Origin: an uncultured Candidatus Saccharibacteria bacterium
Lineage (GTDB): Bacteria; Patescibacteriota; Saccharimonadia; Saccharimonadales; JAUPVS01
Reading direction: 5' to 3'
DNA: 64,000 bases
NCBI GenBank assembly: GCA_964410185.1
Contig: CAYPFM010000001.1
Span: forward strand, 272,860 to 336,859
In this document: positions 1-64,000 of the stretch, piece after piece
Numbering within the stretch: the stretch's first letter is position 1
Layout: each line of letters opens with the position of its first letter
Notes under the pieces: model-generated
Databases searched by the model: none
What the model was told of the DNA's origin: nothing
What the model saw: the letters and a program-made list of their open reading frames with translations, nothing else
Position numbers and translations under genes: made by a program

Positions 1-1
1 A

Positions 2-1426
2 GAGCTGACAATTATCCCTGTTCTGAATAAGATTGATTTGCCGGCGGCTGATGTCGAGCGGGTGAGCGCCGAGGTTATTTCGCTACTCGGTTGCAAAGCC
101 GAAGACATCTTGCACATTTCGGCTAAGACCGGGCAGGGCGTTGAGGCGGTGCTGGAGAAGGTGGTCGAATTGGTGCCCGCTCCAACCGGCGGCACCAGCG
201 ACTCCACGACTGCCTTAATTTTTGACAGTTATTACGACGATTACCGCGGTGTTATTTTGTACGTCCGCATTACGGATGGCGATATACCCAAGAGTGCCAA
301 TATAACCATGATGGCCACAGGGGCCGAAGGTATCGCGCTGGAAGTCGGCGCCTTAACACCGGGGATGACTCCCACCAAGCAGTTGCAAACCGGCGAAATT
401 GGCTACATCGTCACAAACCTTAAAAGTACTCGCCAAGCTCGCGTCGGTGATACCGTTACACTGTCCAAGAATCCGGCGGCCAAGGCCTTGCCGGGCTATA
501 AAGACGTTCGACCGTTCGTGTACGCCGGTTTTTTCCCGGAGTCGAATGAGTACTACCAAGAGCTCAAAGACGCTGTCGAAAAACTATCATTGAGTGATTC
601 GGCGCTACAATTTACACCCGAGAACTCCCCAGTTTTGGGTTTTGGTGTGCGGATTGGTTTTTTGGGCCTGCTACATATGGATATTGTTCGTGAACGGCTG
701 GAGCGTGAGTACAACTTACAACTGGTGGTCACCAACCCATCGACCGATTACGAAATTACTTTGCTGAATGGCGAAGAAATAGCCATCAAGAGTGCTGCTG
801 ATTTGCCTGACCCATCGCAGATCGAAGAGATTCGTGAGCCCTGGATTAAAGGTGAAATCGTAGTACCGAAGGATTACGTCGGTGCCGTTATTCAATTAGT
901 TGTATCGAAGCGTGGGCTGCAGAAGAACCTGTCTTTTGTGGACGCCCAACTGGCGTTGGTAACTTTTGAGGCCCCACTTGCCAACCTATTAACCGACTTT
1001 TACGACCAGCTCAAAAGTATCACCAGTGGCTACGGCTCGTTTAGCTACGAGCTTGACGATTATCGTGCCGAAGATCTGGTGAAGCTCGACTTTTACGTGG
1101 CCGGCGACATGGTGGGAGCCTTGAGCTTGATGGTGCACCGCAGCGAAGCCCAGCGGGTTGGTCGCGATGTTGTCGAAAAGCTCAAAGACGTTATTCCTCG
1201 TCACAACTTTCAAATTGCTTTACAGGCTGCGATTGGTGGTAAATTTATTGCCCGCGAAGACATCAGTGCCTTTCGCAAAGATGTGACCACCGGGCTGTAT
1301 GGTGGTGATGTTTCTCGGAAGAAGAAGGTTTTGGCTAAGCAAGCCAAGGGCAAGAAGCGCATGAAGCGCTTTGGCAAGGTAGAAATACCGTCAGAAGCCT
1401 TTACAGTGCTTCTTAAACGAGACTAA
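2..1426 (+). CDS. lepA: Elongation factor 4 (LepA), 5' end outside window
   Basis: Frame open to window edge (ELTIIPVLNKIDLPAADVERV...). LepA-type C-terminal region (GYGSFSYELDDYRAEDLVKLD; KKKVLAKQAKGKKRMKRFGKVEIP). Confidence 0.95.
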   Translation, partial: ELTIIPVLNKIDLPAADVERVSAEVISLLGCKAEDILHISAKTGQGVEAVLEKVVELVPAPTGGTSDSTTALIFDSYYDDYRGVILYVRITDGDIPKSANITMMATGAEGIALEVGALTPGMTPTKQLQTGEIGYIVTNLKSTRQARVGDTVTLSKNPAAKALPGYKDVRPFVYAGFFPESNEYYQELKDAVEKLSLSDSALQFTPENSPVLGFGVRIGFLGLLHMDIVRERLEREYNLQLVVTNPSTDYEITLLNGEEIAIKSAADLPDPSQIEEIREPWIKGEIVVPKDYVGAVIQLVVSKRGLQKNLSFVDAQLALVTFEAPLANLLTDFYDQLKSITSGYGSFSYELDDYRAEDLVKLDFYVAGDMVGALSLMVHRSEAQRVGRDVVEKLKDVIPRHNFQIALQAAIGGKFIAREDISAFRKDVTTGLYGGDVSRKKKVLAKQAKGKKRMKRFGKVEIPSEAFTVLLKRD

Positions 1427-1878
1427 GCTTTTAGTGCTTCAAGGTCTTTAACGATCTGTACGGCGTGGCCCTTTGGTGTGACCTTAGGATATTCCTTGGC
1501 AATATTGCCCTCAGGGTCAATCAGATAGGTTGAGCGGATGATGCCCATAAATTTGCGACCATACATGCTGCGTTCGCCCCAAGCCCCGTAGGCCTTAATG
1601 GTATCAAGTGACTCATCACTCAACAGCGGGAAGTGCAGGTTGTACTTCTCGGCAAACTTTTTATGACTCGTGACGCTATCTTTGCTGACGCCAAGGACGA
1701 CCGCGCCATTTTCCTGAATATAATCATACTCATCACGGAAGCTACAAGCCTCGGTCGTGCAGCCGGGTGTGTCATCCTTTGGGTAGAAATAGAGAATGAC
1801 CCACTGGCCACGATAATCGGCCAGGGAATGAGTTTTGCCATCTTGGTCGGCTAACGTAAAAGTTGGTGCTTGTTTCAT
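1423..1878 (-). CDS. bcp: Thiol peroxidase / peroxiredoxin, Bcp (PrxQ) type
   Basis: 151 aa; FYPKDDTPGCTTEACSFRD peroxidatic-Cys motif; 4-nt overlaps with both neighbours. Confidence 0.9.
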   Translation of the reverse strand: MKQAPTFTLADQDGKTHSLADYRGQWVILYFYPKDDTPGCTTEACSFRDEYDYIQENGAVVLGVSKDSVTSHKKFAEKYNLHFPLLSDESLDTIKAYGAWGERSMYGRKFMGIIRSTYLIDPEGNIAKEYPKVTPKGHAVQIVKDLEALKA

Positions 1879-2495
1879 GATATTTCCCCGTTTGTCGCCT
1901 GAGCAAAGGCAGTTAACTTAGTGTAAATATCGTGGAGGACGTCCTCGCGGCTCTTGATGCCATCAACTTCGATGAGCAAGCCCTTCTGGCGGTAAAAATC
2001 CAAGACGGGCAGGGTCTTGTCTTCAAACTCTTGGAGCCTTCTTTCGAGCACATGCTCAGCATCGTCCTTGCGTTCACCTCGGTCTTCGAGTTGGCGCGAA
2101 ACTTCCCAGCGTCGTTGAACCTCGTCCTTGGAAACGTCTATATAGATCACGGCCTTCAAGGGGTGACCCGACTTTTGTGCCGCAGCCATGACGCCAGTTT
2201 CTTCCCCATGCCAACGACCAACTGAGCTAAGAATAAGTGGTTTGCCTTGAAACATGTCTTGCTCAAAGTGCGGCAGGACGATATTAAGGAATTCTTTTGT
2301 TGGTGCAAGGCTCCCGTCTTCGACTTGTGACTGAAGGGCAGCGTGCTCTTTATTGTTACGCATCAGATCGCCACCACCTATAACTGATGCCCCCAAAAGC
2401 TTGGCTAAACTGTGGGCGCAGGTGTCCTTGCCGGCAAAAGGTTTGCCAAAAAGGTTAATAGAACCCGTTCCCAACCAATCTTTTAAATATTGCAT
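1875..2495 (-). CDS. Adenylate-kinase-like nucleotide kinase with divergent P-loop
   Basis: 206 aa; GKPFAGKDT in place of GxPGxGKGT, GGGDLMRNN, C-terminal TLPVLDFYRQKGLLIEVDG as in adenylate kinases. TAGACT-N6-ATG upstream. Confidence 0.5.
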   Translation of the reverse strand: MQYLKDWLGTGSINLFGKPFAGKDTCAHSLAKLLGASVIGGGDLMRNNKEHAALQSQVEDGSLAPTKEFLNIVLPHFEQDMFQGKPLILSSVGRWHGEETGVMAAAQKSGHPLKAVIYIDVSKDEVQRRWEVSRQLEDRGERKDDAEHVLERRLQEFEDKTLPVLDFYRQKGLLIEVDGIKSREDVLHDIYTKLTAFAQATNGEIS

Positions 2496-2531
2496 GCGCT
2501 TAGTCTACATTAACAGAGGTAATTTTACAAG

Positions 2532-2558
2532 TTGGCACTCTTGACAGGTGAGTGCCAA
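2532..2558 (+). promoter_or_regulatory. CIRCE-type HrcA operator (perfect inverted repeat)
   Basis: TTGGCACTC-N9-GAGTGCCAA versus consensus TTAGCACTC-N9-GAGTGCTAA; overlaps the -35 of the hrcA promoter. Confidence 0.85.
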
Positions 2559-2570
2559 AAGCTTTATTAT
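2541..2570 (+). promoter_or_regulatory. Putative sigma-70-type promoter of the hrcA operon
   Basis: TTGACA (2541-2546), 18-nt spacer, TATTAT (2565-2570), 45 nt upstream of the hrcA ATG. Confidence 0.5.
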
Positions 2571-2577
2571 GTAAACA

Positions 2578-2604
2578 CTGGCACTAAAGCCATGAGAGTG
2601 ACAA
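2578..2604 (+). promoter_or_regulatory. Second, degenerate CIRCE-like element
   Basis: CTGGCACTA-N9-GAGTGACAA between the -10 and the hrcA start. Confidence 0.55.
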
Positions 2605-2614
2605 GCGTAATAAC

Positions 2615-3319
2615 ATGACAGAACGACAACAAAAAATATTAGCCGCCATTGTAGAGCAGTATGCCGAGGTTGCAAGCCCGGTTGGTTCTAGCTTGATGGC
2701 CAAGCTTTTTGATGTTTCTTCTGCTACCATCCGCGCCGAAATGGCCGAACTGGAGCGCCATGGCTATATTATGCAGCCTCACACCAGCGCTGGTCGGGTT
2801 CCGACCGACAAGGGCTATCGCCTGTACGTTAATAACTTGGCCGAAGATGCACCAAGTAAGCAAGAACGACGTGGCGAACGTGCCCTGACAGCACGGGTTA
2901 ACGGTGGCGGCTTACCGGAGCGCACCATTCGCAATGCCGTCGATACTTTGGTGGAGCTGACGCATAACTTGGGCATCGCCACAATTGGCGACCAGCTGTA
3001 TATGTCCGGGCTCTCTAATCTATTTGGGCAACCAGAGTTTATTAATGGTCGTGATGTCCAGCAAGTTGCGAGGCTGCTGGACAACCTCGAGCCGTGGCTT
3101 AAGGAAGCTCACCCCAATGAACCGCTGAACGTCTACATTGGGAGCGAGAATCCAGTTGGACGCAACGCTCAGTGCTCATTGATTATCTGTAAATTCCGCA
3201 GTTCATTTAGCGATCAAAGTTATATCGGTGTGCTTGGTCCAACCCGTCAGCAATATCGCGATGTGATGGGTCTGGTCGAGCAAGCCGGACGTGCCTTAGA
3301 GGAGAGACTATATGCCTAA
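2615..3319 (+). CDS. hrcA: Heat-inducible transcription repressor HrcA (short form, 234 aa)
   Basis: N-terminal wHTH (RQQKILAAIVEQYAEVASPVGSSLMAKLFDVSSATIRAEMAELERHGYIMQPHTSAGRVPTDKGYRLYV). Sits first in the hrcA-grpE-dnaK-dnaJ order, with CIRCE upstream. Confidence 0.9.
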   Translation: MTERQQKILAAIVEQYAEVASPVGSSLMAKLFDVSSATIRAEMAELERHGYIMQPHTSAGRVPTDKGYRLYVNNLAEDAPSKQERRGERALTARVNGGGLPERTIRNAVDTLVELTHNLGIATIGDQLYMSGLSNLFGQPEFINGRDVQQVARLLDNLEPWLKEAHPNEPLNVYIGSENPVGRNAQCSLIICKFRSSFSDQSYIGVLGPTRQQYRDVMGLVEQAGRALEERLYA

Positions 3320-3803
3320 AAAAGCAGATTCTAAAAAACCAACCATCGCTGAGCTGCAGCAGCAAATCGCCGATTTAACCGACGCATTGCAGCGAGAGCG
3401 AGCAGACGTTATGAATGTTCGCCGCCAACACGACGCCCAAATCAGTAATTTGCGTAACTCGGTTAAAACCACCGTCATCAGCGAGCTGTTGCCAGTGGTT
3501 GACAACTTCGAACGCGCCCTCAAGCACGTTCCGGCCGACCTGGTTGATAATGACTACGTCAAAGGTGTGCAAGGCGTGGTTAAACAGTTTGAAATCACCC
3601 TGGCAGGCATGGGCGTTGAGCGCATCAAAACTGTTGGGGAGATTTTCGACCCACAGGTTCACGAGGCAGTAAGTATGGATGAGGGTGATGGCCCCCACGA
3701 AAATAGCGTTGAAGTCGTTTGCGAGGAACTTCAAGCGGGCTACCGACTCGGCGAAGATGTCATCCGGCACGCCATGGTAAGAGTGAAAATGGAGGTTCGA
3801 TAA
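3312..3803 (+). CDS. grpE: Nucleotide exchange factor GrpE
   Basis: 163 aa; coiled-coil N-terminus, LLPVVDNFERAL and FDPQVHEAV motifs; 8-nt overlap with hrcA. Confidence 0.93.
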   Translation: MPKKADSKKPTIAELQQQIADLTDALQRERADVMNVRRQHDAQISNLRNSVKTTVISELLPVVDNFERALKHVPADLVDNDYVKGVQGVVKQFEITLAGMGVERIKTVGEIFDPQVHEAVSMDEGDGPHENSVEVVCEELQAGYRLGEDVIRHAMVRVKMEVR

Positions 3804-4060
3804 TGGAAAACATCGTAAGGGGCATAAGCCCCGTAAGTCTAGAAGACCAAGTGGTTGTGGCTAATTATCGTCCCCAAGTAGAGCCAGGCGAGGGAATCCA
3901 CGTTGTCGAAATGGCTAACGGTAGAGCTAAACATTTTGATGATAAAATGCTTGTCTTTGGCCGTTGGATTACCGAAGGAGAGCTTCAGCGTCGCCAGCAG
4001 GCCTATCAAGAGGATCCCGATCAGTATGGCACGGACCACCTAGCCTCACTATCACACTAA
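3803..4060 (+). CDS. Hypothetical 85-aa protein inserted between grpE and dnaK
   Basis: ATG overlaps the grpE TAA by 1 nt (TAATG); GGAGG 7 nt upstream. No recognisable motif. Confidence 0.6.
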
Positions 4061-4079
4061 TTTAAGAAGGAGAATTATA

Positions 4080-5990
4080 ATGGGAAAAATTATTGGAATC
4101 GATTTAGGAACAACAAACTCGGCAATGGCTGTTATGCAGGCCGGAAAGCCGGAAATTATTGCCAACTCAGAAGGTGCACGTACCACGCCTTCTGTTGTTG
4201 CGCTTAACAAAGCTGGTGAACGTTTGGTTGGCCAGGTTGCTCGCCGTCAGCAAGTTACCAATCCAACCAACACGATTTACGAAGTCAAGCGCCTCATCGG
4301 CCGCAACTGGAACGATAAAGAAGTTCAGCGCGACATCAAATTGATGGGTTACGAAATGGTTAAGTCCGGTAACGGCGTTAAGGTGAAGATGGGCGATAAG
4401 GAATATAGCCCCGAAGAAGTCAGCGCTATGATCCTGGGTAAGCTCAAGGCTGACGCCGAAAGCTTCTTGGGCGATAGCGTGACCGAAGCTGTCATTACCG
4501 TACCGGCCTACTTTGACGACTCACAGCGCCAAGCGACCAAAGACGCTGGTAAGATTGCCGGTTTGGAAGTAAAGCGCATCATTAACGAACCAACCGCTGC
4601 TGCCTTGGCTTACGGCCTAGACAAAGGTAAGAAGACTGACGAAAAGATCGCTGTCTACGACCTTGGTGGTGGTACCTTCGACGTTTCAATCCTTGAACTC
4701 GGTGATGGCGTCTTCGAAGTAAAATCTACCAATGGTGACACCCACTTAGGTGGTGCCGACTTCGACCGTGTACTGGTTAACTATTTCGCTGACGAGTTCA
4801 AAAAGGAACACGGCCTCGACATTACCGACGACAAAGCCGCAATGCAACGTCTCCGTGACGAAGCCGAAAAGGCCAAGATTGAACTTTCGACCACCAACGA
4901 AATTACCGTCAACCTACCATTCTTAACCGCTGACGCCGATGGTCCAAAACACTTCGAGCACAAGCTAACTCGTTCTAAGCTGGAGAGCTTGGTCGGTGAG
5001 CTTATCGACAAGACTGCTACGCCATGCGACAAGGCGCTTAAAGACGCTGGCCTGAAGGCGAGTGATATTGACGCCGTTGTTTTGGTCGGTGGTATGACTC
5101 GAATGCCTGCAGTTCAAGAAAAAGTTAAAAAGATCTTTGGCAAAGACCCCATGAAGGGTGTGAACCCTGACGAGGTTGTGGCCATTGGCGCCGCTATCCA
5201 AGGTGGTGTCCTGCAAGGTGATGTTAAAGACGTCTTGCTTCTAGACGTAACTCCACTTAGCCTGGGTATTGAAACTCTTGGCGGTGTGGCAACCAAGCTG
5301 ATTGAGCGCAACTCAACCATCCCCACCAGCAAGTCCGAAACTTTCTCGACAGCTGCTGACAATCAGCCACAAGTGGAAATCCACGTTGTTCAGGGTGAGC
5401 GCGAAATGGTCGCCGACAACAAGTCCTTGGGACGCTTTGTACTGGACGGCATTCCATCCGCCCCACGAGGTGTACCACAAATTGAGGTTACTTTTAACCT
5501 GGACGCCAACGGTATCTTGAACGTCTCTGCCAAGGACAAGGGTTCGGGCAAAGAACAGAGCATTACCATCCAAAACAGCTCCGGTTTAAGCAAAGAAGAA
5601 GTTGAGAAGATGGCCAAAGAAGCCGAGGCCCACGCTGATGAAGACAAGAAAAAGCGCGAAGCCATCGATGCCCGCAACACGCTAGACACAACCGTCTACC
5701 AAGCCGAAAAGATGAAGTCCGACAACAAAGACAAGATTTCCGAAGACGATCAGAAGGCTATCGACGAAGCTGTAGAAGTCGCCAAAAAAGTTGTGGCTGA
5801 TGAAAAGGCTGACGCAGAAACCCTTGAAGCGGCCGCCAAGGCGCTTAACGAAAAAATCATGCCAATCGGTGCCAAACTATACGAAGAAGCTGCCAAAGAA
5901 GAAACTCCAGCCGAAGACGGCAAAAAATCAGATGACAAAGATGAGCCGGTCGAAGGCGAAGTCGTCGACGAAGACAAGAAAGATAAGTAG
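4080..5990 (+). CDS. dnaK: Chaperone DnaK (Hsp70)
   Basis: 636 aa; [29 protein letters not shown] signatures; AAGGAG RBS. Confidence 0.98.
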
Positions 5991-6268
5991 TGCCCGAAGA
6001 TACACTCGCCCAGGACCCCCTCAATTGGGTTGACCCAGATATATTAGCCTATGAGGGCGATGATGTATCTCATTTAGACCAAACCGCCGAACTGGAGTTC
6101 AAGAAGTTCTTCACGGATGAGTGGCCAACACAGAAGTGGGATTATCTGCGGGATCACTGGGAATCAATCATTGCAGATGAGGACCCGCACGGCCGATTGC
6201 TCGGAAAAACAGCATTGTGGAATCTGACAAGGCTACATGAGTTACAAAGAAGTATGGGGGACCGATGA
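5990..6268 (+). CDS. Hypothetical acidic Trp-rich 92-aa protein between dnaK and dnaJ
   Basis: GTG start overlaps the dnaK TAG by 1 nt; stop overlaps the dnaJ ATG (ATGA). No SD and no recognisable motif. Confidence 0.5.
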   Translation: MPEDTLAQDPLNWVDPDILAYEGDDVSHLDQTAELEFKKFFTDEWPTQKWDYLRDHWESIIADEDPHGRLLGKTALWNLTRLHELQRSMGDR

Positions 6269-7368
6269 GTAAACGCGACTACTACGAAGTTCTCGGCATC
6301 AGTAAATCTGCCAGCGATGATGAAATCAAAAAAGCTTTTCGAAAGAAGGCGATTGAATTTCATCCTGACCGTGGTGGAGACGAAGAAAAATTCAAAGAAG
6401 TCAACGAAGCCTACGAAGTCTTAAAAGACTCCGGCAAACGGCAGCGCTATGATCAATTCGGTCATGCCGGTGTTGGCGGCGCTACAGGCGGGGGTGGTGA
6501 TCCCTTTGGTGGTTTTGGCGGCCAAGGTGGCCAAAACGTTCACTTCGATTTTGGTGACCTCGGACTTGGCGACATCTTTAGTAGCTTTTTTGGTGGTCAA
6601 GCTGGTGGTCAGCAACAGCGTCAGCGCGGTCAGGATGTTGCGACAGCAGTCGACATTAGTTTTGAAAATGCCGTCTTTGGTACCGAAGTAGCCATTAAGT
6701 ACAGTAGCAATGTGGCTTGTTCGCATTGTAAGGGTTCAACTGTTGAGCCAGGGCATGAGCTCAAGACGTGCGAAACCTGTGCCGGCCGGGGCCAAGTTAA
6801 CCAAGCCGTTCGGACTATCTTTGGTAATATCGAGCAAGCGGTAATTTGCCCAACCTGTCACGGCAGCGGTAAGGTTCCGGAAAAAGTTTGTACTGTCTGT
6901 CGGGGCAAGGGCACTGAGCATAAACAACGTGAACTGCAGATTAAAATTCCAGCCGGAATTGACGATGGCACCACCATTCGTCTTCGTGAACAAGGAAATG
7001 CCATGGCTCGCGCCCAAACTGGCGACCTCTACGTTGATGTGCGCGTGAAGCCCCACAAAAAATTCACCCGCGAAGGTGATTTGATTCTGAGCGAAGCAAC
7101 GGTCGGCATGATTGGTGCCGCCCTTGGAACCGAAATTGATGTGGACACAGTTGATGGCCCGGTTCGGATGAAAGTCCCGGCTGGCACGCAAAGTGGTACC
7201 GACTTTAAGTTATCTGGTCATGGAGTGCCGCACATGCGTGGCAGTAGCCGTGGCGCGCATATCGTTACCCTGATTGTCGAGACGCCAACCAAGCTGAGTA
7301 AGGAACAAAAAGACTTACTAGAGCAGTTTGGCAAAAGCCAGGGCCACAAAAAGGGTTTTTGGCGCTAA
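6265..7368 (+). CDS. dnaJ: Co-chaperone DnaJ (Hsp40)
   Basis: J-domain (DYYEVLGISKSASDDEIKKAFRKKAIEFHPDR), G/F-rich linker, four CxxCxGxG zinc-finger motifs. Confidence 0.97.
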   Translation: MSKRDYYEVLGISKSASDDEIKKAFRKKAIEFHPDRGGDEEKFKEVNEAYEVLKDSGKRQRYDQFGHAGVGGATGGGGDPFGGFGGQGGQNVHFDFGDLGLGDIFSSFFGGQAGGQQQRQRGQDVATAVDISFENAVFGTEVAIKYSSNVACSHCKGSTVEPGHELKTCETCAGRGQVNQAVRTIFGNIEQAVICPTCHGSGKVPEKVCTVCRGKGTEHKQRELQIKIPAGIDDGTTIRLREQGNAMARAQTGDLYVDVRVKPHKKFTREGDLILSEATVGMIGAALGTEIDVDTVDGPVRMKVPAGTQSGTDFKLSGHGVPHMRGSSRGAHIVTLIVETPTKLSKEQKDLLEQFGKSQGHKKGFWR

Positions 7369-7371
7369 GCG

Positions 7372-8181
7372 CTAGTGCTGAACTCTTTTTTTGTTGTGTT
7401 TTTCGTCGTACATCTCGCTGTCGGCAATACGCCTAAGTTCACCCAAAGTCATGCCGGCTTCGTAGATAGCGGCGCCAATTGACAGGCCGACACCAACCCG
7501 CTGGTACGAGGGATGCTGCTTGAGAAATAGGTGAAAATCTGCTCGCAGCCGATCGGTTAGCGTATCGAGACGTTCGCTCGGTGATAGGTCATAGTCTTCA
7601 TCCTCGGTACTTTCTAGAAGTACGCCAATTATGAACTCGTCCCCGCCGTCACGACCAATCTCGGGTTGGTGAGAGATGATGTCATCAAGTCGTTTGCCAT
7701 CTTGGCGAAGCTTTGCTTTGAGCCATGTTGAAAAATCCACCAAGAATTTATCACCCAGTTCGTGCCCCATGCGATCATTGACTGCCTTAAAGCCGTCAAG
7801 GTCAAGATAGAGCAGTCCGAGCGAGCCATTGGAGGCATCACTGAGCCATTCTTTCATCCGTTCGTTAAAGCCACGGCGGTTAAGCAAGCCGGTGAGGTCA
7901 TCATACTCAGCGAGGTGACTAACCTCTTTAATCTCACCTTCGAGCATACGCTTGGCAGCGTCAGCCTCAAGCTTTTCCCACTCTAGGCGACCTACTTTGT
8001 AGGCCATGCGCTCTACAGAGTCATCCGGATTGCTGCTTCCAAGTGCTTCAACATCTTGTTGTGAAGCAGGTATGAACCCATAAGGGTCGTTAAGCAACAT
8101 CTTTGCTTCGTTTGATAACTGTTGCCACGCGGGCCCTCTGGGTTGTTCGGGAGGCGGCTGGTTTAGTGAATCTTCGCTCAT
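7372..8181 (-). CDS. GGDEF-domain diguanylate cyclase without recognisable sensor domain
   Basis: DDLTGLLNRRGF and GRDGGDEFIIG motifs. N-terminal ~100 aa look disordered/coiled-coil. Start placed at MSEDS; the ORF-track start at 8229 adds 16 aa. Confidence 0.85.
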   Translation of the reverse strand: MSEDSLNQPPPEQPRGPAWQQLSNEAKMLLNDPYGFIPASQQDVEALGSSNPDDSVERMAYKVGRLEWEKLEADAAKRMLEGEIKEVSHLAEYDDLTGLLNRRGFNERMKEWLSDASNGSLGLLYLDLDGFKAVNDRMGHELGDKFLVDFSTWLKAKLRQDGKRLDDIISHQPEIGRDGGDEFIIGVLLESTEDEDYDLSPSERLDTLTDRLRADFHLFLKQHPSYQRVGVGLSIGAAIYEAGMTLGELRRIADSEMYDEKHNKKRVQH

Positions 8182-8227
8182 ATTGCTACTTTTTATTTTA
8201 ACGTATGCGGCTATAATGAATAATAAC

Positions 8228-8350
8228 ATGAAAAAGCTTAAACTTACTCCGTTGCAGCAAGAAGGCTTTATCCCGATGATGATTTGTTTGGTGCTTATTT
8301 TGGTTACGGCACTCGTACTTATCTACATGCGGGTTGCCAAACACCAGTAG
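8228..8350 (+). CDS. Possible 40-aa single-pass membrane peptide
   Basis: MKKLKLTPLQQEGFIPMMICLVLILVTALVLIYMRVAKHQ. TATAAT (8212-8217) lies 10 nt upstream and there is no SD. Below the ORF-track size cutoff. Confidence 0.35.
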   Translation: MKKLKLTPLQQEGFIPMMICLVLILVTALVLIYMRVAKHQ

Positions 8351-8352
8351 TA

Positions 8353-8381
8353 TTGTAAAACAATAGTTATTATGGTATAAT
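8353..8381 (+). promoter_or_regulatory. Putative promoter of the rimB-like/rimK pair
   Basis: TTGTAA (8353-8358), 17 nt, TGgTATAAT (8373-8381). The 11-mer TTGTAAAACAA recurs at 8406-8416. Confidence 0.45.
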
Positions 8382-8471
8382 TCGGGTCAGGTTAGTCGCA
8401 TTGAGTTGTAAAACAAAAACCTAAAATTATTTGTAGATTATCGGGCAAATTGTTAACGTAAGGAAAAGCTT

Positions 8472-8954
8472 ATGACAAAATTTCAAGCCATAATTGGACG
8501 TGCCGAAAGAATCGATCTCACCGAGATCGTTTTAAACGTACCTGCCAAGATAGATAGCGGCGCCTTTCGTTCAGCTATTCACTGCAAGAAAGCTAAAGTA
8601 GTAAAACGGGGCGACAAAGAGGTGCTTGTGGCTGATTTGTTGGGTCATCCTTGCTCACCAGTTATCTATCATCAAGAGTTTGAAGATTTTCAGGTCGTTA
8701 ACGTCACTAACTCTGGCGGTCACGAAGAAGAGCGGTATGCCGTTGAACTCAAGGTGAAGCTTGGTCCAAAGGTATTCCATACTTCATTCACTTTGGCCGA
8801 TCGCTCCGGTAATTTGTTCCCAATTTTGGTTGGGCGCAAGATTTTAAAGAACCGCTTTGTGATTGATGTCGCTAAAACTGGTGTTACCCGGGCGCAGCTG
8901 CTCAAAGAGTTTAATCTTTCGTCTGGCTTAGACGAAGAGGATGCAGAGGACTAA
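8472..8954 (+). CDS. RimK-associated retropepsin-like peptidase (putative ATP-dependent zinc protease / RimB family)
   Basis: 160 aa; IGRAERIDLTEI..VPAKIDSGAFRSAIH resembles the family consensus. Immediately upstream of rimK. Confidence 0.7.
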   Translation: MTKFQAIIGRAERIDLTEIVLNVPAKIDSGAFRSAIHCKKAKVVKRGDKEVLVADLLGHPCSPVIYHQEFEDFQVVNVTNSGGHEEERYAVELKVKLGPKVFHTSFTLADRSGNLFPILVGRKILKNRFVIDVAKTGVTRAQLLKEFNLSSGLDEEDAED

Positions 8955-8957
8955 ATT

Positions 8958-9863
8958 ATGAACATTGTTATTCTATCCAAAGGGCCGGGCAACTACTCGA
9001 CCCGCCGTCTTAAAGAAGTTGCTAAACTGCGCGGACACAGCGTGCGGATTATTAACTACGAAAAGTGCTATGTAACGCTCGAAAGTGGTAACCCGGTGAT
9101 TCGTTATCAGGGTGAAGAAGTCCACAATGTTGATGTTATTATTCCACGTATCGCTGCTTCGTTGACCAAGTATGGCTCATCGATCGTGCGTCAGTTCGAG
9201 ATGCAAAATGTCTTTACAACTACCAGCTCGATTGCCTTAGTTCGTTCGCGTGATAAGTTACGCAGCATGCAGCTGATGGCCAAGGCCGGCGTAGGCATTC
9301 CAAAGACGGTGTTTGCCCGTGATACGGCTGACCCCGAGGACGTTATTGACCAAGCTGGTGGCGCACCTTTAATTATTAAAGTCGCCCGTGGTACCCACGG
9401 CAAAGGTGTTGTACTGGCCGAAACCCGCAAGGCTGCCGAGGCTGTAATGCAGGCCTTCTACGTTGAAGGCGTGAACTTTTTGGTTCAAGAATTTGTCAAA
9501 GAGTCAGCCGGTACTGACATCCGTGCCTTTATTGTAAACGGCAAGGTTGTCGCTAGCATGATGCGCCAGAGTCTTGATGACGACTTCCGCTCAAACCTCC
9601 ACCAAGGTGGTAATGGGACCGTGGTGAAGTTGACTGAGGAAGAGACCAAGACCGCCCAAAAAGCCGCCAAGGCGATGGGCTTGCCAATCTGCGGTGTCGA
9701 CCTAATGCGCTCCAGCCGCGGTCCTCTGGTATTGGAAGTTAATGCCAGCCCTGGCTTTGGCATCGAAAAGGTGACGGGCCGCGACATTGCCGGCAAAATT
9801 ATTGACTACGTCGAACAGAACGCCAAAAGCAAGCGCGGCAAGCGCGACCGCGTCGGCGCCTAA
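8958..9863 (+). CDS. rimK: ATP-grasp alpha-L-glutamate ligase RimK
   Basis: 301 aa; ATP-grasp layout (PLIIKVARGTHGKGVVLAE, DIRAFIVNGKVVASMMR, CGVDLMRSSRGPLVLEVNASPG). Confidence 0.9.
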   Translation: MNIVILSKGPGNYSTRRLKEVAKLRGHSVRIINYEKCYVTLESGNPVIRYQGEEVHNVDVIIPRIAASLTKYGSSIVRQFEMQNVFTTTSSIALVRSRDKLRSMQLMAKAGVGIPKTVFARDTADPEDVIDQAGGAPLIIKVARGTHGKGVVLAETRKAAEAVMQAFYVEGVNFLVQEFVKESAGTDIRAFIVNGKVVASMMRQSLDDDFRSNLHQGGNGTVVKLTEEETKTAQKAAKAMGLPICGVDLMRSSRGPLVLEVNASPGFGIEKVTGRDIAGKIIDYVEQNAKSKRGKRDRVGA

Positions 9864-9897
9864 ACAGCTACACCTCTGATACCGCTCATGCTATGAT

Positions 9898-10395
9898 ATG
9901 AGCATCATGATTATGCAAAACATTGCTTTGCTGTTGGCGATTATCGTCCCTGTGGCGCTGTTAATTTTGCTGCGCACCAACGCTGCGATCGTGTTTTTGA
10001 GCCTTTGCGCCGGATACCTGCTAGTGAATTTTGTCGGTGATGAAGCCGGCTTAGTTGGCTCGATGGTAGGGAACAACTCACTGGTGGTCAGTCAGTACTT
10101 TAAGGTCGCCCTATTGCTGCTGCCAGCCCTGTTGAGTGCCATAATTTTGACCAAATCGATGCGCGGCCCCAAAGGCCTATTGAATGTTTTACCGGCGATT
10201 GCCGTCGGTTTGGTCGGCGTCTTATTGGCCGTACCATTACTACCTAGCACACCGCAACACGCCATTAGTAGCGTCAGTGGCTGGGCGATGCTGAACGACT
10301 ACAAGCAGCTGGTCATAATTGCCAGCGTGGTGGTGAGCCTGGTTATCCTGTGGTTCGCCCGCCCAAGCGTCCACAAAAAGCACCATCACAAGTAG
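9898..10395 (+). CDS. Hypothetical polytopic membrane protein
   Basis: 165 aa with about 5 hydrophobic spans and a His-rich tail (KKHHHK). In-frame ATGs at 9907/9913 are alternative starts downstream of TGCTATGAT (9889-9897). Confidence 0.6.
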   Translation: MSIMIMQNIALLLAIIVPVALLILLRTNAAIVFLSLCAGYLLVNFVGDEAGLVGSMVGNNSLVVSQYFKVALLLLPALLSAIILTKSMRGPKGLLNVLPAIAVGLVGVLLAVPLLPSTPQHAISSVSGWAMLNDYKQLVIIASVVVSLVILWFARPSVHKKHHHK

Positions 10396-10403
10396 CCCCA
10401 CAA

Positions 10404-10431
10404 TTGACTTTTGGCCGAAAATAAGCATAAT
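10404..10431 (+). promoter_or_regulatory. Putative promoter of tRNA-Lys(UUU)
   Basis: TTGACT (10404-10409), 16 nt, CATAAT (10426-10431). Confidence 0.4.
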
Positions 10432-10464
10432 GTAAGAAGTTAATCGCGCTTCTTTGATCTATGT

Positions 10465-10541
10465 GGGCCCATAGCTCAGCCGGTTAGAGCACCTGCCTTT
10501 TAAGCAGGGTGTCGTGGGTTCGAGTCCCACTGGGCCCTCCA
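10465..10541 (+). tRNA. tRNA-Lys (anticodon UUU), CCA encoded
   Basis: Cloverleaf folded by hand: GGGCCCA/TGGGCCC acceptor, anticodon loop CTTTTAA, T-loop TTCGAGT; 77 nt. Confidence 0.95.
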
Positions 10542-10548
10542 AAATATG

Positions 10549-10577
10549 AACCCAACAAAAGTTGGGTTTTTATTTTG
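10549..10577 (+). terminator. Rho-independent terminator after tRNA-Lys
   Basis: AACCCAAC-AAAA-GTTGGGTT followed by TTTTATTTT. Confidence 0.7.
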
Positions 10578-10593
10578 GAGCACAAAGGCACGA

Positions 10594-10620
10594 GAACCCA
10601 AACCGCGAAGCGGTGGGTTC
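10594..10620 (+). other. Stable GC-rich hairpin with partial T-arm similarity
   Basis: GAACCCA(AA)CCGC-GAA-GCGGTGGGTTC. Shares GTGGGTTCGA with the T-arm of the adjacent tRNA-Lys. No U-tract. Confidence 0.4.
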
Positions 10621-10718
10621 GATTGTGACGAACACGCGCAGGTGCTGGCACCGAGCATGCGAGGAAACACGAGCGCAGCGAGGCCGCACTGGAACAAGTT
10701 TGCTATAATAATGACAAA

Positions 10719-11921
10719 GTGAACACTATCAAAGCCAATACCCTCAAAAAGAACTTTCGGCTACTATACGCAGTCGAGTTTTTGCTGACATCCGAGTTTA
10801 CGCTACCTATATTCATACTCTTTGGTAGGCAGCAGCTGGGGCTGAGTTATCTGCAGGCGGGCTCGTTCTTTATTGTGACTTACGTGACCTATACGCTATC
10901 CGACTTTTTCGGCGGCACCTTAGCTGATCGTTTTGGGCGTAAGACGGCTTTCCAGGTGGGTGTTGTTTTGCGACTTCTCGGTTTACTACCATTTGTGCTT
11001 ACTCAGTCATACCCGTTGCTACTCGCGTCTGCAGTCGTCTGGGGGTTAGGCCTCGCCCTATCTTCGAATAGTCTAGACGCGCTTATTTACGAGCAGGCAC
11101 TTGAAGAGGGTGAAGAAAAAAGCTATCAGCACGGGACGGCCAATGTGCAGATAGCTACCTTCATGGGGCGAATTTACGCCAGTATACTTGGCGGTTTTGC
11201 CTACGTAATTGATCCAAAGCTGCCGTTTTACTTAACTTTCGTAGCTATCATAGTGGCCTTAGTCATGGGTTCCAAAACTAGGTTTAGTATTGACCTCAAA
11301 GAACGAGTTACCGAGGCGAAACAAGGTATAACGAGTGTAGCGATTGGCACTTACAAAAAACACCATCAGCTGCTAAAGTTCGCCTTGGTATACGCAGGCA
11401 GCATGTTTTTGGCTGACTTGCTCTTTTCTTACTACCAGCCCTACTACATAAAGCTGGGAGTCTCGGCGGGTACACTCGGCTTGGTTTACGCAGGCATTTC
11501 GCTATTCTCGGCTACTGGCTCTTACATGATGAGGAAGCTACCAAACAGATATTCTGCTCACGTCATTAATAGCTTTACGATTTCGACAATCCTACTCACC
11601 AGTCTCGTTTTGTATAGTCTACGACTGCCCTTAGTGTACTTTGCGCCACTGATTATGGGTCTTGGCTCCGGATTTGGTATGCCCAACCTCAGGCAGTTTG
11701 TTAATAAACACGCGCCAAACCGCGTCCGGGCATCGGTTTTGTCGATTGCTACAACAATAGTTAACATTGGCATTGTGGCCGGCATGATAGCTGCCTACGG
11801 CCTTGCCGACAATAGTTCATCACGGAAAATAATCGGCTTGGTAATTTGTGGAACCGTCCTGCTTTTGGCCGTAAACACTTTTGTAAAAACACGCGAAGAA
11901 CAAGGTCATTCTAATAGCTAA
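10719..11921 (+). CDS. MFS transporter
   Basis: 400 aa, about 12 hydrophobic spans, GGTLADRFGRK loop motif between TM2 and TM3. GTG start 9 nt after TGCTATAAT (10701-10709). Confidence 0.85.
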   Translation: MNTIKANTLKKNFRLLYAVEFLLTSEFTLPIFILFGRQQLGLSYLQAGSFFIVTYVTYTLSDFFGGTLADRFGRKTAFQVGVVLRLLGLLPFVLTQSYPLLLASAVVWGLGLALSSNSLDALIYEQALEEGEEKSYQHGTANVQIATFMGRIYASILGGFAYVIDPKLPFYLTFVAIIVALVMGSKTRFSIDLKERVTEAKQGITSVAIGTYKKHHQLLKFALVYAGSMFLADLLFSYYQPYYIKLGVSAGTLGLVYAGISLFSATGSYMMRKLPNRYSAHVINSFTISTILLTSLVLYSLRLPLVYFAPLIMGLGSGFGMPNLRQFVNKHAPNRVRASVLSIATTIVNIGIVAGMIAAYGLADNSSSRKIIGLVICGTVLLLAVNTFVKTREEQGHSNS

Positions 11922-11973
11922 GCCGGTTTTGCTCATGCTTGCCGATCCTCCGAATAAGCAATAGAGTGGATAA

Positions 11974-12633
11974 ATGGCTGAAACACTATTAGCTCCCGGC
12001 GATATCCGCCTCACGGATTTTGAAGTCCCCAAAAGCGAGAGAATACCGATGCTGGGTGCCTGTCTGCTGGCTGAGTTGGACTATATGGAAGAAGCGCATG
12101 ACTTTGCGCTCGAAGAACAAAGCAAGATACGACTCTATCGTCCGGATGATGACATTGGCATGACCCCCGAATATCTTGTCGACCTGCATAACTACTACAA
12201 AGGATTATTGCGGGGTTCAGGTGTTGAGTTTACGCATTTGAAAACTTGGCTTATGCACGGCAAGTACGAGAATCTTTCTTGGCATGTTGATCAGGCTGGC
12301 GACGTGCGCTTCTTGTGGAATCTTGGCGCACCAACATCAGTCGAAATCGCCGAAGAGTGGGACCATAGTTTGTACCAACCAGGCTATCCGACGCATCATG
12401 AACCGGCGCGCACAACAGAACTCGAGCTACCGACTGGGAGTGTCTACGCAGCTAACAACTTGGTTACTGACCCAAATCTTTTAAAGCCGCATCAGACGCC
12501 AAAAGACGAGCCAGACAGGCTTGTTATCAGGACCAGCTTTTATGCTCAAGGAGACTGGGAGGCTCAGGCGATTGATGGCGGCGTGCCGGTTGTGCTAGCT
12601 CCAGATTCAGCCGCCGGGCATCTGCAGCAGTAG
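11974..12633 (+). CDS. Hypothetical protein, possible cupin/2OG-Fe(II)-oxygenase-like fold
   Basis: 219 aa; WHVDQ ... KPHQ ... RLVIRTS spacing resembles an HxD...H...RxS triad (weak, by eye). TAGAGT-N6-ATG upstream. Confidence 0.6.
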   Translation: MAETLLAPGDIRLTDFEVPKSERIPMLGACLLAELDYMEEAHDFALEEQSKIRLYRPDDDIGMTPEYLVDLHNYYKGLLRGSGVEFTHLKTWLMHGKYENLSWHVDQAGDVRFLWNLGAPTSVEIAEEWDHSLYQPGYPTHHEPARTTELELPTGSVYAANNLVTDPNLLKPHQTPKDEPDRLVIRTSFYAQGDWEAQAIDGGVPVVLAPDSAAGHLQQ

Positions 12634-12739
12634 AACCCTGCTTAGTCACCAGAAACACCTCCATCCTGGACGACGTGGCCAAATTACTGAGGCAACGGGA
12701 TTTAAGAACTAGTTAATCTAGTGTTGCTAGGCTCTCGCT

Positions 12740-14191
12740 ATGAGTCTTTGGCAATCAAGATTGTATCAAACCACCACTCTTCAAACCGTTGGCTGTGTGG
12801 CTATTTTGCTTGGTCTGGGTTTGGCGCGACGACTCGAAGTTAGAAGCCTCCTCGTTATCGTCGTCTTAGTCGGCTGGACTTGTTGCCTTCGCCGACGGGG
12901 CACCCTGTTGTTGGTGATGACGCTCCTTTTTTGTCTTATGGTTGGGCTCGTCCGAGGAAGTGTGTTTATGCGGGATAGCGCTCAGTATCAAAAATTGTAT
13001 CGTCAACCAATTGTCATGACGGCTCAAGTCGACAACGATGCTATTTATGGCCGCCAGTCACAACTTAGTTTTGACGTAGTGCAGGCAGCTGTCATTCGGC
13101 CTAAACACCGCTCTCTGGTTGGCAAAATCAAGGTGGAGGGAATGGGTGTACCGATGATCTATCGTGGGGATCTTGTGCAAGTAGAAGGCAGTATGATGCC
13201 AACGAAGGGTTCGGCCCAGGCCAAGTTTAGTTTCGCGAAATTGACGCTGATCAAAAGGGGAGGCTCGCCGATTGATACGATCCGCCGGAAATTTATTGCC
13301 GGCCTTGGCACTACCTTGCCCGAGCCGGAGGCATCATTTGGAGCCGGGTTATTACTAGGACAGCGTAGTACCATTCCCAAAGATATATCTGACCAGCTTT
13401 CGGCTACCGGTTTGACGCACCTGGTTGCTGTCTCAGGCTATAATCTGACGATTATTATCGTGGCAGCCCGGAAATTACTGGGCAAGGCTTCAAAGTTTCA
13501 GAGTACCGTGTGTGCCGCTGCGCTCATGGTACTATTTACGCTAGTAACTGGCTTTAGCGCCTCAATCGTCAGGGCAGCACTGGTAAGTGGTTTGAGTTTA
13601 TTGGCCTGGTACTACGGGCGTCGATTCAAGCCCGCTCTGCTCATCGCAGGTACGGCGGCTGCAATGGCTTTATGGAATCCATTTTACCTATGGTCTGACA
13701 TCGGCTGGTATCTATCGTTTCTAGCCTTCTTTGGCGTGCTATTACTGGCGCCACTTCTTGGTAGCCTGATTGGCCGCGGCAAACCACTCAAATTAGTCGG
13801 TGCACTGTTGGCCGAAACGATTGCCGCCCAAATCATGACATTGCCAATTATCATGTATATCTTTGGGCGTGTCTCACTGGTTGGCTTGTTGGCCAATATT
13901 TTGGTCGTGCCGCTGGTGCCTTTGGCTATGCTATTGACGCTGGTGGCTGGGCTTGCTGGCATGATTTACGCGCCAGTTGGGGGCTGGTTGGCTTGGCCTG
14001 CCAAGGAGCTACTAACCTACATGGTTGATTTGGTTGGGCTACTTAGTCGTCTACCACACGCCCAAGCGCAAAAGCTAATTAGTTTGCGCGCCATGTTAGC
14101 TGGGTATGGTTTAATCCTGTTTGCATGCCTGTGCATACGGCGCTTCCTTACTTCGCGAAATTGGCTTGATTATGATAAAATAACAGAGTAA
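12740..14191 (+). CDS. comEC: DNA internalization channel ComEC/Rec2 (N-terminal OB-like plus competence domain; no C-terminal metallo-beta-lactamase domain)
   Basis: 483 aa; polytopic; LTHLVAVSGYNLTII and SIVRAALVSG motifs typical of the competence domain. Confidence 0.85.
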   Translation: MSLWQSRLYQTTTLQTVGCVAILLGLGLARRLEVRSLLVIVVLVGWTCCLRRRGTLLLVMTLLFCLMVGLVRGSVFMRDSAQYQKLYRQPIVMTAQVDNDAIYGRQSQLSFDVVQAAVIRPKHRSLVGKIKVEGMGVPMIYRGDLVQVEGSMMPTKGSAQAKFSFAKLTLIKRGGSPIDTIRRKFIAGLGTTLPEPEASFGAGLLLGQRSTIPKDISDQLSATGLTHLVAVSGYNLTIIIVAARKLLGKASKFQSTVCAAALMVLFTLVTGFSASIVRAALVSGLSLLAWYYGRRFKPALLIAGTAAAMALWNPFYLWSDIGWYLSFLAFFGVLLLAPLLGSLIGRGKPLKLVGALLAETIAAQIMTLPIIMYIFGRVSLVGLLANILVVPLVPLAMLLTLVAGLAGMIYAPVGGWLAWPAKELLTYMVDLVGLLSRLPHAQAQKLISLRAMLAGYGLILFACLCIRRFLTSRNWLDYDKITE

Positions 14192-14209
14192 ACGATAACG
14201 GAGCCTGCT

Positions 14210-14938
14210 ATGTCCGGACACTCAAAATGGTCAACTATCAAACGCCAAAAGGGCGCCAAAGACAACGCCCGAGGAGCGCTCTTTACCAAGCTTGGTAATA
14301 ACATTGCCGTTGCTGCCCGTGGTGGCGCTGACCCGGATATGAACTTTAGTCTCCGCTTGGCAATTGATCGCGCCAAGGCTTCGAATATGCCAGTCGCTAA
14401 CATCCAACGTTCGATAGATCGTGGCTCTGGCAAATTGGGTGGCGAACAAATTCAAGAAGTCCTGTACGAAGGTTACGGTCCTGGCGGCACGGCTATTATT
14501 GTTGAGGCAGCGACTGATAATATTAACCGTACCTACCCAGAAGTCCGACTCGCCTTTAGTAAGCACGGTGGGAATATCGCCGAAAAGGGTGCCGTGGCCT
14601 TTCAGTTTGAACACAAGGGGATGATTCGCGTCAAAGGCAGTGGTGATGACCTAATGCTTACAGCTCTCGACGCAGGTGCTGAGGATGTCCAGGAAGAGGG
14701 TGATGAGTCGGTCATTTACACGGACGCCAAAGAACTAGCTAAGGTTCGTGACGCACTTAAAACTGCCGGTTTAGAGATTACCGAGGCGGAACTGACTTAC
14801 GTGCCTACCAATACTGTTGAAATCGCAGACGAAGGCACCGCCGGTAAGGTTATGCGACTTATGGACGCCCTCGACGACATCGATGATGTCACCAATACAC
14901 ATGTCAATTTCGACATCCCTGAAGCCTTTTTGAGTTAA
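14210..14938 (+). CDS. yebC: YebC/PmpR family DNA-binding regulator
   Basis: MSGHSKWSTIKRQKGAKDNARG N-terminus; 242 aa; GGAG RBS. Confidence 0.95.
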   Translation: MSGHSKWSTIKRQKGAKDNARGALFTKLGNNIAVAARGGADPDMNFSLRLAIDRAKASNMPVANIQRSIDRGSGKLGGEQIQEVLYEGYGPGGTAIIVEAATDNINRTYPEVRLAFSKHGGNIAEKGAVAFQFEHKGMIRVKGSGDDLMLTALDAGAEDVQEEGDESVIYTDAKELAKVRDALKTAGLEITEAELTYVPTNTVEIADEGTAGKVMRLMDALDDIDDVTNTHVNFDIPEAFLS

Positions 14939-14987
14939 TTAAAAACACATAATATTTCAAAATCCCGCAGTCTTTTTAAACTGTAAA

Positions 14988-15011
14988 ATTAACTCTTAAT
15001 TAACTGTTAAT
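14988..15011 (+). promoter_or_regulatory. AT-rich repeat/palindrome upstream of the lamin-tail-domain gene (candidate operator)
   Basis: ATTAACT at 14988 and 14999 (11-nt phasing). 13-nt perfect palindrome ATTAACtGTTAAT at 14999-15011. Confidence 0.35.
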
Positions 15012-15058
15012 TGGATGTTTTTGACCGGTCTCGGTGCCTTGATTACTATCACTGCACT

Positions 15059-16618
15059 ATGACTAAACAAATTACCATCTTCATCACCACCACAACACTA
15101 ATCATTGGCCTTTTTGGCTGCCAGCCAGCATATGCCACGCCGCCCCCAGTTCTCATTACCGAGGTGCAAACGGGTTTTATTGATGATAGCGCGCACGAGT
15201 TTCCGCTCCAGGAGTTTATCGAGCTTACGAATACCTCCCAGGCCGCCGTTAACTTAACCGGCTGGAAGCTGGAGTATTTGTCGGCGGCGAACGATGGGAC
15301 TGGCGCACCGACGCAAACGATTGATACGCTCGGCGGCCAAATAAGTGCGGGTGGGCACGGTATTTGGGAACACGATGGCTATTATCCGGTTGCGCCTGAC
15401 GGTATCTTTGGTGCCGGCGATAAATCAACTTCAGGCTTTTTGGCGAAATCGGGTGGTCATGTGCGGATTATGAATGGCACAACCATGATCGATTGCGTCA
15501 GTTGGGGCTCTGCGGTTGCGATTGTTGGTTGCGATAAAGTTGCCACTATAGCTGGCGCAGGCTACACAATTCAGCGGATACCAACGAACGGCCATTATGA
15601 TAAGGCAGCCGGTGTGTCCAACGTTAAGCCGGCTAGCCCACAGGGCAGTAACATCTACCCAGTATCAGCGGAACCGCCACTCATTATTCCGCTCCCAGAC
15701 CCAGTTGTGACCATGCCGGGCTCAATTTGCGACAACATTCAGCTCAGTGAGATTTTAGCTAACCCAGCGGGGGATGATGCATCTGGTGAGTTTATCGAAC
15801 TGTATAACCCAGCCAACTATGCGCAGACGCTCTCCGGCTGTAGCTTACAACTTGCTACCGGGAAGCAGTATGCCTTTAAGCTCACTGACGCACTCGAGCC
15901 TCATGAGTACAAAACCTTTGGCTACACGACAACAGCTCTTCAGCTGAGCAACAGCGGTGGGATCGTAACCCTACAAACGGCGTCGGCCCAAACAACCACC
16001 ACTTACCCTGCCGTCGGTGATGACGAAGTCTGGGCGAAGGTGGAAGGTACCTGGTACGTCACCCATCATCCGACCCCAGGCCTGCCTAATCTGCTTGATA
16101 CTCCATCAGTATCATCTGCCGAGACCACAGCTTTCATTTCCAACCTGGTAGCAGAGCTTGAATCGTGTCCCGCTGGCAAGTACCGTAATCCAGAGACAAA
16201 TCGTTGTCGTAGTATCGGCATCCTCGAAACGGTACCAGCAAACTGCACCGTCGGGCAGGAACGAAATCCTGCCACCGGACGATGTCGTAAGATTGCTGCC
16301 GCCTCTACTCAGACACCCTGTCAGCAGAACCAAGAACGTAACCCCGAAACTGGTCGTTGCCGGAAAGTTGAGTCTGCCGGCACCGTTCAAAAACCGTGTG
16401 AAGCTGGGCAGGAGCGTAACGCAGAGACAAATCGTTGCCGCAAAGTGGCAACAAATCCCAATAGCAAGGTTTTGGGTACGAGCACGACAAAACCAAAAAC
16501 CTACCACTACGTTCTGGTTGGTATCATCCTAATAAGCGTAATGGGGTACGGGGTCTACGAGTATCGGAGCAGCCTAAGCAGTATATTCAGTAGATCTAAA
16601 AGACGAGTCGTGCCCTAA
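15059..16618 (+). CDS. Secreted, C-terminally anchored protein with two lamin-tail-like domains and four two-Cys repeats
   Basis: Signal peptide MTKQITIFITTTTLIIGLFGCQPAYA. LTD-like cores (ITEVQTG..EFIELTNTS..LTGWKL; LSEILANPAGDDASGEFIELYNPANY). Repeats C-x2-G-x2-R-N-x2-T-x-R-C-R. C-terminal TM segment. The ORF-track TTG start at 15011 was rejected. Confidence 0.8.
   Translation: MTKQITIFITTTTLIIGLFGCQPAYATPPPVLITEVQTGFIDDSAHEFPLQEFIELTNTSQAAVNLTGWKLEYLSAANDGTGAPTQTIDTLGGQISAGGHGIWEHDGYYPVAPDGIFGAGDKSTSGFLAKSGGHVRIMNGTTMIDCVSWGSAVAIVGCDKVATIAGAGYTIQRIPTNGHYDKAAGVSNVKPASPQGSNIYPVSAEPPLIIPLPDPVVTMPGSICDNIQLSEILANPAGDDASGEFIELYNPANYAQTLSGCSLQLATGKQYAFKLTDALEPHEYKTFGYTTTALQLSNSGGIVTLQTASAQTTTTYPAVGDDEVWAKVEGTWYVTHHPTPGLPNLLDTPSVSSAETTAFISNLVAELESCPAGKYRNPETNRCRSIGILETVPANCTVGQERNPATGRCRKIAAASTQTPCQQNQERNPETGRCRKVESAGTVQKPCEAGQERNAETNRCRKVATNPNSKVLGTSTTKPKTYHYVLVGIILISVMGYGVYEYRSSLSSIFSRSKRRVVP
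16166..16447 (+). repeat. Four in-frame two-cysteine peptide repeats
   Basis: CPAGKYRNPETNRCRSI / CTVGQERNPATGRCRKI / CQQNQERNPETGRCRKV / CEAGQERNAETNRCRKV. Confidence 0.85.
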
Positions 16619-16635
16619 ACTGCTATGCTACTACC

Positions 16636-17109
16636 ATGCGTATTCTAGGAATCGATCCCGGTACTGGCATCCTCGGCTTTGGTGTAATCGACCTTGACGA
16701 AAGGGGTAAGGTGAGCCTGGTTGATGCCGGTGTCATCCGTACACCGGTGCACCAGCCCGATAGTGAGCGCCTGGTGACCATCTACGACGAGCTTCACGAG
16801 ATCATCACCACTAATAAGCCTACGGTCATGTCAGTCGAAAAACTGTTCTTTTCACAGAACGTCACTACGGCGATGAGCGTTTCGCAGGCCAGGGGAGTTG
16901 TCTTGCTCTGCGGCAAACAACATAAACTAGAGCTTTATGAATATACCCCGAACCAGATTAAGCTGGCTATTACTGGTCATGGCAAAGCCGACAAGAAGCA
17001 GATGCAGGAAATGGTGCGAATTTTACTAGGCCTGAAAGAAGTTCCGCAGCCAGATGATGCTGCCGATGCTCTGGCTGCGGCTATCTGTTGCACGACAAAT
17101 ATGCGATAA
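16636..17109 (+). CDS. ruvC: Holliday junction resolvase RuvC
   Basis: MRILGIDPGTGILGFGVID; PQPDDAADALAAAIC; 157 aa. TGCTATGCT-N6-ATG upstream. Confidence 0.95.
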   Translation: MRILGIDPGTGILGFGVIDLDERGKVSLVDAGVIRTPVHQPDSERLVTIYDELHEIITTNKPTVMSVEKLFFSQNVTTAMSVSQARGVVLLCGKQHKLELYEYTPNQIKLAITGHGKADKKQMQEMVRILLGLKEVPQPDDAADALAAAICCTTNMR

Positions 17110-17119
17110 TATTACCTAT

Positions 17120-17701
17120 ATGATTGCAACACTCGAGGGACAGGTAAGCGAGAAGCTAGAAGACGTCGTTGTCTTGAACGTCAACGGGGTCGGCTATGGT
17201 GTCCTGGTGCCAGCCGAAGACTTCGCCCAATTAGTAGTCGGCGAGTCCGCCAAGGTTTATGTCTACGAACACATTAGGGAAGTGAGTCACGACCTGTATG
17301 GTTTTTGTGGACGCGACACCAAAAGTCTATTCGAACAGCTCCTGACAGTGAATGGCATCGGACCACGCATGGCACTTAACATGTTAAGTATAGGTACAGC
17401 AGGGGAGGTACGTCAGGCAATTGCTAGTGGTGATACCAAGTTTATCCAACAAGCCAACGGTGTTGGCAAGCGTGTTGCCGAGCGTGTCGTCGTTGAGCTC
17501 AAGGACAAAGTCGGTTTGGTTGGCGTTGATTTAAATAGTACTGGGTTGCTGCAATCAGAGACGATGCTTTCTCAGGATGAGGCCGTCGAGGCGCTGATGG
17601 CTTTAGGCTACACAGCACCGGACGCTGCCAAGGCTTTGGATGGTATTGAGACTTCCCTGCCGACTGCTGACAGGATTAAACAAGCGCTGAGGGCGAAGTA
17701 A
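17120..17701 (+). CDS. ruvA: Holliday junction helicase subunit RuvA
   Basis: MIATLEGQV..., HhH motifs ([13 protein letters not shown]; [15 protein letters not shown]). The ORF-track start at 17054 lies inside ruvC and was rejected. Confidence 0.93.
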
Positions 17702-18732
17702 TGGCAATCGAACGAATTCTTAACACCGCGGATGTTGATGACCCCATCGAGGTCGAACTTGAGGTGACGCTCAGGCCACATGACTTTACGAACTATATTG
17801 GCCAGGCTCGTCTCAAACAGAACCTACAGTTGGCCATTGATGCTGCCAAGAAGCGCGGCGAACCTTTGGACCACATCTTGCTCTATGGTCCACCGGGCCT
17901 TGGGAAGACGACCATGGCCACGGTTATTGCGCATGAAATGGGTGCAAACATCCGCGTCACCAGTGGCCCAGCCGTAGAGCGGGCCGGTGACTTAGCCAGC
18001 TTACTGACAAATCTGAAGGATGGCGACATTCTCTTTATCGATGAAATCCATCGCCTGAATCGCAATGTTGAAGAGGTTCTGTACAGTGCCATGGAAGACT
18101 TTAAGCTCGACATTATGCTTGGCAAAGGTCCGAGCGCGCGTAGTTTGCGACTCGATTTGCCAACCTTTACGATTATCGGTGCAACGACGCGGACAGGTGC
18201 CTTAGCCGCGCCGCTCCGTGATCGTTTTGGTATGATTCATCGGCTTGAGTTTTACACGCCTGCCGAAGTGCAGCAGATTGTCGAGCGGGCCGCCAAAATC
18301 ATTGGCATACCAATCGACAAGCCAGCTGCTAAGGAATTAGCCAAACGTGCCCGACTGACACCACGCATCGCGAACCGTTTATTAAAACGGGTACGTGATT
18401 ATGCCGACGTCAATGGAGATGGCATTATTGATACGGTTACCAGTACCAAGGCACTCAACCTGCTCGAAATTGATGATCTTGGACTCGACCCCGCTGACCG
18501 TATGCTGCTGGTGGCGATTATCGATAATTACAACGGTGGCCCGGTCGGTGTTGAGACGCTGGCTGCCTTAACGGCCGAAGAACGCTCCACCATCGAAGAT
18601 TTTTACGAGCCGTACTTAATGCAGATCGGTTTGCTGGAGCGCACACCGCGTGGCCGCAAAGTTACCCCTAAGGCTTACCGACATCTCGGTAAGTCACCGC
18701 AAACTCCTGACAATCAAGAAAGCTTGCTATAA
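17701..18732 (+). CDS. ruvB: Holliday junction helicase subunit RuvB
   Basis: [12 protein letters not shown] Walker [11 protein letters not shown] Walker B; 343 aa. ATG overlaps the ruvA stop. Confidence 0.97.
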
Positions 18733-18740
18733 TAGCCGCC

Positions 18741-19298
18741 ATGACACACCTCAAAAACCACGGAATCGAAGGCCTGGAGCAAGACGAAACAATGCTTTAT
18801 AAAGTTCGGCGGCACTGGTTTGGCTTGGTGATTGTCTACATTGAGGTCGGAATTGGCTTTGCCGCCGCCTCGCTGCTTCTCTATTTTATGGCGCCAATCA
18901 TGTATCCAAACGCCGAGGTCTCGACGCGAAACTTCAACCTCTCAGTCTTAATTGGTGCAGCCGCGGTTACCACCTGGCTCATCTTAGTGCTGTTCACCTA
19001 CATTTATCGCCAGAGTATGTTACTTATTACCAACAAAAACCTGACTCAAATAGTTCAGAGGGGTTTATTCAGTCGACGAGTATCTGAACTATCGATGGCT
19101 AATGTCGAAGACGTCAGTGCTGATCAAAAAGGGTTTTTTGCAACCTCATTGAACTATGGCACCTTGCAAGTTGAAACAGCCGGGGAAACAGACAATTTTG
19201 AATTCCCGTACTGCCCAAACCCAAACTTCTATGGCAAGATTGTTCTTGATGCTCGCCAAGCGTACGTAGATGCCCATCCCGGCATTCACAGCCACTAG
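18741..19298 (+). CDS. Membrane protein with bacterial PH (bPH/YdbT-like) domain
   Basis: 185 aa; YKVRRHWFGLV followed by two TM spans, then a beta-rich C-terminal domain. Confidence 0.65.
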   Translation: MTHLKNHGIEGLEQDETMLYKVRRHWFGLVIVYIEVGIGFAAASLLLYFMAPIMYPNAEVSTRNFNLSVLIGAAAVTTWLILVLFTYIYRQSMLLITNKNLTQIVQRGLFSRRVSELSMANVEDVSADQKGFFATSLNYGTLQVETAGETDNFEFPYCPNPNFYGKIVLDARQAYVDAHPGIHSH

Positions 19299-19798
19299 TT
19301 ATTATTTATGCCGACTTTGGTGTAGGGGTTAGGTGTTGTGCTGGTTGGTTTCTCGATGTAGGTTTTCAGGACAAAGCCCGTGCAGTTGTTGGCAGCGTTG
19401 GTGCAGCCAGCTGGGTAAGGTATGTATAAGTAACTTGATTTACTGGATGCTGTCGGGTTGGCTACGGCCTGCGCAGCTGTGGAATCTGCTACGGGAGCAC
19501 TAACGACGATAGTGTGGTTGTTAGGGTCTTTGAGGGCCCCAGCATCAATGTTGAACAACTCCTGAGCGTCAAGGGTGGCTGGGTATGCGTTCTTGTCGTT
19601 GTGGTAGGTTTCGAGCTTACTGTCTATCAGATTAATGTCTTTGACTCTTTCGGTATCACGCTCCTTAGCTCGAGCCGCCTGATAATTGGCTAAGACAAGC
19701 CCTGCCAGGATAATAATAATCAACACCATTAACAACAGTTCGGGGACCGTAAAGCCGCCGTCTTGAGATTTAAGCGATTTGATTCGTGTTTTAAACAT
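19295..19798 (-). CDS. Type IV pilin-like protein (prepilin N-terminal methylation motif)
   Basis: KSQDGGFTVPELLLMVLIIIILAGLVLANY matches the G/FTxxE class III signal. Start placed at MFKTRIK. Confidence 0.8.
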   Translation of the reverse strand: MFKTRIKSLKSQDGGFTVPELLLMVLIIIILAGLVLANYQAARAKERDTERVKDINLIDSKLETYHNDKNAYPATLDAQELFNIDAGALKDPNNHTIVVSAPVADSTAAQAVANPTASSKSSYLYIPYPAGCTNAANNCTGFVLKTYIEKPTSTTPNPYTKVGINNN

Positions 19799-19917
19799 CC
19801 AGCACAGTTTTCCTGATGGTAATTGTAGCATACTTGTTATGCTCGGTGGTATCAGGGTCTGCTCTTAAGTTTTAATTAAAAGTTAGTTTTTACAACAGGG
19901 GTAAGGAGCTGGTTCCA

Positions 19918-19946
19918 TTGCCAGCTACCCGGAGTCCCTCTATACT
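19918..19946 (+). promoter_or_regulatory. Putative recA promoter
   Basis: TTGCCA (19918-19923), 17 nt, TATACT (19941-19946). Confidence 0.45.
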
Positions 19947-19974
19947 TATGGATACTAATTAAGTGGAGGTAACC

Positions 19975-21009
19975 ATGGCGGTAAAAAAAGACAGTCCAGA
20001 CAATGCGCCAGCGCCAAATGAAGGCAAAAACAAAGCCTTAGGCCTCGCCGTAGAGACTATTGAGAAGCAATTTGGAAAAGGCTCGATCATGAAATTGGGC
20101 GATGCGCAAAATGTGCAGGTAGAGACATACCCAAGCGGTAGTTTATCGTTGGATCTCGCTCTTGGTGGCGGTATCCCCCGCGGCCGCGTCGTTGAAATTT
20201 ACGGCCCAGAATCAAGCGGTAAAACAACGATGACGTTGCACGCTATCGCGCAGGTTCAAAAACTTGGTGGCACGGCAGCTTTTATTGACGCTGAGCACGC
20301 ACTGGATCCAGCTTATGCCAAGCGTATTGGCGTTGATGTTAGCAACCTGTTGTTGTCACAGCCAGACAGTGGCGAACAGGCCCTCGAAATCGTTGAAACA
20401 CTCGTGCGCAGTAACGCAGTTGATTTGATTGTAGTTGACTCGGTTGCGGCCCTGGTGCCACGTGCCGAAATCGAAGGCGATATGGGTGATGCCCACATGG
20501 GTCTCCAAGCCCGTCTGATGAGTCAAGCGCTCCGAAAACTTACCAGCGTCATCAATAAGTCGAATGCCACAGTTATCTTTATTAACCAGATTCGTATGAA
20601 AATTGGCGTTATGTTTGGCAACCCGGAAACCACAACTGGTGGTAATGCGCTCAAGTTCTATGCCAGTGTCCGCATGGACATCCGCCGCATTAGCCAGATC
20701 AAACAAGGCGAAGAAATCGTTGGTAGTCGTGTCAGGATTAAGGTTGTCAAAAACAAGATTGCCCCGCCGTTCCGCCAAGCCGAATTCGATATTATGTATA
20801 ACCAAGGTATTAGTGTCAGCGGCGACGTGCTCGATTTAGCTGTCGAAGATGGCATTGTCGACAAGAGCGGTGCTTGGTTTGCCTACGGTGGCGAAAAGAT
20901 TGCCCAAGGCCGTGAAGCCGCTAAGAAGTATCTTGAAGCTAATCCCAAGGTTCTCGAGAAAATCTCAAAACAAGTCCGCGAAGCATCGGCTGCAAAGAAA
21001 GAGCTGTAA
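19975..21009 (+). CDS. recA: Recombinase RecA
   Basis: GPESSGKTT Walker [11 protein letters not shown]; GGAGG RBS before the ATG at 19975. Confidence 0.98.
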
Positions 21010-21067
21010 ACAGGAGTTCATGCTAAGCCTGCTTCTCGATTATCCACGGTGATTGGTGGAGTTCGCC

Positions 21068-21673
21068 ATGAAGATTACTGATATCAAGCAACAAGTAAAA
21101 CGGCAAGGTCGTTACTCGTTGTATGTTGATGGTAAGTATAGCTTTAGTCTGAGTGAGCCTGAGCTCATGAAGAGCGGCATTCGCATTGGTCGCGAGTACA
21201 CAGATGTCGAACTAGAGGAATTGCAGCAGAAAGCCGTTCTCGACAAAGCCAACATGCGCGCCCTTGACTACCTGTCGCGCCGCCCGCGCAGTGAGTGGGA
21301 GGTGCGTGATTACTTAAAGCGCAAGGAGTACGACTCCCCTACTATCGATATAATAGTTAACAAGTTAAGTGACTATGGTTATATCGATGATATAAAGTTT
21401 GCCCAGGCTTGGATCAATAATCGGCGATTACTAAAGCCCACTTCCCTGCGGCGTCTCCGTCAGGAGCTCATGCAGAAGCACGTAGATAAGGAGGTGATTG
21501 CTGCTGCCCTCGAAACAGATGAGGGAGACGAAAAAAGTGCCCTGCAAGAGCTGATCGATAAAAAACAGCAACAAACTCGCTATCAAGACGAGCAGAAATT
21601 AATTGCCTATCTTTTGCGGCAAGGCTTCAATTACGGAGATATTAAAGCAGCACTCAGTTCTAGTAGCAACTAA
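21068..21673 (+). CDS. recX: RecA regulator RecX
   Basis: About 200 aa of helical repeats (ALDYLSRRPRSEWEVRDYLKRK...) immediately downstream of recA. Confidence 0.85.
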   Translation: MKITDIKQQVKRQGRYSLYVDGKYSFSLSEPELMKSGIRIGREYTDVELEELQQKAVLDKANMRALDYLSRRPRSEWEVRDYLKRKEYDSPTIDIIVNKLSDYGYIDDIKFAQAWINNRRLLKPTSLRRLRQELMQKHVDKEVIAAALETDEGDEKSALQELIDKKQQQTRYQDEQKLIAYLLRQGFNYGDIKAALSSSSN

Positions 21674-22194
21674 GAGGTGAGTGGTACAGTGGCGACATTG
21701 GCGCGCACCGGCTGCAGCGGGTCCTTAATGACGATTTTGCGATCAGTAATTTCTAGAATTTGATTGCGGTCAACGCTCAGCGTACCGCCGCTGATACTTT
21801 TCATGAGGGGTTGCGACAGGTAGAGCTTCTGGATGTAAAGGGTTTCCCCTTCGACAGCGTAGTCGGTGACTTTGCCGAGGCGCTTGTTTTTATCGGTAAA
21901 GACGGGCTTACCAAGTAGTTCAAAGCGTAAATCCAAAATGTCCTTGAGGCGGATTAAATCTTCAGGGTGGCTGAGATTATCGTGGTCGTTAATCACGAGG
22001 CCTTGCACGATGATGTCGCGCACATCCTGGCTTAACAAAACCAGTACGTCCTTGCTAAAACGGTCCTGGCAATACCAGCCCTCAATTTTGAGGTTATTAG
22101 GATTAATAATCGGGTCGATGGCGGTTGCCACCTGACTACCGATACGCAAGCTCATAACGGGCTGATTTAATAAGGACTTACTCAACTGCAACAT
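21670..22194 (-). CDS. Hypothetical protein, tandem PRC-barrel-like domains
   Basis: Two repeats of L..PV.....G..lG.V.d (LLNQPVMSLRIGSQVATAID; LLGKPVFTDKNKRLGKVTDY). Confidence 0.5.
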   Translation of the reverse strand: MLQLSKSLLNQPVMSLRIGSQVATAIDPIINPNNLKIEGWYCQDRFSKDVLVLLSQDVRDIIVQGLVINDHDNLSHPEDLIRLKDILDLRFELLGKPVFTDKNKRLGKVTDYAVEGETLYIQKLYLSQPLMKSISGGTLSVDRNQILEITDRKIVIKDPLQPVRANVATVPLTS

Positions 22195-22261
22195 AGCTGT
22201 TCTATTATAGCGCACCCGCTTACGCTTGCGGCTATTAGGTTATGCACGGTACCATAACGCT

Positions 22262-22738
22262 ATGAACAAGCCCCTTTCATTTCGCTTACAGACGGATAGC
22301 CCGGAGGCCACCGAAGCAGTAGCTGAAATAATTGGTAAAAACCTTAGGGGTGGCGAAGTCATCGAGCTGACCAGTGACCTGGGGGGCGGTAAAACTACTT
22401 TTGTCCGGGGTTTGGCCCGCGGTTTTGGTAGCCCCGATAGAGTGTCGAGCCCAACCTTTACCATTAGCAAGGTATATAAAAGCGGGGACCGGGAGCTGCA
22501 TCATTTTGACTTCTATCGACTGCCGGAGGCTGGTCTGATAGCACACGAACTGGCGGAAGTCATTGATGACCCAAGTTGCGCGGTTGTGATTGAATGGGGT
22601 GAGATTGTCCAAGGTGTATTGCCAAAAGAGAGACTGACCATAGCAATTACCAAAACTAATAGCGAAGCCGGGCGCAATTTAGCGATGACCTGCAGCGCGA
22701 AGTTCGATTATCTTATGAAAGGTGTGGAAACGACATGA
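22262..22738 (+). CDS. tsaE: tRNA t6A37 biosynthesis ATPase TsaE
   Basis: GEVIELTSDLGGGKTTFVRGLARGFG, VSSPTFTI, HFDFYRL. Confidence 0.88.
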   Translation: MNKPLSFRLQTDSPEATEAVAEIIGKNLRGGEVIELTSDLGGGKTTFVRGLARGFGSPDRVSSPTFTISKVYKSGDRELHHFDFYRLPEAGLIAHELAEVIDDPSCAVVIEWGEIVQGVLPKERLTIAITKTNSEAGRNLAMTCSAKFDYLMKGVETT

Positions 22739-23127
22739 TTATAATGACACTCAAGACCGATGAGCCCGAGGCTAGGCTAGCGTTATACGATGACGAACAG
22801 TTATTGCAGCGAGAAGTGTGGACGGCCCATCGACAGCTGACTGAGACGATTCACCTTAAGCTCGCAGATTTACTAAAAGCTCAGCAAAAAGAATGGTCAG
22901 CAATTCAAGGGATTGTCTGCTATAAGGGGCCAGGCAGCTTCACTGGGCTACGTATTGGCCTGAGTGTTGGCAATGCAACGGCATACGGTGTCGGAGCGAG
23001 TGTAGTAAGTGAAACCGGCGAAGACTGGGAGAGTAAAGGTATTAAGCGATTATTGAGTGGCGATAACGAAGTCACAGCCATGCCAGAATATGGTGCCGAA
23101 GTGCATATTACCAAAGCGCGAAAATAA
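22735..23127 (+). CDS. tsaB: tRNA t6A37 biosynthesis protein TsaB (short form)
   Basis: 130 aa; GPGSFTGLRIGLSVGNATAY; 4-nt overlap with tsaE. Confidence 0.75.
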   Translation: MIIMTLKTDEPEARLALYDDEQLLQREVWTAHRQLTETIHLKLADLLKAQQKEWSAIQGIVCYKGPGSFTGLRIGLSVGNATAYGVGASVVSETGEDWESKGIKRLLSGDNEVTAMPEYGAEVHITKARK

Positions 23128-23237
23128 CGCCCAAAATGTTGTAATTAATTCAGCGATATATAAAAGATTGTTGACAAGCTAAATTCTTAAGCATAAGCTC
23201 AAAACAAGTACTTTAAACAACAAAAAAGGTTGGAAAA

Positions 23238-24875
23238 ATGAAAAAGCAAAAACTGCTCGCGGTGCTTTCTGTATTTGGCGCAAGCCTAGCTACTCTGTTA
23301 ATCGTCAATACTGGCTCTGCTTTCGCGGCTACTGCAACCTGGACTGGCGGCGGCGGCGACACCAATATGAATACGGCCGGCAACTGGGGTGGCGTGGCGC
23401 CGAGCGCTGGTGATGATTTGGTATTTCCATCCGGTGTCGCAAACCGAACAGTTGTAAACAACTATAGTGCCGCTACATCTTTTAATAGCATTCTTTTTAG
23501 TGGTACAGATGCAACGAATAACAATTACACAATAAGTGGTAATTCGATGACGATTGTTGCCGGTATTACAAACGGGATGAGCGGCGGATACCCAAGTGCG
23601 GTTATTAGTGCCCCGCTGATATTGGATGCTTCACAGAGTCTCTCGGCCTCTAGTGCCAAGGCTACGCTTACGTTGAACGGCGTAGTGAGCGGTTCTGGTG
23701 CGCTAACCAAAACGGGAGTTGGAGCGGTGCTCTTGGGGGCTGACAATACCTTCACAGGTGCAATAACAATAAGTACTGGCTCACTGCGATCATTAACACC
23801 TACCGGTCTTGGCAGTACAGCCGCAGGGACGATTGTTGCCAGCGGGGCACAGCTGGATATATTTATGAACGATTCTGCGAACAAAAATGCTACCATCGGC
23901 GAAGATTTAGTAATTAATGGCTCAACTTTCCTGGACCCATCTGTAAACATTGAAAGGGGCGCTCTGCAAATTGGGACAAACTGTGGACTGGGCTATTGCT
24001 CGGACGGTAACATGACTCTGAGCGGAGCGATTGTACTTGGGGCTGACGTTACCGTGTCTGCGTACCAAACAGTTACCCTAAGTGGCGGTATTAGTGGCGC
24101 GCACACTTTGGCTGTGTATAAAGGCCTCCCTGCAAAAATCATCATTAATTCTTCTAATAACACTTCGCAAACACCAAATGGTACGTATCATGCCCCCGTT
24201 ACAACTACAACGTATAGTGCGAATTCACCCTCTACTAACATTAATGTAGGTTTTAACGAAACTGCGATTATCACTGGTTCATATGGCCCAGCTTCGGTAT
24301 CGGCGGGAGGTACATTAAAAGGAACAGGAACGGTCACCGGATTGGGTGTCTACCTTGACGGAGTATTTGCTCCCGGTATGTCACCGGGCTGTATCACATC
24401 TACTGGGGATGTATTCTTCTATGGAGGCACGTACCAGGCTGAACTCGGAGGCACTACTGCATGTACCGGCTACGATCAACTCAAGGTGACTGGGACGGTT
24501 ACACTAGATGTTGGGAACAACCCAGCTAATCCAGCTGGCATTCTCGATGCCACTATTTATGGCGACTTCAAGCCAGCCAAAGGCAACACCTTCACGATTA
24601 TCGATAATGATGGTTCAGACGCAGTTGTTGGCACCTTCAAGGGTCTTGCCGAAGGTGCTACCTTCGAAGTTAGTGGGACTGTCTTTAAGATTTCTTACAA
24701 AGGTGGAGACGGTAATGACGTCACGCTAACAGTGGTGAGCGTGCCCGCAGCGCCAAACACTGGCTTTACAATCATCAAGGCCAACCCATTGGCTAGCTTG
24801 GCTGCAACTACTGCGTTGAGCGCTGCAATTCTGGTTATCGCCCGACGTTACCGCACAGTACCAAATCGTCGCTAA
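23238..24875 (+). CDS. Secreted beta-helical surface protein (autotransporter-associated beta-strand repeats) with C-terminal sorting-signal-like tail
   Basis: Signal peptide ending AFA/AT. TWTGGGGDTNMNTAGNWGG and LTKTGVGAVLLGADNTFTGAITISTGSL repeats. C-terminus is PNTG plus a hydrophobic stretch plus RRYRTVPNRR. Confidence 0.75.
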   Translation: MKKQKLLAVLSVFGASLATLLIVNTGSAFAATATWTGGGGDTNMNTAGNWGGVAPSAGDDLVFPSGVANRTVVNNYSAATSFNSILFSGTDATNNNYTISGNSMTIVAGITNGMSGGYPSAVISAPLILDASQSLSASSAKATLTLNGVVSGSGALTKTGVGAVLLGADNTFTGAITISTGSLRSLTPTGLGSTAAGTIVASGAQLDIFMNDSANKNATIGEDLVINGSTFLDPSVNIERGALQIGTNCGLGYCSDGNMTLSGAIVLGADVTVSAYQTVTLSGGISGAHTLAVYKGLPAKIIINSSNNTSQTPNGTYHAPVTTTTYSANSPSTNINVGFNETAIITGSYGPASVSAGGTLKGTGTVTGLGVYLDGVFAPGMSPGCITSTGDVFFYGGTYQAELGGTTACTGYDQLKVTGTVTLDVGNNPANPAGILDATIYGDFKPAKGNTFTIIDNDGSDAVVGTFKGLAEGATFEVSGTVFKISYKGGDGNDVTLTVVSVPAAPNTGFTIIKANPLASLAATTALSAAILVIARRYRTVPNRR

Positions 24876-24912
24876 GTCGCTCGTAAAATCACAAAACTAA
24901 AAAACAAAAGTT

Positions 24913-25902
24913 ATGGCAGAACACGTTGGTCTCGACAATCCGATTTTTGCAGGCAGGCTAAAGCAGTACGGGTCAGCACGCTCTGTGGCTAAACCGACTC
25001 GCCGAGTTTACGCCACGCCACGGATGGCGACACCTTCGGCTGTCGTATCTCAGCCCCTGCCTAAGGCCCCGGAGGCGCCACCTGCTCAAACCGCAGGAGT
25101 GAGACAAGCAGCCGTACAACCTGCTCCAATGTTGCCTAAAAAGGCTGCACGGGCTATGTCAACCACCAAGCCGGCCGCTACTCGACGAAAGAAATCAAAA
25201 GTCTTGATGCGCCGATCGTTGCGACGCCCAACCTATCAGATGCGTGCCAAGCGCCGTCGCGGCCCAAGTATCAGCCTGGCTTTATCAGCCCTGGCCATTA
25301 TTTTATTTGTCACTGGCTTGGCAATTAACTTCTCGGTCTTAAGTAAATCTCATGAGGCCGAGGCCCAGGTCGCATCAATGTCTAACACGAACAGCGGCAA
25401 CGACAAGCCTGACGAAACCCATCCTGGCAATATAAAGAGTTACCAAGTTGGCCCCACGATGCCGCGGTTTATCAGAATCCCCAAGCTGACCGTCGAGGCC
25501 CGTGTTAAACGAATCGGCATAAAAGCCAATAACGAGCTGCAGGCACCCACGAATATTTTTGATACTGGCTGGTACGATGGTAGTAGTAAACCGGGAGAAG
25601 GGGCAGGTGCCGCACTGATTGACGCCCATGTCTCTGGCCCAACCAAACACGGCGTCTTTTATGATTTGAAGAAACTTGTCGCCGGTGATGCTATTCAGAT
25701 TGAACGTGGTGATGGCAAACTACTCAATTATAAAGTTGTCAGTAGCAAGTCATTCCCAGTCGATAGTGTCGATATGGCCAGCACACTGGTGTCGGTTGAC
25801 CCTGCCAAGCCGGGATTAAACCTGATGACTTGCGACGGCCAATATGATAGCAAAACCGACCAGTATAAAAATCGTTTAGTGGTGTACGCGGTTCAGCAGT
25901 AG
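24913..25902 (+). CDS. Sortase-family transpeptidase with long basic N-terminal tail
   Basis: TM anchor followed by catalytic-triad contexts IDAHVSG, LMTCDG, NRLVVYA. Confidence 0.85.
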   Translation: MAEHVGLDNPIFAGRLKQYGSARSVAKPTRRVYATPRMATPSAVVSQPLPKAPEAPPAQTAGVRQAAVQPAPMLPKKAARAMSTTKPAATRRKKSKVLMRRSLRRPTYQMRAKRRRGPSISLALSALAIILFVTGLAINFSVLSKSHEAEAQVASMSNTNSGNDKPDETHPGNIKSYQVGPTMPRFIRIPKLTVEARVKRIGIKANNELQAPTNIFDTGWYDGSSKPGEGAGAALIDAHVSGPTKHGVFYDLKKLVAGDAIQIERGDGKLLNYKVVSSKSFPVDSVDMASTLVSVDPAKPGLNLMTCDGQYDSKTDQYKNRLVVYAVQQ

Positions 25903-26091
25903 GATTGCTGTTTGGCATTCTATATCGTATTATTGGTTTAGGATTTAAGAGTTTTTGGGAACGAAATCCAAACCGTACGACAAGTTAATATTTAATTGAT
26001 TTTTCAGAGCTTACACCTGTCGAACTAATGAAGTGATAGTGATCGTCCGACAGACGAAGGTCTGCAAACACATACCAGAAAGGATGAAACT

Positions 26092-27606
26092 ATGGATCCG
26101 ATTACCATTGGACTGGCTATAGTTGGTATTGCTGTTGGTGCTGGTGGCGCCACAGCCGTGAGTTATAAAGTGATGGGTAAGTCAAAAGCTGACGCTTCCA
26201 AAGAAGTGGAAAAGGCCAAGAAAGAGGCTGCCAAAGAGTTGGCCAAAGCCCGCGAGGACGCAGCCAATGTTGCCGAAGAAGCCCGTCGTGATGAACAGAC
26301 TCGCCGCAAAGAGATCAAGCAAATCGAGCAACGACTACTCGACCGCGAAGAGTCACTCGATAAAAAACTAGACGCGCTTGATAAACGTAGTCAGGCGCTA
26401 CGCAAAGCCGAAGACGAAGCCGAAGAGTTGAAAAACGAAATTCGCGCCGTGCGCGTTAAGCAACAGGAAAAGCTGGAAAAGATTGCCAAGCTGACCAAGG
26501 CTGATGCTGCTGAGAAACTGATGCAAATGACCGAACGCGATATTCGCAGCGACCTCACTGGCTTGATTGCCAAGCTGCAAAAAGAGGCTCAAGAGACAGC
26601 CGAAGACAAAGCCGCGGTTGTTATCACGCAAGCCATGGAACGCATGTCGAGTGAAGTCACCGCCGAGCGCACTATCACTAGCATCAAGTTAGAAGACGAA
26701 GAAATGAAAGGTCGCATCATCGGCAAAGAAGGCCGCAACATTCAGGCCTTGCAGCGTGCCACCGGTGTTGACATCATGGTTGACGATACACCAGGCTACG
26801 TCGTCCTTAGCAGCTTTGATCCAGTTCGTCGTGAGGTTGCTCGCGTTGCTATGGAAATGCTCCTCAAGGATGGGCGTGTGCACCCAGGACGCATCGAAGA
26901 AGTTGTCGAGAAGGCACAAAAGAATGTTCACAAGGAAATCGTCCGAGCTGGCGAAGACGCTGCTCGCGAAGTTGGCGTTATCGGCATTCCTCGTGAAGTC
27001 TTGGAATTGCTTGGTGAGCTAAAATTCCGTACCAGCTACGGCCAAAACGTCCTAAAGCACAGTACCGAAATGGCGCACATGGCTGGTATCATTGCCGAAG
27101 AGCTTGGAGCTGATGTCAAGACAACCAAGTACGCTGCCCTGGTGCATGACCTTGGTAAAGCGATGACCCACAAAATGGAGGGTAAGCACCACCACATTAG
27201 TGGTGAAATGCTCCGCAAGTATGGCGCTCCCGAAGCCGTCGCCCTGGCGGCCGAACAACACCACGATGACGTTGAAGCCACGACTACCGAAGCTTTGATT
27301 GTGCGCGTCGTTGATGCCATCAGCGCCTCGCGCCCTGGCGCCCGCAACATCAGTGCTGAAAACTTTGTGGAACGCATGAAGGACCTCGAGAATGTCGCTA
27401 ACAGCTTTAAGGGCATCGAGAAGTCCTACGCCATTAGCGCCGGACGTGAAGTACGTGTCTTTGTTCGACCAAAAGATGTCGACGACTTGAGCGCAATCAA
27501 ATTAGCCCGAGACATTGCCACCAAAATCGAAGCCAGCATGCAGTACCCGGGAACTATCAAGGTTAACGTCATCCGCGAAACGCGTGCGGTTGAGTTCGCT
27601 AAGTAA
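26092..27606 (+). CDS. rny: Ribonuclease Y
   Basis: N-terminal TM, coiled coil, KH (GRIIGKEGRNIQAL), HD domain (ALVHDLGK). Confidence 0.95.
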   Translation: MDPITIGLAIVGIAVGAGGATAVSYKVMGKSKADASKEVEKAKKEAAKELAKAREDAANVAEEARRDEQTRRKEIKQIEQRLLDREESLDKKLDALDKRSQALRKAEDEAEELKNEIRAVRVKQQEKLEKIAKLTKADAAEKLMQMTERDIRSDLTGLIAKLQKEAQETAEDKAAVVITQAMERMSSEVTAERTITSIKLEDEEMKGRIIGKEGRNIQALQRATGVDIMVDDTPGYVVLSSFDPVRREVARVAMEMLLKDGRVHPGRIEEVVEKAQKNVHKEIVRAGEDAAREVGVIGIPREVLELLGELKFRTSYGQNVLKHSTEMAHMAGIIAEELGADVKTTKYAALVHDLGKAMTHKMEGKHHHISGEMLRKYGAPEAVALAAEQHHDDVEATTTEALIVRVVDAISASRPGARNISAENFVERMKDLENVANSFKGIEKSYAISAGREVRVFVRPKDVDDLSAIKLARDIATKIEASMQYPGTIKVNVIRETRAVEFAK

Positions 27607-27624
27607 TAGCCGCATAATAGGGTT

Positions 27625-28224
27625 ATGATTAAAGCCGTCTTATTTGATTATGGTGGTGTATTGTCACCAGGCGGCAAAAGCTTCCGGGCGGCCGTAGCTG
27701 AGGTCTTGGGCATCCCTGCTGCAGCCGTGCATAGTACTTACAGCGGCCCGCAGCTTTGGAACGGTGAAGTTGACGCCGAGACGTTTTTTGCGGCCATGGG
27801 GAGCAACGATACCAAGACGGTGACGGCTCAGGACTTTCTAGTGGCCTCCAGGATTATGGACACAAACCCAAAAGTCTACGACCTCGCCAAGTGTCTGCGT
27901 GACCATGGCATCAAAACGGCCATACTTTCTAACATGTACGAAGCGAGTGCCAAGGCACTGCAGAGCAGCGGACATTATGACGGTTTTGACCCGGTCATCC
28001 TTTCCTATCGTGAAGGCATGTCAAAGCCCAGTCCGGAGTTTTACCAACTGGCCATACAGCAACTTGGTTTGTCGCCTGGCGAGATATTATTTATTGATGA
28101 CCAGGAACGCTTTACGAAGCCGGCCAAAGCCCTTGGCATGCAGACGATTTGCGCCGACTCCGAAGACGAAATTGTGTCCGCAACGAAAGCAATACTCCTT
28201 GCAGAAAATGGCCTGCAACTATGA
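27625..28224 (+). CDS. HAD-superfamily hydrolase (subfamily IA-like)
   Basis: AVLFDYGGVL, ILSN, LFIDD motifs. Confidence 0.8.
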   Translation: MIKAVLFDYGGVLSPGGKSFRAAVAEVLGIPAAAVHSTYSGPQLWNGEVDAETFFAAMGSNDTKTVTAQDFLVASRIMDTNPKVYDLAKCLRDHGIKTAILSNMYEASAKALQSSGHYDGFDPVILSYREGMSKPSPEFYQLAIQQLGLSPGEILFIDDQERFTKPAKALGMQTICADSEDEIVSATKAILLAENGLQL

Positions 28225-29021
28225 GGATATTGTATCTTGGTGATGTTATGGCGGAGCCCGGCCTTAAGCTTATTGAGCAGGAGCTACCGACAATTAAAAA
28301 AGAACATGGTATTGATGTGGTTATTGCTCAGGCCGAAAACACGACCGACGGTAAAGGCCTTAGCAAGGCTGATTTTAAACGATTGCGGCAGGCTGGTGTT
28401 GATGCCTGTACGGGCGGGAATTGGACACTACATAACCCAGACATCTATGACTATTTGAATGACTCTCAGCAACCCGTTGTCCGTCCAGCCAACTACCCGG
28501 AGGGTACGCCTGGGCAGCGCTACAAGTACGTTGAAACGGCCAGGGGCAGGGTTTTAGTTATTAGTTTGCTCGGAGCGATTGTTGGCAAGGATGCTGATAA
28601 GCCAACCGACAATCCTCTACAAATAATTGATCAGATTTTAGAAGAAACAAAAGACCAGCCCAAAGTAGCCACCGTCGTTAATTTCCATGGTGACTTTAGT
28701 AGCGAGAAGGTAATTATTGGCCATTATCTCGATGGTCGAGTCAGCATGGTTGTTGGTGATCATTGGCATGTTCCAACCGCAGACGCCATGATTTTACCCA
28801 AAGGTACCGCCCACCAAAGTGATGTCGGTATGTGCGGGATTTTGGAAGGTAGCCTAGGCATTAGTTTTGATTCCGTCATACCGCGGTGGCGCGACGGTCA
28901 AAGAACTACTAATGTGATTGAGACCAAAGGCCCCAAACAACTCAACGCCGTTTTGGTGGAGGTGAATGAGCAAACTGGTTTGGCGACAGCAATCGAGACT
29001 ATTCGGCGAGTTGTCGACTAA
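28221..29021 (+). CDS. ymdB: YmdB-family metallophosphoesterase (2',3'-cyclic-nucleotide phosphodiesterase)
   Basis: MRILYLGDVMAEPG, AQAENTTDGKG, NFHGD. ATGA overlap with the HAD gene. The ORF-track start at 28149 was rejected. Confidence 0.85.
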   Translation: MRILYLGDVMAEPGLKLIEQELPTIKKEHGIDVVIAQAENTTDGKGLSKADFKRLRQAGVDACTGGNWTLHNPDIYDYLNDSQQPVVRPANYPEGTPGQRYKYVETARGRVLVISLLGAIVGKDADKPTDNPLQIIDQILEETKDQPKVATVVNFHGDFSSEKVIIGHYLDGRVSMVVGDHWHVPTADAMILPKGTAHQSDVGMCGILEGSLGISFDSVIPRWRDGQRTTNVIETKGPKQLNAVLVEVNEQTGLATAIETIRRVVD

Positions 29022-29206
29022 GCATCTTTGTTGCTGGTAAAGCCGACTGCCGAAATGACGACGCTGGCGGCCATGTCGATAATCACAATGGCGACAATTG
29101 GTAGCTCGTGATTGATGGCCATCAGGACGGCGCTACCGAGCCAGATGGTGGCAATAACTCCCGCGGTGTAGGGATATTTGATGAATAGAATAAATTCCTT
29201 AAGCAT
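29018..29206 (-). CDS. Hypothetical 62-aa two-TM protein
   Basis: Two hydrophobic spans; 8-nt overlap with the upstream ABC1 kinase gene. Confidence 0.5.
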   Translation of the reverse strand: MLKEFILFIKYPYTAGVIATIWLGSAVLMAINHELPIVAIVIIDMAASVVISAVGFTSNKDA

Positions 29207-30749
29207 GTGCTGGTTTCTCCTCTTTTAGTGGCTTGATTGGTTTAATATTGCCCATTTTAATCTTGGACATTAACTGGCGGAAAAGTGCCGGATCACGTTC
29301 GGCCACGCGTTCCAGCCACTTCATAATAATATCAATTGCATCACCAACCTCAATTTGATTATCAGCATCAGCAATTGCCTCAGGATATAGTTTTTGAACG
29401 TCAGTTACGACGCGGTCCATAACCTTTGGGATAACTTGCTGATAGCGACCAAGACTCGAAACGAGTGACGTGTAGGTTTGGACGGCCCGGAGAATGTCAC
29501 TGGCTTCCAACCGCATCACCAACCCAAAACGATTACCTTTGTTAACCAGCTTGTTAATAACACTTAAAGCTGTCGAGTCTTGGGTGAAGTTACCTTCGAT
29601 GATATCGGTGCCCGTTACTTCGGCAAAGGCTTGCGCGGCGAGTCCGCTAACCTCGCTCAAGTAGTCCTTGTCGTCTCCTTTGCCGTAAATCGAGGCAAGT
29701 TTTTTTAGGGCTCGGTATAAGTCACTGACAAAAAAGCGGAGACCTTGTTCAAATAAGCTGACTGCGGTTTGCGAACCTTTGAACAATTTGTCGTAGGCTT
29801 GCAACATGCCAAAGAAAGCGGCCTTTTCTGGCGGTGCTTGGGCGCTAATACCAAAGTCGATTAGCCCAACGCGGTCATCACTGAGTAGGCGAATGTTGCC
29901 TGGATGAGGGTCGCCTTGGATGCGATCGAGATAAAAAATGCCGAGTGTTGATTCGTATCCAAGCGTCCGGAGCTGCGTATCAAGATCAGAGCCGAGCATA
30001 TCGTAGACGTAGCCAACCGGGTCAACGCCTTGTTCTTTGAGTTTGACGAGCTGAGCTACCGAAATACCGGGCATAAAATCCTGGACAATGAGGTTGTCGG
30101 TACACAAATCCATGTGCGTTTTGGGAATGATGAATTTCGGATTGTCTTTGTAGGCGCGGTACATTTCGTCGGCAAAAGCGGCCTCGTGACGGTAGTCGGT
30201 CTCGCGTAAAGTGGCGTCGCGAAACTCTTTGAGGGCATCGTCCAGTTGCAAATTCATATTTTTGTAGAGTTTGGCGAAGAAGCCCTTACTAAAAGTAGAC
30301 AGTAAGCGTAAATCATAACGGAGTAACTCACGAACCATCGGGCGCAGAATCTTGATGACCACATAGTCACCGGTGTCCAACTGTGCATAGTAGACCTGTC
30401 CAAAACTGCCGGCTGCGAAAGGTTGTGGTTGCACCATAGTAATGCGCGATAACTGCTCAGCGTTCAACTCGCGGCGCAGAAAGTCGACTACATCCAGCGG
30501 CTCACTATCTAGGTTTTCAAATATTTTTAGTCGATCCGGATTTTGCCACTTGCGCAGAAACTTGCTGCGTAGCAGAATTCCTTGCAAAAACTTTATGTAG
30601 ACACCACCAAGGGCCACAAACTCATCACACAATAATGTTGCCATCTGCTCGTCTTTGCCGCGTTTGTGTAGATAGTAGCAACGTGTTGCCAAGCTAGCTA
30701 AACGACGGGTTCGGTAGCGTTTGATCGCGGCGATAGACTGCTGTTTCAT
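29199..30749 (-). CDS. ABC1/UbiB-family atypical protein kinase
   Basis: AAGSFGQVYYAQL, VVIKILRP, GDPHPGNIRLL, GLIDFG. Confidence 0.88.
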   Translation of the reverse strand: MKQQSIAAIKRYRTRRLASLATRCYYLHKRGKDEQMATLLCDEFVALGGVYIKFLQGILLRSKFLRKWQNPDRLKIFENLDSEPLDVVDFLRRELNAEQLSRITMVQPQPFAAGSFGQVYYAQLDTGDYVVIKILRPMVRELLRYDLRLLSTFSKGFFAKLYKNMNLQLDDALKEFRDATLRETDYRHEAAFADEMYRAYKDNPKFIIPKTHMDLCTDNLIVQDFMPGISVAQLVKLKEQGVDPVGYVYDMLGSDLDTQLRTLGYESTLGIFYLDRIQGDPHPGNIRLLSDDRVGLIDFGISAQAPPEKAAFFGMLQAYDKLFKGSQTAVSLFEQGLRFFVSDLYRALKKLASIYGKGDDKDYLSEVSGLAAQAFAEVTGTDIIEGNFTQDSTALSVINKLVNKGNRFGLVMRLEASDILRAVQTYTSLVSSLGRYQQVIPKVMDRVVTDVQKLYPEAIADADNQIEVGDAIDIIMKWLERVAERDPALFRQLMSKIKMGNIKPIKPLKEEKPAHA

Positions 30750-30752
30750 GGG

Positions 30753-30920
30753 CTACTTTCGTGCAAAGCCAATCAAGAACAAAACAACCGTCGAGACAAT
30801 CGCTGCGAGAAAAAGTTCAAAGACTTCATTGGAGCTGGTGCGAGTCAGGGCCATCAAAATCACGGCGATCCAGATGAGTAAAATCGTGAAAAAGATGGAA
30901 ATATACTTCATAGTGCTCAT
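30753..30920 (-). CDS. Possible 55-aa two-TM protein
   Basis: MSTMKYISIFFTILLIWIAVILMALTRTSSNEVFELFLAAIVSTVVLFLIGFARK. Its stop lies 3 nt before the ABC1 kinase ATG. Below the ORF-track cutoff. Confidence 0.45.
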   Translation of the reverse strand: MSTMKYISIFFTILLIWIAVILMALTRTSSNEVFELFLAAIVSTVVLFLIGFARK

Positions 30921-31019
30921 AATTATGCCACATTTATGAAACTTAGGCCATAGTTAGCCTAGTATTTCAAAGATATTTCCGTTATAATCTCCTCTGTTAA
31001 TCCGAAAGGATTGTTCCAT

Positions 31020-31095
31020 CGGGGTGTGGCGCAGTTGATAGCGCGCTCGGTTTGGGACCGAGAGGTCGAAGGTTTGAGTCCTTTCACCCCGACCA
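31020..31095 (+). tRNA. tRNA-Pro (anticodon UGG), CCA encoded
   Basis: CGGGGTG/CACCCCG acceptor, anticodon loop TTTGGGA; 76 nt. D-loop AGTTGATA and T-loop TTTGAGT. Confidence 0.93.
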
Positions 31096-31134
31096 AACAA
31101 AAACGACTTGTTGAAAGACAAGCCGTTTTTGTTT
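31096..31134 (+). terminator. Terminator hairpin after tRNA-Pro
   Basis: 17-bp stem with 1 mismatch (AAACAAAAACGACTTGT / ACAAGCCGTTTTTGTTT); the 3' arm is U-rich. Confidence 0.6.
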
Positions 31135-31199
31135 GGACTGTTATTGCTGAGCTGTTTTATGCAATTCTCTACGCTTTAGGATTATGAGCGAGGAGGCTA

Positions 31200-31610
31200 T
31201 TATGCCTCTTCTTTGGTTTTCTTTTTTCGTCGCTTGGCAAGAAGGAAGATGAATAAGCCGACGCCAAGTAAAAGCAGAAGTAAAGAAATACTAAAGAGCC
31301 AGTACTTTGATCGCATGCTCTCGGTCGTTGAGCTAGTTGTTTCTTTTTTGGTCAGACCTGCAGAATTTGAATTCGAATCCGCTGACTGGCTCGTTGTTGG
31401 GGTGCCATCCGAATTCCCGCTTGTGCTGTTAGCGTTGGCGTCGCAGGCACCATAATTATTCCCCCCATAGCTGCCACAAGTATAGGTTGGCGTAGCTGTG
31501 GCTGCTTGCGCAAACTGGGGTACGAGTGAGTTAACGCTAATGAGACCGGTAACGAGTAGAAGCAGGAAGGCAAGCGGCAGCAGGTACCTAAAACTAGCCT
31601 TCGTAATCAT
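31200..31610 (-). CDS. Hypothetical Ser/Thr-rich secreted protein with C-terminal TM anchor
   Basis: Signal peptide ...FAQA/AT, low-complexity S/T/N region, C-terminal hydrophobic span plus KRRKKKTKEEA. Confidence 0.6.
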   Translation of the reverse strand: MITKASFRYLLPLAFLLLLVTGLISVNSLVPQFAQAATATPTYTCGSYGGNNYGACDANANSTSGNSDGTPTTSQSADSNSNSAGLTKKETTSSTTESMRSKYWLFSISLLLLLLGVGLFIFLLAKRRKKKTKEEA

Positions 31611-31628
31611 AAGCTATATACTAGCAGT

Positions 31629-31715
31629 ATGATTTTTGTTTTACTAGTTGTTGTGATTTTGTACAATGCCACGGTCCTGGGCATCTGGCTTTACAACCGA
31701 AGAAGAAAACGTTGA
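31629..31715 (+). CDS. Possible 28-aa membrane peptide
   Basis: MIFVLLVVVILYNATVLGIWLYNRRRKR; TATACT (31617-31622)-N6-ATG. Speculative. Confidence 0.3.
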   Translation: MIFVLLVVVILYNATVLGIWLYNRRRKR

Positions 31716-31762
31716 CAGAGGTACGCAGAGGCGCCTATTATTAAGCATAAGTAATAAACTCT

Positions 31763-31972
31763 ATGAATAAACATCTGCAAACAATCGTGGAAAAGCCAAT
31801 GAATCGCAAGGAGTTCCTTGGGTATATTGGTGCCGCGCTGTTGGCGGTTGTTGGTGTCAGTGGCATGATCAAGGCGTTATTGCACCACAACGACACAAGC
31901 TCCTCTCACGCGGTCGCCGAAGGTTATGGTTCAACGGCCTATGGCGGTGACCAGCGACAGATACTTTCGTAA
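31763..31972 (+). CDS. Small protein with Tat-signal-like N-terminus (RK variant)
   Basis: MNRKEFLGYIGAALLAVVGVSG resembles S/T-R-R-x-F-L-K plus an h-region. 69 aa. Putative TTGACA-18-TATTAT promoter at 31712-31741. Confidence 0.55.
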   Translation: MNKHLQTIVEKPMNRKEFLGYIGAALLAVVGVSGMIKALLHHNDTSSSHAVAEGYGSTAYGGDQRQILS

Positions 31973-32046
31973 GAAAAACCTTTATATATCAACCTGTAAC
32001 TGTTAAGATTGTAATTGTTAATAGTAACTCTTGGAGGGTCAACAGG

Positions 32047-32223
32047 ATGTTTGGAAAAACCGAAGAACTGCTCATAGTTCTCTTAATTGTTCTCTTGTTG
32101 TTTGGGGCTAAAAAGCTTCCCGAACTAGCGCGTAGTATGGGTGAGTCAGTCAAGGAAGTTCGCAAGGGCTTTTCTGATGATGTAGCAGAACCCACAAAGT
32201 CAAAAAGCTCCAAAAAAGCCTAA
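32047..32223 (+). CDS. tatA: Twin-arginine translocase subunit TatA/E
   Basis: MFGKTEELLIVLLIVLLLFGAKKLPELARSMGESVKEVRKGF (58 aa); GGAGGG RBS. Below the ORF-track cutoff. Confidence 0.85.
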   Translation: MFGKTEELLIVLLIVLLLFGAKKLPELARSMGESVKEVRKGFSDDVAEPTKSKSSKKA

Positions 32224-32241
32224 TAGATAGAGGTTCTCAGG

Positions 32242-33225
32242 ATGGATGGGCAAGTTATTGAAGGACAGCTGACGTTTGCCGGGCATATTCATGAATTGCG
32301 ACGGCGTCTTACTTGGCCGGCCCTGATTTTAATAGTCGGCGCAGGCTTAGGCTATATTTTTCACGGCCCGATTATTAGCTTCCTTCAGGCGCCCCTCAAC
32401 CAAACGCTGTATTACAATACCCCAGCCGGTGGTTTTAACTTCATTATGAAGATTTGTTTTATTCTGGGCATTACACTGGCAATCCCTGTGCTGATATATA
32501 ACATCATCTCTTTTATTGAGCCGGCTGTAGAAAAGAAGATAACCCGAAAGATCATCACTTTTGTGACAATTTTGTCGTTGGTGCTGGGCTTAATGGGGGC
32601 AGCTTTTGCCTATTTTGTGGTGCTGCCAGTTTCGCTGAAGTTTTTTGGCAACGTCAACATCAGTGGTGTAAAGCCGCTCATATCAGCCGATGATTACTTA
32701 AACTTTGCCTTAACCTGTATTATTTCGTTCATTCTGCTTTTCCAAATCCCATTACTGGTGCTGTTTATAAACCACATTAAACCAATGTCGCCCCGCAAAC
32801 TGTTGAAGTACGAAAAATACGTTATTGTGGGAAGTTTGGCAATCGCACTAATTCTGCCTTTTACCTATGACCCTCTGTCTCAATTCCTGATCGCACTGCC
32901 TATCATCGTCCTCTATAACCTTTCGGTTGTCTTGGTTTGGATGGCCAACCGGGAGAAACGCAAGGTACGCAAACAGCGTCTTGCGGCCGAGGCTCGTGCC
33001 GCCGAGCCGCAGCCACAACCGGTGTTGCCGCCAGCTCCAGTGGTTGCAACGGTTATTGAGCCCGCACCAGTTCAGCCGCCAACCGCCATCAGGCGCACCT
33101 TCATGGAACCCGTCACCAGCGCTCCAGCTAAGCAGGTGCCTATCAAGCCACGACGACCAATGCTTGATGTGGTGGCGCGACCATTACAATCTCAGAACTT
33201 TCTTGATCTCAGGCTTAATAAGTAG
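32242..33225 (+). CDS. tatC: Twin-arginine translocase subunit TatC with Pro-rich C-terminal extension
   Basis: FAGHIHELRRRL, six TM spans, then about 90 aa of A/P/Q-rich tail. Confidence 0.92.
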   Translation: MDGQVIEGQLTFAGHIHELRRRLTWPALILIVGAGLGYIFHGPIISFLQAPLNQTLYYNTPAGGFNFIMKICFILGITLAIPVLIYNIISFIEPAVEKKITRKIITFVTILSLVLGLMGAAFAYFVVLPVSLKFFGNVNISGVKPLISADDYLNFALTCIISFILLFQIPLLVLFINHIKPMSPRKLLKYEKYVIVGSLAIALILPFTYDPLSQFLIALPIIVLYNLSVVLVWMANREKRKVRKQRLAAEARAAEPQPQPVLPPAPVVATVIEPAPVQPPTAIRRTFMEPVTSAPAKQVPIKPRRPMLDVVARPLQSQNFLDLRLNK

Positions 33226-33230
33226 TCGTC

Positions 33231-33899
33231 ATGGAGATGCTAATTGCGGGCGCAGTAGTTTTTGCGCTGCTAGTTACATCTGAGATTTTATGGCGTGCCC
33301 GGCTGGTGCGTGATGAATTTGCTAGGAAGTTTGTCCATATTAGCGTTGGGACATTCGTGGCCTTCTGGCCCTATTTTATGACCTGGCAACAGATAGAATT
33401 GATGTGCCTAGCCTTTTTGGTGACGATACTGACGGTCGGTTATCTCATGCGGTACTTGCCAAAGTACCTACATATCTTCCACGCCATACACGCGGTGTCA
33501 CGTAAGACGCGCGGGGAGGTATTCTTTCCTGTCGGCATTGGTTTGTCGGCAATGCTTATGCCGAGCCCGATTATTTTTACTGCGGCAATCCTGCACTTGT
33601 CCTTGGCCGATGGCTTCGCGGCAGTAATGGGTAAGCGATTTGGTGTGCTGCACCAGTACAAAGTGCGTAACTACACCAAGACATTGGCTGGCTCAGCGAC
33701 GTTCTATGTTGTTTCCACACTTATCGTCACGATGTCATTTGTCGTGAGCGGGACGCCAATTACCTGGCCCATTGTCCCGATCCTCGTTTGGTTACCATTG
33801 GCGGCTACGCTAGTAGAGAATGTGGCGGTTGGAGGAACTGATAATATTTTCGTTCCCCTCTTGGTGATTATTGTGTTACAGGCCAGTGGTCTGAGCTAA
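33231..33899 (+). CDS. CTP-dependent polyprenol/lipid kinase or cytidylyltransferase family membrane protein (CdsA / dolichol kinase-like)
   Basis: Polytopic; GKRFG...YTKTLAGSATFYV motif. Confidence 0.5.
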   Translation: MEMLIAGAVVFALLVTSEILWRARLVRDEFARKFVHISVGTFVAFWPYFMTWQQIELMCLAFLVTILTVGYLMRYLPKYLHIFHAIHAVSRKTRGEVFFPVGIGLSAMLMPSPIIFTAAILHLSLADGFAAVMGKRFGVLHQYKVRNYTKTLAGSATFYVVSTLIVTMSFVVSGTPITWPIVPILVWLPLAATLVENVAVGGTDNIFVPLLVIIVLQASGLS

Positions 33900-35740
33900 A
33901 GCAAGGGGTCTTTTTTGCGGAATGGCCCATGGGCTCGGAGGGCGTTGAAGATGACGGCGACGTCGACGACTTCCTGCAAGGCCGCGCCATAAATTGGCTT
34001 GAACTTACCGGTCGCGAAAACGAGCATCAGACCAAGACTAATAAAGATACCAATCAAGATGCTTTGCTTGGCGATAAAGAAGGTGCGCTTGGCAACCTCG
34101 AGGGCTGTGGCGACCCGACTCAAGTCATCGAGCATAATCACCACGTCGGCCGATTCGCTGGCTGCAGCGGAGCCACGGGCGCCCAGGGCGATGCCTACGT
34201 CGGCTGCGGTCAAGACTGGCGCATCGTTGACGCCGTCACCAACAAAGGCAATTGGACGATCGGTAATACCTTCTACGGCTGTGAGCTTGTCGGCGGGTAG
34301 ACAGTTGGCTTGGACGTCGGTAAGGCCAATCTTTTTGGCGATGGCATTAGCGCTAGCCGTATTATCGCCAGTAACCATTAGGATATGTTGAATGCCGGCA
34401 GCTTTAAGACGAGCAAGTGTTGACTTGGCTTCGGGGCGAAGCTCATCGGTAAACTCAATAACGCCAGCAAAAGTGTCGTTGATAGCGACAAAGGCAGTCG
34501 TGGCGGCTAGCTGCTGGAACGAGGCGGGAACGGCTATATCAGCTTTCTCTAGCATAGAAAAATTGCCCACCAATACCGGTTGACGATTGACCATGCCACG
34601 CAAACCATAACCAGCTTCTTCGTTTAAGCTTTTAACCTTGGCAAGCTTTAACTTTTCTTTGTTGGCGGCTTCGTCAATGGCGCGGGCCAACACGTGATTG
34701 GAGTTGTGTTCCAGGCTGGCGGCGGCGGTTAGTATGTCGGCGCTGCTAAAGCCGTTGGCGGTTTCGACCTTACCAACAACCGGGCGACCGACGGTTAGCG
34801 TGCCTGTCTTATCAAAGCCAATCGTTTTAACGGCGGCTAACTTTTCTAGTGAGGACCCCGTTTTTATAATAATGCCGTGCCGTGCTGCGCGGCTCATACC
34901 TGAAATAAGGGCAATTGGCGCTCCAAGCAGGAGTGGGCAAGGTGTGGCGACAACAATCACCTCTAGGAAGCGAATCGGATCACCGGAAGCCACCCAAACA
35001 CTGATAGCAATGACATAAGCCACAATGGTGAAGGGGATGCTGTAGCGGTCGGCCAGACGAACGAATGGTGACTGGTTGCCACTGGCACTGCGTACCAACT
35101 TAACGATTTGTTCATATTGACTGTCGGCGGCTTGGCGCAGAGCCTTGACGGTGATGACGCCGTCGAGGTTGACCGAACCACTCAACAGCTCTTGCCCAAT
35201 CTGCTTCTCGACCGGCAGGCTTTCGCCGGTTAAGCTCGACTCGTCTACACTGGTTTGCCCTTCCAGAATAATGGCATCCACAGGGATCAGTTCACCAGGT
35301 TTAATAAGAAGCTTGTCGCCCACCTGAACCTTGCTAGCGAGGATATCAATGGTCTTACCGCCTTTGAGCAGGTGAGCTTGCTTTGGTGCTCGACTTAACA
35401 GAGCATCCACTTCTGTTTTGGCCCGCCGTTCGGCGTAGTCCTCAAGAGCTTCACCACCCGTCAACATAAGGACGATGACCATACCGGCCCAATATTCGCC
35501 AAGCGCAACCGAGGCAATTATCGCTGTTGCGGCCAGGATGTCGACGCCGTAGCGCCCTTCACGAATGTCCTGAGCCATGCCCCAGAGCAACGGAATAACC
35601 GAAAGTGCTGCGGTGACACCTAAAACAATATGCGCCGCTTGATGGTGTTTTGTAAGATCAAGTACACCGCCGATGATGATGGTCAGAATAACAAGACCTA
35701 GCTGTTTGTAATGTGTAAAGAAGTGGATTATTTTTTTCAT
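33896..35740 (-). CDS. P1B-type heavy-metal ATPase without N-terminal metal-binding domain
   Basis: TGES, FDKTGTLT, GDGVNDAP. The TM6 motif reads ATPCP rather than CPC. Confidence 0.92.
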   Translation of the reverse strand: MKKIIHFFTHYKQLGLVILTIIIGGVLDLTKHHQAAHIVLGVTAALSVIPLLWGMAQDIREGRYGVDILAATAIIASVALGEYWAGMVIVLMLTGGEALEDYAERRAKTEVDALLSRAPKQAHLLKGGKTIDILASKVQVGDKLLIKPGELIPVDAIILEGQTSVDESSLTGESLPVEKQIGQELLSGSVNLDGVITVKALRQAADSQYEQIVKLVRSASGNQSPFVRLADRYSIPFTIVAYVIAISVWVASGDPIRFLEVIVVATPCPLLLGAPIALISGMSRAARHGIIIKTGSSLEKLAAVKTIGFDKTGTLTVGRPVVGKVETANGFSSADILTAAASLEHNSNHVLARAIDEAANKEKLKLAKVKSLNEEAGYGLRGMVNRQPVLVGNFSMLEKADIAVPASFQQLAATTAFVAINDTFAGVIEFTDELRPEAKSTLARLKAAGIQHILMVTGDNTASANAIAKKIGLTDVQANCLPADKLTAVEGITDRPIAFVGDGVNDAPVLTAADVGIALGARGSAAASESADVVIMLDDLSRVATALEVAKRTFFIAKQSILIGIFISLGLMLVFATGKFKPIYGAALQEVVDVAVIFNALRAHGPFRKKDPLL

Positions 35741-35811
35741 GTTCTAGCAGTATACCAAGAAGTGGCTGTCATCTGTACTCAAAACACCCTAAATCAAGTA
35801 CAATACTGCTT

Positions 35812-36186
35812 ATGGTGATACGGTTATATCTACGCTGGTGGTACGGCGCTGGCTGGCACTGGGCTGTACAACGCGCAATCGTTGGGCGACTGCAATGGTG
35901 TAACGAAACGTTTTCGATTTTGGCTCTGTTTCGAACATTGTTCGCACCGTTCAAGCAAACGTATAGCCAATCTGGGGGATCAATAGACATTCGTATCCAT
36001 GCCTTCTTTGACAATGTCATCTCTCGAATGGTTGGTTTTGTCTGCCGATTCTTTATTATCCTAACCGGTTTGTTGGCCTGTCTATTCGTTTTGGTTAGTG
36101 GGGTGCTATTTGTTGGGATCTGGCCACTGGCACCATTGTCTATACCAATTAGTCTGGTGATGATGGCCGTAGGAGTTGGGCGATGA
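35812..36186 (+). CDS. Hypothetical membrane protein coupled to the Clp-like ATPase
   Basis: 124 aa, two C-terminal TM spans; TACAAT-N7-ATG upstream; ATGA overlap with the downstream gene. Confidence 0.55.
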   Translation: MVIRLYLRWWYGAGWHWAVQRAIVGRLQWCNETFSILALFRTLFAPFKQTYSQSGGSIDIRIHAFFDNVISRMVGFVCRFFIILTGLLACLFVLVSGVLFVGIWPLAPLSIPISLVMMAVGVGR

Positions 36187-38609
36187 ATTCTGGTATCACC
36201 TGTGACACCAACAGCGCTCGTGCCGCTAAGGCTCGTCTAGGCTTTCCTTTTGACAATAAAGTGGTTCGGGTTGTTTTGTGGTTAGGTGCGTTATTAAGCC
36301 TGTTTGCTTGGGTGTGGGGCGTCTTCGTGCTGCATCAAATGGCCGCTCACTTGCTCTTTGGAATTAGTGGTTTCATTGCCATGCCGCTCTTCTGGTACTA
36401 CGGAGAGCTTAAAGAGTTGGTTCCCGAACAAGCCGTCAGTACCACCCAGGATGTCAGTCAGGTTTTGAGCCGCCGCCTACTGGCCAAGGTGCGACCGAAT
36501 ATGTCACCACAGGATCTTGCTAAGATGGTTGCCAAAGAGCAAGGGGCTTACTTCTTCGCGGCTCGTTTTGCGATTGGTCCAGAGATTTTACAGGGATCGA
36601 GTGCTACAGACGCAGCTGCTACTGCCCAGGTTTGGCAGCAAACAATTCAGGTTGCTCAAAAAACCAATAGTGACCGTGTTGATTCGGCCGTTCTCGTCGC
36701 GGCGCTTATATTATCTATCCCAGACCACGAACTGTTGCTCGCACGTCTGCAGCTTGATGTTGACGATATTTTGTCGGGCGTTGGCTGGCGGCACCACATG
36801 CGTATGATGCGTGAACGTTACCGTGAACGCCGACATTATGGCGGCATTGGGCGAGATCTAAGTTTTGGTTGGGCGCCGATGCTAAACCACGTCGGTCTGA
36901 ACATCACGAATAGTATTGAGTCAGGGGGACTTTTGCATCGACCAGTCGATAGCCGCCTGGCCACCATGGATCAGATCATTCACTTATTAGGGCAGCCAGG
37001 GCGACGTAACGCGACTCTGGTAGGTGAGGATGGTGTGGGCAAGACGACTTTGGTTCACACAGTTGCACAGAGGCTACTACAAGACCCTAAAGGAATCCCC
37101 TCGACGCTGCGGTACCAACAGGTGATTGAGCTCAACGCCTCGCACTTAATTGCCAATGCCAAGGGGCGTGGCGAACTCGAAGCACTTTTGATCCATATCT
37201 TTAACGAAGCCATTAATGCCAAGAATGTCATCCTGTTCCTGGACGAAGCCCAGTTGTTCCTGCGTGAGGGAACCGGCTCAGTTGACCTATCGAATATCTT
37301 GATGCCTATTCTTGAAGGCGGCGCTCTGAAGATTGTGCTGGCCCTGAATAACCAGGAATGGTTATGGCTGGCTCAAACAAAACCCGGACTGGCCCAGTCG
37401 CTAAACCGTGTAGTAGTCAACCCGCTTGATTTTGAAGAAACCGTACAGATTATCGAAGATCAAACGCTACTGATTGAAGCCAAGCACCAGGTGGTACTGA
37501 TGAATCAGGCCATTAAGGAGGCTTACAAACTAGCCGAGCGTTATATTCATGAGCAGGCCTTTCCGGGTAAGGCACTAAAAGTTCTGGATACGGCCGCCGG
37601 CTTCCCTGAACAAAAACACTTTATTACAGCCCGTTCCGTCCAGCAGGCAGTAGAGAAGTCATTCGATATTAAGGTCCAAGTTGCCGATACAGCTCAAGAA
37701 AAAGACACCCTGCTCAACCTAGAAGACCGCATCCACAAAAGAATGATTAACCAGTCCCGTGCGGTGAAGTTGGTGAGTGATGCGCTACGCCGCGCCCGAA
37801 CTGGTGTTGCCAACGAGAAAAAGCCAATCGGTACGTTCTTATTCCTTGGCCCAACTGGCGTCGGTAAAACGGAACTGTCTAAGGCGCTGGCAGACGTGTA
37901 CTTTGGTGGTGAAGAAAAAATGGTGCGAATCGATTTGAACGAATACTCGCACCCGGATGACACCAATCGCTTGCTTGCTTCGGGTGCAACTGACCCCTAC
38001 AGCCTATGCGCACAAATCGCTAAACAGCCGTTTAGTGTTGTGTTATTGGATGAAATCGAGAAAGCCCATCCGAATGTCCTAAACTTACTACTTCAGATGC
38101 TCGACGAGGGCACCTTGCGGGATACGCAAAACAAGCCAATTAGCTTCCGTGACTCAATCATCATCGCCACTAGCAACGCCGGGGCCGACCGAATCCGCCA
38201 ACATATTGATCAGGGCGAACAACTCGAGCAGTTCGAAGAAAACTTGGTGAATGAACTGATCAACGCCAACATCTTCCGCCCAGAATTCTTAAACCGTTTT
38301 GATGAAATCATACTCTTCCGCCCGCTTACCAAACCGGAATTGATGCAGGTGGTAGATTTACTTATGGCCGGTATTAATAAGGGGCTCGCTTCGCGCAAAA
38401 TCAGCGTGAGCTTGACTGAGGCGGCCAAAGAACTGTTGGTTGACAAGGGTTATGATCCAAGGCTTGGTGCTCGACCTTTACGTCGAGTGGTGCAGCGCTC
38501 GGTTGAAAACGTGGTTTCGCAGCGACTGCTCTCCAACACAATCGCGGCGGGTCAGAGTATGCAACTGGACGCACCAGAGCTGCAGGCAACGCTTGATGAT
38601 CGCCAATAA
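36183..38609 (+). CDS. Clp/Hsp100-family AAA+ ATPase (two NBDs) with N-terminal transmembrane segment
   Basis: NBD1 GEDGVGKTT / ILFLDEAQ. NBD2 FLGPTGVGKTELSKALA / VVLLDEIEKAH / GARPLRRVVQ. The N-terminal 80 aa contain two hydrophobic spans instead of a Clp_N repeat. Confidence 0.85.
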   Translation: MNSGITCDTNSARAAKARLGFPFDNKVVRVVLWLGALLSLFAWVWGVFVLHQMAAHLLFGISGFIAMPLFWYYGELKELVPEQAVSTTQDVSQVLSRRLLAKVRPNMSPQDLAKMVAKEQGAYFFAARFAIGPEILQGSSATDAAATAQVWQQTIQVAQKTNSDRVDSAVLVAALILSIPDHELLLARLQLDVDDILSGVGWRHHMRMMRERYRERRHYGGIGRDLSFGWAPMLNHVGLNITNSIESGGLLHRPVDSRLATMDQIIHLLGQPGRRNATLVGEDGVGKTTLVHTVAQRLLQDPKGIPSTLRYQQVIELNASHLIANAKGRGELEALLIHIFNEAINAKNVILFLDEAQLFLREGTGSVDLSNILMPILEGGALKIVLALNNQEWLWLAQTKPGLAQSLNRVVVNPLDFEETVQIIEDQTLLIEAKHQVVLMNQAIKEAYKLAERYIHEQAFPGKALKVLDTAAGFPEQKHFITARSVQQAVEKSFDIKVQVADTAQEKDTLLNLEDRIHKRMINQSRAVKLVSDALRRARTGVANEKKPIGTFLFLGPTGVGKTELSKALADVYFGGEEKMVRIDLNEYSHPDDTNRLLASGATDPYSLCAQIAKQPFSVVLLDEIEKAHPNVLNLLLQMLDEGTLRDTQNKPISFRDSIIIATSNAGADRIRQHIDQGEQLEQFEENLVNELINANIFRPEFLNRFDEIILFRPLTKPELMQVVDLLMAGINKGLASRKISVSLTEAAKELLVDKGYDPRLGARPLRRVVQRSVENVVSQRLLSNTIAAGQSMQLDAPELQATLDDRQ

Positions 38610-38632
38610 GCTGCACGTTAACAGGGAAGTTC

Positions 38633-38641
38633 TGCTATAAT
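38633..38641 (+). promoter_or_regulatory. Extended -10 element for the tRNA Gly-Arg-His cluster
   Basis: TGCTATAAT ending 12 nt before the tRNA-Gly 5' end. Confidence 0.45.
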
Positions 38642-38653
38642 AAGCGCCGTTAC

Positions 38654-38728
38654 GCGGGATTCGTATAGCGGTTAATATAAAAGTTTTCCAAACTTTGGAC
38701 ACCGGTTCGACTCCGGTATCCCGCACCA
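38654..38728 (+). tRNA. tRNA-Gly (anticodon UCC), CCA encoded
   Basis: GCGGGAT/ATCCCGC acceptor, anticodon loop TTTCCAA; 75 nt. Confidence 0.93.
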
Positions 38729-38734
38729 CAGAAC

Positions 38735-38811
38735 GCCCTGGTAGCTCAGTTGGATAGAGCAGGAGACTTCTAAGCTCAAGGTCGCTGGTTCGAGTCCAGC
38801 CCGGGGCACCA
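38735..38811 (+). tRNA. tRNA-Arg (anticodon UCU), CCA encoded
   Basis: GCCCTGG/CCGGGGC acceptor, anticodon loop CTTCTAA. The anticodon stem GGAGA/GCTCA has only 3 Watson-Crick pairs. Confidence 0.8.
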
Positions 38812-38816
38812 TTGTA

Positions 38817-38853
38817 ACAGAGGTCGTTTTCAGGTATAATCACCTCTGTTTTC
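38817..38853 (+). other. Hairpin between tRNA-Arg and tRNA-His that contains a TATAAT hexamer
   Basis: ACAGAGGT ... ACCTCTGT stem, loop contains GGTATAAT, followed by TTTT. Could be a processing/terminator hairpin or an internal promoter. Confidence 0.4.
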
Positions 38854-38863
38854 CAACCACTTT

Positions 38864-38941
38864 GGCGAGTGTAGCTCATTTGGTTAGAGCGTCGGGTTGT
38901 GGTTCCGAAGGTAGTGGGTTCGATCCCCATCACTCGCCCCA
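38864..38941 (+). tRNA. tRNA-His (anticodon GUG) with encoded G-1 and CCA
   Basis: G-1 opposite discriminator C73, GCGAGTG/CACTCGC acceptor, anticodon loop TTGTGGT; 78 nt. Confidence 0.95.
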
Positions 38942-38943
38942 AA

Positions 38944-38976
38944 GTAAAACCCCGGTGTAAGCCGGGGTTTTACTTT
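38944..38976. terminator. Bidirectional rho-independent terminator
   Basis: Perfect 12-bp stem GTAAAACCCCGG/CCGGGGTTTTAC, 6-nt loop. Sits between the tRNA cluster and the convergent murA. Confidence 0.8.
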
Positions 38977-39055
38977 GGTCAGGCTTGTTGCTGCTATTAG
39001 TTTGTCTGCCTATTTGGTTATGCACCATTGCCATAGATAGTTTTATCGATAGACT

Positions 39056-40579
39056 CTAAAGTTCGTGCAAAACGGTAATCCGGGCGCCGAGGGAGTTCAG
39101 ACGGGCGGCTAGATCTTCATAGCCACGGTTGATGGTATAAACGTTGCGCAGCATCGAGTTGCCGGGCGCGGCCAGCATGCCGATAAGAATCATGACGGCC
39201 GGGCGGATACCGCTTGGACAAACCATGTCAGCGGCCTTAAAGTTTGTCGGGCCAGTGATAAAGACGCGATGCGGATCGGCTAATTCTACGTTGACACCAA
39301 TCTTCTTCATTTCGGTGTACATCAAGGCGCGATCTTCGTAGACCCAGTCGTGGATGAGCGTACGTCCCTTTGCCACGGCGGCAATTGGCACAAAGTAGGG
39401 CAGGTGATCGATGTTGAGGCCCGGGAAGATGTTGGGGTGAATTTTATCAACGGGTGCCGTCAGGTTACCGTTGTGTTTTTTGATTGTCAAATCTACGAGA
39501 TCAGTCTGGCCATTGTCTGCCTTGTAGGTTGGCGTAATGTCATACTCCAGACCCATTTTTTCTAGTTTAAGTAACTCCAGCTCCATAAACTCAATTGGCA
39601 CTCGTTTGATAGTGATGGTTGAATTGGTTGTAATGGCGGCAGCGACAAATGTCATAGCCTCGACGGGGTCTTCGCTTGGTGCATAGGTGACGTTCTTCTT
39701 AATATCTTTGACACCCTGGACGCGCAGTGTACTCGAGCCGATGCCGCTGATTTTGACGCCTAACTTTTGGAGATAGAAGCAAAGGTCTTGAACCATGTAG
39801 TTGGCGCTGGCCATCTTGATAACTGTCTCGCCTTCGGTGCGCGCGGCTGCCATCAAGATGTTCTCGGTTGTGGTGTCCCCCGATTCATACAGGACAACTG
39901 AGCGTTTTGGCAGCTGCTTCTTGGTGGTGATGTGATAGTGGCCGGTGCGCGTAAAGACCTCGACGCCAAACTCTTGTAAGGCATAGAGGTGGGGGAGGAC
40001 GGTGCGTCTGCCTAGCTCGCAGCCACCAGCGTAAGGAATCTTAAAATCGCCGACCTCGTGCATCATTGGTCCGATGAACATGATGACGCTGCGGGTTTTG
40101 CGCGCCGCTTCTTTATTCATCTTGGTAAAGTCCAAGACGGCCGGTGGCTTAATCTCTAGGTCGTTGCCATTCACCCAGCGAATGTGGACGCCAACGCTAA
40201 CGAGGACTTCGAGTAGGCGGTTGACTTCCTCGATGCGAGCGACGTTTTTCAGGTGAGTCGTACCTTTGTTTAGTAAGCTGGCACAGATCAGGGCAACAGC
40301 CGCATTCTTGCTGGTTTTGAGCGTAATCTCGCCACTCAGTTCGTGGCCACCCTCGATGTTGAGATTCACTGCCCCTTCACTAATGCTAATGAGCGGCTTT
40401 TGAAGTACTTCGCTAATGCGACCAAGAGTCTCCAGGCTGAGGTTCTGCTTGCCGTGTTCGATGCGGTTGACGGCGGACTGGCTGGTACTGAGGCGACGTG
40501 CAAACTCGGCCTGGGTAAGGCCGCGCTCTTGTCGTATCTGGTAAATAAGGTTGCCGATTTTCTCGTTGGTGTTTGGCAT
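39056..40579 (-). CDS. murA: XRE-type HTH domain fused to UDP-N-acetylglucosamine 1-carboxyvinyltransferase
   Basis: N-terminal 60 aa IRQERGLTQAEFARRLSTSQSAVNRIEHGKQNLSLETL. The rest is MurA (LSGEITLKTSKNAAVALICASLL; AGGCELGRRTVLPH with the catalytic Cys). Confidence 0.88.
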   Translation of the reverse strand: MPNTNEKIGNLIYQIRQERGLTQAEFARRLSTSQSAVNRIEHGKQNLSLETLGRISEVLQKPLISISEGAVNLNIEGGHELSGEITLKTSKNAAVALICASLLNKGTTHLKNVARIEEVNRLLEVLVSVGVHIRWVNGNDLEIKPPAVLDFTKMNKEAARKTRSVIMFIGPMMHEVGDFKIPYAGGCELGRRTVLPHLYALQEFGVEVFTRTGHYHITTKKQLPKRSVVLYESGDTTTENILMAAARTEGETVIKMASANYMVQDLCFYLQKLGVKISGIGSSTLRVQGVKDIKKNVTYAPSEDPVEAMTFVAAAITTNSTITIKRVPIEFMELELLKLEKMGLEYDITPTYKADNGQTDLVDLTIKKHNGNLTAPVDKIHPNIFPGLNIDHLPYFVPIAAVAKGRTLIHDWVYEDRALMYTEMKKIGVNVELADPHRVFITGPTNFKAADMVCPSGIRPAVMILIGMLAAPGNSMLRNVYTINRGYEDLAARLNSLGARITVLHEL

Positions 40580-40656
40580 ACACCGCTATTATATACCTCC
40601 AAAGGTATTTTAAAAGTACTTTTTGGTTTAATCGGTGCTTCATTTACAATAAAGGC

Positions 40657-41934
40657 ATGAAAGACACGATTATTGGGAAATTGATTAAGGCCGAAGAGAA
40701 GCGACAGCGCGAAGGACTGGAACTGATTCCATCTGAAAACTATGTAACACGTGATGTGATGGAGGCCATGGGCAGCGTCTTCACGAACAAATATTCCGAA
40801 GGCTACCCAGGCAAACGTTATTACGGCGGGCAGGAAAATACAGACCAGGTTGAACAGCTAGCGATTGATCGTGCCAAGCAGCTTTTTGGTTGCGCGCACG
40901 CCAATGTGCAGCCCCATTCTGGCGCTCAAGCTAATGAAGCCGTCTACCATGCATGGCTGGAGCCAGGCGACACCGTCTTGGCTATGGACCTTGGTCATGG
41001 CGGACATTTGACTCACGGCCACCCCGTTACCGTACTGGCTCGACAGTATAACTTCATCCGGTACAAAATGAAGAATATCGAAACTGGCGAAATTGACTAT
41101 GACGAGCTAAGGGAACTGGCCCTTAAGCATAAACCAAAGATTATCCTTGCCGGTTTTAGCGCCTACCCACGCGAACTTGATTACGCCAAGTTTGCCGAGA
41201 TTGGTAACGAAGTCGGCGCTATGCTGATGGCCGATATGGCACATATTGCTGGTCTGATCGCTGGCAAAGTTGCTAAGAATCCGTTTGACTACGGCTTCCA
41301 TGTAATTACCACTACCACGCACAAAACTTTGCGTGGCCCACGTGGCGGCATGATCTTGAGCCAGGGAACCGTAAGCAACCCACTAAAGAAAGTCGAAAAA
41401 ACGCTCGACAACCTGCCAACCTTAATTGACCGCACCGTCTTCCCGGGTGTACAAGGCGGCCCACATGAACATATTATTGCCGCTAAGGCTGTGGCATTCG
41501 GCGAGGCACTCAAGCCAGAGTTCCACGAATATGCTAAGCAGATCTTGCTCAACGCCAAACGTCTGAGCCAGGAACTACTCAAGCAAGGTTTCACGCTTAT
41601 CACCGGTGGCACCGACAACCATCTGATGCTCGCCGATGTCTATAAAGCTTTTGGTGTTGACGGCAATGAGGTAGAAGAAGCATTGGATAAAATCAAACTG
41701 ACACTTAACAAGAATGCCGTCGCCAATGATCCGCTACCACCATTCCGCCCGAGCGGTATTCGCCTCGGCACGCCAGCTATTACAACGCGCGGTCTTAAAG
41801 AAGACGACATGGCTCAAATTGCTGATTGGATGAAGCAGGCTATTGACGCGCGCAAGGACGAAAAGAAGCTTAGCATGTTAAGTGATGAAGTGATGAAGTT
41901 CGCGTTACAGTTCCCACTGCCAAGTGATAGCTAG
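40657..41934 (+). CDS. glyA: Serine hydroxymethyltransferase
   Basis: LELIPSENY, YSEGYPGKRYYGG, TTTTHKTLRGPRGG. The ORF-track start at 40573 was rejected. Confidence 0.97.
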   Translation: MKDTIIGKLIKAEEKRQREGLELIPSENYVTRDVMEAMGSVFTNKYSEGYPGKRYYGGQENTDQVEQLAIDRAKQLFGCAHANVQPHSGAQANEAVYHAWLEPGDTVLAMDLGHGGHLTHGHPVTVLARQYNFIRYKMKNIETGEIDYDELRELALKHKPKIILAGFSAYPRELDYAKFAEIGNEVGAMLMADMAHIAGLIAGKVAKNPFDYGFHVITTTTHKTLRGPRGGMILSQGTVSNPLKKVEKTLDNLPTLIDRTVFPGVQGGPHEHIIAAKAVAFGEALKPEFHEYAKQILLNAKRLSQELLKQGFTLITGGTDNHLMLADVYKAFGVDGNEVEEALDKIKLTLNKNAVANDPLPPFRPSGIRLGTPAITTRGLKEDDMAQIADWMKQAIDARKDEKKLSMLSDEVMKFALQFPLPSDS

Positions 41935-42977
41935 AACTCGCCCAAAAAGCGTACTTCTGGTTCAAGGACTATGTTGAGCTTCTGCTTGACGGTTTTTAGA
42001 ATCAATTGGACGACATCGTAAATCTCTTGGGCGGTCGCGCCGCCAGTGTTCTCGACTTTGAGGATATGATCTGGGTGCAGGCGGACATTGCCCCACGTTT
42101 GACCACGTTCAAAACCGGCTGCAAGTAACACGTGTGAGGCCGACACGCGTACACTGCTGCCGCCATGAATCTTGTTCTGGTGTAGTAGCTGTTGTCGGCT
42201 GACACCCGTTTCTTCGTGGGTAATTAGCGCCTGTACCTGTTCGGGATTGACTAACGGATTTTTGAAGAATGAACCAGCGGTTTTTAGGCCCGCGTGCTTG
42301 GCATCAAGGAGCGAACCGGCGCGCCGGCGCGTCTCGATGATAATCTCACGTCGATTCTCTAAACTATCCGGGCTAATGTTGAGCTCAGCGGCGACCTTAA
42401 GAGCCGAATCATACTCCAGATTGCCTGTTGGTTCAGGAGAAAACTCAAAGGTAGCATCGAGTACGACTAGGTTACGGTTGCTGACTTTTTGCAAAGCACT
42501 CGTCCGATAATCAAAGGCAAAGTCTTGATTTTGCCAGGTGACGATTGAGCCATCGGCGGTGTCGAGCAGGGTGGCTTCGGTCAGACACTTCGCAACACTA
42601 TGACCATAGGCGGCGATGTTCCCAACCACTGCAGCACCTACGCTACCAGGGATACCGCTACTAAACTCCAGCCCATACAAACCGAACGAGATGGCTTTTT
42701 GAACCAGATCATCCCAGGTCACGCCACTATCGGCACGCAAGTGTGTATCATCTTTGCGTGTGATGCTGCCCGCATGGTTGATGATTACCACGCCCGGAAG
42801 TCCCTTGTCAGAAATAAGGCAGTTGGTGCCCGCTCCCAGTACCCACATTGGCTGTGTATATTGAGATAATGTTTCGCGTAGATTATCGGTCGCCTCAAGT
42901 TCAATTAAGGTTTCGGCAGGGCCGCCGACAGAAAGAGATGAATAGGCCGCCAAGGCCACCGATTGTTGAAGCTTCAT
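41931..42977 (-). CDS. murB: UDP-N-acetylenolpyruvoylglucosamine reductase
   Basis: FAD-binding N-terminus (VGGPAETLIE; VLGAGTNCLISDKGLPGVVI), GSFFKNP motif. Confidence 0.9.
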   Translation of the reverse strand: MKLQQSVALAAYSSLSVGGPAETLIELEATDNLRETLSQYTQPMWVLGAGTNCLISDKGLPGVVIINHAGSITRKDDTHLRADSGVTWDDLVQKAISFGLYGLEFSSGIPGSVGAAVVGNIAAYGHSVAKCLTEATLLDTADGSIVTWQNQDFAFDYRTSALQKVSNRNLVVLDATFEFSPEPTGNLEYDSALKVAAELNISPDSLENRREIIIETRRRAGSLLDAKHAGLKTAGSFFKNPLVNPEQVQALITHEETGVSRQQLLHQNKIHGGSSVRVSASHVLLAAGFERGQTWGNVRLHPDHILKVENTGGATAQEIYDVVQLILKTVKQKLNIVLEPEVRFLGEF

Positions 42978-43044
42978 TACCTATTATTATACGGCTTTTG
43001 CTTGCAATGCCTAGGCGCCACACGTACCATAGAAATACAAACGT

Positions 43045-43596
43045 ATGAGCGAGTCAAAATTCAACCCATCACCATATAAGAAGCTTGGCTTCCGGCTAAA
43101 ACGGCTACGTGAAAGCATGCACGAAAGTCTAGCCGAGGTATCTGGTGCGGTCGAAATCGAAGCCGATAAATTAGCACTCATCGAAAAAGGCGAATACTGC
43201 CCGAGCGAGGACGTTCTGCTCCTCTTGATTAGTCATTTTGACCCCCAAGAAGATGAAGCTGTGCAACTTTGGGAGCTAGCTGGCTACGACCAATCAAATA
43301 TGTCCAGCGGCTCTGATGAACTGCCAAACAAGCCGATAGTGATGCTTTTGCAGCCCGATAGCCGTATTATGTACAGCGACGTGGTTAATATCGTCACAAA
43401 TGAGCAGGGTGTGGTCATGAACTTCCTGCAGGCCCAGGGCAGCAACCAAGTAACCCCCATTGCCCGGGTTGGCATGAGTCAGCAGCAAGCCCTGCGCGTT
43501 TTTGAAGCCCTGGGGCAGAGTCTCAAAAACGCCCAGCAAGCACCACGTTTTTTGCCGGCGCCAAAGCCAAGCACCGACGATTCAACAATTGCTTGA
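43045..43596 (+). CDS. XRE-type HTH protein with DUF3467-like C-terminal domain
   Basis: LGFRLKRLRESMHESLAEVSGAVEIEADKLALIEKGE; C-terminal YSDVVNIVTNEQGVVMNFLQ...ARVGMSQQQALRVFEAL. Confidence 0.6.
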   Translation: MSESKFNPSPYKKLGFRLKRLRESMHESLAEVSGAVEIEADKLALIEKGEYCPSEDVLLLLISHFDPQEDEAVQLWELAGYDQSNMSSGSDELPNKPIVMLLQPDSRIMYSDVVNIVTNEQGVVMNFLQAQGSNQVTPIARVGMSQQQALRVFEALGQSLKNAQQAPRFLPAPKPSTDDSTIA

Positions 43597-43615
43597 TATA
43601 CTGTAGCAGCATTAC

Positions 43616-43692
43616 GCACCCGTAGCTCAGCTGGATAGAGCGTTGGTTTCCGGTACCAAAGGTCGTAGGTTCAAATCCTATCGGGTGTACCA
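43616..43692 (+). tRNA. tRNA-Arg (anticodon CCG), CCA encoded
   Basis: GCACCCG/CGGGTGT acceptor, anticodon loop TTCCGGT; 77 nt. Confidence 0.93.
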
Positions 43693-43716
43693 GCATTACG
43701 TTATACTGAATCTCGA

Positions 43717-44343
43717 ATGGGACACAAAACTCCACCCAAAAAAGAACTAACTCTAGACCGCACGTGGCCCTACATTCTAACAATCGGCGGCCTGATTGGC
43801 TTTGTGGCAGCTTTTGTACTGACCATTGAGAAGATTGAGCTACTGAAGAACCCCAACTATGTCCCAACTTGTAACATTAGCCCATTGATTAGTTGCGGCT
43901 CGGTGATGAAGACTCATCAAGCGGCGATTTTTGGCTTTCCCAACTCATTAATTGGTATTACTGGTTTTGCAGTTGTGGCCGCGATTGGTGTGATGTTATT
44001 GGCTGGTGCTTCGTACGGGAAAATCCAGCGGTGGTTCTGGCTGGGCTTACAAGCCGGAACGATTTTTGGAATTGGCTTTGTGACCTGGCTGCAATACCAA
44101 AGCATCTTTACTATCAAGGCCCTCTGTCCATATTGCATGGTGGTGTGGACGGTGATGATCCCTATTTTCTTGTACACTACTTTGTATAATTTGCGCACCG
44201 GCGTCATCAAGACGCCAAACTCACTTAAAAAGGTTGTCGCCTTTGCTCAAAGGCACCACGGCGATATTCTAGTATTTTGGTACGTGGTTATTATTGGCAT
44301 CATTTTGAACCACTTCTGGTACTACTGGAAGACAATAATTTAG
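43717..44343 (+). CDS. Vitamin K epoxide reductase (VKOR) family membrane oxidoreductase, copy 1
   Basis: VPTCNISPLISCGSVM loop cysteines and the ALCPYCMVVW CxxC motif. Confidence 0.85.
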   Translation: MGHKTPPKKELTLDRTWPYILTIGGLIGFVAAFVLTIEKIELLKNPNYVPTCNISPLISCGSVMKTHQAAIFGFPNSLIGITGFAVVAAIGVMLLAGASYGKIQRWFWLGLQAGTIFGIGFVTWLQYQSIFTIKALCPYCMVVWTVMIPIFLYTTLYNLRTGVIKTPNSLKKVVAFAQRHHGDILVFWYVVIIGIILNHFWYYWKTII

Positions 44344-44398
44344 CCAATTATTAAATCGAGTTAAGGACTTTAGGAAAGGTTGTTGCTAGAGTTTATTA

Positions 44399-44752
44399 AT
44401 GGCGTATAAAAACAAAGAAGACCAAAAGGCGGCAAGTAGAAAGCACTACATTGCTAATAAGGAGTATTACTTGAACAGAAACAGGCGTTACAGGAAGGAA
44501 ATTAGCACCTACGTTAACCAAATCAAAGAGGAAACCCCGTGCAAGGACTGCAACAAGCAGTATCCCTATTATGTAATGGACTTTGATCATCTGAACGCCA
44601 AAGAAAAAGTAGCCCTTGTGAGTTATTTGTGTAAGAAACGTAGCCCGGTGGCCATGAAAAATGAAATCCTAAAGTGCGAAGTAGTCTGCGCAAATTGTCA
44701 TCGTGCCAGGACGCACTACAGATTGCAAAACAGAGAAAAAGCTTTAAGATAA
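44399..44752 (+). CDS. Small HNH-type endonuclease-like protein
   Basis: 117 aa, basic; CKDCNKQ...MDFDH...KCEVVCANCHRARTH (CxxC...DH...CxxCH). TGCTAGAGT-N6-ATG upstream. Its stop lies 7 nt before a tRNA. Confidence 0.7.
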   Translation: MAYKNKEDQKAASRKHYIANKEYYLNRNRRYRKEISTYVNQIKEETPCKDCNKQYPYYVMDFDHLNAKEKVALVSYLCKKRSPVAMKNEILKCEVVCANCHRARTHYRLQNREKALR

Positions 44753-44759
44753 GAAACAT

Positions 44760-44836
44760 GCGCCCGTAGCTCAGTTGGATAGAGCACTAGTCTTCGGAAC
44801 TAGGTGTCAGCGGTTCGAGTCCGTTCGGGCGCACCA
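44760..44836 (+). tRNA. tRNA-Arg (anticodon UCG), CCA encoded
   Basis: GCGCCCG/CGGGCGC acceptor, anticodon loop CTTCGGA; 77 nt. Confidence 0.93.
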
Positions 44837-44845
44837 ATTCTAAGC

Positions 44846-45448
44846 ATGAAATCCTCGCTAATAAAACTCCAGCCCTACACGGGCCTTGTGGCTGTGGCCA
44901 TGATTTGGGCCGGTACGCTCATAAGCATGTATCGCACAGGCCTGGGCTTATTGGATGATCGCCCCATTAGTTTCTTGGCAAGCGACCCAGCCTCACGGCT
45001 GCTATTCGTCAGTAGTCTGATTATGAGTGCTGTCTTGTTGATTATTTACGGTCTCTATATAAACCGTCAGTTCAAGGTTAACAATAAGTTTCTCAAGTAT
45101 CTTGTGGCGGGACAGATCGGCCAAATTATCTTGGCCGTAAGCCCGTATGGCGAAACGCCGATTGGGGTGATTCATTTGCTGGCAGCTTTTACCTTGGCAT
45201 TTTCATTGCCGCTACTCATTAAGCAGTTCGCAATTTCGCAAAATCAGAGTCCGTACCACCGAACTTATCAATACCTGCTTAGGATTGAACAAGTCAGTTT
45301 TGTGATTGGAATCGGCCTGTTTATTTTTGCAAGAGGTCTTGCTCCACTGGGCGAAGCTATGCCAGCTGTCGGCTTTCACCTCTGGATTATTGTCGTCACC
45401 TACATTGCGATTAGAAAACCGAACCATCTCAGCTCGCCTTCAAGTTAA
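44846..45448 (+). CDS. Hypothetical polytopic membrane protein
   Basis: About 200 aa with 6 hydrophobic spans. The ORF-track start at 44804 lies inside the tRNA and was rejected. Confidence 0.55.
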   Translation: MKSSLIKLQPYTGLVAVAMIWAGTLISMYRTGLGLLDDRPISFLASDPASRLLFVSSLIMSAVLLIIYGLYINRQFKVNNKFLKYLVAGQIGQIILAVSPYGETPIGVIHLLAAFTLAFSLPLLIKQFAISQNQSPYHRTYQYLLRIEQVSFVIGIGLFIFARGLAPLGEAMPAVGFHLWIIVVTYIAIRKPNHLSSPSS

Positions 45449-45459
45449 TTGTTTATGCT

Positions 45460-46014
45460 GTGTTTGTTGCCAAGGAATCCGGGCAACGCTCACACAAAGT
45501 TAATACAATAGGAGGGATTATTAAGCGACTTAATAAAACATTGCTCGTTGGAGCAACGATTGTCTCCTTAGGGGCAAGTAGCGTGGTTGGTATGGGTTTG
45601 GCTCACGCCGCTACAACCTCAGCCAACCAAGATAGTCTTGTCGATAAGATTGCCAGCAAGTTTAACCTCAACAAGTCTGATGTACAGAAGGTCTTTGATG
45701 AAGACAGGACAGCTCATCAAGCCGAACGTGAACAAAAGATGAAAGAGCGACTTGATCAAGCGGTCAAAGACGGCAAGCTAACGCAAGCCCAAGCAGACAA
45801 GCTAATTGCCAAGCACGAGGAACTAGAAGCTACTCGCCAGGCAAATCGGGATGCCATGAAGGACAAAACCGAAGCCGAGCGAAAGGCAGCCATGGGCGCC
45901 GAACGCACTGCCTACAAACAGTGGCTAACCGACAACGGTATCCCCGCCGAATTCGGTATGATGGGCGGTCATGGTAGAATGGGCGGCCCTGGCGGACCCC
46001 CATCTGCTAACTAG
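45460..46014 (+). CDS. Hypothetical secreted coiled-coil protein with Gly/Met-rich tail
   Basis: Signal peptide KRLNKTLLVGATIVSLGASSVVGMGLAHA/AT. The start is uncertain (GTG at 45460 or a non-canonical codon after AGGAGGG at about 45510). Confidence 0.55.
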   Translation: MFVAKESGQRSHKVNTIGGIIKRLNKTLLVGATIVSLGASSVVGMGLAHAATTSANQDSLVDKIASKFNLNKSDVQKVFDEDRTAHQAEREQKMKERLDQAVKDGKLTQAQADKLIAKHEELEATRQANRDAMKDKTEAERKAAMGAERTAYKQWLTDNGIPAEFGMMGGHGRMGGPGGPPSAN

Positions 46015-46070
46015 GCTCAACTAACAAACTAACCCAAAGGAGGCGCCCGCCGTCAGCAAACGCTGGCGGC

Positions 46071-46523
46071 TTATTTTTTGCGCTTTTTGGAAGGATGCCT
46101 TTTGATATACGGGTTAATATGCTTCCCGCTATCCTGGTTATAGCTAAGCGCCCGTCCGGCAATAATAAAACTAGCTGCCGCAATCGGCAGTTCAATAAAT
46201 AACGCCATGAGTATGGCCTGCTTGAGTTCGTCTCCACCCCTCTGGCTGAGTACGTCAAACCAGGCGTCCAAGATGAGCACGCTCCCAAGCACCGTGGCGG
46301 ACATGGCCACCCAACGTGATTGGATATAAGAAAAGTACCCCGTGGCAGCCAAAGAAACGATTAAAAGAATGTTAAGCCCAACCCAGCTAACATCCCAGTG
46401 TATGGTGAGATTATGCTCGGGTAGAGACTGCGACAGATACAGCGTCCAAGGCAATAGCACTAAAGCAAAGACTGGATAAATAATCGCTACCTTCGTGAGA
46501 ACTCGCTTATGCTTTTGTTTCAT
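46071..46523 (-). CDS. Hypothetical membrane protein
   Basis: 150 aa, 4 hydrophobic spans; TATACT-N7-ATG upstream. Confidence 0.55.
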   Translation of the reverse strand: MKQKHKRVLTKVAIIYPVFALVLLPWTLYLSQSLPEHNLTIHWDVSWVGLNILLIVSLAATGYFSYIQSRWVAMSATVLGSVLILDAWFDVLSQRGGDELKQAILMALFIELPIAAASFIIAGRALSYNQDSGKHINPYIKRHPSKKRKK

Positions 46524-46539
46524 CGCTCTTAGTATAGCG

Positions 46540-47265
46540 CTAAATGAAGCGAGTCAGTACGAACATCATAAAAGCGCCAAATATTGTCAGGCCAATTGTG
46601 ATGCGAGATGAGTTTTCCTCGTGCGCCTGTGGCAAGATATCGCTGGCACCGATGTACAGCAAAAAACCGGCAAAGAAACCGAGGTAGATGACCAGTTGGG
46701 CATCTGAGATGGTGAAGAACATTGTTGCTAAGACTCCCAAGACGGGCGCCAGAGCATTAATCAGGAGCATGCCGAGTGATCGTTTGGTGCTATTTTTATG
46801 AGCCAACATAAGGCTGACGGTATTAAGGCCGTCAGCGAAGTCGTGACCAATTACGGCAATCGCCACCGCCACACCAACGGTGTTGCTCACCTGAAAGCCG
46901 AGGCCAATACCGACACCATCTAAGAAGCTGTGGCCACTTAAGGCGAGCGCGGATACCAGACCAACTTGAGGATGGCGATGTTTGCCATACTCGGTTTCGT
47001 GCGCGTGGTGAATCAGCACATTTTTCTCTAAAACATGAAAAGCCAAGAAGCCCACCACCAAAGCGATCATCGGTGCGGTTGGGTTGAGGTTATTGGCGTG
47101 AACCAGCTCAAAAAGTTCCGGCAAAATATCGAAGGCAATGACGCCCAGAATAATTCCAGCCGTTAGTCCGAGGATGTGGTGGATGTAGTGCTTGTTTTTG
47201 ATTGCCACCAAACCGCCCAGAAGAGTCGATATAAAGGTCGCAAAAGCGAGAAGAACTTGTTCCAT
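46540..47265 (-). CDS. ZIP-family divalent metal transporter (ZupT-like)
   Basis: HSFLDGVGIGLGF and IGHDFADGL motifs; 241 aa. Confidence 0.88.
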   Translation of the reverse strand: MEQVLLAFATFISTLLGGLVAIKNKHYIHHILGLTAGIILGVIAFDILPELFELVHANNLNPTAPMIALVVGFLAFHVLEKNVLIHHAHETEYGKHRHPQVGLVSALALSGHSFLDGVGIGLGFQVSNTVGVAVAIAVIGHDFADGLNTVSLMLAHKNSTKRSLGMLLINALAPVLGVLATMFFTISDAQLVIYLGFFAGFLLYIGASDILPQAHEENSSRITIGLTIFGAFMMFVLTRFI

Positions 47266-47331
47266 GCTCCTTTAAGCCTAATGAATAACCCCTGTTTTAG
47301 CAACCTTTTCTAGCGTACAATAGCAAGTAAT

Positions 47332-48588
47332 ATGCAAATTCATAGTCTTGCCGATGCCGAGCTAGCGCTTAAGCGCTTTACGCCCAATAAGCAAACCACT
47401 AACTGGACGTTCTCGTTAGAACGCATGCAGGCTTTTATGGCTGCACTGGGTGACCCACAGGAGAAACTTAAAATTATCCATGTGGCTGGTACATCGGGGA
47501 AAACGTCAACAGCCTACTATATTGCCGAAATGCTGCGCCAGGCAGGCAAGACGGTAGGCCTCACCGTTTCGCCCCATGTTGACCTGGTGAATGAACGCGT
47601 CCAATTGAACGGGGTGCCGATGGCCGAAGCGGACTTTTGTGCTTTACTGGGCGAGTTTATCAATCTGCCAGCGGTGAAGGCCGCTGACCCAAGTTACTTC
47701 GGTTTATTGATCGGTTTTGCTTTTTGGGCCTTTGCCAAGCAAGCAGTCGATTATGCGGTCATTGAGGTTGGTTTGGGCGGGCGGCTAGACAGCACCAATG
47801 TTATTAATCGTGCCGAAAAAGTCTGCGTGATTACTGACATTGGCCTGGACCACATTGCCATGCTCGGTAACGATTTGCCAAGCATCGCTGCCGAAAAAGC
47901 TGGAATTATTCAGTCGGGCAATCACGTGCTGATGGCCAACCAACCCGAAGAGGTGATTGAGGTGGTTAAAGAGCGCGCGACGGAGCAGGCGGCGGACCTA
48001 GATATCCTTGAGCCCACCAACGCCCCCGAATATCTGCCATTATTTCAGCAGCGCAACTGGTGTGTCGCCCAAGCAGTGGTTAGCTATGTGGCGCAACGTG
48101 ACGGTTTTGCGTTTACACGGGAGCAAGCCGAAGCCAGCGCCGGCGTTCTGATACCGGCCCGTATGGAGACACTCCAGTATAACGGCAAGACAGTTATTTT
48201 GGATGGCGCTCACAACGTTCAGAAGATAACGGCCCTCTGCGCGAGCCTAAAAGAGAAGTATCCCGATCAGAAGCTAGCAGCGGTCGTAAGCTTTGTGCAT
48301 GACAAAGACGACTCTATGGAACAAAAGATGGCTGCGTTGCATACAGTCGCAGATACTCTGATTATCACCACCTTTCGGGCTGAGCAAGATATGCCAAAAT
48401 GGTCGATTGAGCCTGAGGTTATCGAAAAAGCGGCACACCAGGCAGGCTTTAAATCAGTTACCATCATCAATAGTCCAAAAGAAGCCTTTGAGTCGTTAAT
48501 GCATCAACAAGAGCCAGTCGTTTTGGTAACAGGATCATTTTATCTGTTACAAAAAGACATACGACCACTTGTTAGGGCGGCCGCATGA
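47332..48588 (+). CDS. folC: Folylpolyglutamate synthase / dihydrofolate synthase
   Basis: Mur-ligase P-loop HVAGTSGKTSTA; 418 aa; overlaps folA. Confidence 0.9.
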   Translation: MQIHSLADAELALKRFTPNKQTTNWTFSLERMQAFMAALGDPQEKLKIIHVAGTSGKTSTAYYIAEMLRQAGKTVGLTVSPHVDLVNERVQLNGVPMAEADFCALLGEFINLPAVKAADPSYFGLLIGFAFWAFAKQAVDYAVIEVGLGGRLDSTNVINRAEKVCVITDIGLDHIAMLGNDLPSIAAEKAGIIQSGNHVLMANQPEEVIEVVKERATEQAADLDILEPTNAPEYLPLFQQRNWCVAQAVVSYVAQRDGFAFTREQAEASAGVLIPARMETLQYNGKTVILDGAHNVQKITALCASLKEKYPDQKLAAVVSFVHDKDDSMEQKMAALHTVADTLIITTFRAEQDMPKWSIEPEVIEKAAHQAGFKSVTIINSPKEAFESLMHQQEPVVLVTGSFYLLQKDIRPLVRAAA

Positions 48589-49088
48589 TTTACGCGATAG
48601 CTGCTATCGACAACCAGCGAGGGGTGGCCAATGATGCCGGTATCCCTTGGAAGCTACCAGCAGACCAACAGTACTTTCGCCAGCAAACCGAGGGTGCTGC
48701 CATACTGATGGGTTTTGGCATGTACCAGGAGCTAAAAGCGCCGTTGCCCAACCGACGTAATCTCGTGGCGATTCGACCGGGTACAGAACTACGCGCAGGT
48801 TTTGAGGCGGTAGAAGACACGGGGGCATTTTTGGCACCCTACAAGGACAGCACCGAGATTGTGTGGATAGTGGGCGGAGCTAAGCTGTATGAAAAGCTAC
48901 TGTCGTATACTCAAAAGCTCTACCTCACTCGTGTTCAAGCTGACTTTCATTGCACCAAGTTTTTTCCCGCCTTTGAAGAAAGTTTTAGCCTTGTCCAACA
49001 GAGTGAAACCCAACAAGAGAACGGCCTCAGCTTCTGCTACGAAGTCTGGGATTCTCAGCCAGTTCTCAAGCATAATCAGGTATACTAA
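48585..49088 (+). CDS. folA: Dihydrofolate reductase
   Basis: IYAIAAIDNQRGVANDAGIPWKLPADQQYFRQQT, LPNRRNLV, VGGAKLYE. Confidence 0.9.
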   Translation: MIYAIAAIDNQRGVANDAGIPWKLPADQQYFRQQTEGAAILMGFGMYQELKAPLPNRRNLVAIRPGTELRAGFEAVEDTGAFLAPYKDSTEIVWIVGGAKLYEKLLSYTQKLYLTRVQADFHCTKFFPAFEESFSLVQQSETQQENGLSFCYEVWDSQPVLKHNQVY

Positions 49089-49102
49089 GCGTAAGTAAAA
49101 CC

Positions 49103-50299
49103 ATGAAGAAAACCGCCAAGCCACCGAAGATGGTCAAAGCCAATGATGCGACCGGTCGGGCCGATAATTATCAAGTGAGTCGAAGTCTACCTGATTTGCG
49201 TCGAGGGCCACGCCCGGTGCGGGCAGTCCCTGGGGTCAAGCCGCCTAAGCAACGCCGTTGGGGGTGGAAAAAAGTTCTTAAGCGCCTGCTTACAGTACTT
49301 ATTATCGTTTTTATTGCGGTCGGTGCTTGGTTGGGTTACGGCGCTATTCACAATAGCAACAAGCTGGGCACGAACTTATTCAGCTTTTTTGATAATTCCA
49401 AGCTAAAAGGCGAGGACAGGGGTAGAATTAACATTTTGCTAACTGGCGTATCGACAGATGATCCTGGCCATCAGGGAGCTGACCTAACGGACTCAATTAT
49501 GATCATTAGCATCAACCCCAACAATAAAACGGCCTACCTGATGAGTATCCCTCGTGACCTGTACGTCAAAATCCAAGGTAACGGATACGCCAAGATAAAT
49601 GCGGCTAACGTGTACGGTAAAGCCGATAAGTTTAGCCAGTCTGGTTATCCGGATGGTGGCGTGGGGCTCCTCGAAAAAACTATCACCGACAATTTCAATA
49701 TCCCAATTGATTACTACGCCGTTATTAACTACACCGCCTTCCGCGATGCCGTTAATGCGGTCGGTGGTGTGACCGTGACCGTAACAAGTCCCAGCAAGTA
49801 CGGTGTTTATGACCCTTATGCCAACCTAAAGCTCGCCAATGGCACCCAGCAAATTGACGGCCAAACTGCTCTGAATCTATCCCGTGCTCGTGGAGAGGGG
49901 CCGGGTGCTTATGGGGTGGTGAGCGACTTTGATCGAACTGGCTATCAACGTCAAATCTTACTAGCTCTCAAAGATAAAGCTAACAGCGCCGGCGTACTCA
50001 CTAACCCCGTCAAAATCAATAACTTGTTTAATGCTGCCGGTAACAATGTTAAGACCGATCTTTCGCTTGGTAATATTCGCCGTCTCAACAATCTGACAAA
50101 AGGTATCAATAACGCTGACATTAAATCGGTGAGCCTCAATAATTATCAGAACGTGAACTACTTGCGTAACTACACCACCAACGACGGTCAGTCGACACTT
50201 ATTCCGGCCGCCGGTCTCACCAACTACACGGCCATTCAGGCGCTCATCACTCAACTTAACGCCAGTACGCCAACAGCGACGACCGAGCCACCAAAATGA
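49103..50299 (+). CDS. LytR-CpsA-Psr (LCP) family cell-wall glycopolymer transferase
   Basis: TM anchor then INILLTGVSTDD...ADLTDSIMIISINPNNKTAYLMSIPRDLYV. Confidence 0.88.
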   Translation: MKKTAKPPKMVKANDATGRADNYQVSRSLPDLRRGPRPVRAVPGVKPPKQRRWGWKKVLKRLLTVLIIVFIAVGAWLGYGAIHNSNKLGTNLFSFFDNSKLKGEDRGRINILLTGVSTDDPGHQGADLTDSIMIISINPNNKTAYLMSIPRDLYVKIQGNGYAKINAANVYGKADKFSQSGYPDGGVGLLEKTITDNFNIPIDYYAVINYTAFRDAVNAVGGVTVTVTSPSKYGVYDPYANLKLANGTQQIDGQTALNLSRARGEGPGAYGVVSDFDRTGYQRQILLALKDKANSAGVLTNPVKINNLFNAAGNNVKTDLSLGNIRRLNNLTKGINNADIKSVSLNNYQNVNYLRNYTTNDGQSTLIPAAGLTNYTAIQALITQLNASTPTATTEPPK

Positions 50300-51078
50300 C
50301 CGCCACTACCCACCAGCACAAAGCACTTGTCGTGATTTGCCTGCTGTTGGTCGCCGCCGTGGGTTTTGTGATCTTCCAAGCTTTAGTCGTTGTCTACAAT
50401 GGCACAAATGTTCCGACACCTGATATCCCGCGCGAACCAATTGTTATGGGAGAAGGGAAGCCGCTCAACTATGTTGTTATGGGCGATAGTACATCGGTTG
50501 CTCAGGGAGCCGAGTATGTCGAAGGTTACGCCGTTGCGACGGCCCAACACCTGGCTGAGACGAACAAAGTGACGATGGTGAATGTTGGTGTCTCGGGCGC
50601 TCGCGCTAAAGACATGGAGGGCCAACAACTGAACGACGCAGTAGGGTATAAACCAGACGTGGTTTTACTGGCAGTCGGCGGGAATGACGTAACGCACCTG
50701 ACGAGTTCGAGCTCACTGGAAAGCTCAATAAAAACAGCTGTCAGTCGTCTGGTGGCTGCTAATTGTGACGTTAAAATTATCATGACTGGCGTGCCTCAAA
50801 TGGGTTCGGTGTCTCGTTTCCCTCAGCCCCTGCGCGTCCTGGCTGGTCTAAGAACCACACAACTCAATCGTGTTTTTGACGGCCTTGCCAGTAGCCAGAA
50901 TGTCACCTTCGCCCGGATAGCCGAGCAAACGGGCCAGCAATTTAAAGAAGATCCAAGTTTATTTGCCCAAGATAAGTTCCATCCCAATGCGCGCGGCTAT
51001 GCTACCTGGATACCGGTATTGAACCATGCCATCGATGACGCACTTACTAACCAGCCCACCCACTGCCCAGTTGATTAA
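50296..51078 (+). CDS. SGNH/GDSL-family hydrolase
   Basis: VVMGDSTS, GGNDV, DKFHPN blocks; 4-nt overlap with the LCP gene. Confidence 0.85.
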   Translation: MTATTHQHKALVVICLLLVAAVGFVIFQALVVVYNGTNVPTPDIPREPIVMGEGKPLNYVVMGDSTSVAQGAEYVEGYAVATAQHLAETNKVTMVNVGVSGARAKDMEGQQLNDAVGYKPDVVLLAVGGNDVTHLTSSSSLESSIKTAVSRLVAANCDVKIIMTGVPQMGSVSRFPQPLRVLAGLRTTQLNRVFDGLASSQNVTFARIAEQTGQQFKEDPSLFAQDKFHPNARGYATWIPVLNHAIDDALTNQPTHCPVD

Positions 51079-51098
51079 TGGTGTAGAATAAAGCAGTT

Positions 51099-51704
51099 AT
51101 GTCCGTTAAAACGAAAAAGATACTCGCCGTCGATAATGTCCTCAAATGGCTGTTTGTTGGCGGGGGGTTGGTGGGGTTTGCCGCCTCCTTTATTTTGACA
51201 CTCGACAAGATAAAAATTCTGCAAGACCCGCATTATGTACCGCCATGCAACATCAATCCCATCCTAAGCTGTGGATCGGTCATGGTGACCTCACAAGCTT
51301 CGTTGTTTGGCTTTGCCAACTCACTGATTGGCATCGCTGGCTTTGCCGCCTTGATTGCCGTTGGGATGGCCTTGTTTGCTGGTGCCAGATTTAACCGCTG
51401 GTTTTGGCTTGCAGTTCAGGCTGGAGCAACGCTTGGTGTGTTGTTTGTGCATTGGCTTATTTACCAAAGCCTGTATCAAATCGGCACCCTTTGCCCCTAC
51501 TGTATGGCGGTTTGGGCGGTGACTATACCAATTTTTGCTTACGTGTCATTCTTTAATATTCAAAAGGGCTACCTGCCGGGAATCCACAAAGAAAACCGCG
51601 CCGTTGCTTTTGTACTGCGCCACCACGGCGACCTTGTTCTGTTCTGGTTCTTAATTATTGGCGGCCTTATTATGCACCGCTTTTGGTATTATTTCGGGTT
51701 TTAA
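51099..51704 (+). CDS. Vitamin K epoxide reductase (VKOR) family membrane oxidoreductase, copy 2
   Basis: VPPCNINPILSCGSVM and TLCPYCMAVW. Clear paralog of 43717-44343. Confidence 0.85.
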   Translation: MSVKTKKILAVDNVLKWLFVGGGLVGFAASFILTLDKIKILQDPHYVPPCNINPILSCGSVMVTSQASLFGFANSLIGIAGFAALIAVGMALFAGARFNRWFWLAVQAGATLGVLFVHWLIYQSLYQIGTLCPYCMAVWAVTIPIFAYVSFFNIQKGYLPGIHKENRAVAFVLRHHGDLVLFWFLIIGGLIMHRFWYYFGF

Positions 51705-51783
51705 TACACGCTCGGATTAGTGCTTTTTGAGCCCCGGTCGCAGCTTCGTTATAGATAACGTGAATTGATGCTATGCTTCTGTC

Positions 51784-52482
51784 ATGTCAGCAATTCGCAA
51801 CGAACGTATTCCTGTAAACACAATCACCACTGTGCCCCAGGTTTTGAAGACGCTGCGTGAACTGAATGTTTTGTTGAAAAATAATGACTTGGAGCAATGG
51901 CAACTATTCAACCAGGCCTACATCATCGTGACGGAGGCGGTTGACCAAGCCGCTGGTGCCGATTACTTTACGAACCAAGCGTTTGTCGCCAAGTTCAGCG
52001 TTTGCTTCGCGAAATACTATTTCCGGGCGGTTAATGACGAGCTGCAACATAGCAAAACCACAGTCGTTGCCTGGCATAAGCTCACGGAGCTGACGGGTAG
52101 CCCCTCATCCATCCATCTACTTATGGGAGCTAACGCTCATATTAACCGCGATTTGCCGCTTGCCTTAGCCGAAGCCCTAGCCGGCGAAGAATCCAAAGAG
52201 CTATTTGAGGATGTTCGAAAAGTGGACAAGCTTTTAATGCAGAGTGGTGAACACATCATCGATAGTTTTGAAGAACCAGGGCGCATTGCTCATTACGTGC
52301 AGCGACACTTGCGATTTTTGTACTATCGACCAATTATGGGAATTATTTTAGTTTGGCGAATTTCGGCCTGGCAAAATTACAAAAAAATACTGGCCGGCAA
52401 GGGAGGTAATCAAGAGGCTCGAAGCACAACAATCGCCAACCGCCTACTTGGCTTGGCAAAAGTAGCCGCTAGAATACCCTAA
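51784..52482 (+). CDS. Hypothetical protein (DUF5995-like helical protein?)
   Basis: 232 aa; GANAHINRDLPLAL motif recalled from that family. TGCTATGCT-N6-ATG upstream. Confidence 0.5.
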   Translation: MSAIRNERIPVNTITTVPQVLKTLRELNVLLKNNDLEQWQLFNQAYIIVTEAVDQAAGADYFTNQAFVAKFSVCFAKYYFRAVNDELQHSKTTVVAWHKLTELTGSPSSIHLLMGANAHINRDLPLALAEALAGEESKELFEDVRKVDKLLMQSGEHIIDSFEEPGRIAHYVQRHLRFLYYRPIMGIILVWRISAWQNYKKILAGKGGNQEARSTTIANRLLGLAKVAARIP

Positions 52483-52521
52483 TGCTTACCTAAGCTGCCA
52501 CCCAGGGTGTTTCAGGAGCTT

Positions 52522-52866
52522 CTACACCTTGGCAATGCCAGCGAGACGGGCGTCGAGCAAGGCAATTATGAGATCTGTTGGTAGCGGCTTCTCGAGCGTA
52601 AACTGAACGGTGCCTCGTGAAGTTTTATAGCCTTCTAGCTTATCACCAAGCATCTCGACAGCCTCGCCACCTGGAAAGAGGCTCATGTGGTTTTTAAAGG
52701 CCGCAAAAGCCACAAGATATTTCTTGTTATATTTGTAGCCCGGCATTCCATAGGTTATGCAGGCTTCGGCCTGGGGCACGTGTTTTTCAATAATCGTTTG
52801 AACACGGCTTAGTTCAGCCTTTTGTGGTGGATCCAAAGTTTTTAGATAGTCGTCAACAACACTCAT
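52522..52866 (-). CDS. DUF1801 (YdhG-like) domain protein
   Basis: DDYLKTLDPPQKAELSRVQTIIEKHVPQAEACITYGMPGYKY. The ATG at 52866 has AGGAGG 7 nt upstream. The GTG at 52872 is the ORF-track start. Confidence 0.7.
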   Translation of the reverse strand: MSVVDDYLKTLDPPQKAELSRVQTIIEKHVPQAEACITYGMPGYKYNKKYLVAFAAFKNHMSLFPGGEAVEMLGDKLEGYKTSRGTVQFTLEKPLPTDLIIALLDARLAGIAKV

Positions 52867-52963
52867 GGACACCTCCTATTCATACAAATAGTATAGCAAT
52901 AAGCCCCCGATAAGTTTGCGGGAGGGAGTACAATGAACATATAAATTGAAAGTGGGGTTCAGC

Positions 52964-53182
52964 ATGGCGAAAGCAACTGAAAAAACAAGTTACAACAAGC
53001 AGGGAGGCATATCGCAGCACAGCGGGGCAGGGGGCATCTGGTTCTTAGGATTCATCGGCACCTTGGCGTACTACCTGCATTATCATTCCGGCAGCTTCAA
53101 GCTCGTGATCATAGCCATTTTTAAAGCCACTTTTTGGCTGGTTTACTTGGTTTACTATCTGTTGCGATTTATGCGCGTGTAG
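52964..53182 (+). CDS. Hypothetical small two-TM protein
   Basis: 72 aa from ATG 52964, with two hydrophobic spans. Confidence 0.45.
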   Translation: MAKATEKTSYNKQGGISQHSGAGGIWFLGFIGTLAYYLHYHSGSFKLVIIAIFKATFWLVYLVYYLLRFMRV

Positions 53183-53187
53183 AAGAG

Positions 53188-53469
53188 TTACCGGTTGTTA
53201 ATCCCGTCGAGTCTCAGTTCATTGCTGTCGTCGCTGTGAGGGCCACTGCTGCCAACGTGTTTTTCGCTTATCTTGGGGCCGTTTTTTATAACGCTTACTA
53301 GGGCCATGGCGTGGCCGCGCCCTAAGTCAAAGTCTTGTTTGAGCCAATCGATTATTTCACCAGCTTTGGTGTTTTTGTTAAATCCTTTGGTAGTGGCTAG
53401 AGCAAGCAGCTCGTTTGGAGTCTTACCAGTTTTCGCTTCGATATTATCAAGATAGGCTTGAAACGACAT
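53188..53469 (-). CDS. DUF4287 domain protein
   Basis: MSFQAYLDNIEAKTGKTPNELLALA...IIDWLKQDFDLGRGHAMAL. Confidence 0.7.
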   Translation of the reverse strand: MSFQAYLDNIEAKTGKTPNELLALATTKGFNKNTKAGEIIDWLKQDFDLGRGHAMALVSVIKNGPKISEKHVGSSGPHSDDSNELRLDGINNR

Positions 53470-53471
53470 GA

Positions 53472-53933
53472 TTATGCGGCTTCGAGCTCGGAGGTCACGA
53501 TTTTTTTCATTTTCATCATGGCCTGGATTGCTTCTGGCCGCCCGCCCATTAACTCGCCCATGTTCTTAGGTATAATTTGCCAGCTGACGCCGAACTTATC
53601 TTTGCACCAACCACATTGCTCGGCTTCTGGGACGTGGGAGAGTTTGGACCAGAAGTAGTCAATTTCGGTCTGATCCTCGCACGATACAAACAGGGAAATC
53701 GCTTCGTTAAACATATACTGTGGGCCACCGTCCAAGCACATAAACTGCTGTCCGTTCAGCTCAAAAATGCCCGTGATAACTTTGCCGGACATACCTTTAA
53801 AGTGCTCATCCAGCGACTCATCGGGGTATTTTTCGACATGCACAATCTTGGAATTCTTAAAGACCGACACATAGTAATTCATCGCCTCTTCGGCATTGTT
53901 ATCGAACCATAGAAAGGGTGTAATTTTTTGCAT
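53472..53933 (-). CDS. VOC/glyoxalase-superfamily protein (PhnB / 3-demethylubiquinone methyltransferase-like domain)
   Basis: MQKITPFLWFDNNAEEAMNYYVSVFKNSKI, CGWCKDKFGVSWQI. TATAAT-N6-ATG upstream. The ORF-track start at 53999 was rejected. Confidence 0.8.
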   Translation of the reverse strand: MQKITPFLWFDNNAEEAMNYYVSVFKNSKIVHVEKYPDESLDEHFKGMSGKVITGIFELNGQQFMCLDGGPQYMFNEAISLFVSCEDQTEIDYFWSKLSHVPEAEQCGWCKDKFGVSWQIIPKNMGELMGGRPEAIQAMMKMKKIVTSELEAA

Positions 53934-54178
53934 ACCTTTATTATAACAAAGGACTACCGAATGAAGCCGGTCGCCAGCATGTGAAGTCGGCAACGACAAC
54001 CACGGCTAATGGTAGTATGAGTAGATGTGGCTTATATACGCACTGGCAACGGCTGGGCTTGTGCCGGTAAGCCGGTAGATACTCCACAACTGTAGCCTTA
54101 GGCAAAAAACGCTCCCAAAGAAAAGAAAGCAACTTTCAAAACTAGCATTCTAGCAAAAACTATGTCATAATATGTATT

Positions 54179-55510
54179 ATGTCAGATACTAGTGGTTCAG
54201 GTGAAGCTTTTGGCGCGCCCTCGGCAGTTGAGTTTGAGAACTTGGTTGCAGGCGTTGCTAACCATGAGGCAAAACTTGCGGTGCTCGGTGTGTACGCAGT
54301 GTATGCAGATCATCATATGACCTATGGTGAGATGAAGACTGAAGTTGACCGGCGTCTTGGGGAAGAGGGTGGTTGGCGTCCGAGTAAGGGCCTCATAGCA
54401 GACTATACCGAAGCATCACTGAGCGATATTGGATGTGTAGTGGAAGGCGAAAAGGCCTTTAGAGGCCGGACGGTAGCCGCCTATCAGGTAACTGAACTGG
54501 GACGCACGCATGGTCTGGCGTTAGTTGGCGCGGTTGGCCGTTGCTCAATAGAGCATGAAGCACCGTCGGTTCAGCAGCTCCTAAGCCAAACGAATAGTTC
54601 GGGTGGAACTCGTGGTCCAGTTAATCGTGCCGGCATTATCGACCGTCTACTTGCCGCTGGGGATGAGGGAGTGAGCATCGATAAGATTGAGCTAGACAAT
54701 CTCGACGGGGACACCATCACGCATATTCTGCAAGGTTTGCGGCCCTTTTTAAGCTACCGATCCAAGTACGAGGGCGATTATAACCGTACCTTTGCCATCA
54801 GAGAGGACACTGCCTACAGCGGCAGAATACCCTACGAAGATATTTCGGCCGAAACACGTGCTATTTACGAAACCCTCAAGTCCATCAGAGAGGCCGGGGA
54901 AGTTCAAACAACTGTCAATGACTTTATTGGCGTGTTGCAGGAGGTGCATCCGAATGTAAACCTAAGGATTATCCGCCACAACCTACTCTCATCTGCGACG
55001 CCTGAAAGAGGTCGGTTGCCAGTCATCCAGTTTATTGATGAGGTGCCCGCGGATAAGATTCCTGATAGTGAAAGAACTGCAATATCCGTTAGGCCAGAGT
55101 ACCGGGCATTTTGCAAAGACCTTATCGAGGCACTAGAAGATATTAAGAACGGCGAAAACACTGCTGCCCACCAAAAAGAGGCGCGTGATATTCTTGGCGA
55201 TCCGGAGATACTCGCCATTCTTTTCAATAAGGCAGCCGAAAACTCGCCAAGAGTTCAAAAAGAGATGCGTGGAACAACCATTGGCGGTGAAGTCCTATCT
55301 GTTATTGGCAAAATTGACCCCGAAAATCCGCTTACCAGTAAGGCGATTCTACACGAGCTCGAAGCATGTGGGATTACAGCCAAACTTCAAACAGTCCAAA
55401 TTGCTTTAACAAGGCTTGAGCGCGAAGGCTCAACTTTGGTAACCACAAAGTCACTACGACCTGGCGCGAAACGAACCGTCAAGCACTACGGTCCCGTCCC
55501 TAAAGAGTAG
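54179..55510 (+). CDS. Orphan 443-aa protein with several winged-helix-like segments
   Basis: No catalytic motif. wHTH-like stretches include MTYGEMKTEVDRRLG...GRTVAAYQVTELGR and LTSKAILHELEACGITAKLQTVQIALTRLEREGSTLV. TGTCATAAT-N7-ATG upstream. Confidence 0.6.
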   Translation: MSDTSGSGEAFGAPSAVEFENLVAGVANHEAKLAVLGVYAVYADHHMTYGEMKTEVDRRLGEEGGWRPSKGLIADYTEASLSDIGCVVEGEKAFRGRTVAAYQVTELGRTHGLALVGAVGRCSIEHEAPSVQQLLSQTNSSGGTRGPVNRAGIIDRLLAAGDEGVSIDKIELDNLDGDTITHILQGLRPFLSYRSKYEGDYNRTFAIREDTAYSGRIPYEDISAETRAIYETLKSIREAGEVQTTVNDFIGVLQEVHPNVNLRIIRHNLLSSATPERGRLPVIQFIDEVPADKIPDSERTAISVRPEYRAFCKDLIEALEDIKNGENTAAHQKEARDILGDPEILAILFNKAAENSPRVQKEMRGTTIGGEVLSVIGKIDPENPLTSKAILHELEACGITAKLQTVQIALTRLEREGSTLVTTKSLRPGAKRTVKHYGPVPKE

Positions 55511-55535
55511 GTAGAGCAAAAGCGCGGAGGGGTTA

Positions 55536-56327
55536 TTATATTTCGGGCCTGGTTATGTCCAGTAGCTGTAGAATGCCCTCTTGTCTATCTCGTCTCTCTT
55601 GAGATGTGAGCCACCTAAGATGTGAGGTGCGTAGCTCTTCCTGCCATCCTGGAACGTCTCCGACAGGTAGTTCATCTCTTCTGTCTACTATCGCCTGAAC
55701 CTCTGCCTGTAACCGTCTGGTGCGGTATCCGCTAACAAAAGGCTGTAAATCTTCTAAGGCTGTGGCTTGTTGTTGCGTGGGGGTGTTGGGTGGCAAGAAA
55801 ATAGTATCGGGATGACTAACTACAACGGCTACGAGGGTTCGAACCAGTTTTGCGGTTTGCTTGGCAACAGCTCTAAGTTCTCGACCAGTCAATGCATCAA
55901 CTGCTCCCTCGCCAAGACTGCGAAGCGCACCGATGGAAGCGATAAAGCCACCGGTTAGGTTGACTCGTTCGGGCTCAGGAGGGTCATACAAACCAATTTC
56001 GATACTTCCGATACGCACAATGCGTTGTGCTTCTGTGCTTGCAAAATGGGCGAGTCCCGCGGCGGGAAGGTATTCATCATATGCCTGCAAATCTTCGATT
56101 GCCGTAATTCTTTGTCCAACTGCCGGTATCCCGCTAGCATCGACTGGAATGCCATCCTCGATTGCAAAACTTGCGGTGGGGCTATTGTCAGGGGTATGAG
56201 CTAGATATACTTGCTTCTTTGGTGCTGACTGCTCGGCAAACCCCGGACTAATGCCCATAAGTGAAGCAAGGTTATCTGCTGTCGGTACTAAGCTTTCTAG
56301 AATCTGCTGTTGATGCGGGTACGACAC
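55536..56327 (-). CDS. Orphan 263-aa protein
   Basis: Long ORF convergent with 54179-55510. GTG start without SD or -10 context (an alternative ATG lies at 56258). No motif recognised. Confidence 0.5.
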   Translation of the reverse strand: MSYPHQQQILESLVPTADNLASLMGISPGFAEQSAPKKQVYLAHTPDNSPTASFAIEDGIPVDASGIPAVGQRITAIEDLQAYDEYLPAAGLAHFASTEAQRIVRIGSIEIGLYDPPEPERVNLTGGFIASIGALRSLGEGAVDALTGRELRAVAKQTAKLVRTLVAVVVSHPDTIFLPPNTPTQQQATALEDLQPFVSGYRTRRLQAEVQAIVDRRDELPVGDVPGWQEELRTSHLRWLTSQERRDRQEGILQLLDITRPEI

Positions 56328-56464
56328 AATACTATTATTCTGGGCCCAAAACGATAAAATGCAACCATAACCGGAATAGTGAGTTCAGTCATCACCAGAC
56401 AGAAGTATTCGGGGCAATAGGTCGCGTTCTAGATAAAATGAGGCCATTGTGCTTATATTTAAGA

Positions 56465-57331
56465 ATGAAGATACCAGCTACCTTGCGGCGCCACAAAATA
56501 TTTGGGGGCTCAGTACTCATCTTACTTGTTTTAGTCAGTTTGCTCGTTGGTAAACAAATGATGCGTGCTGGCGTAGACACATCAAACCCGCCAAAGTTCA
56601 TTCAGGCCGACTTTGTTGATCTTTCCAAAATCTATAGTGTGTCTAAGTTTCGGTCTCTCGCGGGTCACGATTTCTCTGGTGGTGGTGAAGCCTGTCGGAG
56701 TATGAAGCATTACTTTGCGCCGCAACTCGATAAAGCCGCCCAAACCTATATGATGGAGCACAACTTTACTCCCCCTAAACCAGACGGGAAGACTGACATT
56801 CCAATTTATAGTCCGGTCGACGGCAAGGTGGTTAAAATCGCTTCCGAGAATAATGCAACGGGCAACCAGATATATATTGTTCCTGATAACGCGAAAGATT
56901 ATACGATTCGCCTATTTCACATCTGGCCACGTGCGGGCCTAAAAGCGGGTTTGTTATTTGGAATTGGAGGGAGTCACGTTAAAGCCGGTGAGCAAATTGG
57001 TGTTATTGGCGCCTACCAAGAAACCGATATTGCCATACAAGCCAAAGATAAGATAAAGGGTAGCACCTACGTCTCGTATTTTGATGTGATGCCCGACAAG
57101 CTGTTCGATAGCTATATCGCACGCGGTGTGGTCGCTAGAGACGACTTGATAATTTCAAAAGAAAAGCGAGATGCAAATGCGGTTACGTGCCAGTCGAGAA
57201 GCCAAGGGGAGCGGTTCAATAAACCACCCGGGTTCGACGAGAATGCCGATTATGTACGGCTGTCGGGGTATATAAAAGTCAACAGTGATGGGTCAATTGT
57301 GGGCGGGAGCGCAAACCCACAACACAACTAA
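56465..57331 (+). CDS. Secreted/anchored protein with degenerate LytM/M23-like beta-barrel region
   Basis: N-terminal TM (RRHKIFGGSVLILLVLVSLLVG). PVDGKVV...IRLFHI...VKAGEQIGVIG resembles the M23 core, but the HxxxD and HxH motifs are not intact. TGCTTATAT-N6-ATG upstream. Confidence 0.5.
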   Translation: MKIPATLRRHKIFGGSVLILLVLVSLLVGKQMMRAGVDTSNPPKFIQADFVDLSKIYSVSKFRSLAGHDFSGGGEACRSMKHYFAPQLDKAAQTYMMEHNFTPPKPDGKTDIPIYSPVDGKVVKIASENNATGNQIYIVPDNAKDYTIRLFHIWPRAGLKAGLLFGIGGSHVKAGEQIGVIGAYQETDIAIQAKDKIKGSTYVSYFDVMPDKLFDSYIARGVVARDDLIISKEKRDANAVTCQSRSQGERFNKPPGFDENADYVRLSGYIKVNSDGSIVGGSANPQHN

Positions 57332-57564
57332 TTCTTCTGTTTAGCCAGATACCCGCGAATGCCCGCGAAAAAATATAGCCCGGAAGCTATAAAAGTAGCC
57401 AGTAGGACCCCGCAAAAAATCAGTAACCCCTCCCAGGCATTCCCCTGGCCATCCGTGCTTATCACAAACACACTGGTCCCGAGCAACAGACCACTAAGGA
57501 GTAGTGTCACAAATGCGTACTCTAAATCTTGTCGAGTCCGAAAAATATTCCACAGTCTTTTCAT
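57328..57564 (-). CDS. Hypothetical 78-aa two-TM protein
   Basis: Two hydrophobic spans; TATAGT-N6-ATG upstream. Confidence 0.5.
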   Translation of the reverse strand: MKRLWNIFRTRQDLEYAFVTLLLSGLLLGTSVFVISTDGQGNAWEGLLIFCGVLLATFIASGLYFFAGIRGYLAKQKN

Positions 57565-57573
57565 AACTTAACT

Positions 57574-57600
57574 ATAACAAAAAGACTTCCGAAGAAGTCT
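57574..57600 (-). terminator. Rho-independent terminator (minus strand)
   Basis: AGACTTC-TTCG-GAAGTCT followed by TTTTTGTT on the minus strand, downstream of 57683-58066. Confidence 0.65.
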
Positions 57601-57682
57601 CTCGTGGTGCAGGTCTATTGCTTGTATGTTCTGGGTGCCATCAGCAATTCAAAACAAAAGCATACTTCTTAATGTGCTGACT

Positions 57683-58066
57683 TTATAGATTTGAGGTTAA
57701 GAAAGCTCTCAGACTTACTAGATCTTTTTTAGTTGGGTCGTAGTAGTATGTTTTTATTCCTGCAGTTTCGGCACTGTTGACGGCTTCTTGATTGTGTTCA
57801 AAGAAAATTACCTCGCTGGCTTGAAGGTTGTATTTTTCAAGCAGTATATGAAAGTATTTTGGGTCTGTTTTCTCTGGGTCGTGCTTTAGGCTAAACACTT
57901 CGTACGGCACTTGGCCAAGATTATATTGCTTGAACTGCTCATCATTAGCACCGGTAAGTACAATTTTTCTATTTGGAAAAGTTTCAAGCATTTCGTACAT
58001 TTCCTCAAACAGCGTGCCGTCTTTCAGTACTATGCCGTCAATTGCATCAACTAGTATCGTTTTCAT
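57683..58066 (-). CDS. Small HAD-like protein with non-canonical motif I
   Basis: 127 aa; ILVDAIDGIV in place of DxDxT, VLTGAN, IFFEHN. TGCTACAAT-N7-ATG upstream. Confidence 0.5.
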   Translation of the reverse strand: MKTILVDAIDGIVLKDGTLFEEMYEMLETFPNRKIVLTGANDEQFKQYNLGQVPYEVFSLKHDPEKTDPKYFHILLEKYNLQASEVIFFEHNQEAVNSAETAGIKTYYYDPTKKDLVSLRAFLTSNL

Positions 58067-58182
58067 AATCTTAATTGTAGCAAACTTCCAAAAGGTCTTG
58101 AATTAAACAAACAGATACAAATTGGTGCCAATAGTACGGTGGTGTTTCTATTAGAACGAACTGGTATCTGTTTAGGTATCTT

Positions 58183-58259
58183 TGGAGGGCCAGGAGGGAC
58201 TCGAACCCTCGACATTCTGCTTAAGAGGCAGACGCTCTAACCAGCTGAGCTACTGGCCC
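58183..58259 (-). tRNA. tRNA-Lys (anticodon CUU), CCA encoded
   Basis: Reverse complement folds with GGGCCAG/CTGGCCC acceptor and anticodon loop CTCTTAA; 77 nt. Confidence 0.93.
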
Positions 58260-58293
58260 ATGTTGTTCATAACTATGTGTTGAGAACTGTGCA

Positions 58294-58322
58294 ATTCTAC
58301 CATATACCCCTGTTAGAGGCAA
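58294..58322 (-). promoter_or_regulatory. Putative promoter of tRNA-Lys(CUU)
   Basis: Minus strand: TTGCCT, 17 nt, TGgTAGAAT. Confidence 0.45.
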
Positions 58323-58394
58323 GTGTAAGGTTTATACTCCATTTTTCTGAAAAAGTGCTGTATACTCAAAGTAACATTAACAACGGAGGGCATA

Positions 58395-58871
58395 ATGCTC
58401 AATCTTTTAGCAGCAGCAACTAGTTACGACTATACTTACACAACAACCACAACCAGCGGTAGCGGTGGTGCGGCACTTGGGGCAACTTTTGTTGTCTTGA
58501 TGCTCATTGCTTTGGTCTTCGCAGTTGTAGCCATTGTCGCCATGTGGCGCATTTTCGAAAAAGCCGGGGAAAAGGGCTGGAAGTCACTTATTCCAGTTTA
58601 TAACTCATGGATTCTATTTGAGATCTCTGGCAAACCAGGCTGGTGGGCGCTCGTTGCGCTTATCCCATACGTTGGTTCATTCGTTTACCTCGTCCTTTAC
58701 ATCCTGGCTGCCCTACAGCTGGCTAAGAACTTTGGTAAGAGCCAATCGTTTGCCATCTTTGGTCTGATCATCTTCTCAGTCGTTGGCATGTTGATGCTCG
58801 GCTTTGGTGATGCGAAGTACGTTGGTAAGAAATACGTTTCCGGTGGCACCACGCCACCAGCTGCCGCTTAG
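58395..58871 (+). CDS. DUF5684-like membrane protein
   Basis: IFEKAGEKGWKSLIPVYNSWILFEISGKPGWWALVALIPYVG; GGAGGG RBS. Confidence 0.7.
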   Translation: MLNLLAAATSYDYTYTTTTTSGSGGAALGATFVVLMLIALVFAVVAIVAMWRIFEKAGEKGWKSLIPVYNSWILFEISGKPGWWALVALIPYVGSFVYLVLYILAALQLAKNFGKSQSFAIFGLIIFSVVGMLMLGFGDAKYVGKKYVSGGTTPPAAA

Positions 58872-58892
58872 GTAGTCCGGATCTGTTTCGTA

Positions 58893-58922
58893 AAGAGTCA
58901 CCTCTGTGGGGTGGCTCTTTTC
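58893..58922 (+). terminator. Rho-independent terminator
   Basis: AAGAGTCACC / GGTGGCTCTT stem (one G-U pair) followed by TTTTC. Confidence 0.7.
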
Positions 58923-58930
58923 ATGCTACA

Positions 58931-59746
58931 ATGGCAGTAATGCAAAAGTTACTGAACGGTCGAGACCTGGCCGATTACATAAAGGAGCGTCAAGGCCACC
59001 AGGTTCGTGCCTTGGTGCAAGCCCACGGTATTCAGCCTAAACTGGCTATCTTGACCACTGGCGAAAACTCGGTTATCGAAGTCTACATGCGTATGAAAAA
59101 ACGCTACGGTGCCGAAATTGGCATCGAAGTTGATATCCATACGGTCGACCAAGCCGATCTGCTACCGCTCATTAAAAAGCTCAACAAAGATGACAGCGTG
59201 CAGGGCATGATTGTGCAGCTGCCGTTGAAGGACCCAAGTCAGACAGACGAAGTTGTTGATGCCATCGCTCCCGCCAAGGATGTTGACGCACTTGGTAAGG
59301 ACGCAATTTACGAACCCGCTACGCCGCTGTCGATTATTTGGTTGCTGGCTGGTTACAACATCGATCTTAAAGACAAAAAAATACTGTTAATTGGTCGCGG
59401 TAAGCTGGTTGGCGCACCCTTAGAGCGCATGTTCCAGGCTTCCAAATACGACGTTGAGGTCGCTAACAGCAAGGTGACTGATCTTAAGGCTATGGCGCTC
59501 AAGGCTGATGTCATCATTAGCGCCACCGGCCGCGCTGGAATCCTGCAAGCGGATATGATCAAGCCAGGCGCTGTGGTGGTAGACGCCGGAACTGCCAGCG
59601 AAGGCGGTAAAACCGTTGGCGACGTCGAACCGGCAGTTTTTGAACGCGACGACATCACCATTACGCCCCAAAAGGGCGGCGTTGGCCCGTTAACTGTCTG
59701 CGCCTTATTCGAGAATACTATCCGGGCTTGTGGCCAAAAGGCGTAA
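58931..59746 (+). CDS. folD: Bifunctional methylene-THF dehydrogenase / methenyl-THF cyclohydrolase
   Basis: LNGRDLADYIKE, VQLPLKDP, GRGKLVGAPL, PQKGGVGPLTVCAL. The real start may be the ATG at 58940, 7 nt after TGCTACAAT. Confidence 0.93.
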   Translation: MAVMQKLLNGRDLADYIKERQGHQVRALVQAHGIQPKLAILTTGENSVIEVYMRMKKRYGAEIGIEVDIHTVDQADLLPLIKKLNKDDSVQGMIVQLPLKDPSQTDEVVDAIAPAKDVDALGKDAIYEPATPLSIIWLLAGYNIDLKDKKILLIGRGKLVGAPLERMFQASKYDVEVANSKVTDLKAMALKADVIISATGRAGILQADMIKPGAVVVDAGTASEGGKTVGDVEPAVFERDDITITPQKGGVGPLTVCALFENTIRACGQKA

Positions 59747-60991
59747 GTCTCCAGGCATGCTGCTGGCAGCTAAGGCACGGTAATCGTAGTCTTCAGGGAT
59801 ATCGAACACATATTCCTTCAGTTCCGGGTAGATGTCCTGGGCAAGACGCATCGCCGCCCGGCTTTCTTTGATTTCACCCACGCACTCGAGGGGTTTGTCA
59901 CCTTCAATACCTAGTATTTGGCGATAGAGCGGTTCGAGCGAAGACTCCAGGAGCAGATTCTTGCCATGGAATAGTTTCTCTAATTCGTCGCGCGACACAA
60001 ATGGGGTCAGTGCCAGGAATACAAAGGCGCATTTTGGACAATGGCCACACCAGAACATGCTGTGACTGTCGTGGGTGAAAGCGCGGTTGCAAGAGCTAAA
60101 AACCGATTTATACTTTTCGAAATCATGCTTGGCGAAGATTTCTGCAATGTGAACCTCGGACAGGGGTCGAAGGAAGGAATAGTAGTGGAGGCTATCGCCA
60201 AAATCGTGCAGCAGTACCGCTTGGTAGCTTTTTTCAAAATCAAGTGACTTGGAGTACTGGTGGTTAATAGCAACACCTTGATACTCTAGAGTTGCTTCGT
60301 TGGCCGAGTTTTCGTTCGAAACAATTACATCGCGCTTACCACTCAGAATAGAGACGACAGTGCCCACGGCAGCAAAGATTGCCGAGATTGGGATGTGTCC
60401 ATTGTAGGCACCTTGTTTATTGTGCTCGAGCAGGGCTGGGTCCCAAGCTCTTTCCACCCAAAAGTGGGGTAGTCCGATGGTATTGATGAGGGGCTCAAGC
60501 TGCGATTGGTGATCCAGGCTCCAGGTTGCCGTATCTGGTAGGTGACGGAGGCGTTCGATACTGACCAAGGAGTCTTTGCCTCCACCAATGCCGACCAAAA
60601 GACCATGGCCGTCAACCATTACGGGATCAAGCTCCGAAGAATTGGCGGTGAAGGGGATTGGCGACAGGGGATTGAGCTTGTTAACGTAAAAGAATTCACC
60701 CAGACCCTTTTGATAGGTGGTTGTTAGAAAGTTAGCGGCAGTTGAGTCAAGCTGTCCCTTGTCGATCGCAATGTTTGGAGCCAAATACATCTTGTAGTAA
60801 GAAATGCCAGCCACAAAAAACAGCAGCTGGCAGGCCCGATCCAGGGCTGCGGCATTGTAATCGACAAAATCAAAGTTAAAACGGTAATTTTCGCGAAATT
60901 CTAGCTCATCGTCATAGCCGTAGGTCAGGTTTAGTACTTTGGTGGCCTTATCAAACGCATAGTCTTTAAAGCGAAATGTTTGGTAGTTCAT
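59705..60991 (-). CDS. PP-loop-like protein downstream of murD; candidate UDP-MurNAc-L-Ala-L-Glu epimerase (MurL-like)
   Basis: 428 aa; LLVGIGGGKDSLVS (SGGxDS-like), C-terminal WCGHCPKCAFVF. 4-nt overlap with murD. Family assignment is from memory of the MurD2/MurL pairing, not from a search. Confidence 0.55.
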   Translation of the reverse strand: MNYQTFRFKDYAFDKATKVLNLTYGYDDELEFRENYRFNFDFVDYNAAALDRACQLLFFVAGISYYKMYLAPNIAIDKGQLDSTAANFLTTTYQKGLGEFFYVNKLNPLSPIPFTANSSELDPVMVDGHGLLVGIGGGKDSLVSIERLRHLPDTATWSLDHQSQLEPLINTIGLPHFWVERAWDPALLEHNKQGAYNGHIPISAIFAAVGTVVSILSGKRDVIVSNENSANEATLEYQGVAINHQYSKSLDFEKSYQAVLLHDFGDSLHYYSFLRPLSEVHIAEIFAKHDFEKYKSVFSSCNRAFTHDSHSMFWCGHCPKCAFVFLALTPFVSRDELEKLFHGKNLLLESSLEPLYRQILGIEGDKPLECVGEIKESRAAMRLAQDIYPELKEYVFDIPEDYDYRALAASSMPGDLRLLATSPDSILE

Positions 60992-62328
60992 AGAGCCCTC
61001 ACCGCCGCTTGGTACTGTTGGCCACGATCTTCGAAATTCCTAAACATGTCAAAGCTAGCAAAGCCTGGTGATAGCAAAACACTATCGCCGGCTTGAGCAA
61101 CGGCCTTGGCGGCGGTGACTATTTGAGCCATTGATGCATCGGTCAGTACCTGGTAGTTACTGAAACCAGCTGCATCAAGGGCCGAAGTGAGTCGTTCGGC
61201 ACTTTGACCGACCACGAGTAACTTACGAATATCGGCCTGGTGCATGGCGATTGTTTGGGTGAGGTTCGTCAAATCAAGGCCACGGTCGAAGCCGCCAACA
61301 ATGACTACTTTTGGTCCCGTAACAGCGTTGAGGGCAGCCATGGCTGCCTCGGGCGTTGCCGCAAATGAATCGTTATAAAAACTGACTTCATCAACTTGGC
61401 GCACCAGCTCTAAGCGATGCTCTAGCCCCTTAAATTGACTAATAACCTGCTTGGCTACAGCCGCATCTTGACCAATCAATTCCCAGGTCGTGGCAATGGC
61501 GGCGCAAACATTCTCGAGGTTGTGTCGCCCCAACAGGGCTACGTCGGTTATGTCACAGATTGGCGTTTGATCCATGTAAATCGTCTCACCCTGCAGGTAG
61601 GCGCCGCTGGTGCTGGTTGGCATAGCGTCAGGCCCAGGGACCTCATAGCTCAGTTTGCGGGCGGGTGAAATACTAACTATGGTTTGTGAATTCGCTTCAT
61701 TTCGGTTATACACAGCCGTATCGGTCGCAACTTGGTGAGCGAAAAGCTGTTGTTTGGCAGTGACATACTCGTCCATATCGGCATGCCAATTCAGATGTTC
61801 CGGCACCACCATCAGGCAGGTTGCCAGGGTCGGGGAGTACTTAATGTCAATGAGTTGGAAGTTCGACAGCTCTAAAACCACCCAGTCGTCTGGTTGAATG
61901 CCGTTTTTGAGCATCTCGAGTGGGGCGACGCCAATGTTGCCACCGAGGTGTACGGTTTTTCCGGCCGCTTCAAGCAGCTTGCTAATCAGTGTCGAGGTCG
62001 TGCCTTTGCCCTTTGTGCCCGTAACCCCAATGATATTTTTTGTGGGGCAGACCCGAAAGAATTCATTGGTAACAGAGGTAACTTTCTCGAGGATATGGGG
62101 ACTGTCGGGGTTGGCGGCGCTAATGTCACCAGGGTACAAGCCTGGGCTGCGCACGATGATATCAAAAGCATCAAGATTCTGCAGATAGTCGGCACCCGTT
62201 TGCATAGCAACCCCTTCTGGGAGGGCAACTTCGTTTTGATCACAAACCGTTATCTCAGCACCATCTTTATGCCAGTAGTCTAGGGCCGCTTGGCCCTCTT
62301 TCCCGTAGCCTAGAATCGCGATCTTCAT
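60988..62328 (-). CDS. murD: UDP-N-acetylmuramoyl-L-alanine--glutamate ligase (MurD; possibly L-Glu-specific MurD2)
   Basis: Mur-ligase P-loop GVTGTKGKGTTSTL; 446 aa. Confidence 0.92.
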   Translation of the reverse strand: MKIAILGYGKEGQAALDYWHKDGAEITVCDQNEVALPEGVAMQTGADYLQNLDAFDIIVRSPGLYPGDISAANPDSPHILEKVTSVTNEFFRVCPTKNIIGVTGTKGKGTTSTLISKLLEAAGKTVHLGGNIGVAPLEMLKNGIQPDDWVVLELSNFQLIDIKYSPTLATCLMVVPEHLNWHADMDEYVTAKQQLFAHQVATDTAVYNRNEANSQTIVSISPARKLSYEVPGPDAMPTSTSGAYLQGETIYMDQTPICDITDVALLGRHNLENVCAAIATTWELIGQDAAVAKQVISQFKGLEHRLELVRQVDEVSFYNDSFAATPEAAMAALNAVTGPKVVIVGGFDRGLDLTNLTQTIAMHQADIRKLLVVGQSAERLTSALDAAGFSNYQVLTDASMAQIVTAAKAVAQAGDSVLLSPGFASFDMFRNFEDRGQQYQAAVRAL

Positions 62329-62330
62329 AA

Positions 62331-62705
62331 TTATTTACTGGCGAGCTGTGTTTTAACGAGTTCAGCCACTTGGCGCGGGGTCATATCTGCCTTAAGAATA
62401 ACCGCAGCCACTCCCATCTTCTTGACGCCTTCGGGGATTTCTTGCTCACCCATGTTCGTGAGGATGACCACCGTGATTGATTTGCCCCAGGTGGTTTTAC
62501 GCATTTTGGCCAGCATTTCGTCGCCATTCATCTCGGGCATCATAAGGTCGAGCAGAATAATGTCTGGCTTCATTGTCTCGGCTAGCTCTAAGCCAAGTTT
62601 GCCATTTTCGGCTGTCTCGACTTCGTAACCCTCGGCCTCGAACTTGATGCGGTACATCTGCGAGATAGCCTGGTCATCTTCGATAATTGCAATTTTTGCG
62701 GCCAT
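62331..62705 (-). CDS. Stand-alone response-regulator receiver domain protein
   Basis: 124 aa; IEDD, ILLDLMMP (phospho-acceptor Asp), VVILTN, ILKAD. Its stop lies 2 nt before murD. Confidence 0.88.
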   Translation of the reverse strand: MAAKIAIIEDDQAISQMYRIKFEAEGYEVETAENGKLGLELAETMKPDIILLDLMMPEMNGDEMLAKMRKTTWGKSITVVILTNMGEQEIPEGVKKMGVAAVILKADMTPRQVAELVKTQLASK

Positions 62706-62733
62706 ATATGAGTAGTATACTACGGGACCGGTA

Positions 62734-63105
62734 TTAGTTAGACAATATGTCCTTAACCTTTTCGGCTACTTGTGCGGGCGTGTGGTAGGCTTTGGCGACA
62801 ATTTCTGTCACCGCCAGTTTATCGAGCCCTTTGGGCACCTCCTGCTCACCAACATTCGTGAAGACGATAACAGGGGTGTGCTTGTGTTTAGTCGTCTTAC
62901 GAAGTTTGGTCAGCATTTCAGCTCCCCCCATCTGTGGCATCATGATATCCAGGAGCACCAAATCAGCATTGTAGTCTTTGAGCAGTTCCAGACCAAGCAC
63001 GCCATTGACAGCCGTCTTAACGGTGTAGCCTTCGGCTTCAAACTTTAACCGGTACATTTGTAGGATGGCCGGGTCATCTTCGATTATGGCAATCTTGTGA
63101 CTCAT
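62734..63105 (-). CDS. Stand-alone response-regulator receiver domain protein (paralog)
   Basis: 123 aa; IEDD, VLLDIMMP, VIVFTN, IVAKAY. TACCAT-N6-ATG upstream. Confidence 0.88.
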   Translation of the reverse strand: MSHKIAIIEDDPAILQMYRLKFEAEGYTVKTAVNGVLGLELLKDYNADLVLLDIMMPQMGGAEMLTKLRKTTKHKHTPVIVFTNVGEQEVPKGLDKLAVTEIVAKAYHTPAQVAEKVKDILSN

Positions 63106-63204
63106 GTTTTTATGGTACGCCTACAGCAAGCATTTGCAAGCCATAAGCGCAGCGACACCAAGATGGTGGTATAGTTAAGCTAGCAGTAATAAAAAGGTAC
63201 ATAC

Positions 63205-64000
63205 ATGGGACATAAAAAACTTGTTTTAACAAATCCAAGTGACGCATACCCTGAGTTCTTGAAAAAGGCACATAAGTCTGGACTAAAAGATGAGCTTGTT
63301 GAGGCGCCGGTGCTAATCCGCATGGAAGAAAAGCAAGCCCGGAAAGATCTGGAAACGCTTCTGGCAAAGCACAAGAACGTAGAGATTGTCGATAACTATG
63401 ATGAGCAGTATGCGGAACTACTACTCAGTAAAAACGCCCATTTGTACAGAGCCAAATATGAGGTCCAAGTGGCTTCAATCGAGACTTTGCTCGAGGAGCA
63501 TTATGCAGGCAAACAACCGTGGGAGCTGGGTGCTTGGGTATTTTTCCCTTGGAAGAATCAGCTAATCCATATTTTGGCGCAAAAGGACTTCGAAGCCCTG
63601 CGCACCATTCGTAACAGGGATCTTATTCTTCCAGAGGAGCAGAAGAAGCTTTTTGAATTTGAAGCTGTCGCCTTTGGTATGAGTGTTGGTAGTGCCGGGG
63701 CATTGGCAATGGGCATAAGCGGCATTTCTCGACGATTGAAGCTCGTAGATGGCGCTGTAATTAGCGGCTCAAACCTGAATCGGATTTTGACTGGCGTATC
63801 AAGCGTTGGTAAGAGTAAGGCCCTTGTTATTGGGCGCCAAATTTACGAGATGAATCCGTATTCTAATATCCTCTACTACAACAAAGTAGACAAAGACTCA
63901 ATTAACGAAATCTTTGATACTCCGTGGAAAGCCCAAATCGCCATTGATGAGATTGATGATATCGAGATGAAGGTCAATATTAGAATCGAAGCCAGAAAGC
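63205..64000 (+). CDS. ThiF/MoeB/E1-like adenylyltransferase-domain protein, 3' end outside window
   Basis: Hand translation MGHKKLVLTNPSD...NRDLILPEEQKKLFEFEAVAFGMSVGSAGALAMGISG...LKLVDGAVISGSNLNRIL (Rossmann G-x-G-x-x-G-like). Open to the window end. TGGTATAGT at 63167-63175. Confidence 0.7.
   Translation, partial: MGHKKLVLTNPSDAYPEFLKKAHKSGLKDELVEAPVLIRMEEKQARKDLETLLAKHKNVEIVDNYDEQYAELLLSKNAHLYRAKYEVQVASIETLLEEHYAGKQPWELGAWVFFPWKNQLIHILAQKDFEALRTIRNRDLILPEEQKKLFEFEAVAFGMSVGSAGALAMGISGISRRLKLVDGAVISGSNLNRILTGVSSVGKSKALVIGRQIYEMNPYSNILYYNKVDKDSINEIFDTPWKAQIAIDEIDDIEMKVNIRIEARK

Follow-up and report, generated by a model that had tools for sequence, protein, structure and literature searches.

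Related systems

The closest described arrangement is group C of GeneMarkS-2, typical of the Actinobacteria and Deinococcus-Thermus (Lomsadze et al. 2018, PMC6028130). The main text of that paper places a Pribnow box 6–8 nt from the start of operon-first genes and Shine-Dalgarno (SD) sites on the others, gives a predicted leaderless share of 25–50% of operons and names the Actinobacteria, Deinococcus-Thermus and minorities of Proteobacteria and Firmicutes for the leaderless type. Leaderless transcriptomes have been mapped by dRNA-seq and proteomics in Mycobacterium tuberculosis (Cortes et al. 2013) and Deinococcus deserti (de Groot et al. 2014), as cited in PMC6028130 and PMC12641261. We found no published description of a leaderless architecture in Saccharibacteria, PMC6028130 being covered by its main text.

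The DNA considered here, the window, is a stretch of 64,000 nucleotides from an uncultured Candidatus Saccharibacteria bacterium. It resembles group C, as the text of PMC6028130 describes it, in carrying a box near the start of first genes and SD sites on others; the near-start box is at about two thirds of transcription-unit heads in the window, beside the 25–50% of operons predicted for group C. The differences are the phylum, promoters that lean on a TGn extended −10 element and leaders that would be unusually short (about 16–22 nt) on the SD-led genes. As in M. tuberculosis and D. deserti, the putative transcription start site would fall on the A or G of the start codon, with TANNNT about 7 nt upstream and SD-led genes alongside, although the case made here is one of sequence statistics and comparative genomics.

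Boxes ahead of start codons

The sites are listed in gene orientation, each with the gap in nt between the box and the start codon.

2493..2507 (−), adk: TAGACT, gap 6, ATG 2495; TAG doubles as in-frame stop
9889..9909 (+), hypothetical gene: TGCTATGAT, gap 9, ATG 9907
10701..10721 (+), MFS transporter: TGCTATAAT, gap 9, GTG 10719
11962..11976 (+), hypothetical 219-aa gene: TAGAGT, gap 6, ATG 11974; weakest box
12725..12742 (+), comEC: TGCTAGGCT, gap 6, ATG 12740
16621..16638 (+), ruvC: TGCTATGCT, gap 6, ATG 16636
17107..17122 (+), ruvA: TAATAT, gap 7, ATG 17120; the public gene call takes the long ORF instead
18725..18743 (+), bPH_2 gene: TGCTATAAT, gap 7, ATG 18741
22192..22209 (−), hypothetical 174-aa gene: TATAAT, gap 9, ATG 22194
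22250..22264 (+), tsaE: TACCAT, gap 6, ATG 22262
31608..31631, divergent pair: ATG 31610 (−) with TGCTAGTAT, gap 7; ATG 31629 (+) with TATACT, gap 6
35738..35757 (−), P-type ATPase: TGGTATACT, gap 8, ATG 35740
35799..35814 (+), hypothetical 124-aa gene: TACAAT, gap 7, ATG 35812
40577..40593 (−), HTH-murA fusion: TATAAT, gap 8, ATG 40579
40645..40659 (+), glyA: TACAAT, gap 6, ATG 40657
42975..42991 (−), murB: TATAAT, gap 8, ATG 42977
43702..43719 (+), VKOR paralogue 1: TATACT, gap 9, ATG 43717
44384..44401 (+), hypothetical 117-aa gene: TGCTAGAGT, gap 6, ATG 44399
46521..46536 (−), hypothetical 150-aa gene: TATACT, gap 7, ATG 46523
47263..47280 (−), ZIP transporter: TAGGCT, gap 9, ATG 47265
47316..47334 (+), Mur ligase: TACAAT, gap 10, ATG 47332
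51084..51101 (+), VKOR paralogue 2: TAGAAT, gap 9, ATG 51099
51769..51786 (+), DUF5995 gene: TGCTATGCT, gap 6, ATG 51784
53931..53948 (−), PhnB-like (3-dmu-9_3-mt) gene: TGTTATAAT, gap 6, ATG 53933
54163..54181 (+), hypothetical 443-aa gene: TGTCATAAT, gap 7, ATG 54179; first box base off-consensus
56450..56467 (+), M23-like gene: TGCTTATAT, gap 6 (or TATATT, gap 5), ATG 56465; box and start doubtful
57562..57579 (−), hypothetical 78-aa gene: TGTTATAGT, gap 6, ATG 57564
58064..58082 (−), HAD-fragment gene: TGCTACAAT, gap 7, ATG 58066
58924..58942 (+), folD: TGCTACAAT, gap 7, ATG 58940
62703..62719 (−), response regulator 2: TATACT, gap 8, ATG 62705
63103..63117 (−), response regulator 1: TACCAT, gap 6, ATG 63105

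The 20 sets of hexamer, gap and start in the original prediction, together with its five looser cases, are all present where it placed them, as are the TGC-prefixed forms that it noted (TGCTATGCT twice, TGCTAGGCT, TGCTAGAGT and TGCTACAAT twice). Its TANNNT pattern holds overall, but CATAAT (54166) and TTATAT (56453) depart from it. Sites with starts at 17120 (ruvA), 18741, 22194 (−), 31610 (−), 35740 (−), 47265 (−) and 62705 (−) had been missed, as probably had that at 9907, where the start is ambiguous and ATGs at 9898 and 9913 are the other candidates. Counting gaps of 6–9 nt before ATG, about 24–30 of roughly 73 genes in the window, or about a third, use the near-start arrangement. The individually weak cases are 11974, 47265 (where AAGGAG adjoins the ATG), 54179, 56465, 8229 and 56258.

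Some boxes have distinctive surroundings. TTGTAA lies 17 nt upstream of that of adk, the box of the bPH_2 gene overlaps the ruvB stop codon, and a terminator-like hairpin (57603-57580) directly abuts that of the 78-aa gene. The divergent starts at 31610 and 31629 are separated by an intergenic 18 bp and their −10 hexamers overlap each other; the 28-aa product from 31629 resembles one transmembrane helix with RRRKR after it.

Enrichment over chance

Long ORFs were selected greedily and the first ATG of each was taken as its start, without regard to the motif. TANNNT occurs at a gap of 6–8 nt ahead of 22 of these 77–78 starts in the window, compared to 11 of 373 internal in-frame ATGs (2.9%; Fisher p = 4e-11 against 22/77) and 19 of 436 out-of-frame ATGs. 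Eleven genes have the motif at −12, the commonest offset; the next three, −13, −14 and −15, have 6, 5 and 5, and each of the remaining upstream offsets (−16 and farther) is occupied in 0–4 genes.

Could base composition and the definition of an ORF create such a pattern, through AT-rich intergenic DNA, upstream stops and the TAA or TAG that opens a reading frame? Four gap-6 boxes of TAG type (starts 2495, 11974, 12740 and 44399) do begin with the in-frame stop codon at the head of the ORF, so only their final T is independent evidence, with the TGC prefix rescuing those at 12740 and 44399. TANNNT-to-ATG distances over the whole window are also mildly peaked, at 34–35 for gaps of 6–8 against about 24 elsewhere. 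However, 2000 shuffles of the same upstream regions (45 nt), a comparison suggested genome-wide with the original prediction, average 4.5 (sd 2.0, maximum 14) against the 22 observed, and other upstream offsets in these regions give 2–7. The strict form TA[TC]A[AC]T, in which positions 1–3 cannot be a stop, is still seen 10 times compared to 0.33 in shuffles of the window, and 96 times at gap 6 clade-wide; TGNTANNNT is seen 10 times compared to 0.28. In addition, the box is carried by 18 of the 28 genes in divergent orientation, where a same-strand stop upstream is absent. The enrichment is thus confirmed as genuine and far beyond chance. An artefact is scarcely credible and is refuted for the site set as a whole; it may still account for an isolated weak case like 11974, a gene whose product has no family match and which has no orthologue among the fetched loci.

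Promoter character of the box

The hexamer positions that were not used in selection agree with TATAAT and the sigma-70 extended −10 consensus. At position 4, A is found in 22 of the 31 sites (background 0.21, p = 3e-9), and the TGn extended −10 prefix is present in 14 of the 31 (background 0.088, or 9%, p = 1e-7). No −35 consensus was found upstream of the boxes in the window, where a generic two-hexamer promoter scan gave 25 hits compared to 22.8 in shuffles, that is, no enrichment; both results count against the promoter reading. Extended −10 (TGnTATAAT) sigma-70 promoters work without a −35 element, and the present sites are like them in prefix and in this lack of a −35 consensus. They are unlike pure extended −10 promoters at murA and the HTH_31 gene (43045), where TTGnnn is conserved among orthologues some 17 nt upstream, so the −35 element is not universally absent.

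An alternative is that the box acts in translation, as an A/T-rich, non-SD ribosome-binding site like those of the Bacteroidota (GeneMarkS-2 group B), set on a longer leader with no promoter at that position. The box is indeed A/T-rich, is placed near the start codon where a ribosome-binding site would be and lacks SD complementarity. The group B motif, however, precedes all genes including operon-internal ones, whereas here the box marks transcription-unit heads (30 of 46, against 6 of 27 operon-internal genes, p = 6e-4; the operon-context table is built on curated starts and leans slightly toward the leaderless hypothesis), with GGAG-type SD sites at the internal genes instead. The TGn extension and full TATAAT consensus also argue against a translational signal, as does the presence of the identical box type 12–13 nt before tRNA genes and 23–29 nt upstream of SD-led genes. 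Two comparators illustrate these placements.

38633..38654 (+), untranslated gene: TGCTATAAT, 12 nt ahead of the tRNA-Gly 5′ end
19941..19977 (+), SD mode, recA: TATACT 19941-19946, GGAGG 19965-19969, ATG 19975

The recA arrangement would imply a leader of about 21 nt. Heads that lack the near-start box have their −10 box 23–29 nt upstream, which would leave a minimal leader of some 16–22 nt holding GGAG or GGAGG. The use of GGAGG is widespread and the anti-SD must therefore be intact, a further point against a translational role, which we consider very improbable. Coexistence of two initiation modes, as had been proposed, is borne out by the box at heads and SD sites at operon-internal genes. 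The GGAGG sites quoted in its support are present at recA, tatA, 3803 and 58395, but dnaK has AGGAG.

Spacing and conservation across the clade

The window and 96 related Saccharibacteria loci together make up a clade-wide set of 1,243 genes. In this set a strict −10 box occurs at gaps of 5, 6, 7, 8, 9 and 10 nt in 4, 96, 49, 43, 25 and 14 genes, respectively. The distribution is cut off sharply below 6 nt, and a second mode at gaps of 22–28 accompanies an SD site. Such an edge suits a constraint from the transcription start site, not rRNA base pairing; at gap 6 the A of ATG is the seventh base past the box. The box precedes 16.6% of ATG, 2.5% of GTG and 0.5% of TTG starts. In mycobacteria GTG also serves as a leaderless start, whereas the signal here is almost exclusively at ATG. 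In other phyla the same pipeline finds 8 of 783 genes. Archaeal leaderless genes (group D) are alike in that transcription begins at the start codon, as it would here, and SD-led internal genes are mixed in, but they have their promoter box some 26 nt upstream, in contrast to a bacterial −10 at 6–9 nt.

The spacing is retained by orthologues in some 100 further Saccharibacteria loci, a check also proposed at the outset, and the box is conserved although the flanks diverge. At murA it has a gap of 6–9 in 57 of 72 orthologues and of 10 in most others, with a weak GAGG in two only (L120 and L121). The corresponding fractions are 43 of 48 for murB (gap 6–9), 7 of 8 for ruvA (gap 5–9), 6 of 9 for ruvC (TANNNT, gap 5–9; five TATAAT/TATACT and one TAAAGT) and 15 of 17 for the gene at 22194 (gap 6–9, nearly all TATAAT/TATACT, starts aligned at residue 1). 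Most tsaE orthologues have a box at gap 6–9, and the three found for the 124-aa gene at gap 6–7. In locus L083 the Mur ligase arrangement is identical, the 150-aa gene has TATAAT at gap 6 and the ZIP transporter TACAGT at gap 6; the P-type ATPase is also arranged as in the window, with seven more distant orthologues SD-led. SD sites are retained at rny and in nearly all 20 recA orthologues, whilst glyA alternates between modes, being leaderless in form in only 4 of 79 orthologues and SD-led in the others.

Assignment of start codons

Might these be ordinary promoters with the start codons misplaced, the true starts lying downstream and the supposed N-terminal codons forming a 5′ leader? Roughly one in three flagged genes lacks a family match against which to compare an N-terminus; in profile searches this was so for proteins starting at 11974, 35812, 44399, 46523, 54179 and 57564. 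Elsewhere the flagged ATG lies within 0–4 residues of the family N-terminus (ruvC, ruvA, folD, glyA, murB, the PhnB-like gene and two response regulators). Residue 1 coincides with profile position 1 for RuvC and both response regulators, residue 2 of murB is profile position 3, and position 1 of RuvA_N is residue 23 of the long ORF, namely ATG 17120. For the PhnB-like gene Pfam profile position 1 is long-ORF residue 24, the methionine at 53933 being residue 23. The box was predicted to help in choosing starts and does so at folD, where position 1 of several FolD profiles falls on long-ORF residue 4, ATG 58940, not 58931. The SHMT profile agrees with ATG 40657 of glyA, with all of 80 relatives except L106 (residue 6) aligning from residue 1, and the TsaE profile prefers ATG 22262 to TTG 22226. 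The HTH profile starts at residue 7 of the HTH-murA fusion and the NCBIfam adenylate kinase profile at residue 13 of adk. Orthologue alignments begin at residue 1 with co-located ATGs, and misplaced starts would leave the ATG-specific spacing with its 6-nt edge unexplained. We judge this explanation unlikely.

A probable promoter ending at the start codon

All the computational tests that separate a promoter at the start from chance, a translational signal or a wrong start call favour the promoter. From them we infer where transcription would begin and how the message would be translated: very probably, sigma-70-type promoters end at the start codon and the transcript begins at or near the AUG, with leaderless translation. 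The promoters would be mostly of the extended −10 form (TGnTAnnnT) with a weak or absent −35 element. RNA polymerase would initiate about 7 nt past the hexamer, at or within 1–3 nt of the A of AUG, leaving no space for an SD site in the mRNA, and the ribosome with initiator tRNA would bind the 5′-terminal AUG directly by the leaderless pathway. At gaps of 8–10 nt the mRNA would more likely have a leader of 1–3 nt than be strictly leaderless; about 2–3 nt would be expected for the MFS transporter and 3–4 nt for the Mur ligase.

The leaderless reading first given to the listed genes is therefore supported by spacing, consensus, ATG specificity, operon position and conservation. Judged on these features, the architecture appears to be the known group C type of GeneMarkS-2, and the near-start box arrangement is a property of the Saccharibacteria clade (TM7, candidate phyla radiation or CPR).

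Enrichment of the −10-like box ahead of gene starts

The window has a GC content of approximately 0.49 throughout and carries hrcA-grpE-dnaK-dnaJ, ruvCAB, recA-recX, comEC, murA, murB and murD, tatAC (tatA at 32047-32223), a sortase gene, rny, folA, folD and glyA, a content that fits a small-genome Saccharibacterium. The nearest relatives of RecA (19975-21009) are found in Candidatus Saccharibacteria / Saccharimonadales metagenome-assembled genomes at 72-82% identity, and 80 metagenomic relatives of GlyA share 77-96% identity. An Rfam scan of the window at the gathering threshold returned eight tRNAs, no leader RNAs and no other match. In exact-sequence look-ups, RuvB matched two short Logan contigs only and the HTH-MurA protein had no match.

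The original prediction was that a TANNNT hexamer (the box) lies a short gap ahead of the start codon in 20 genes, with five looser cases, and that these genes are leaderless. All of the listed hexamers are present in the sequence as described and most conform to the pattern, the exceptions being CATAAT (54166) and TTATAT (56453). At least seven further cases had been missed (17120, 18741, 22194(-), 31610(-), 35740(-), 47265(-) and 62705(-)), and the Shine-Dalgarno (SD) site of dnaK, given as GGAGG, reads AGGAG.

Because circularity had to be avoided, starts were chosen blind to the motif, by greedy longest-first ORF calling and use of the first ATG of each ORF. TANNNT occurs at gap 6-8 nt in 22 of these 77 starts, compared with 11 of 373 internal in-frame ATGs (2.9%; Fisher p=4e-11) and 19 of 436 out-of-frame ATGs. 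The comparison with shuffled upstream regions proposed alongside the prediction gives the same picture: 2000 shuffles of each upstream 45 nt yield 4.5±2.0 occurrences with a maximum of 14, against the 22 observed. For the strict box TA[TC]A[AC]T there are 10 against 0.33 in shuffles, and for TGNTANNNT 10 against 0.28. Control offsets in the real upstream sequences, at gaps 12-14, 20-22 and 30-32, give 4, 7 and 2. The offset profile has a sharp maximum at −12 (11 genes), followed by 6, 5 and 5 genes at −13, −14 and −15, and 0-4 genes at each remaining offset from −16 outwards. Raw distances from TANNNT to the next ATG show only a mild peak across the window because most occurrences of the hexamer fall within genes, and this measure was replaced by statistics anchored on gene starts. 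The observation as a whole is thus confirmed by the site check, the shuffles and the ATG controls.

Four of the gap-6 boxes open with an in-frame TAG that also opens the ORF. An artefact of composition or of ORF definition may hold for single weak cases but is contradicted for the whole set; in the form where an upstream, ORF-opening stop supplies the hexamer, it fails on the strict motif, the out-of-frame offsets and the divergent genes.

Related genomes

In 20 Saccharibacteria loci around recA (343 genes, motif-blind) TANNNT is found at −12 in 15.7% of genes compared with approximately 3% elsewhere. At 76 non-redundant glyA loci (833 genes) the hexamer reaches 13.1%, 8.0% and 6.1% at −12, −13 and −14, over an upstream background of approximately 3% and approximately 1% at internal ATGs; SD tetramers in these loci have their maximum at −11 to −9. 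The window and 96 loci were then pooled in the motif-blind pipeline.

Strict box ahead of starts in the pooled set (1,243 genes; background approximately 3 genes per position)
Gap 5 nt: 4 genes
Gap 6 nt: 96 genes
Gap 7 nt: 49 genes
Gap 8 nt: 43 genes
Gap 9 nt: 25 genes
Gap 10 nt: 14 genes

Such a hard edge below 6 nt would be expected if RNA polymerase begins about 7 nt past the box and the transcript must include the AUG. A second, broad mode at gaps 22-28 is accompanied by an SD site. Across the clade, 227 genes carry a strict box at gap 6-10, and just 3 of them also have a GGAG, GAGG or AGGA match; the one such window gene with AAGGAG next to its ATG is 47265(-). By start codon, the box is carried by 16.6% of ATG, 2.5% of GTG and 0.5% of TTG starts among the 1,243 genes, a contrast somewhat inflated because many of the GTG and TTG ‘longest starts’ are probably false.

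Loci from other phyla, passed through the same pipeline, have a strict box at gap 6-9 in 8 of 783 genes; since these loci are mostly GC-richer, the internal-ATG control within the clade is the fairer one. Five of those eight boxes come from two loci, one of Candidatus Peribacteria (L022, 2 of 21 genes) and one of Anaerolineales (L067, 3 of 18), which hints that the trait may reach other CPR lineages and Chloroflexota, in a sample too small to judge.

Promoter character of the box

Is the box a promoter element or a ribosome-binding site? Alignment of 31 sites on the hexamer places T at position 3 in 15, A at position 4 in 22 (background 0.21, p=3e-9) and A or C at position 5 in 28, so that the positions left free by the search pattern match the sigma-70 consensus TATAAT. 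A TG one base before the hexamer, which constitutes the extended −10 motif, occurs in 14 of the 31 sites compared with 8.8% of all 1,725 TANNNT in the window (p=1e-7), a five-fold enrichment. No −35 consensus was seen among the aligned sites, as expected of extended −10 promoters. Between 40000 and 59999, a generic two-hexamer −35/−10 scan gave 25 sites where shuffles gave 22.8±5.4, no enrichment, and just two of the flagged promoters were among them, so the −35 element carries no useful information in the window.

The box also precedes genes that are not translated, TGCTATAAT ending 12 nt ahead of tRNA-Gly and TGATATACT ending 13 nt ahead of tRNA-Arg. With the sigma-70 match and its presence before tRNA genes, the box is a promoter element and not a ribosome-binding site. 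Its distribution among genes bears on the same point.

Upstream features of window genes by context (box at gap 5-10; starts curated from profiles and orthologues, partly by our own choice)
Same-strand gene 25 nt or less upstream: 27 genes; box 6, SD-like 12, neither 9
Same-strand gene more than 25 nt upstream: 18 genes; box 12, SD-like 4, neither 2
Divergent upstream neighbour: 28 genes; box 18, SD-like 6, neither 4

On these partly curated starts, the box is found in 30 of 46 first genes of transcription units compared with 6 of 27 operon-internal genes (p=6e-4), a skew that makes a promoter pattern rather than a ribosome-binding-site pattern. A non-SD ribosome-binding site, which may hold for single weak cases, is contradicted for the whole set. 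In the non-SD sites of Bacteroidota (group B) the motif lies before all genes, whereas here internal genes are mostly without it and have GGAG-type sites instead.

A box is also present 23-29 nt upstream of genes with a clear SD site, namely recA, yebC, the DUF1801 gene at 52866(-), the DUF5684 gene at 58395 and the ThiF gene at 63205. Taken with the boxes close to ATGs, this suggests that the organism has two classes of 5′ end, apparently either at the ATG or some 16-22 nt upstream with GGAG or GGAGG. The proposed coexistence of two initiation modes is borne out, leaderless-type first genes standing alongside GGAG-type internal genes and the SD-led recA and DUF5684 genes.

Several promoter regions have features of their own:
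2532-2558: CIRCE element, TTGGCACTC-N9-GAGTGCCAA, with two mismatches to the consensus (0.02 matches expected by chance), between divergent leaderless-like adk and the leadered hrcA-grpE-dnaK-dnaJ operon; its loop contains TTGACA, and there is a second, weaker copy around 2577-2603
31608-31715: start codons divergent across 18 intergenic bp, with a −10 hexamer on each strand that overlaps the other; the product of the + strand ORF, the 28-aa peptide MIFVLLVVVILYNATVLGIWLYNRRRKR, resembles a small membrane protein and has no family match in a profile search
43717-44343 and 51099-51704: two VKOR-family paralogues, each with its −10 box at gap 9 from the ATG
57580-57603 (-): terminator-like hairpin GAGAGACTTCTTCGGAAGTCTTTT leading without a break into the following gene's TGTTATAGT box, its T-tract contiguous with the extended −10
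57683-58066 (-): 127-aa ORF whose match to HAD-family profiles is limited to their C-terminal half (positions 69-152 of 154) and which may be a truncated gene or remnant; even so, a good TGCTACAAT box stands ahead of it at gap 7

Start codons

Most start assignments in Saccharibacteria and other CPR genomes come from gene finders with a preference for SD sites or long ORFs. Wrongly chosen starts may explain single weak cases; for the whole set they are contradicted. The N-termini of family profiles provide an independent check, covering those proteins with family matches. Residue 1 coincides with profile position 1 in RuvC and in both response regulators, residue 2 of MurB with position 3, and position 1 of the PhnB-like profile with the residue just after the methionine at 53933. 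In GlyA, position 3 of the SHMT profile is residue 5 counted from the ATG at 40657, and all but one of the 80 relatives align from residue 1, the other (L106) from residue 6. The start proposed for folD, 58940, holds, as position 1 of several FolD profiles aligns there and not at 58931.

The case of ruvA illustrates the practical cost when the box-to-ATG pattern is ignored. The public call for exactly this ruvB neighbourhood (L161, 354-1001, equivalent to window 17054-17701) takes the 215-aa long ORF from 17054, overlapping ruvC. Position 1 of RuvA_N falls on the ATG at 17120 and, judged on the Pfam profile and the orthologues, this leaderless-type ATG is the start and the public call is 22 codons too long. 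The −10-to-ATG rule resolves the choice of start for ruvA, folD, glyA, tsaE and the PhnB-like gene.

Conservation and apparent change of initiation mode

Orthologues with a box at gap 6-9 (gap 5-9 for ruvC and ruvA)
Gene at 22194(-): 15 of 17
ruvC: 6 of 9
ruvA: 7 of 8
murA: 57 of 72
murB: 43 of 48
HTH_31 gene at 43045: 28 of 35

In these orthologues the start codons are co-located while the remaining upstream DNA has diverged. Most tsaE orthologues also have a box at gap 6-9. For murB the arrangement is kept down to 25% protein identity. Most murA orthologues outside the range have gap 10, with a weak GAGG in two only (L120 and L121); the window copy of the HTH_31 gene has its box 14 nt away. 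Nearly all orthologues of recA and rny retain GGAG or AGGA, and their TATAAT box is located at a greater distance upstream.

The product of murA (39056-40579, (-)) is a fusion in which an XRE-type HTH at the N-terminus (residues 7-59) precedes MurA (residues 72-503). A palindrome in the murA promoter (approximately 40588-40615), ATACC-N6-GGTAT, overlaps the −10 box and is kept as ATAYCA-N5-TGRTAT at about 70 orthologous loci (L081-L160). The palindrome probably serves as an operator through which the fused HTH regulates its own gene.

Conservation of the spacing among orthologues, proposed as a check, holds for murA, murB, ruvC, ruvA and 22194(-) but not for glyA and the P-type ATPase gene, where the mode varies. 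Apart from the window, only four relatives (L081, L083, L108 and L123) have the leaderless form of glyA, and the 75 other orthologues are SD-led; P-type ATPase orthologues are split in like manner. One relative with 90% GlyA identity (L082, approximately 1640-1790) retains a relic TACAAT-N6-ATG; after it come TTG TAG and an insertion of about 75 nt, which brings a new GAGGGAG site immediately before glyA. The locus seems to capture a change from leaderless to SD-led initiation. The split in glyA and the relic point to flips between modes and, as far as upstream sequences tell, initiation mode is not fixed per gene.

Probable leaderless initiation in Saccharibacteria

Box spacing, promoter identity, context and conservation support the leaderless interpretation first put forward. 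Leaderless transcription units are the best-supported explanation, with the transcription start and the mode of translation as inferred parts of it. With a gap of 6-7 nt the extended −10 promoters would fire at the A of the AUG; at 8-10 nt transcription would begin 1-3 nt ahead of it. Translation would then follow the SD-independent pathway for 5′-terminal AUGs known in Actinobacteria, Deinococcus and a few Escherichia coli mRNAs. The mechanism itself is already known and is not new.

The architecture can be compared with GeneMarkS-2 group C, which is described as a Pribnow box located 6-8 nt ahead of the start codon in operon first genes, is predicted in 1,028 of 4,769 bacterial genomes and is frequent in Actinobacteria (90%) and Deinococcus-Thermus (97%) (PMC6028130). 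Five of the seven features that define the group were tested and all five were found. Here too the −10 box is localised 6-8 nt before starts, far above background; it marks operon first genes, with SD-type sites on internal ones (12 of 27 SD-like); an SD site between promoter and start codon is rare; and AUG is strongly preferred. On the genome sequence, the architecture is that of group C.

The searchable literature contains no report of leaderless genes in Saccharibacteria or other CPR, although the wider literature or NCBI-internal GeneMarkS-2 assignments may differ. Where ‘leaderless’ appeared alongside these taxa, it stood in a reference list or had an unrelated meaning, and the TM7x transcriptome preprint does not mention transcription start sites, UTRs or promoters. 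A 2025 promoter survey includes 188 RNA-seq-derived start sites of N. lyticus and remarks only on a more variable distance there from the −10 to the start site (PMC12641261). We consider it somewhat probable that Saccharibacteria, and possibly more of the CPR, constitute a leaderless-rich lineage not described in searchable papers, in which most units start at the AUG and the rest have leaders of about 16-22 nt, and orthologues flip through small indels between the −10 box and the ATG.

If this is true, SD-based gene finders would systematically mis-call the starts of genes in CPR metagenome-assembled genomes. Genetic manipulation of Saccharibacteria has recently become possible (PMC10633639), and in expression constructs native promoters could be fused directly to the ATG, or would need no more than some 20 nt of leader carrying GGAGG. 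The bacteria with a heavy reliance on leaderless initiation would gain a deep-branching lineage of reduced genomes, together with concrete examples of orthologues that switch initiation mode.
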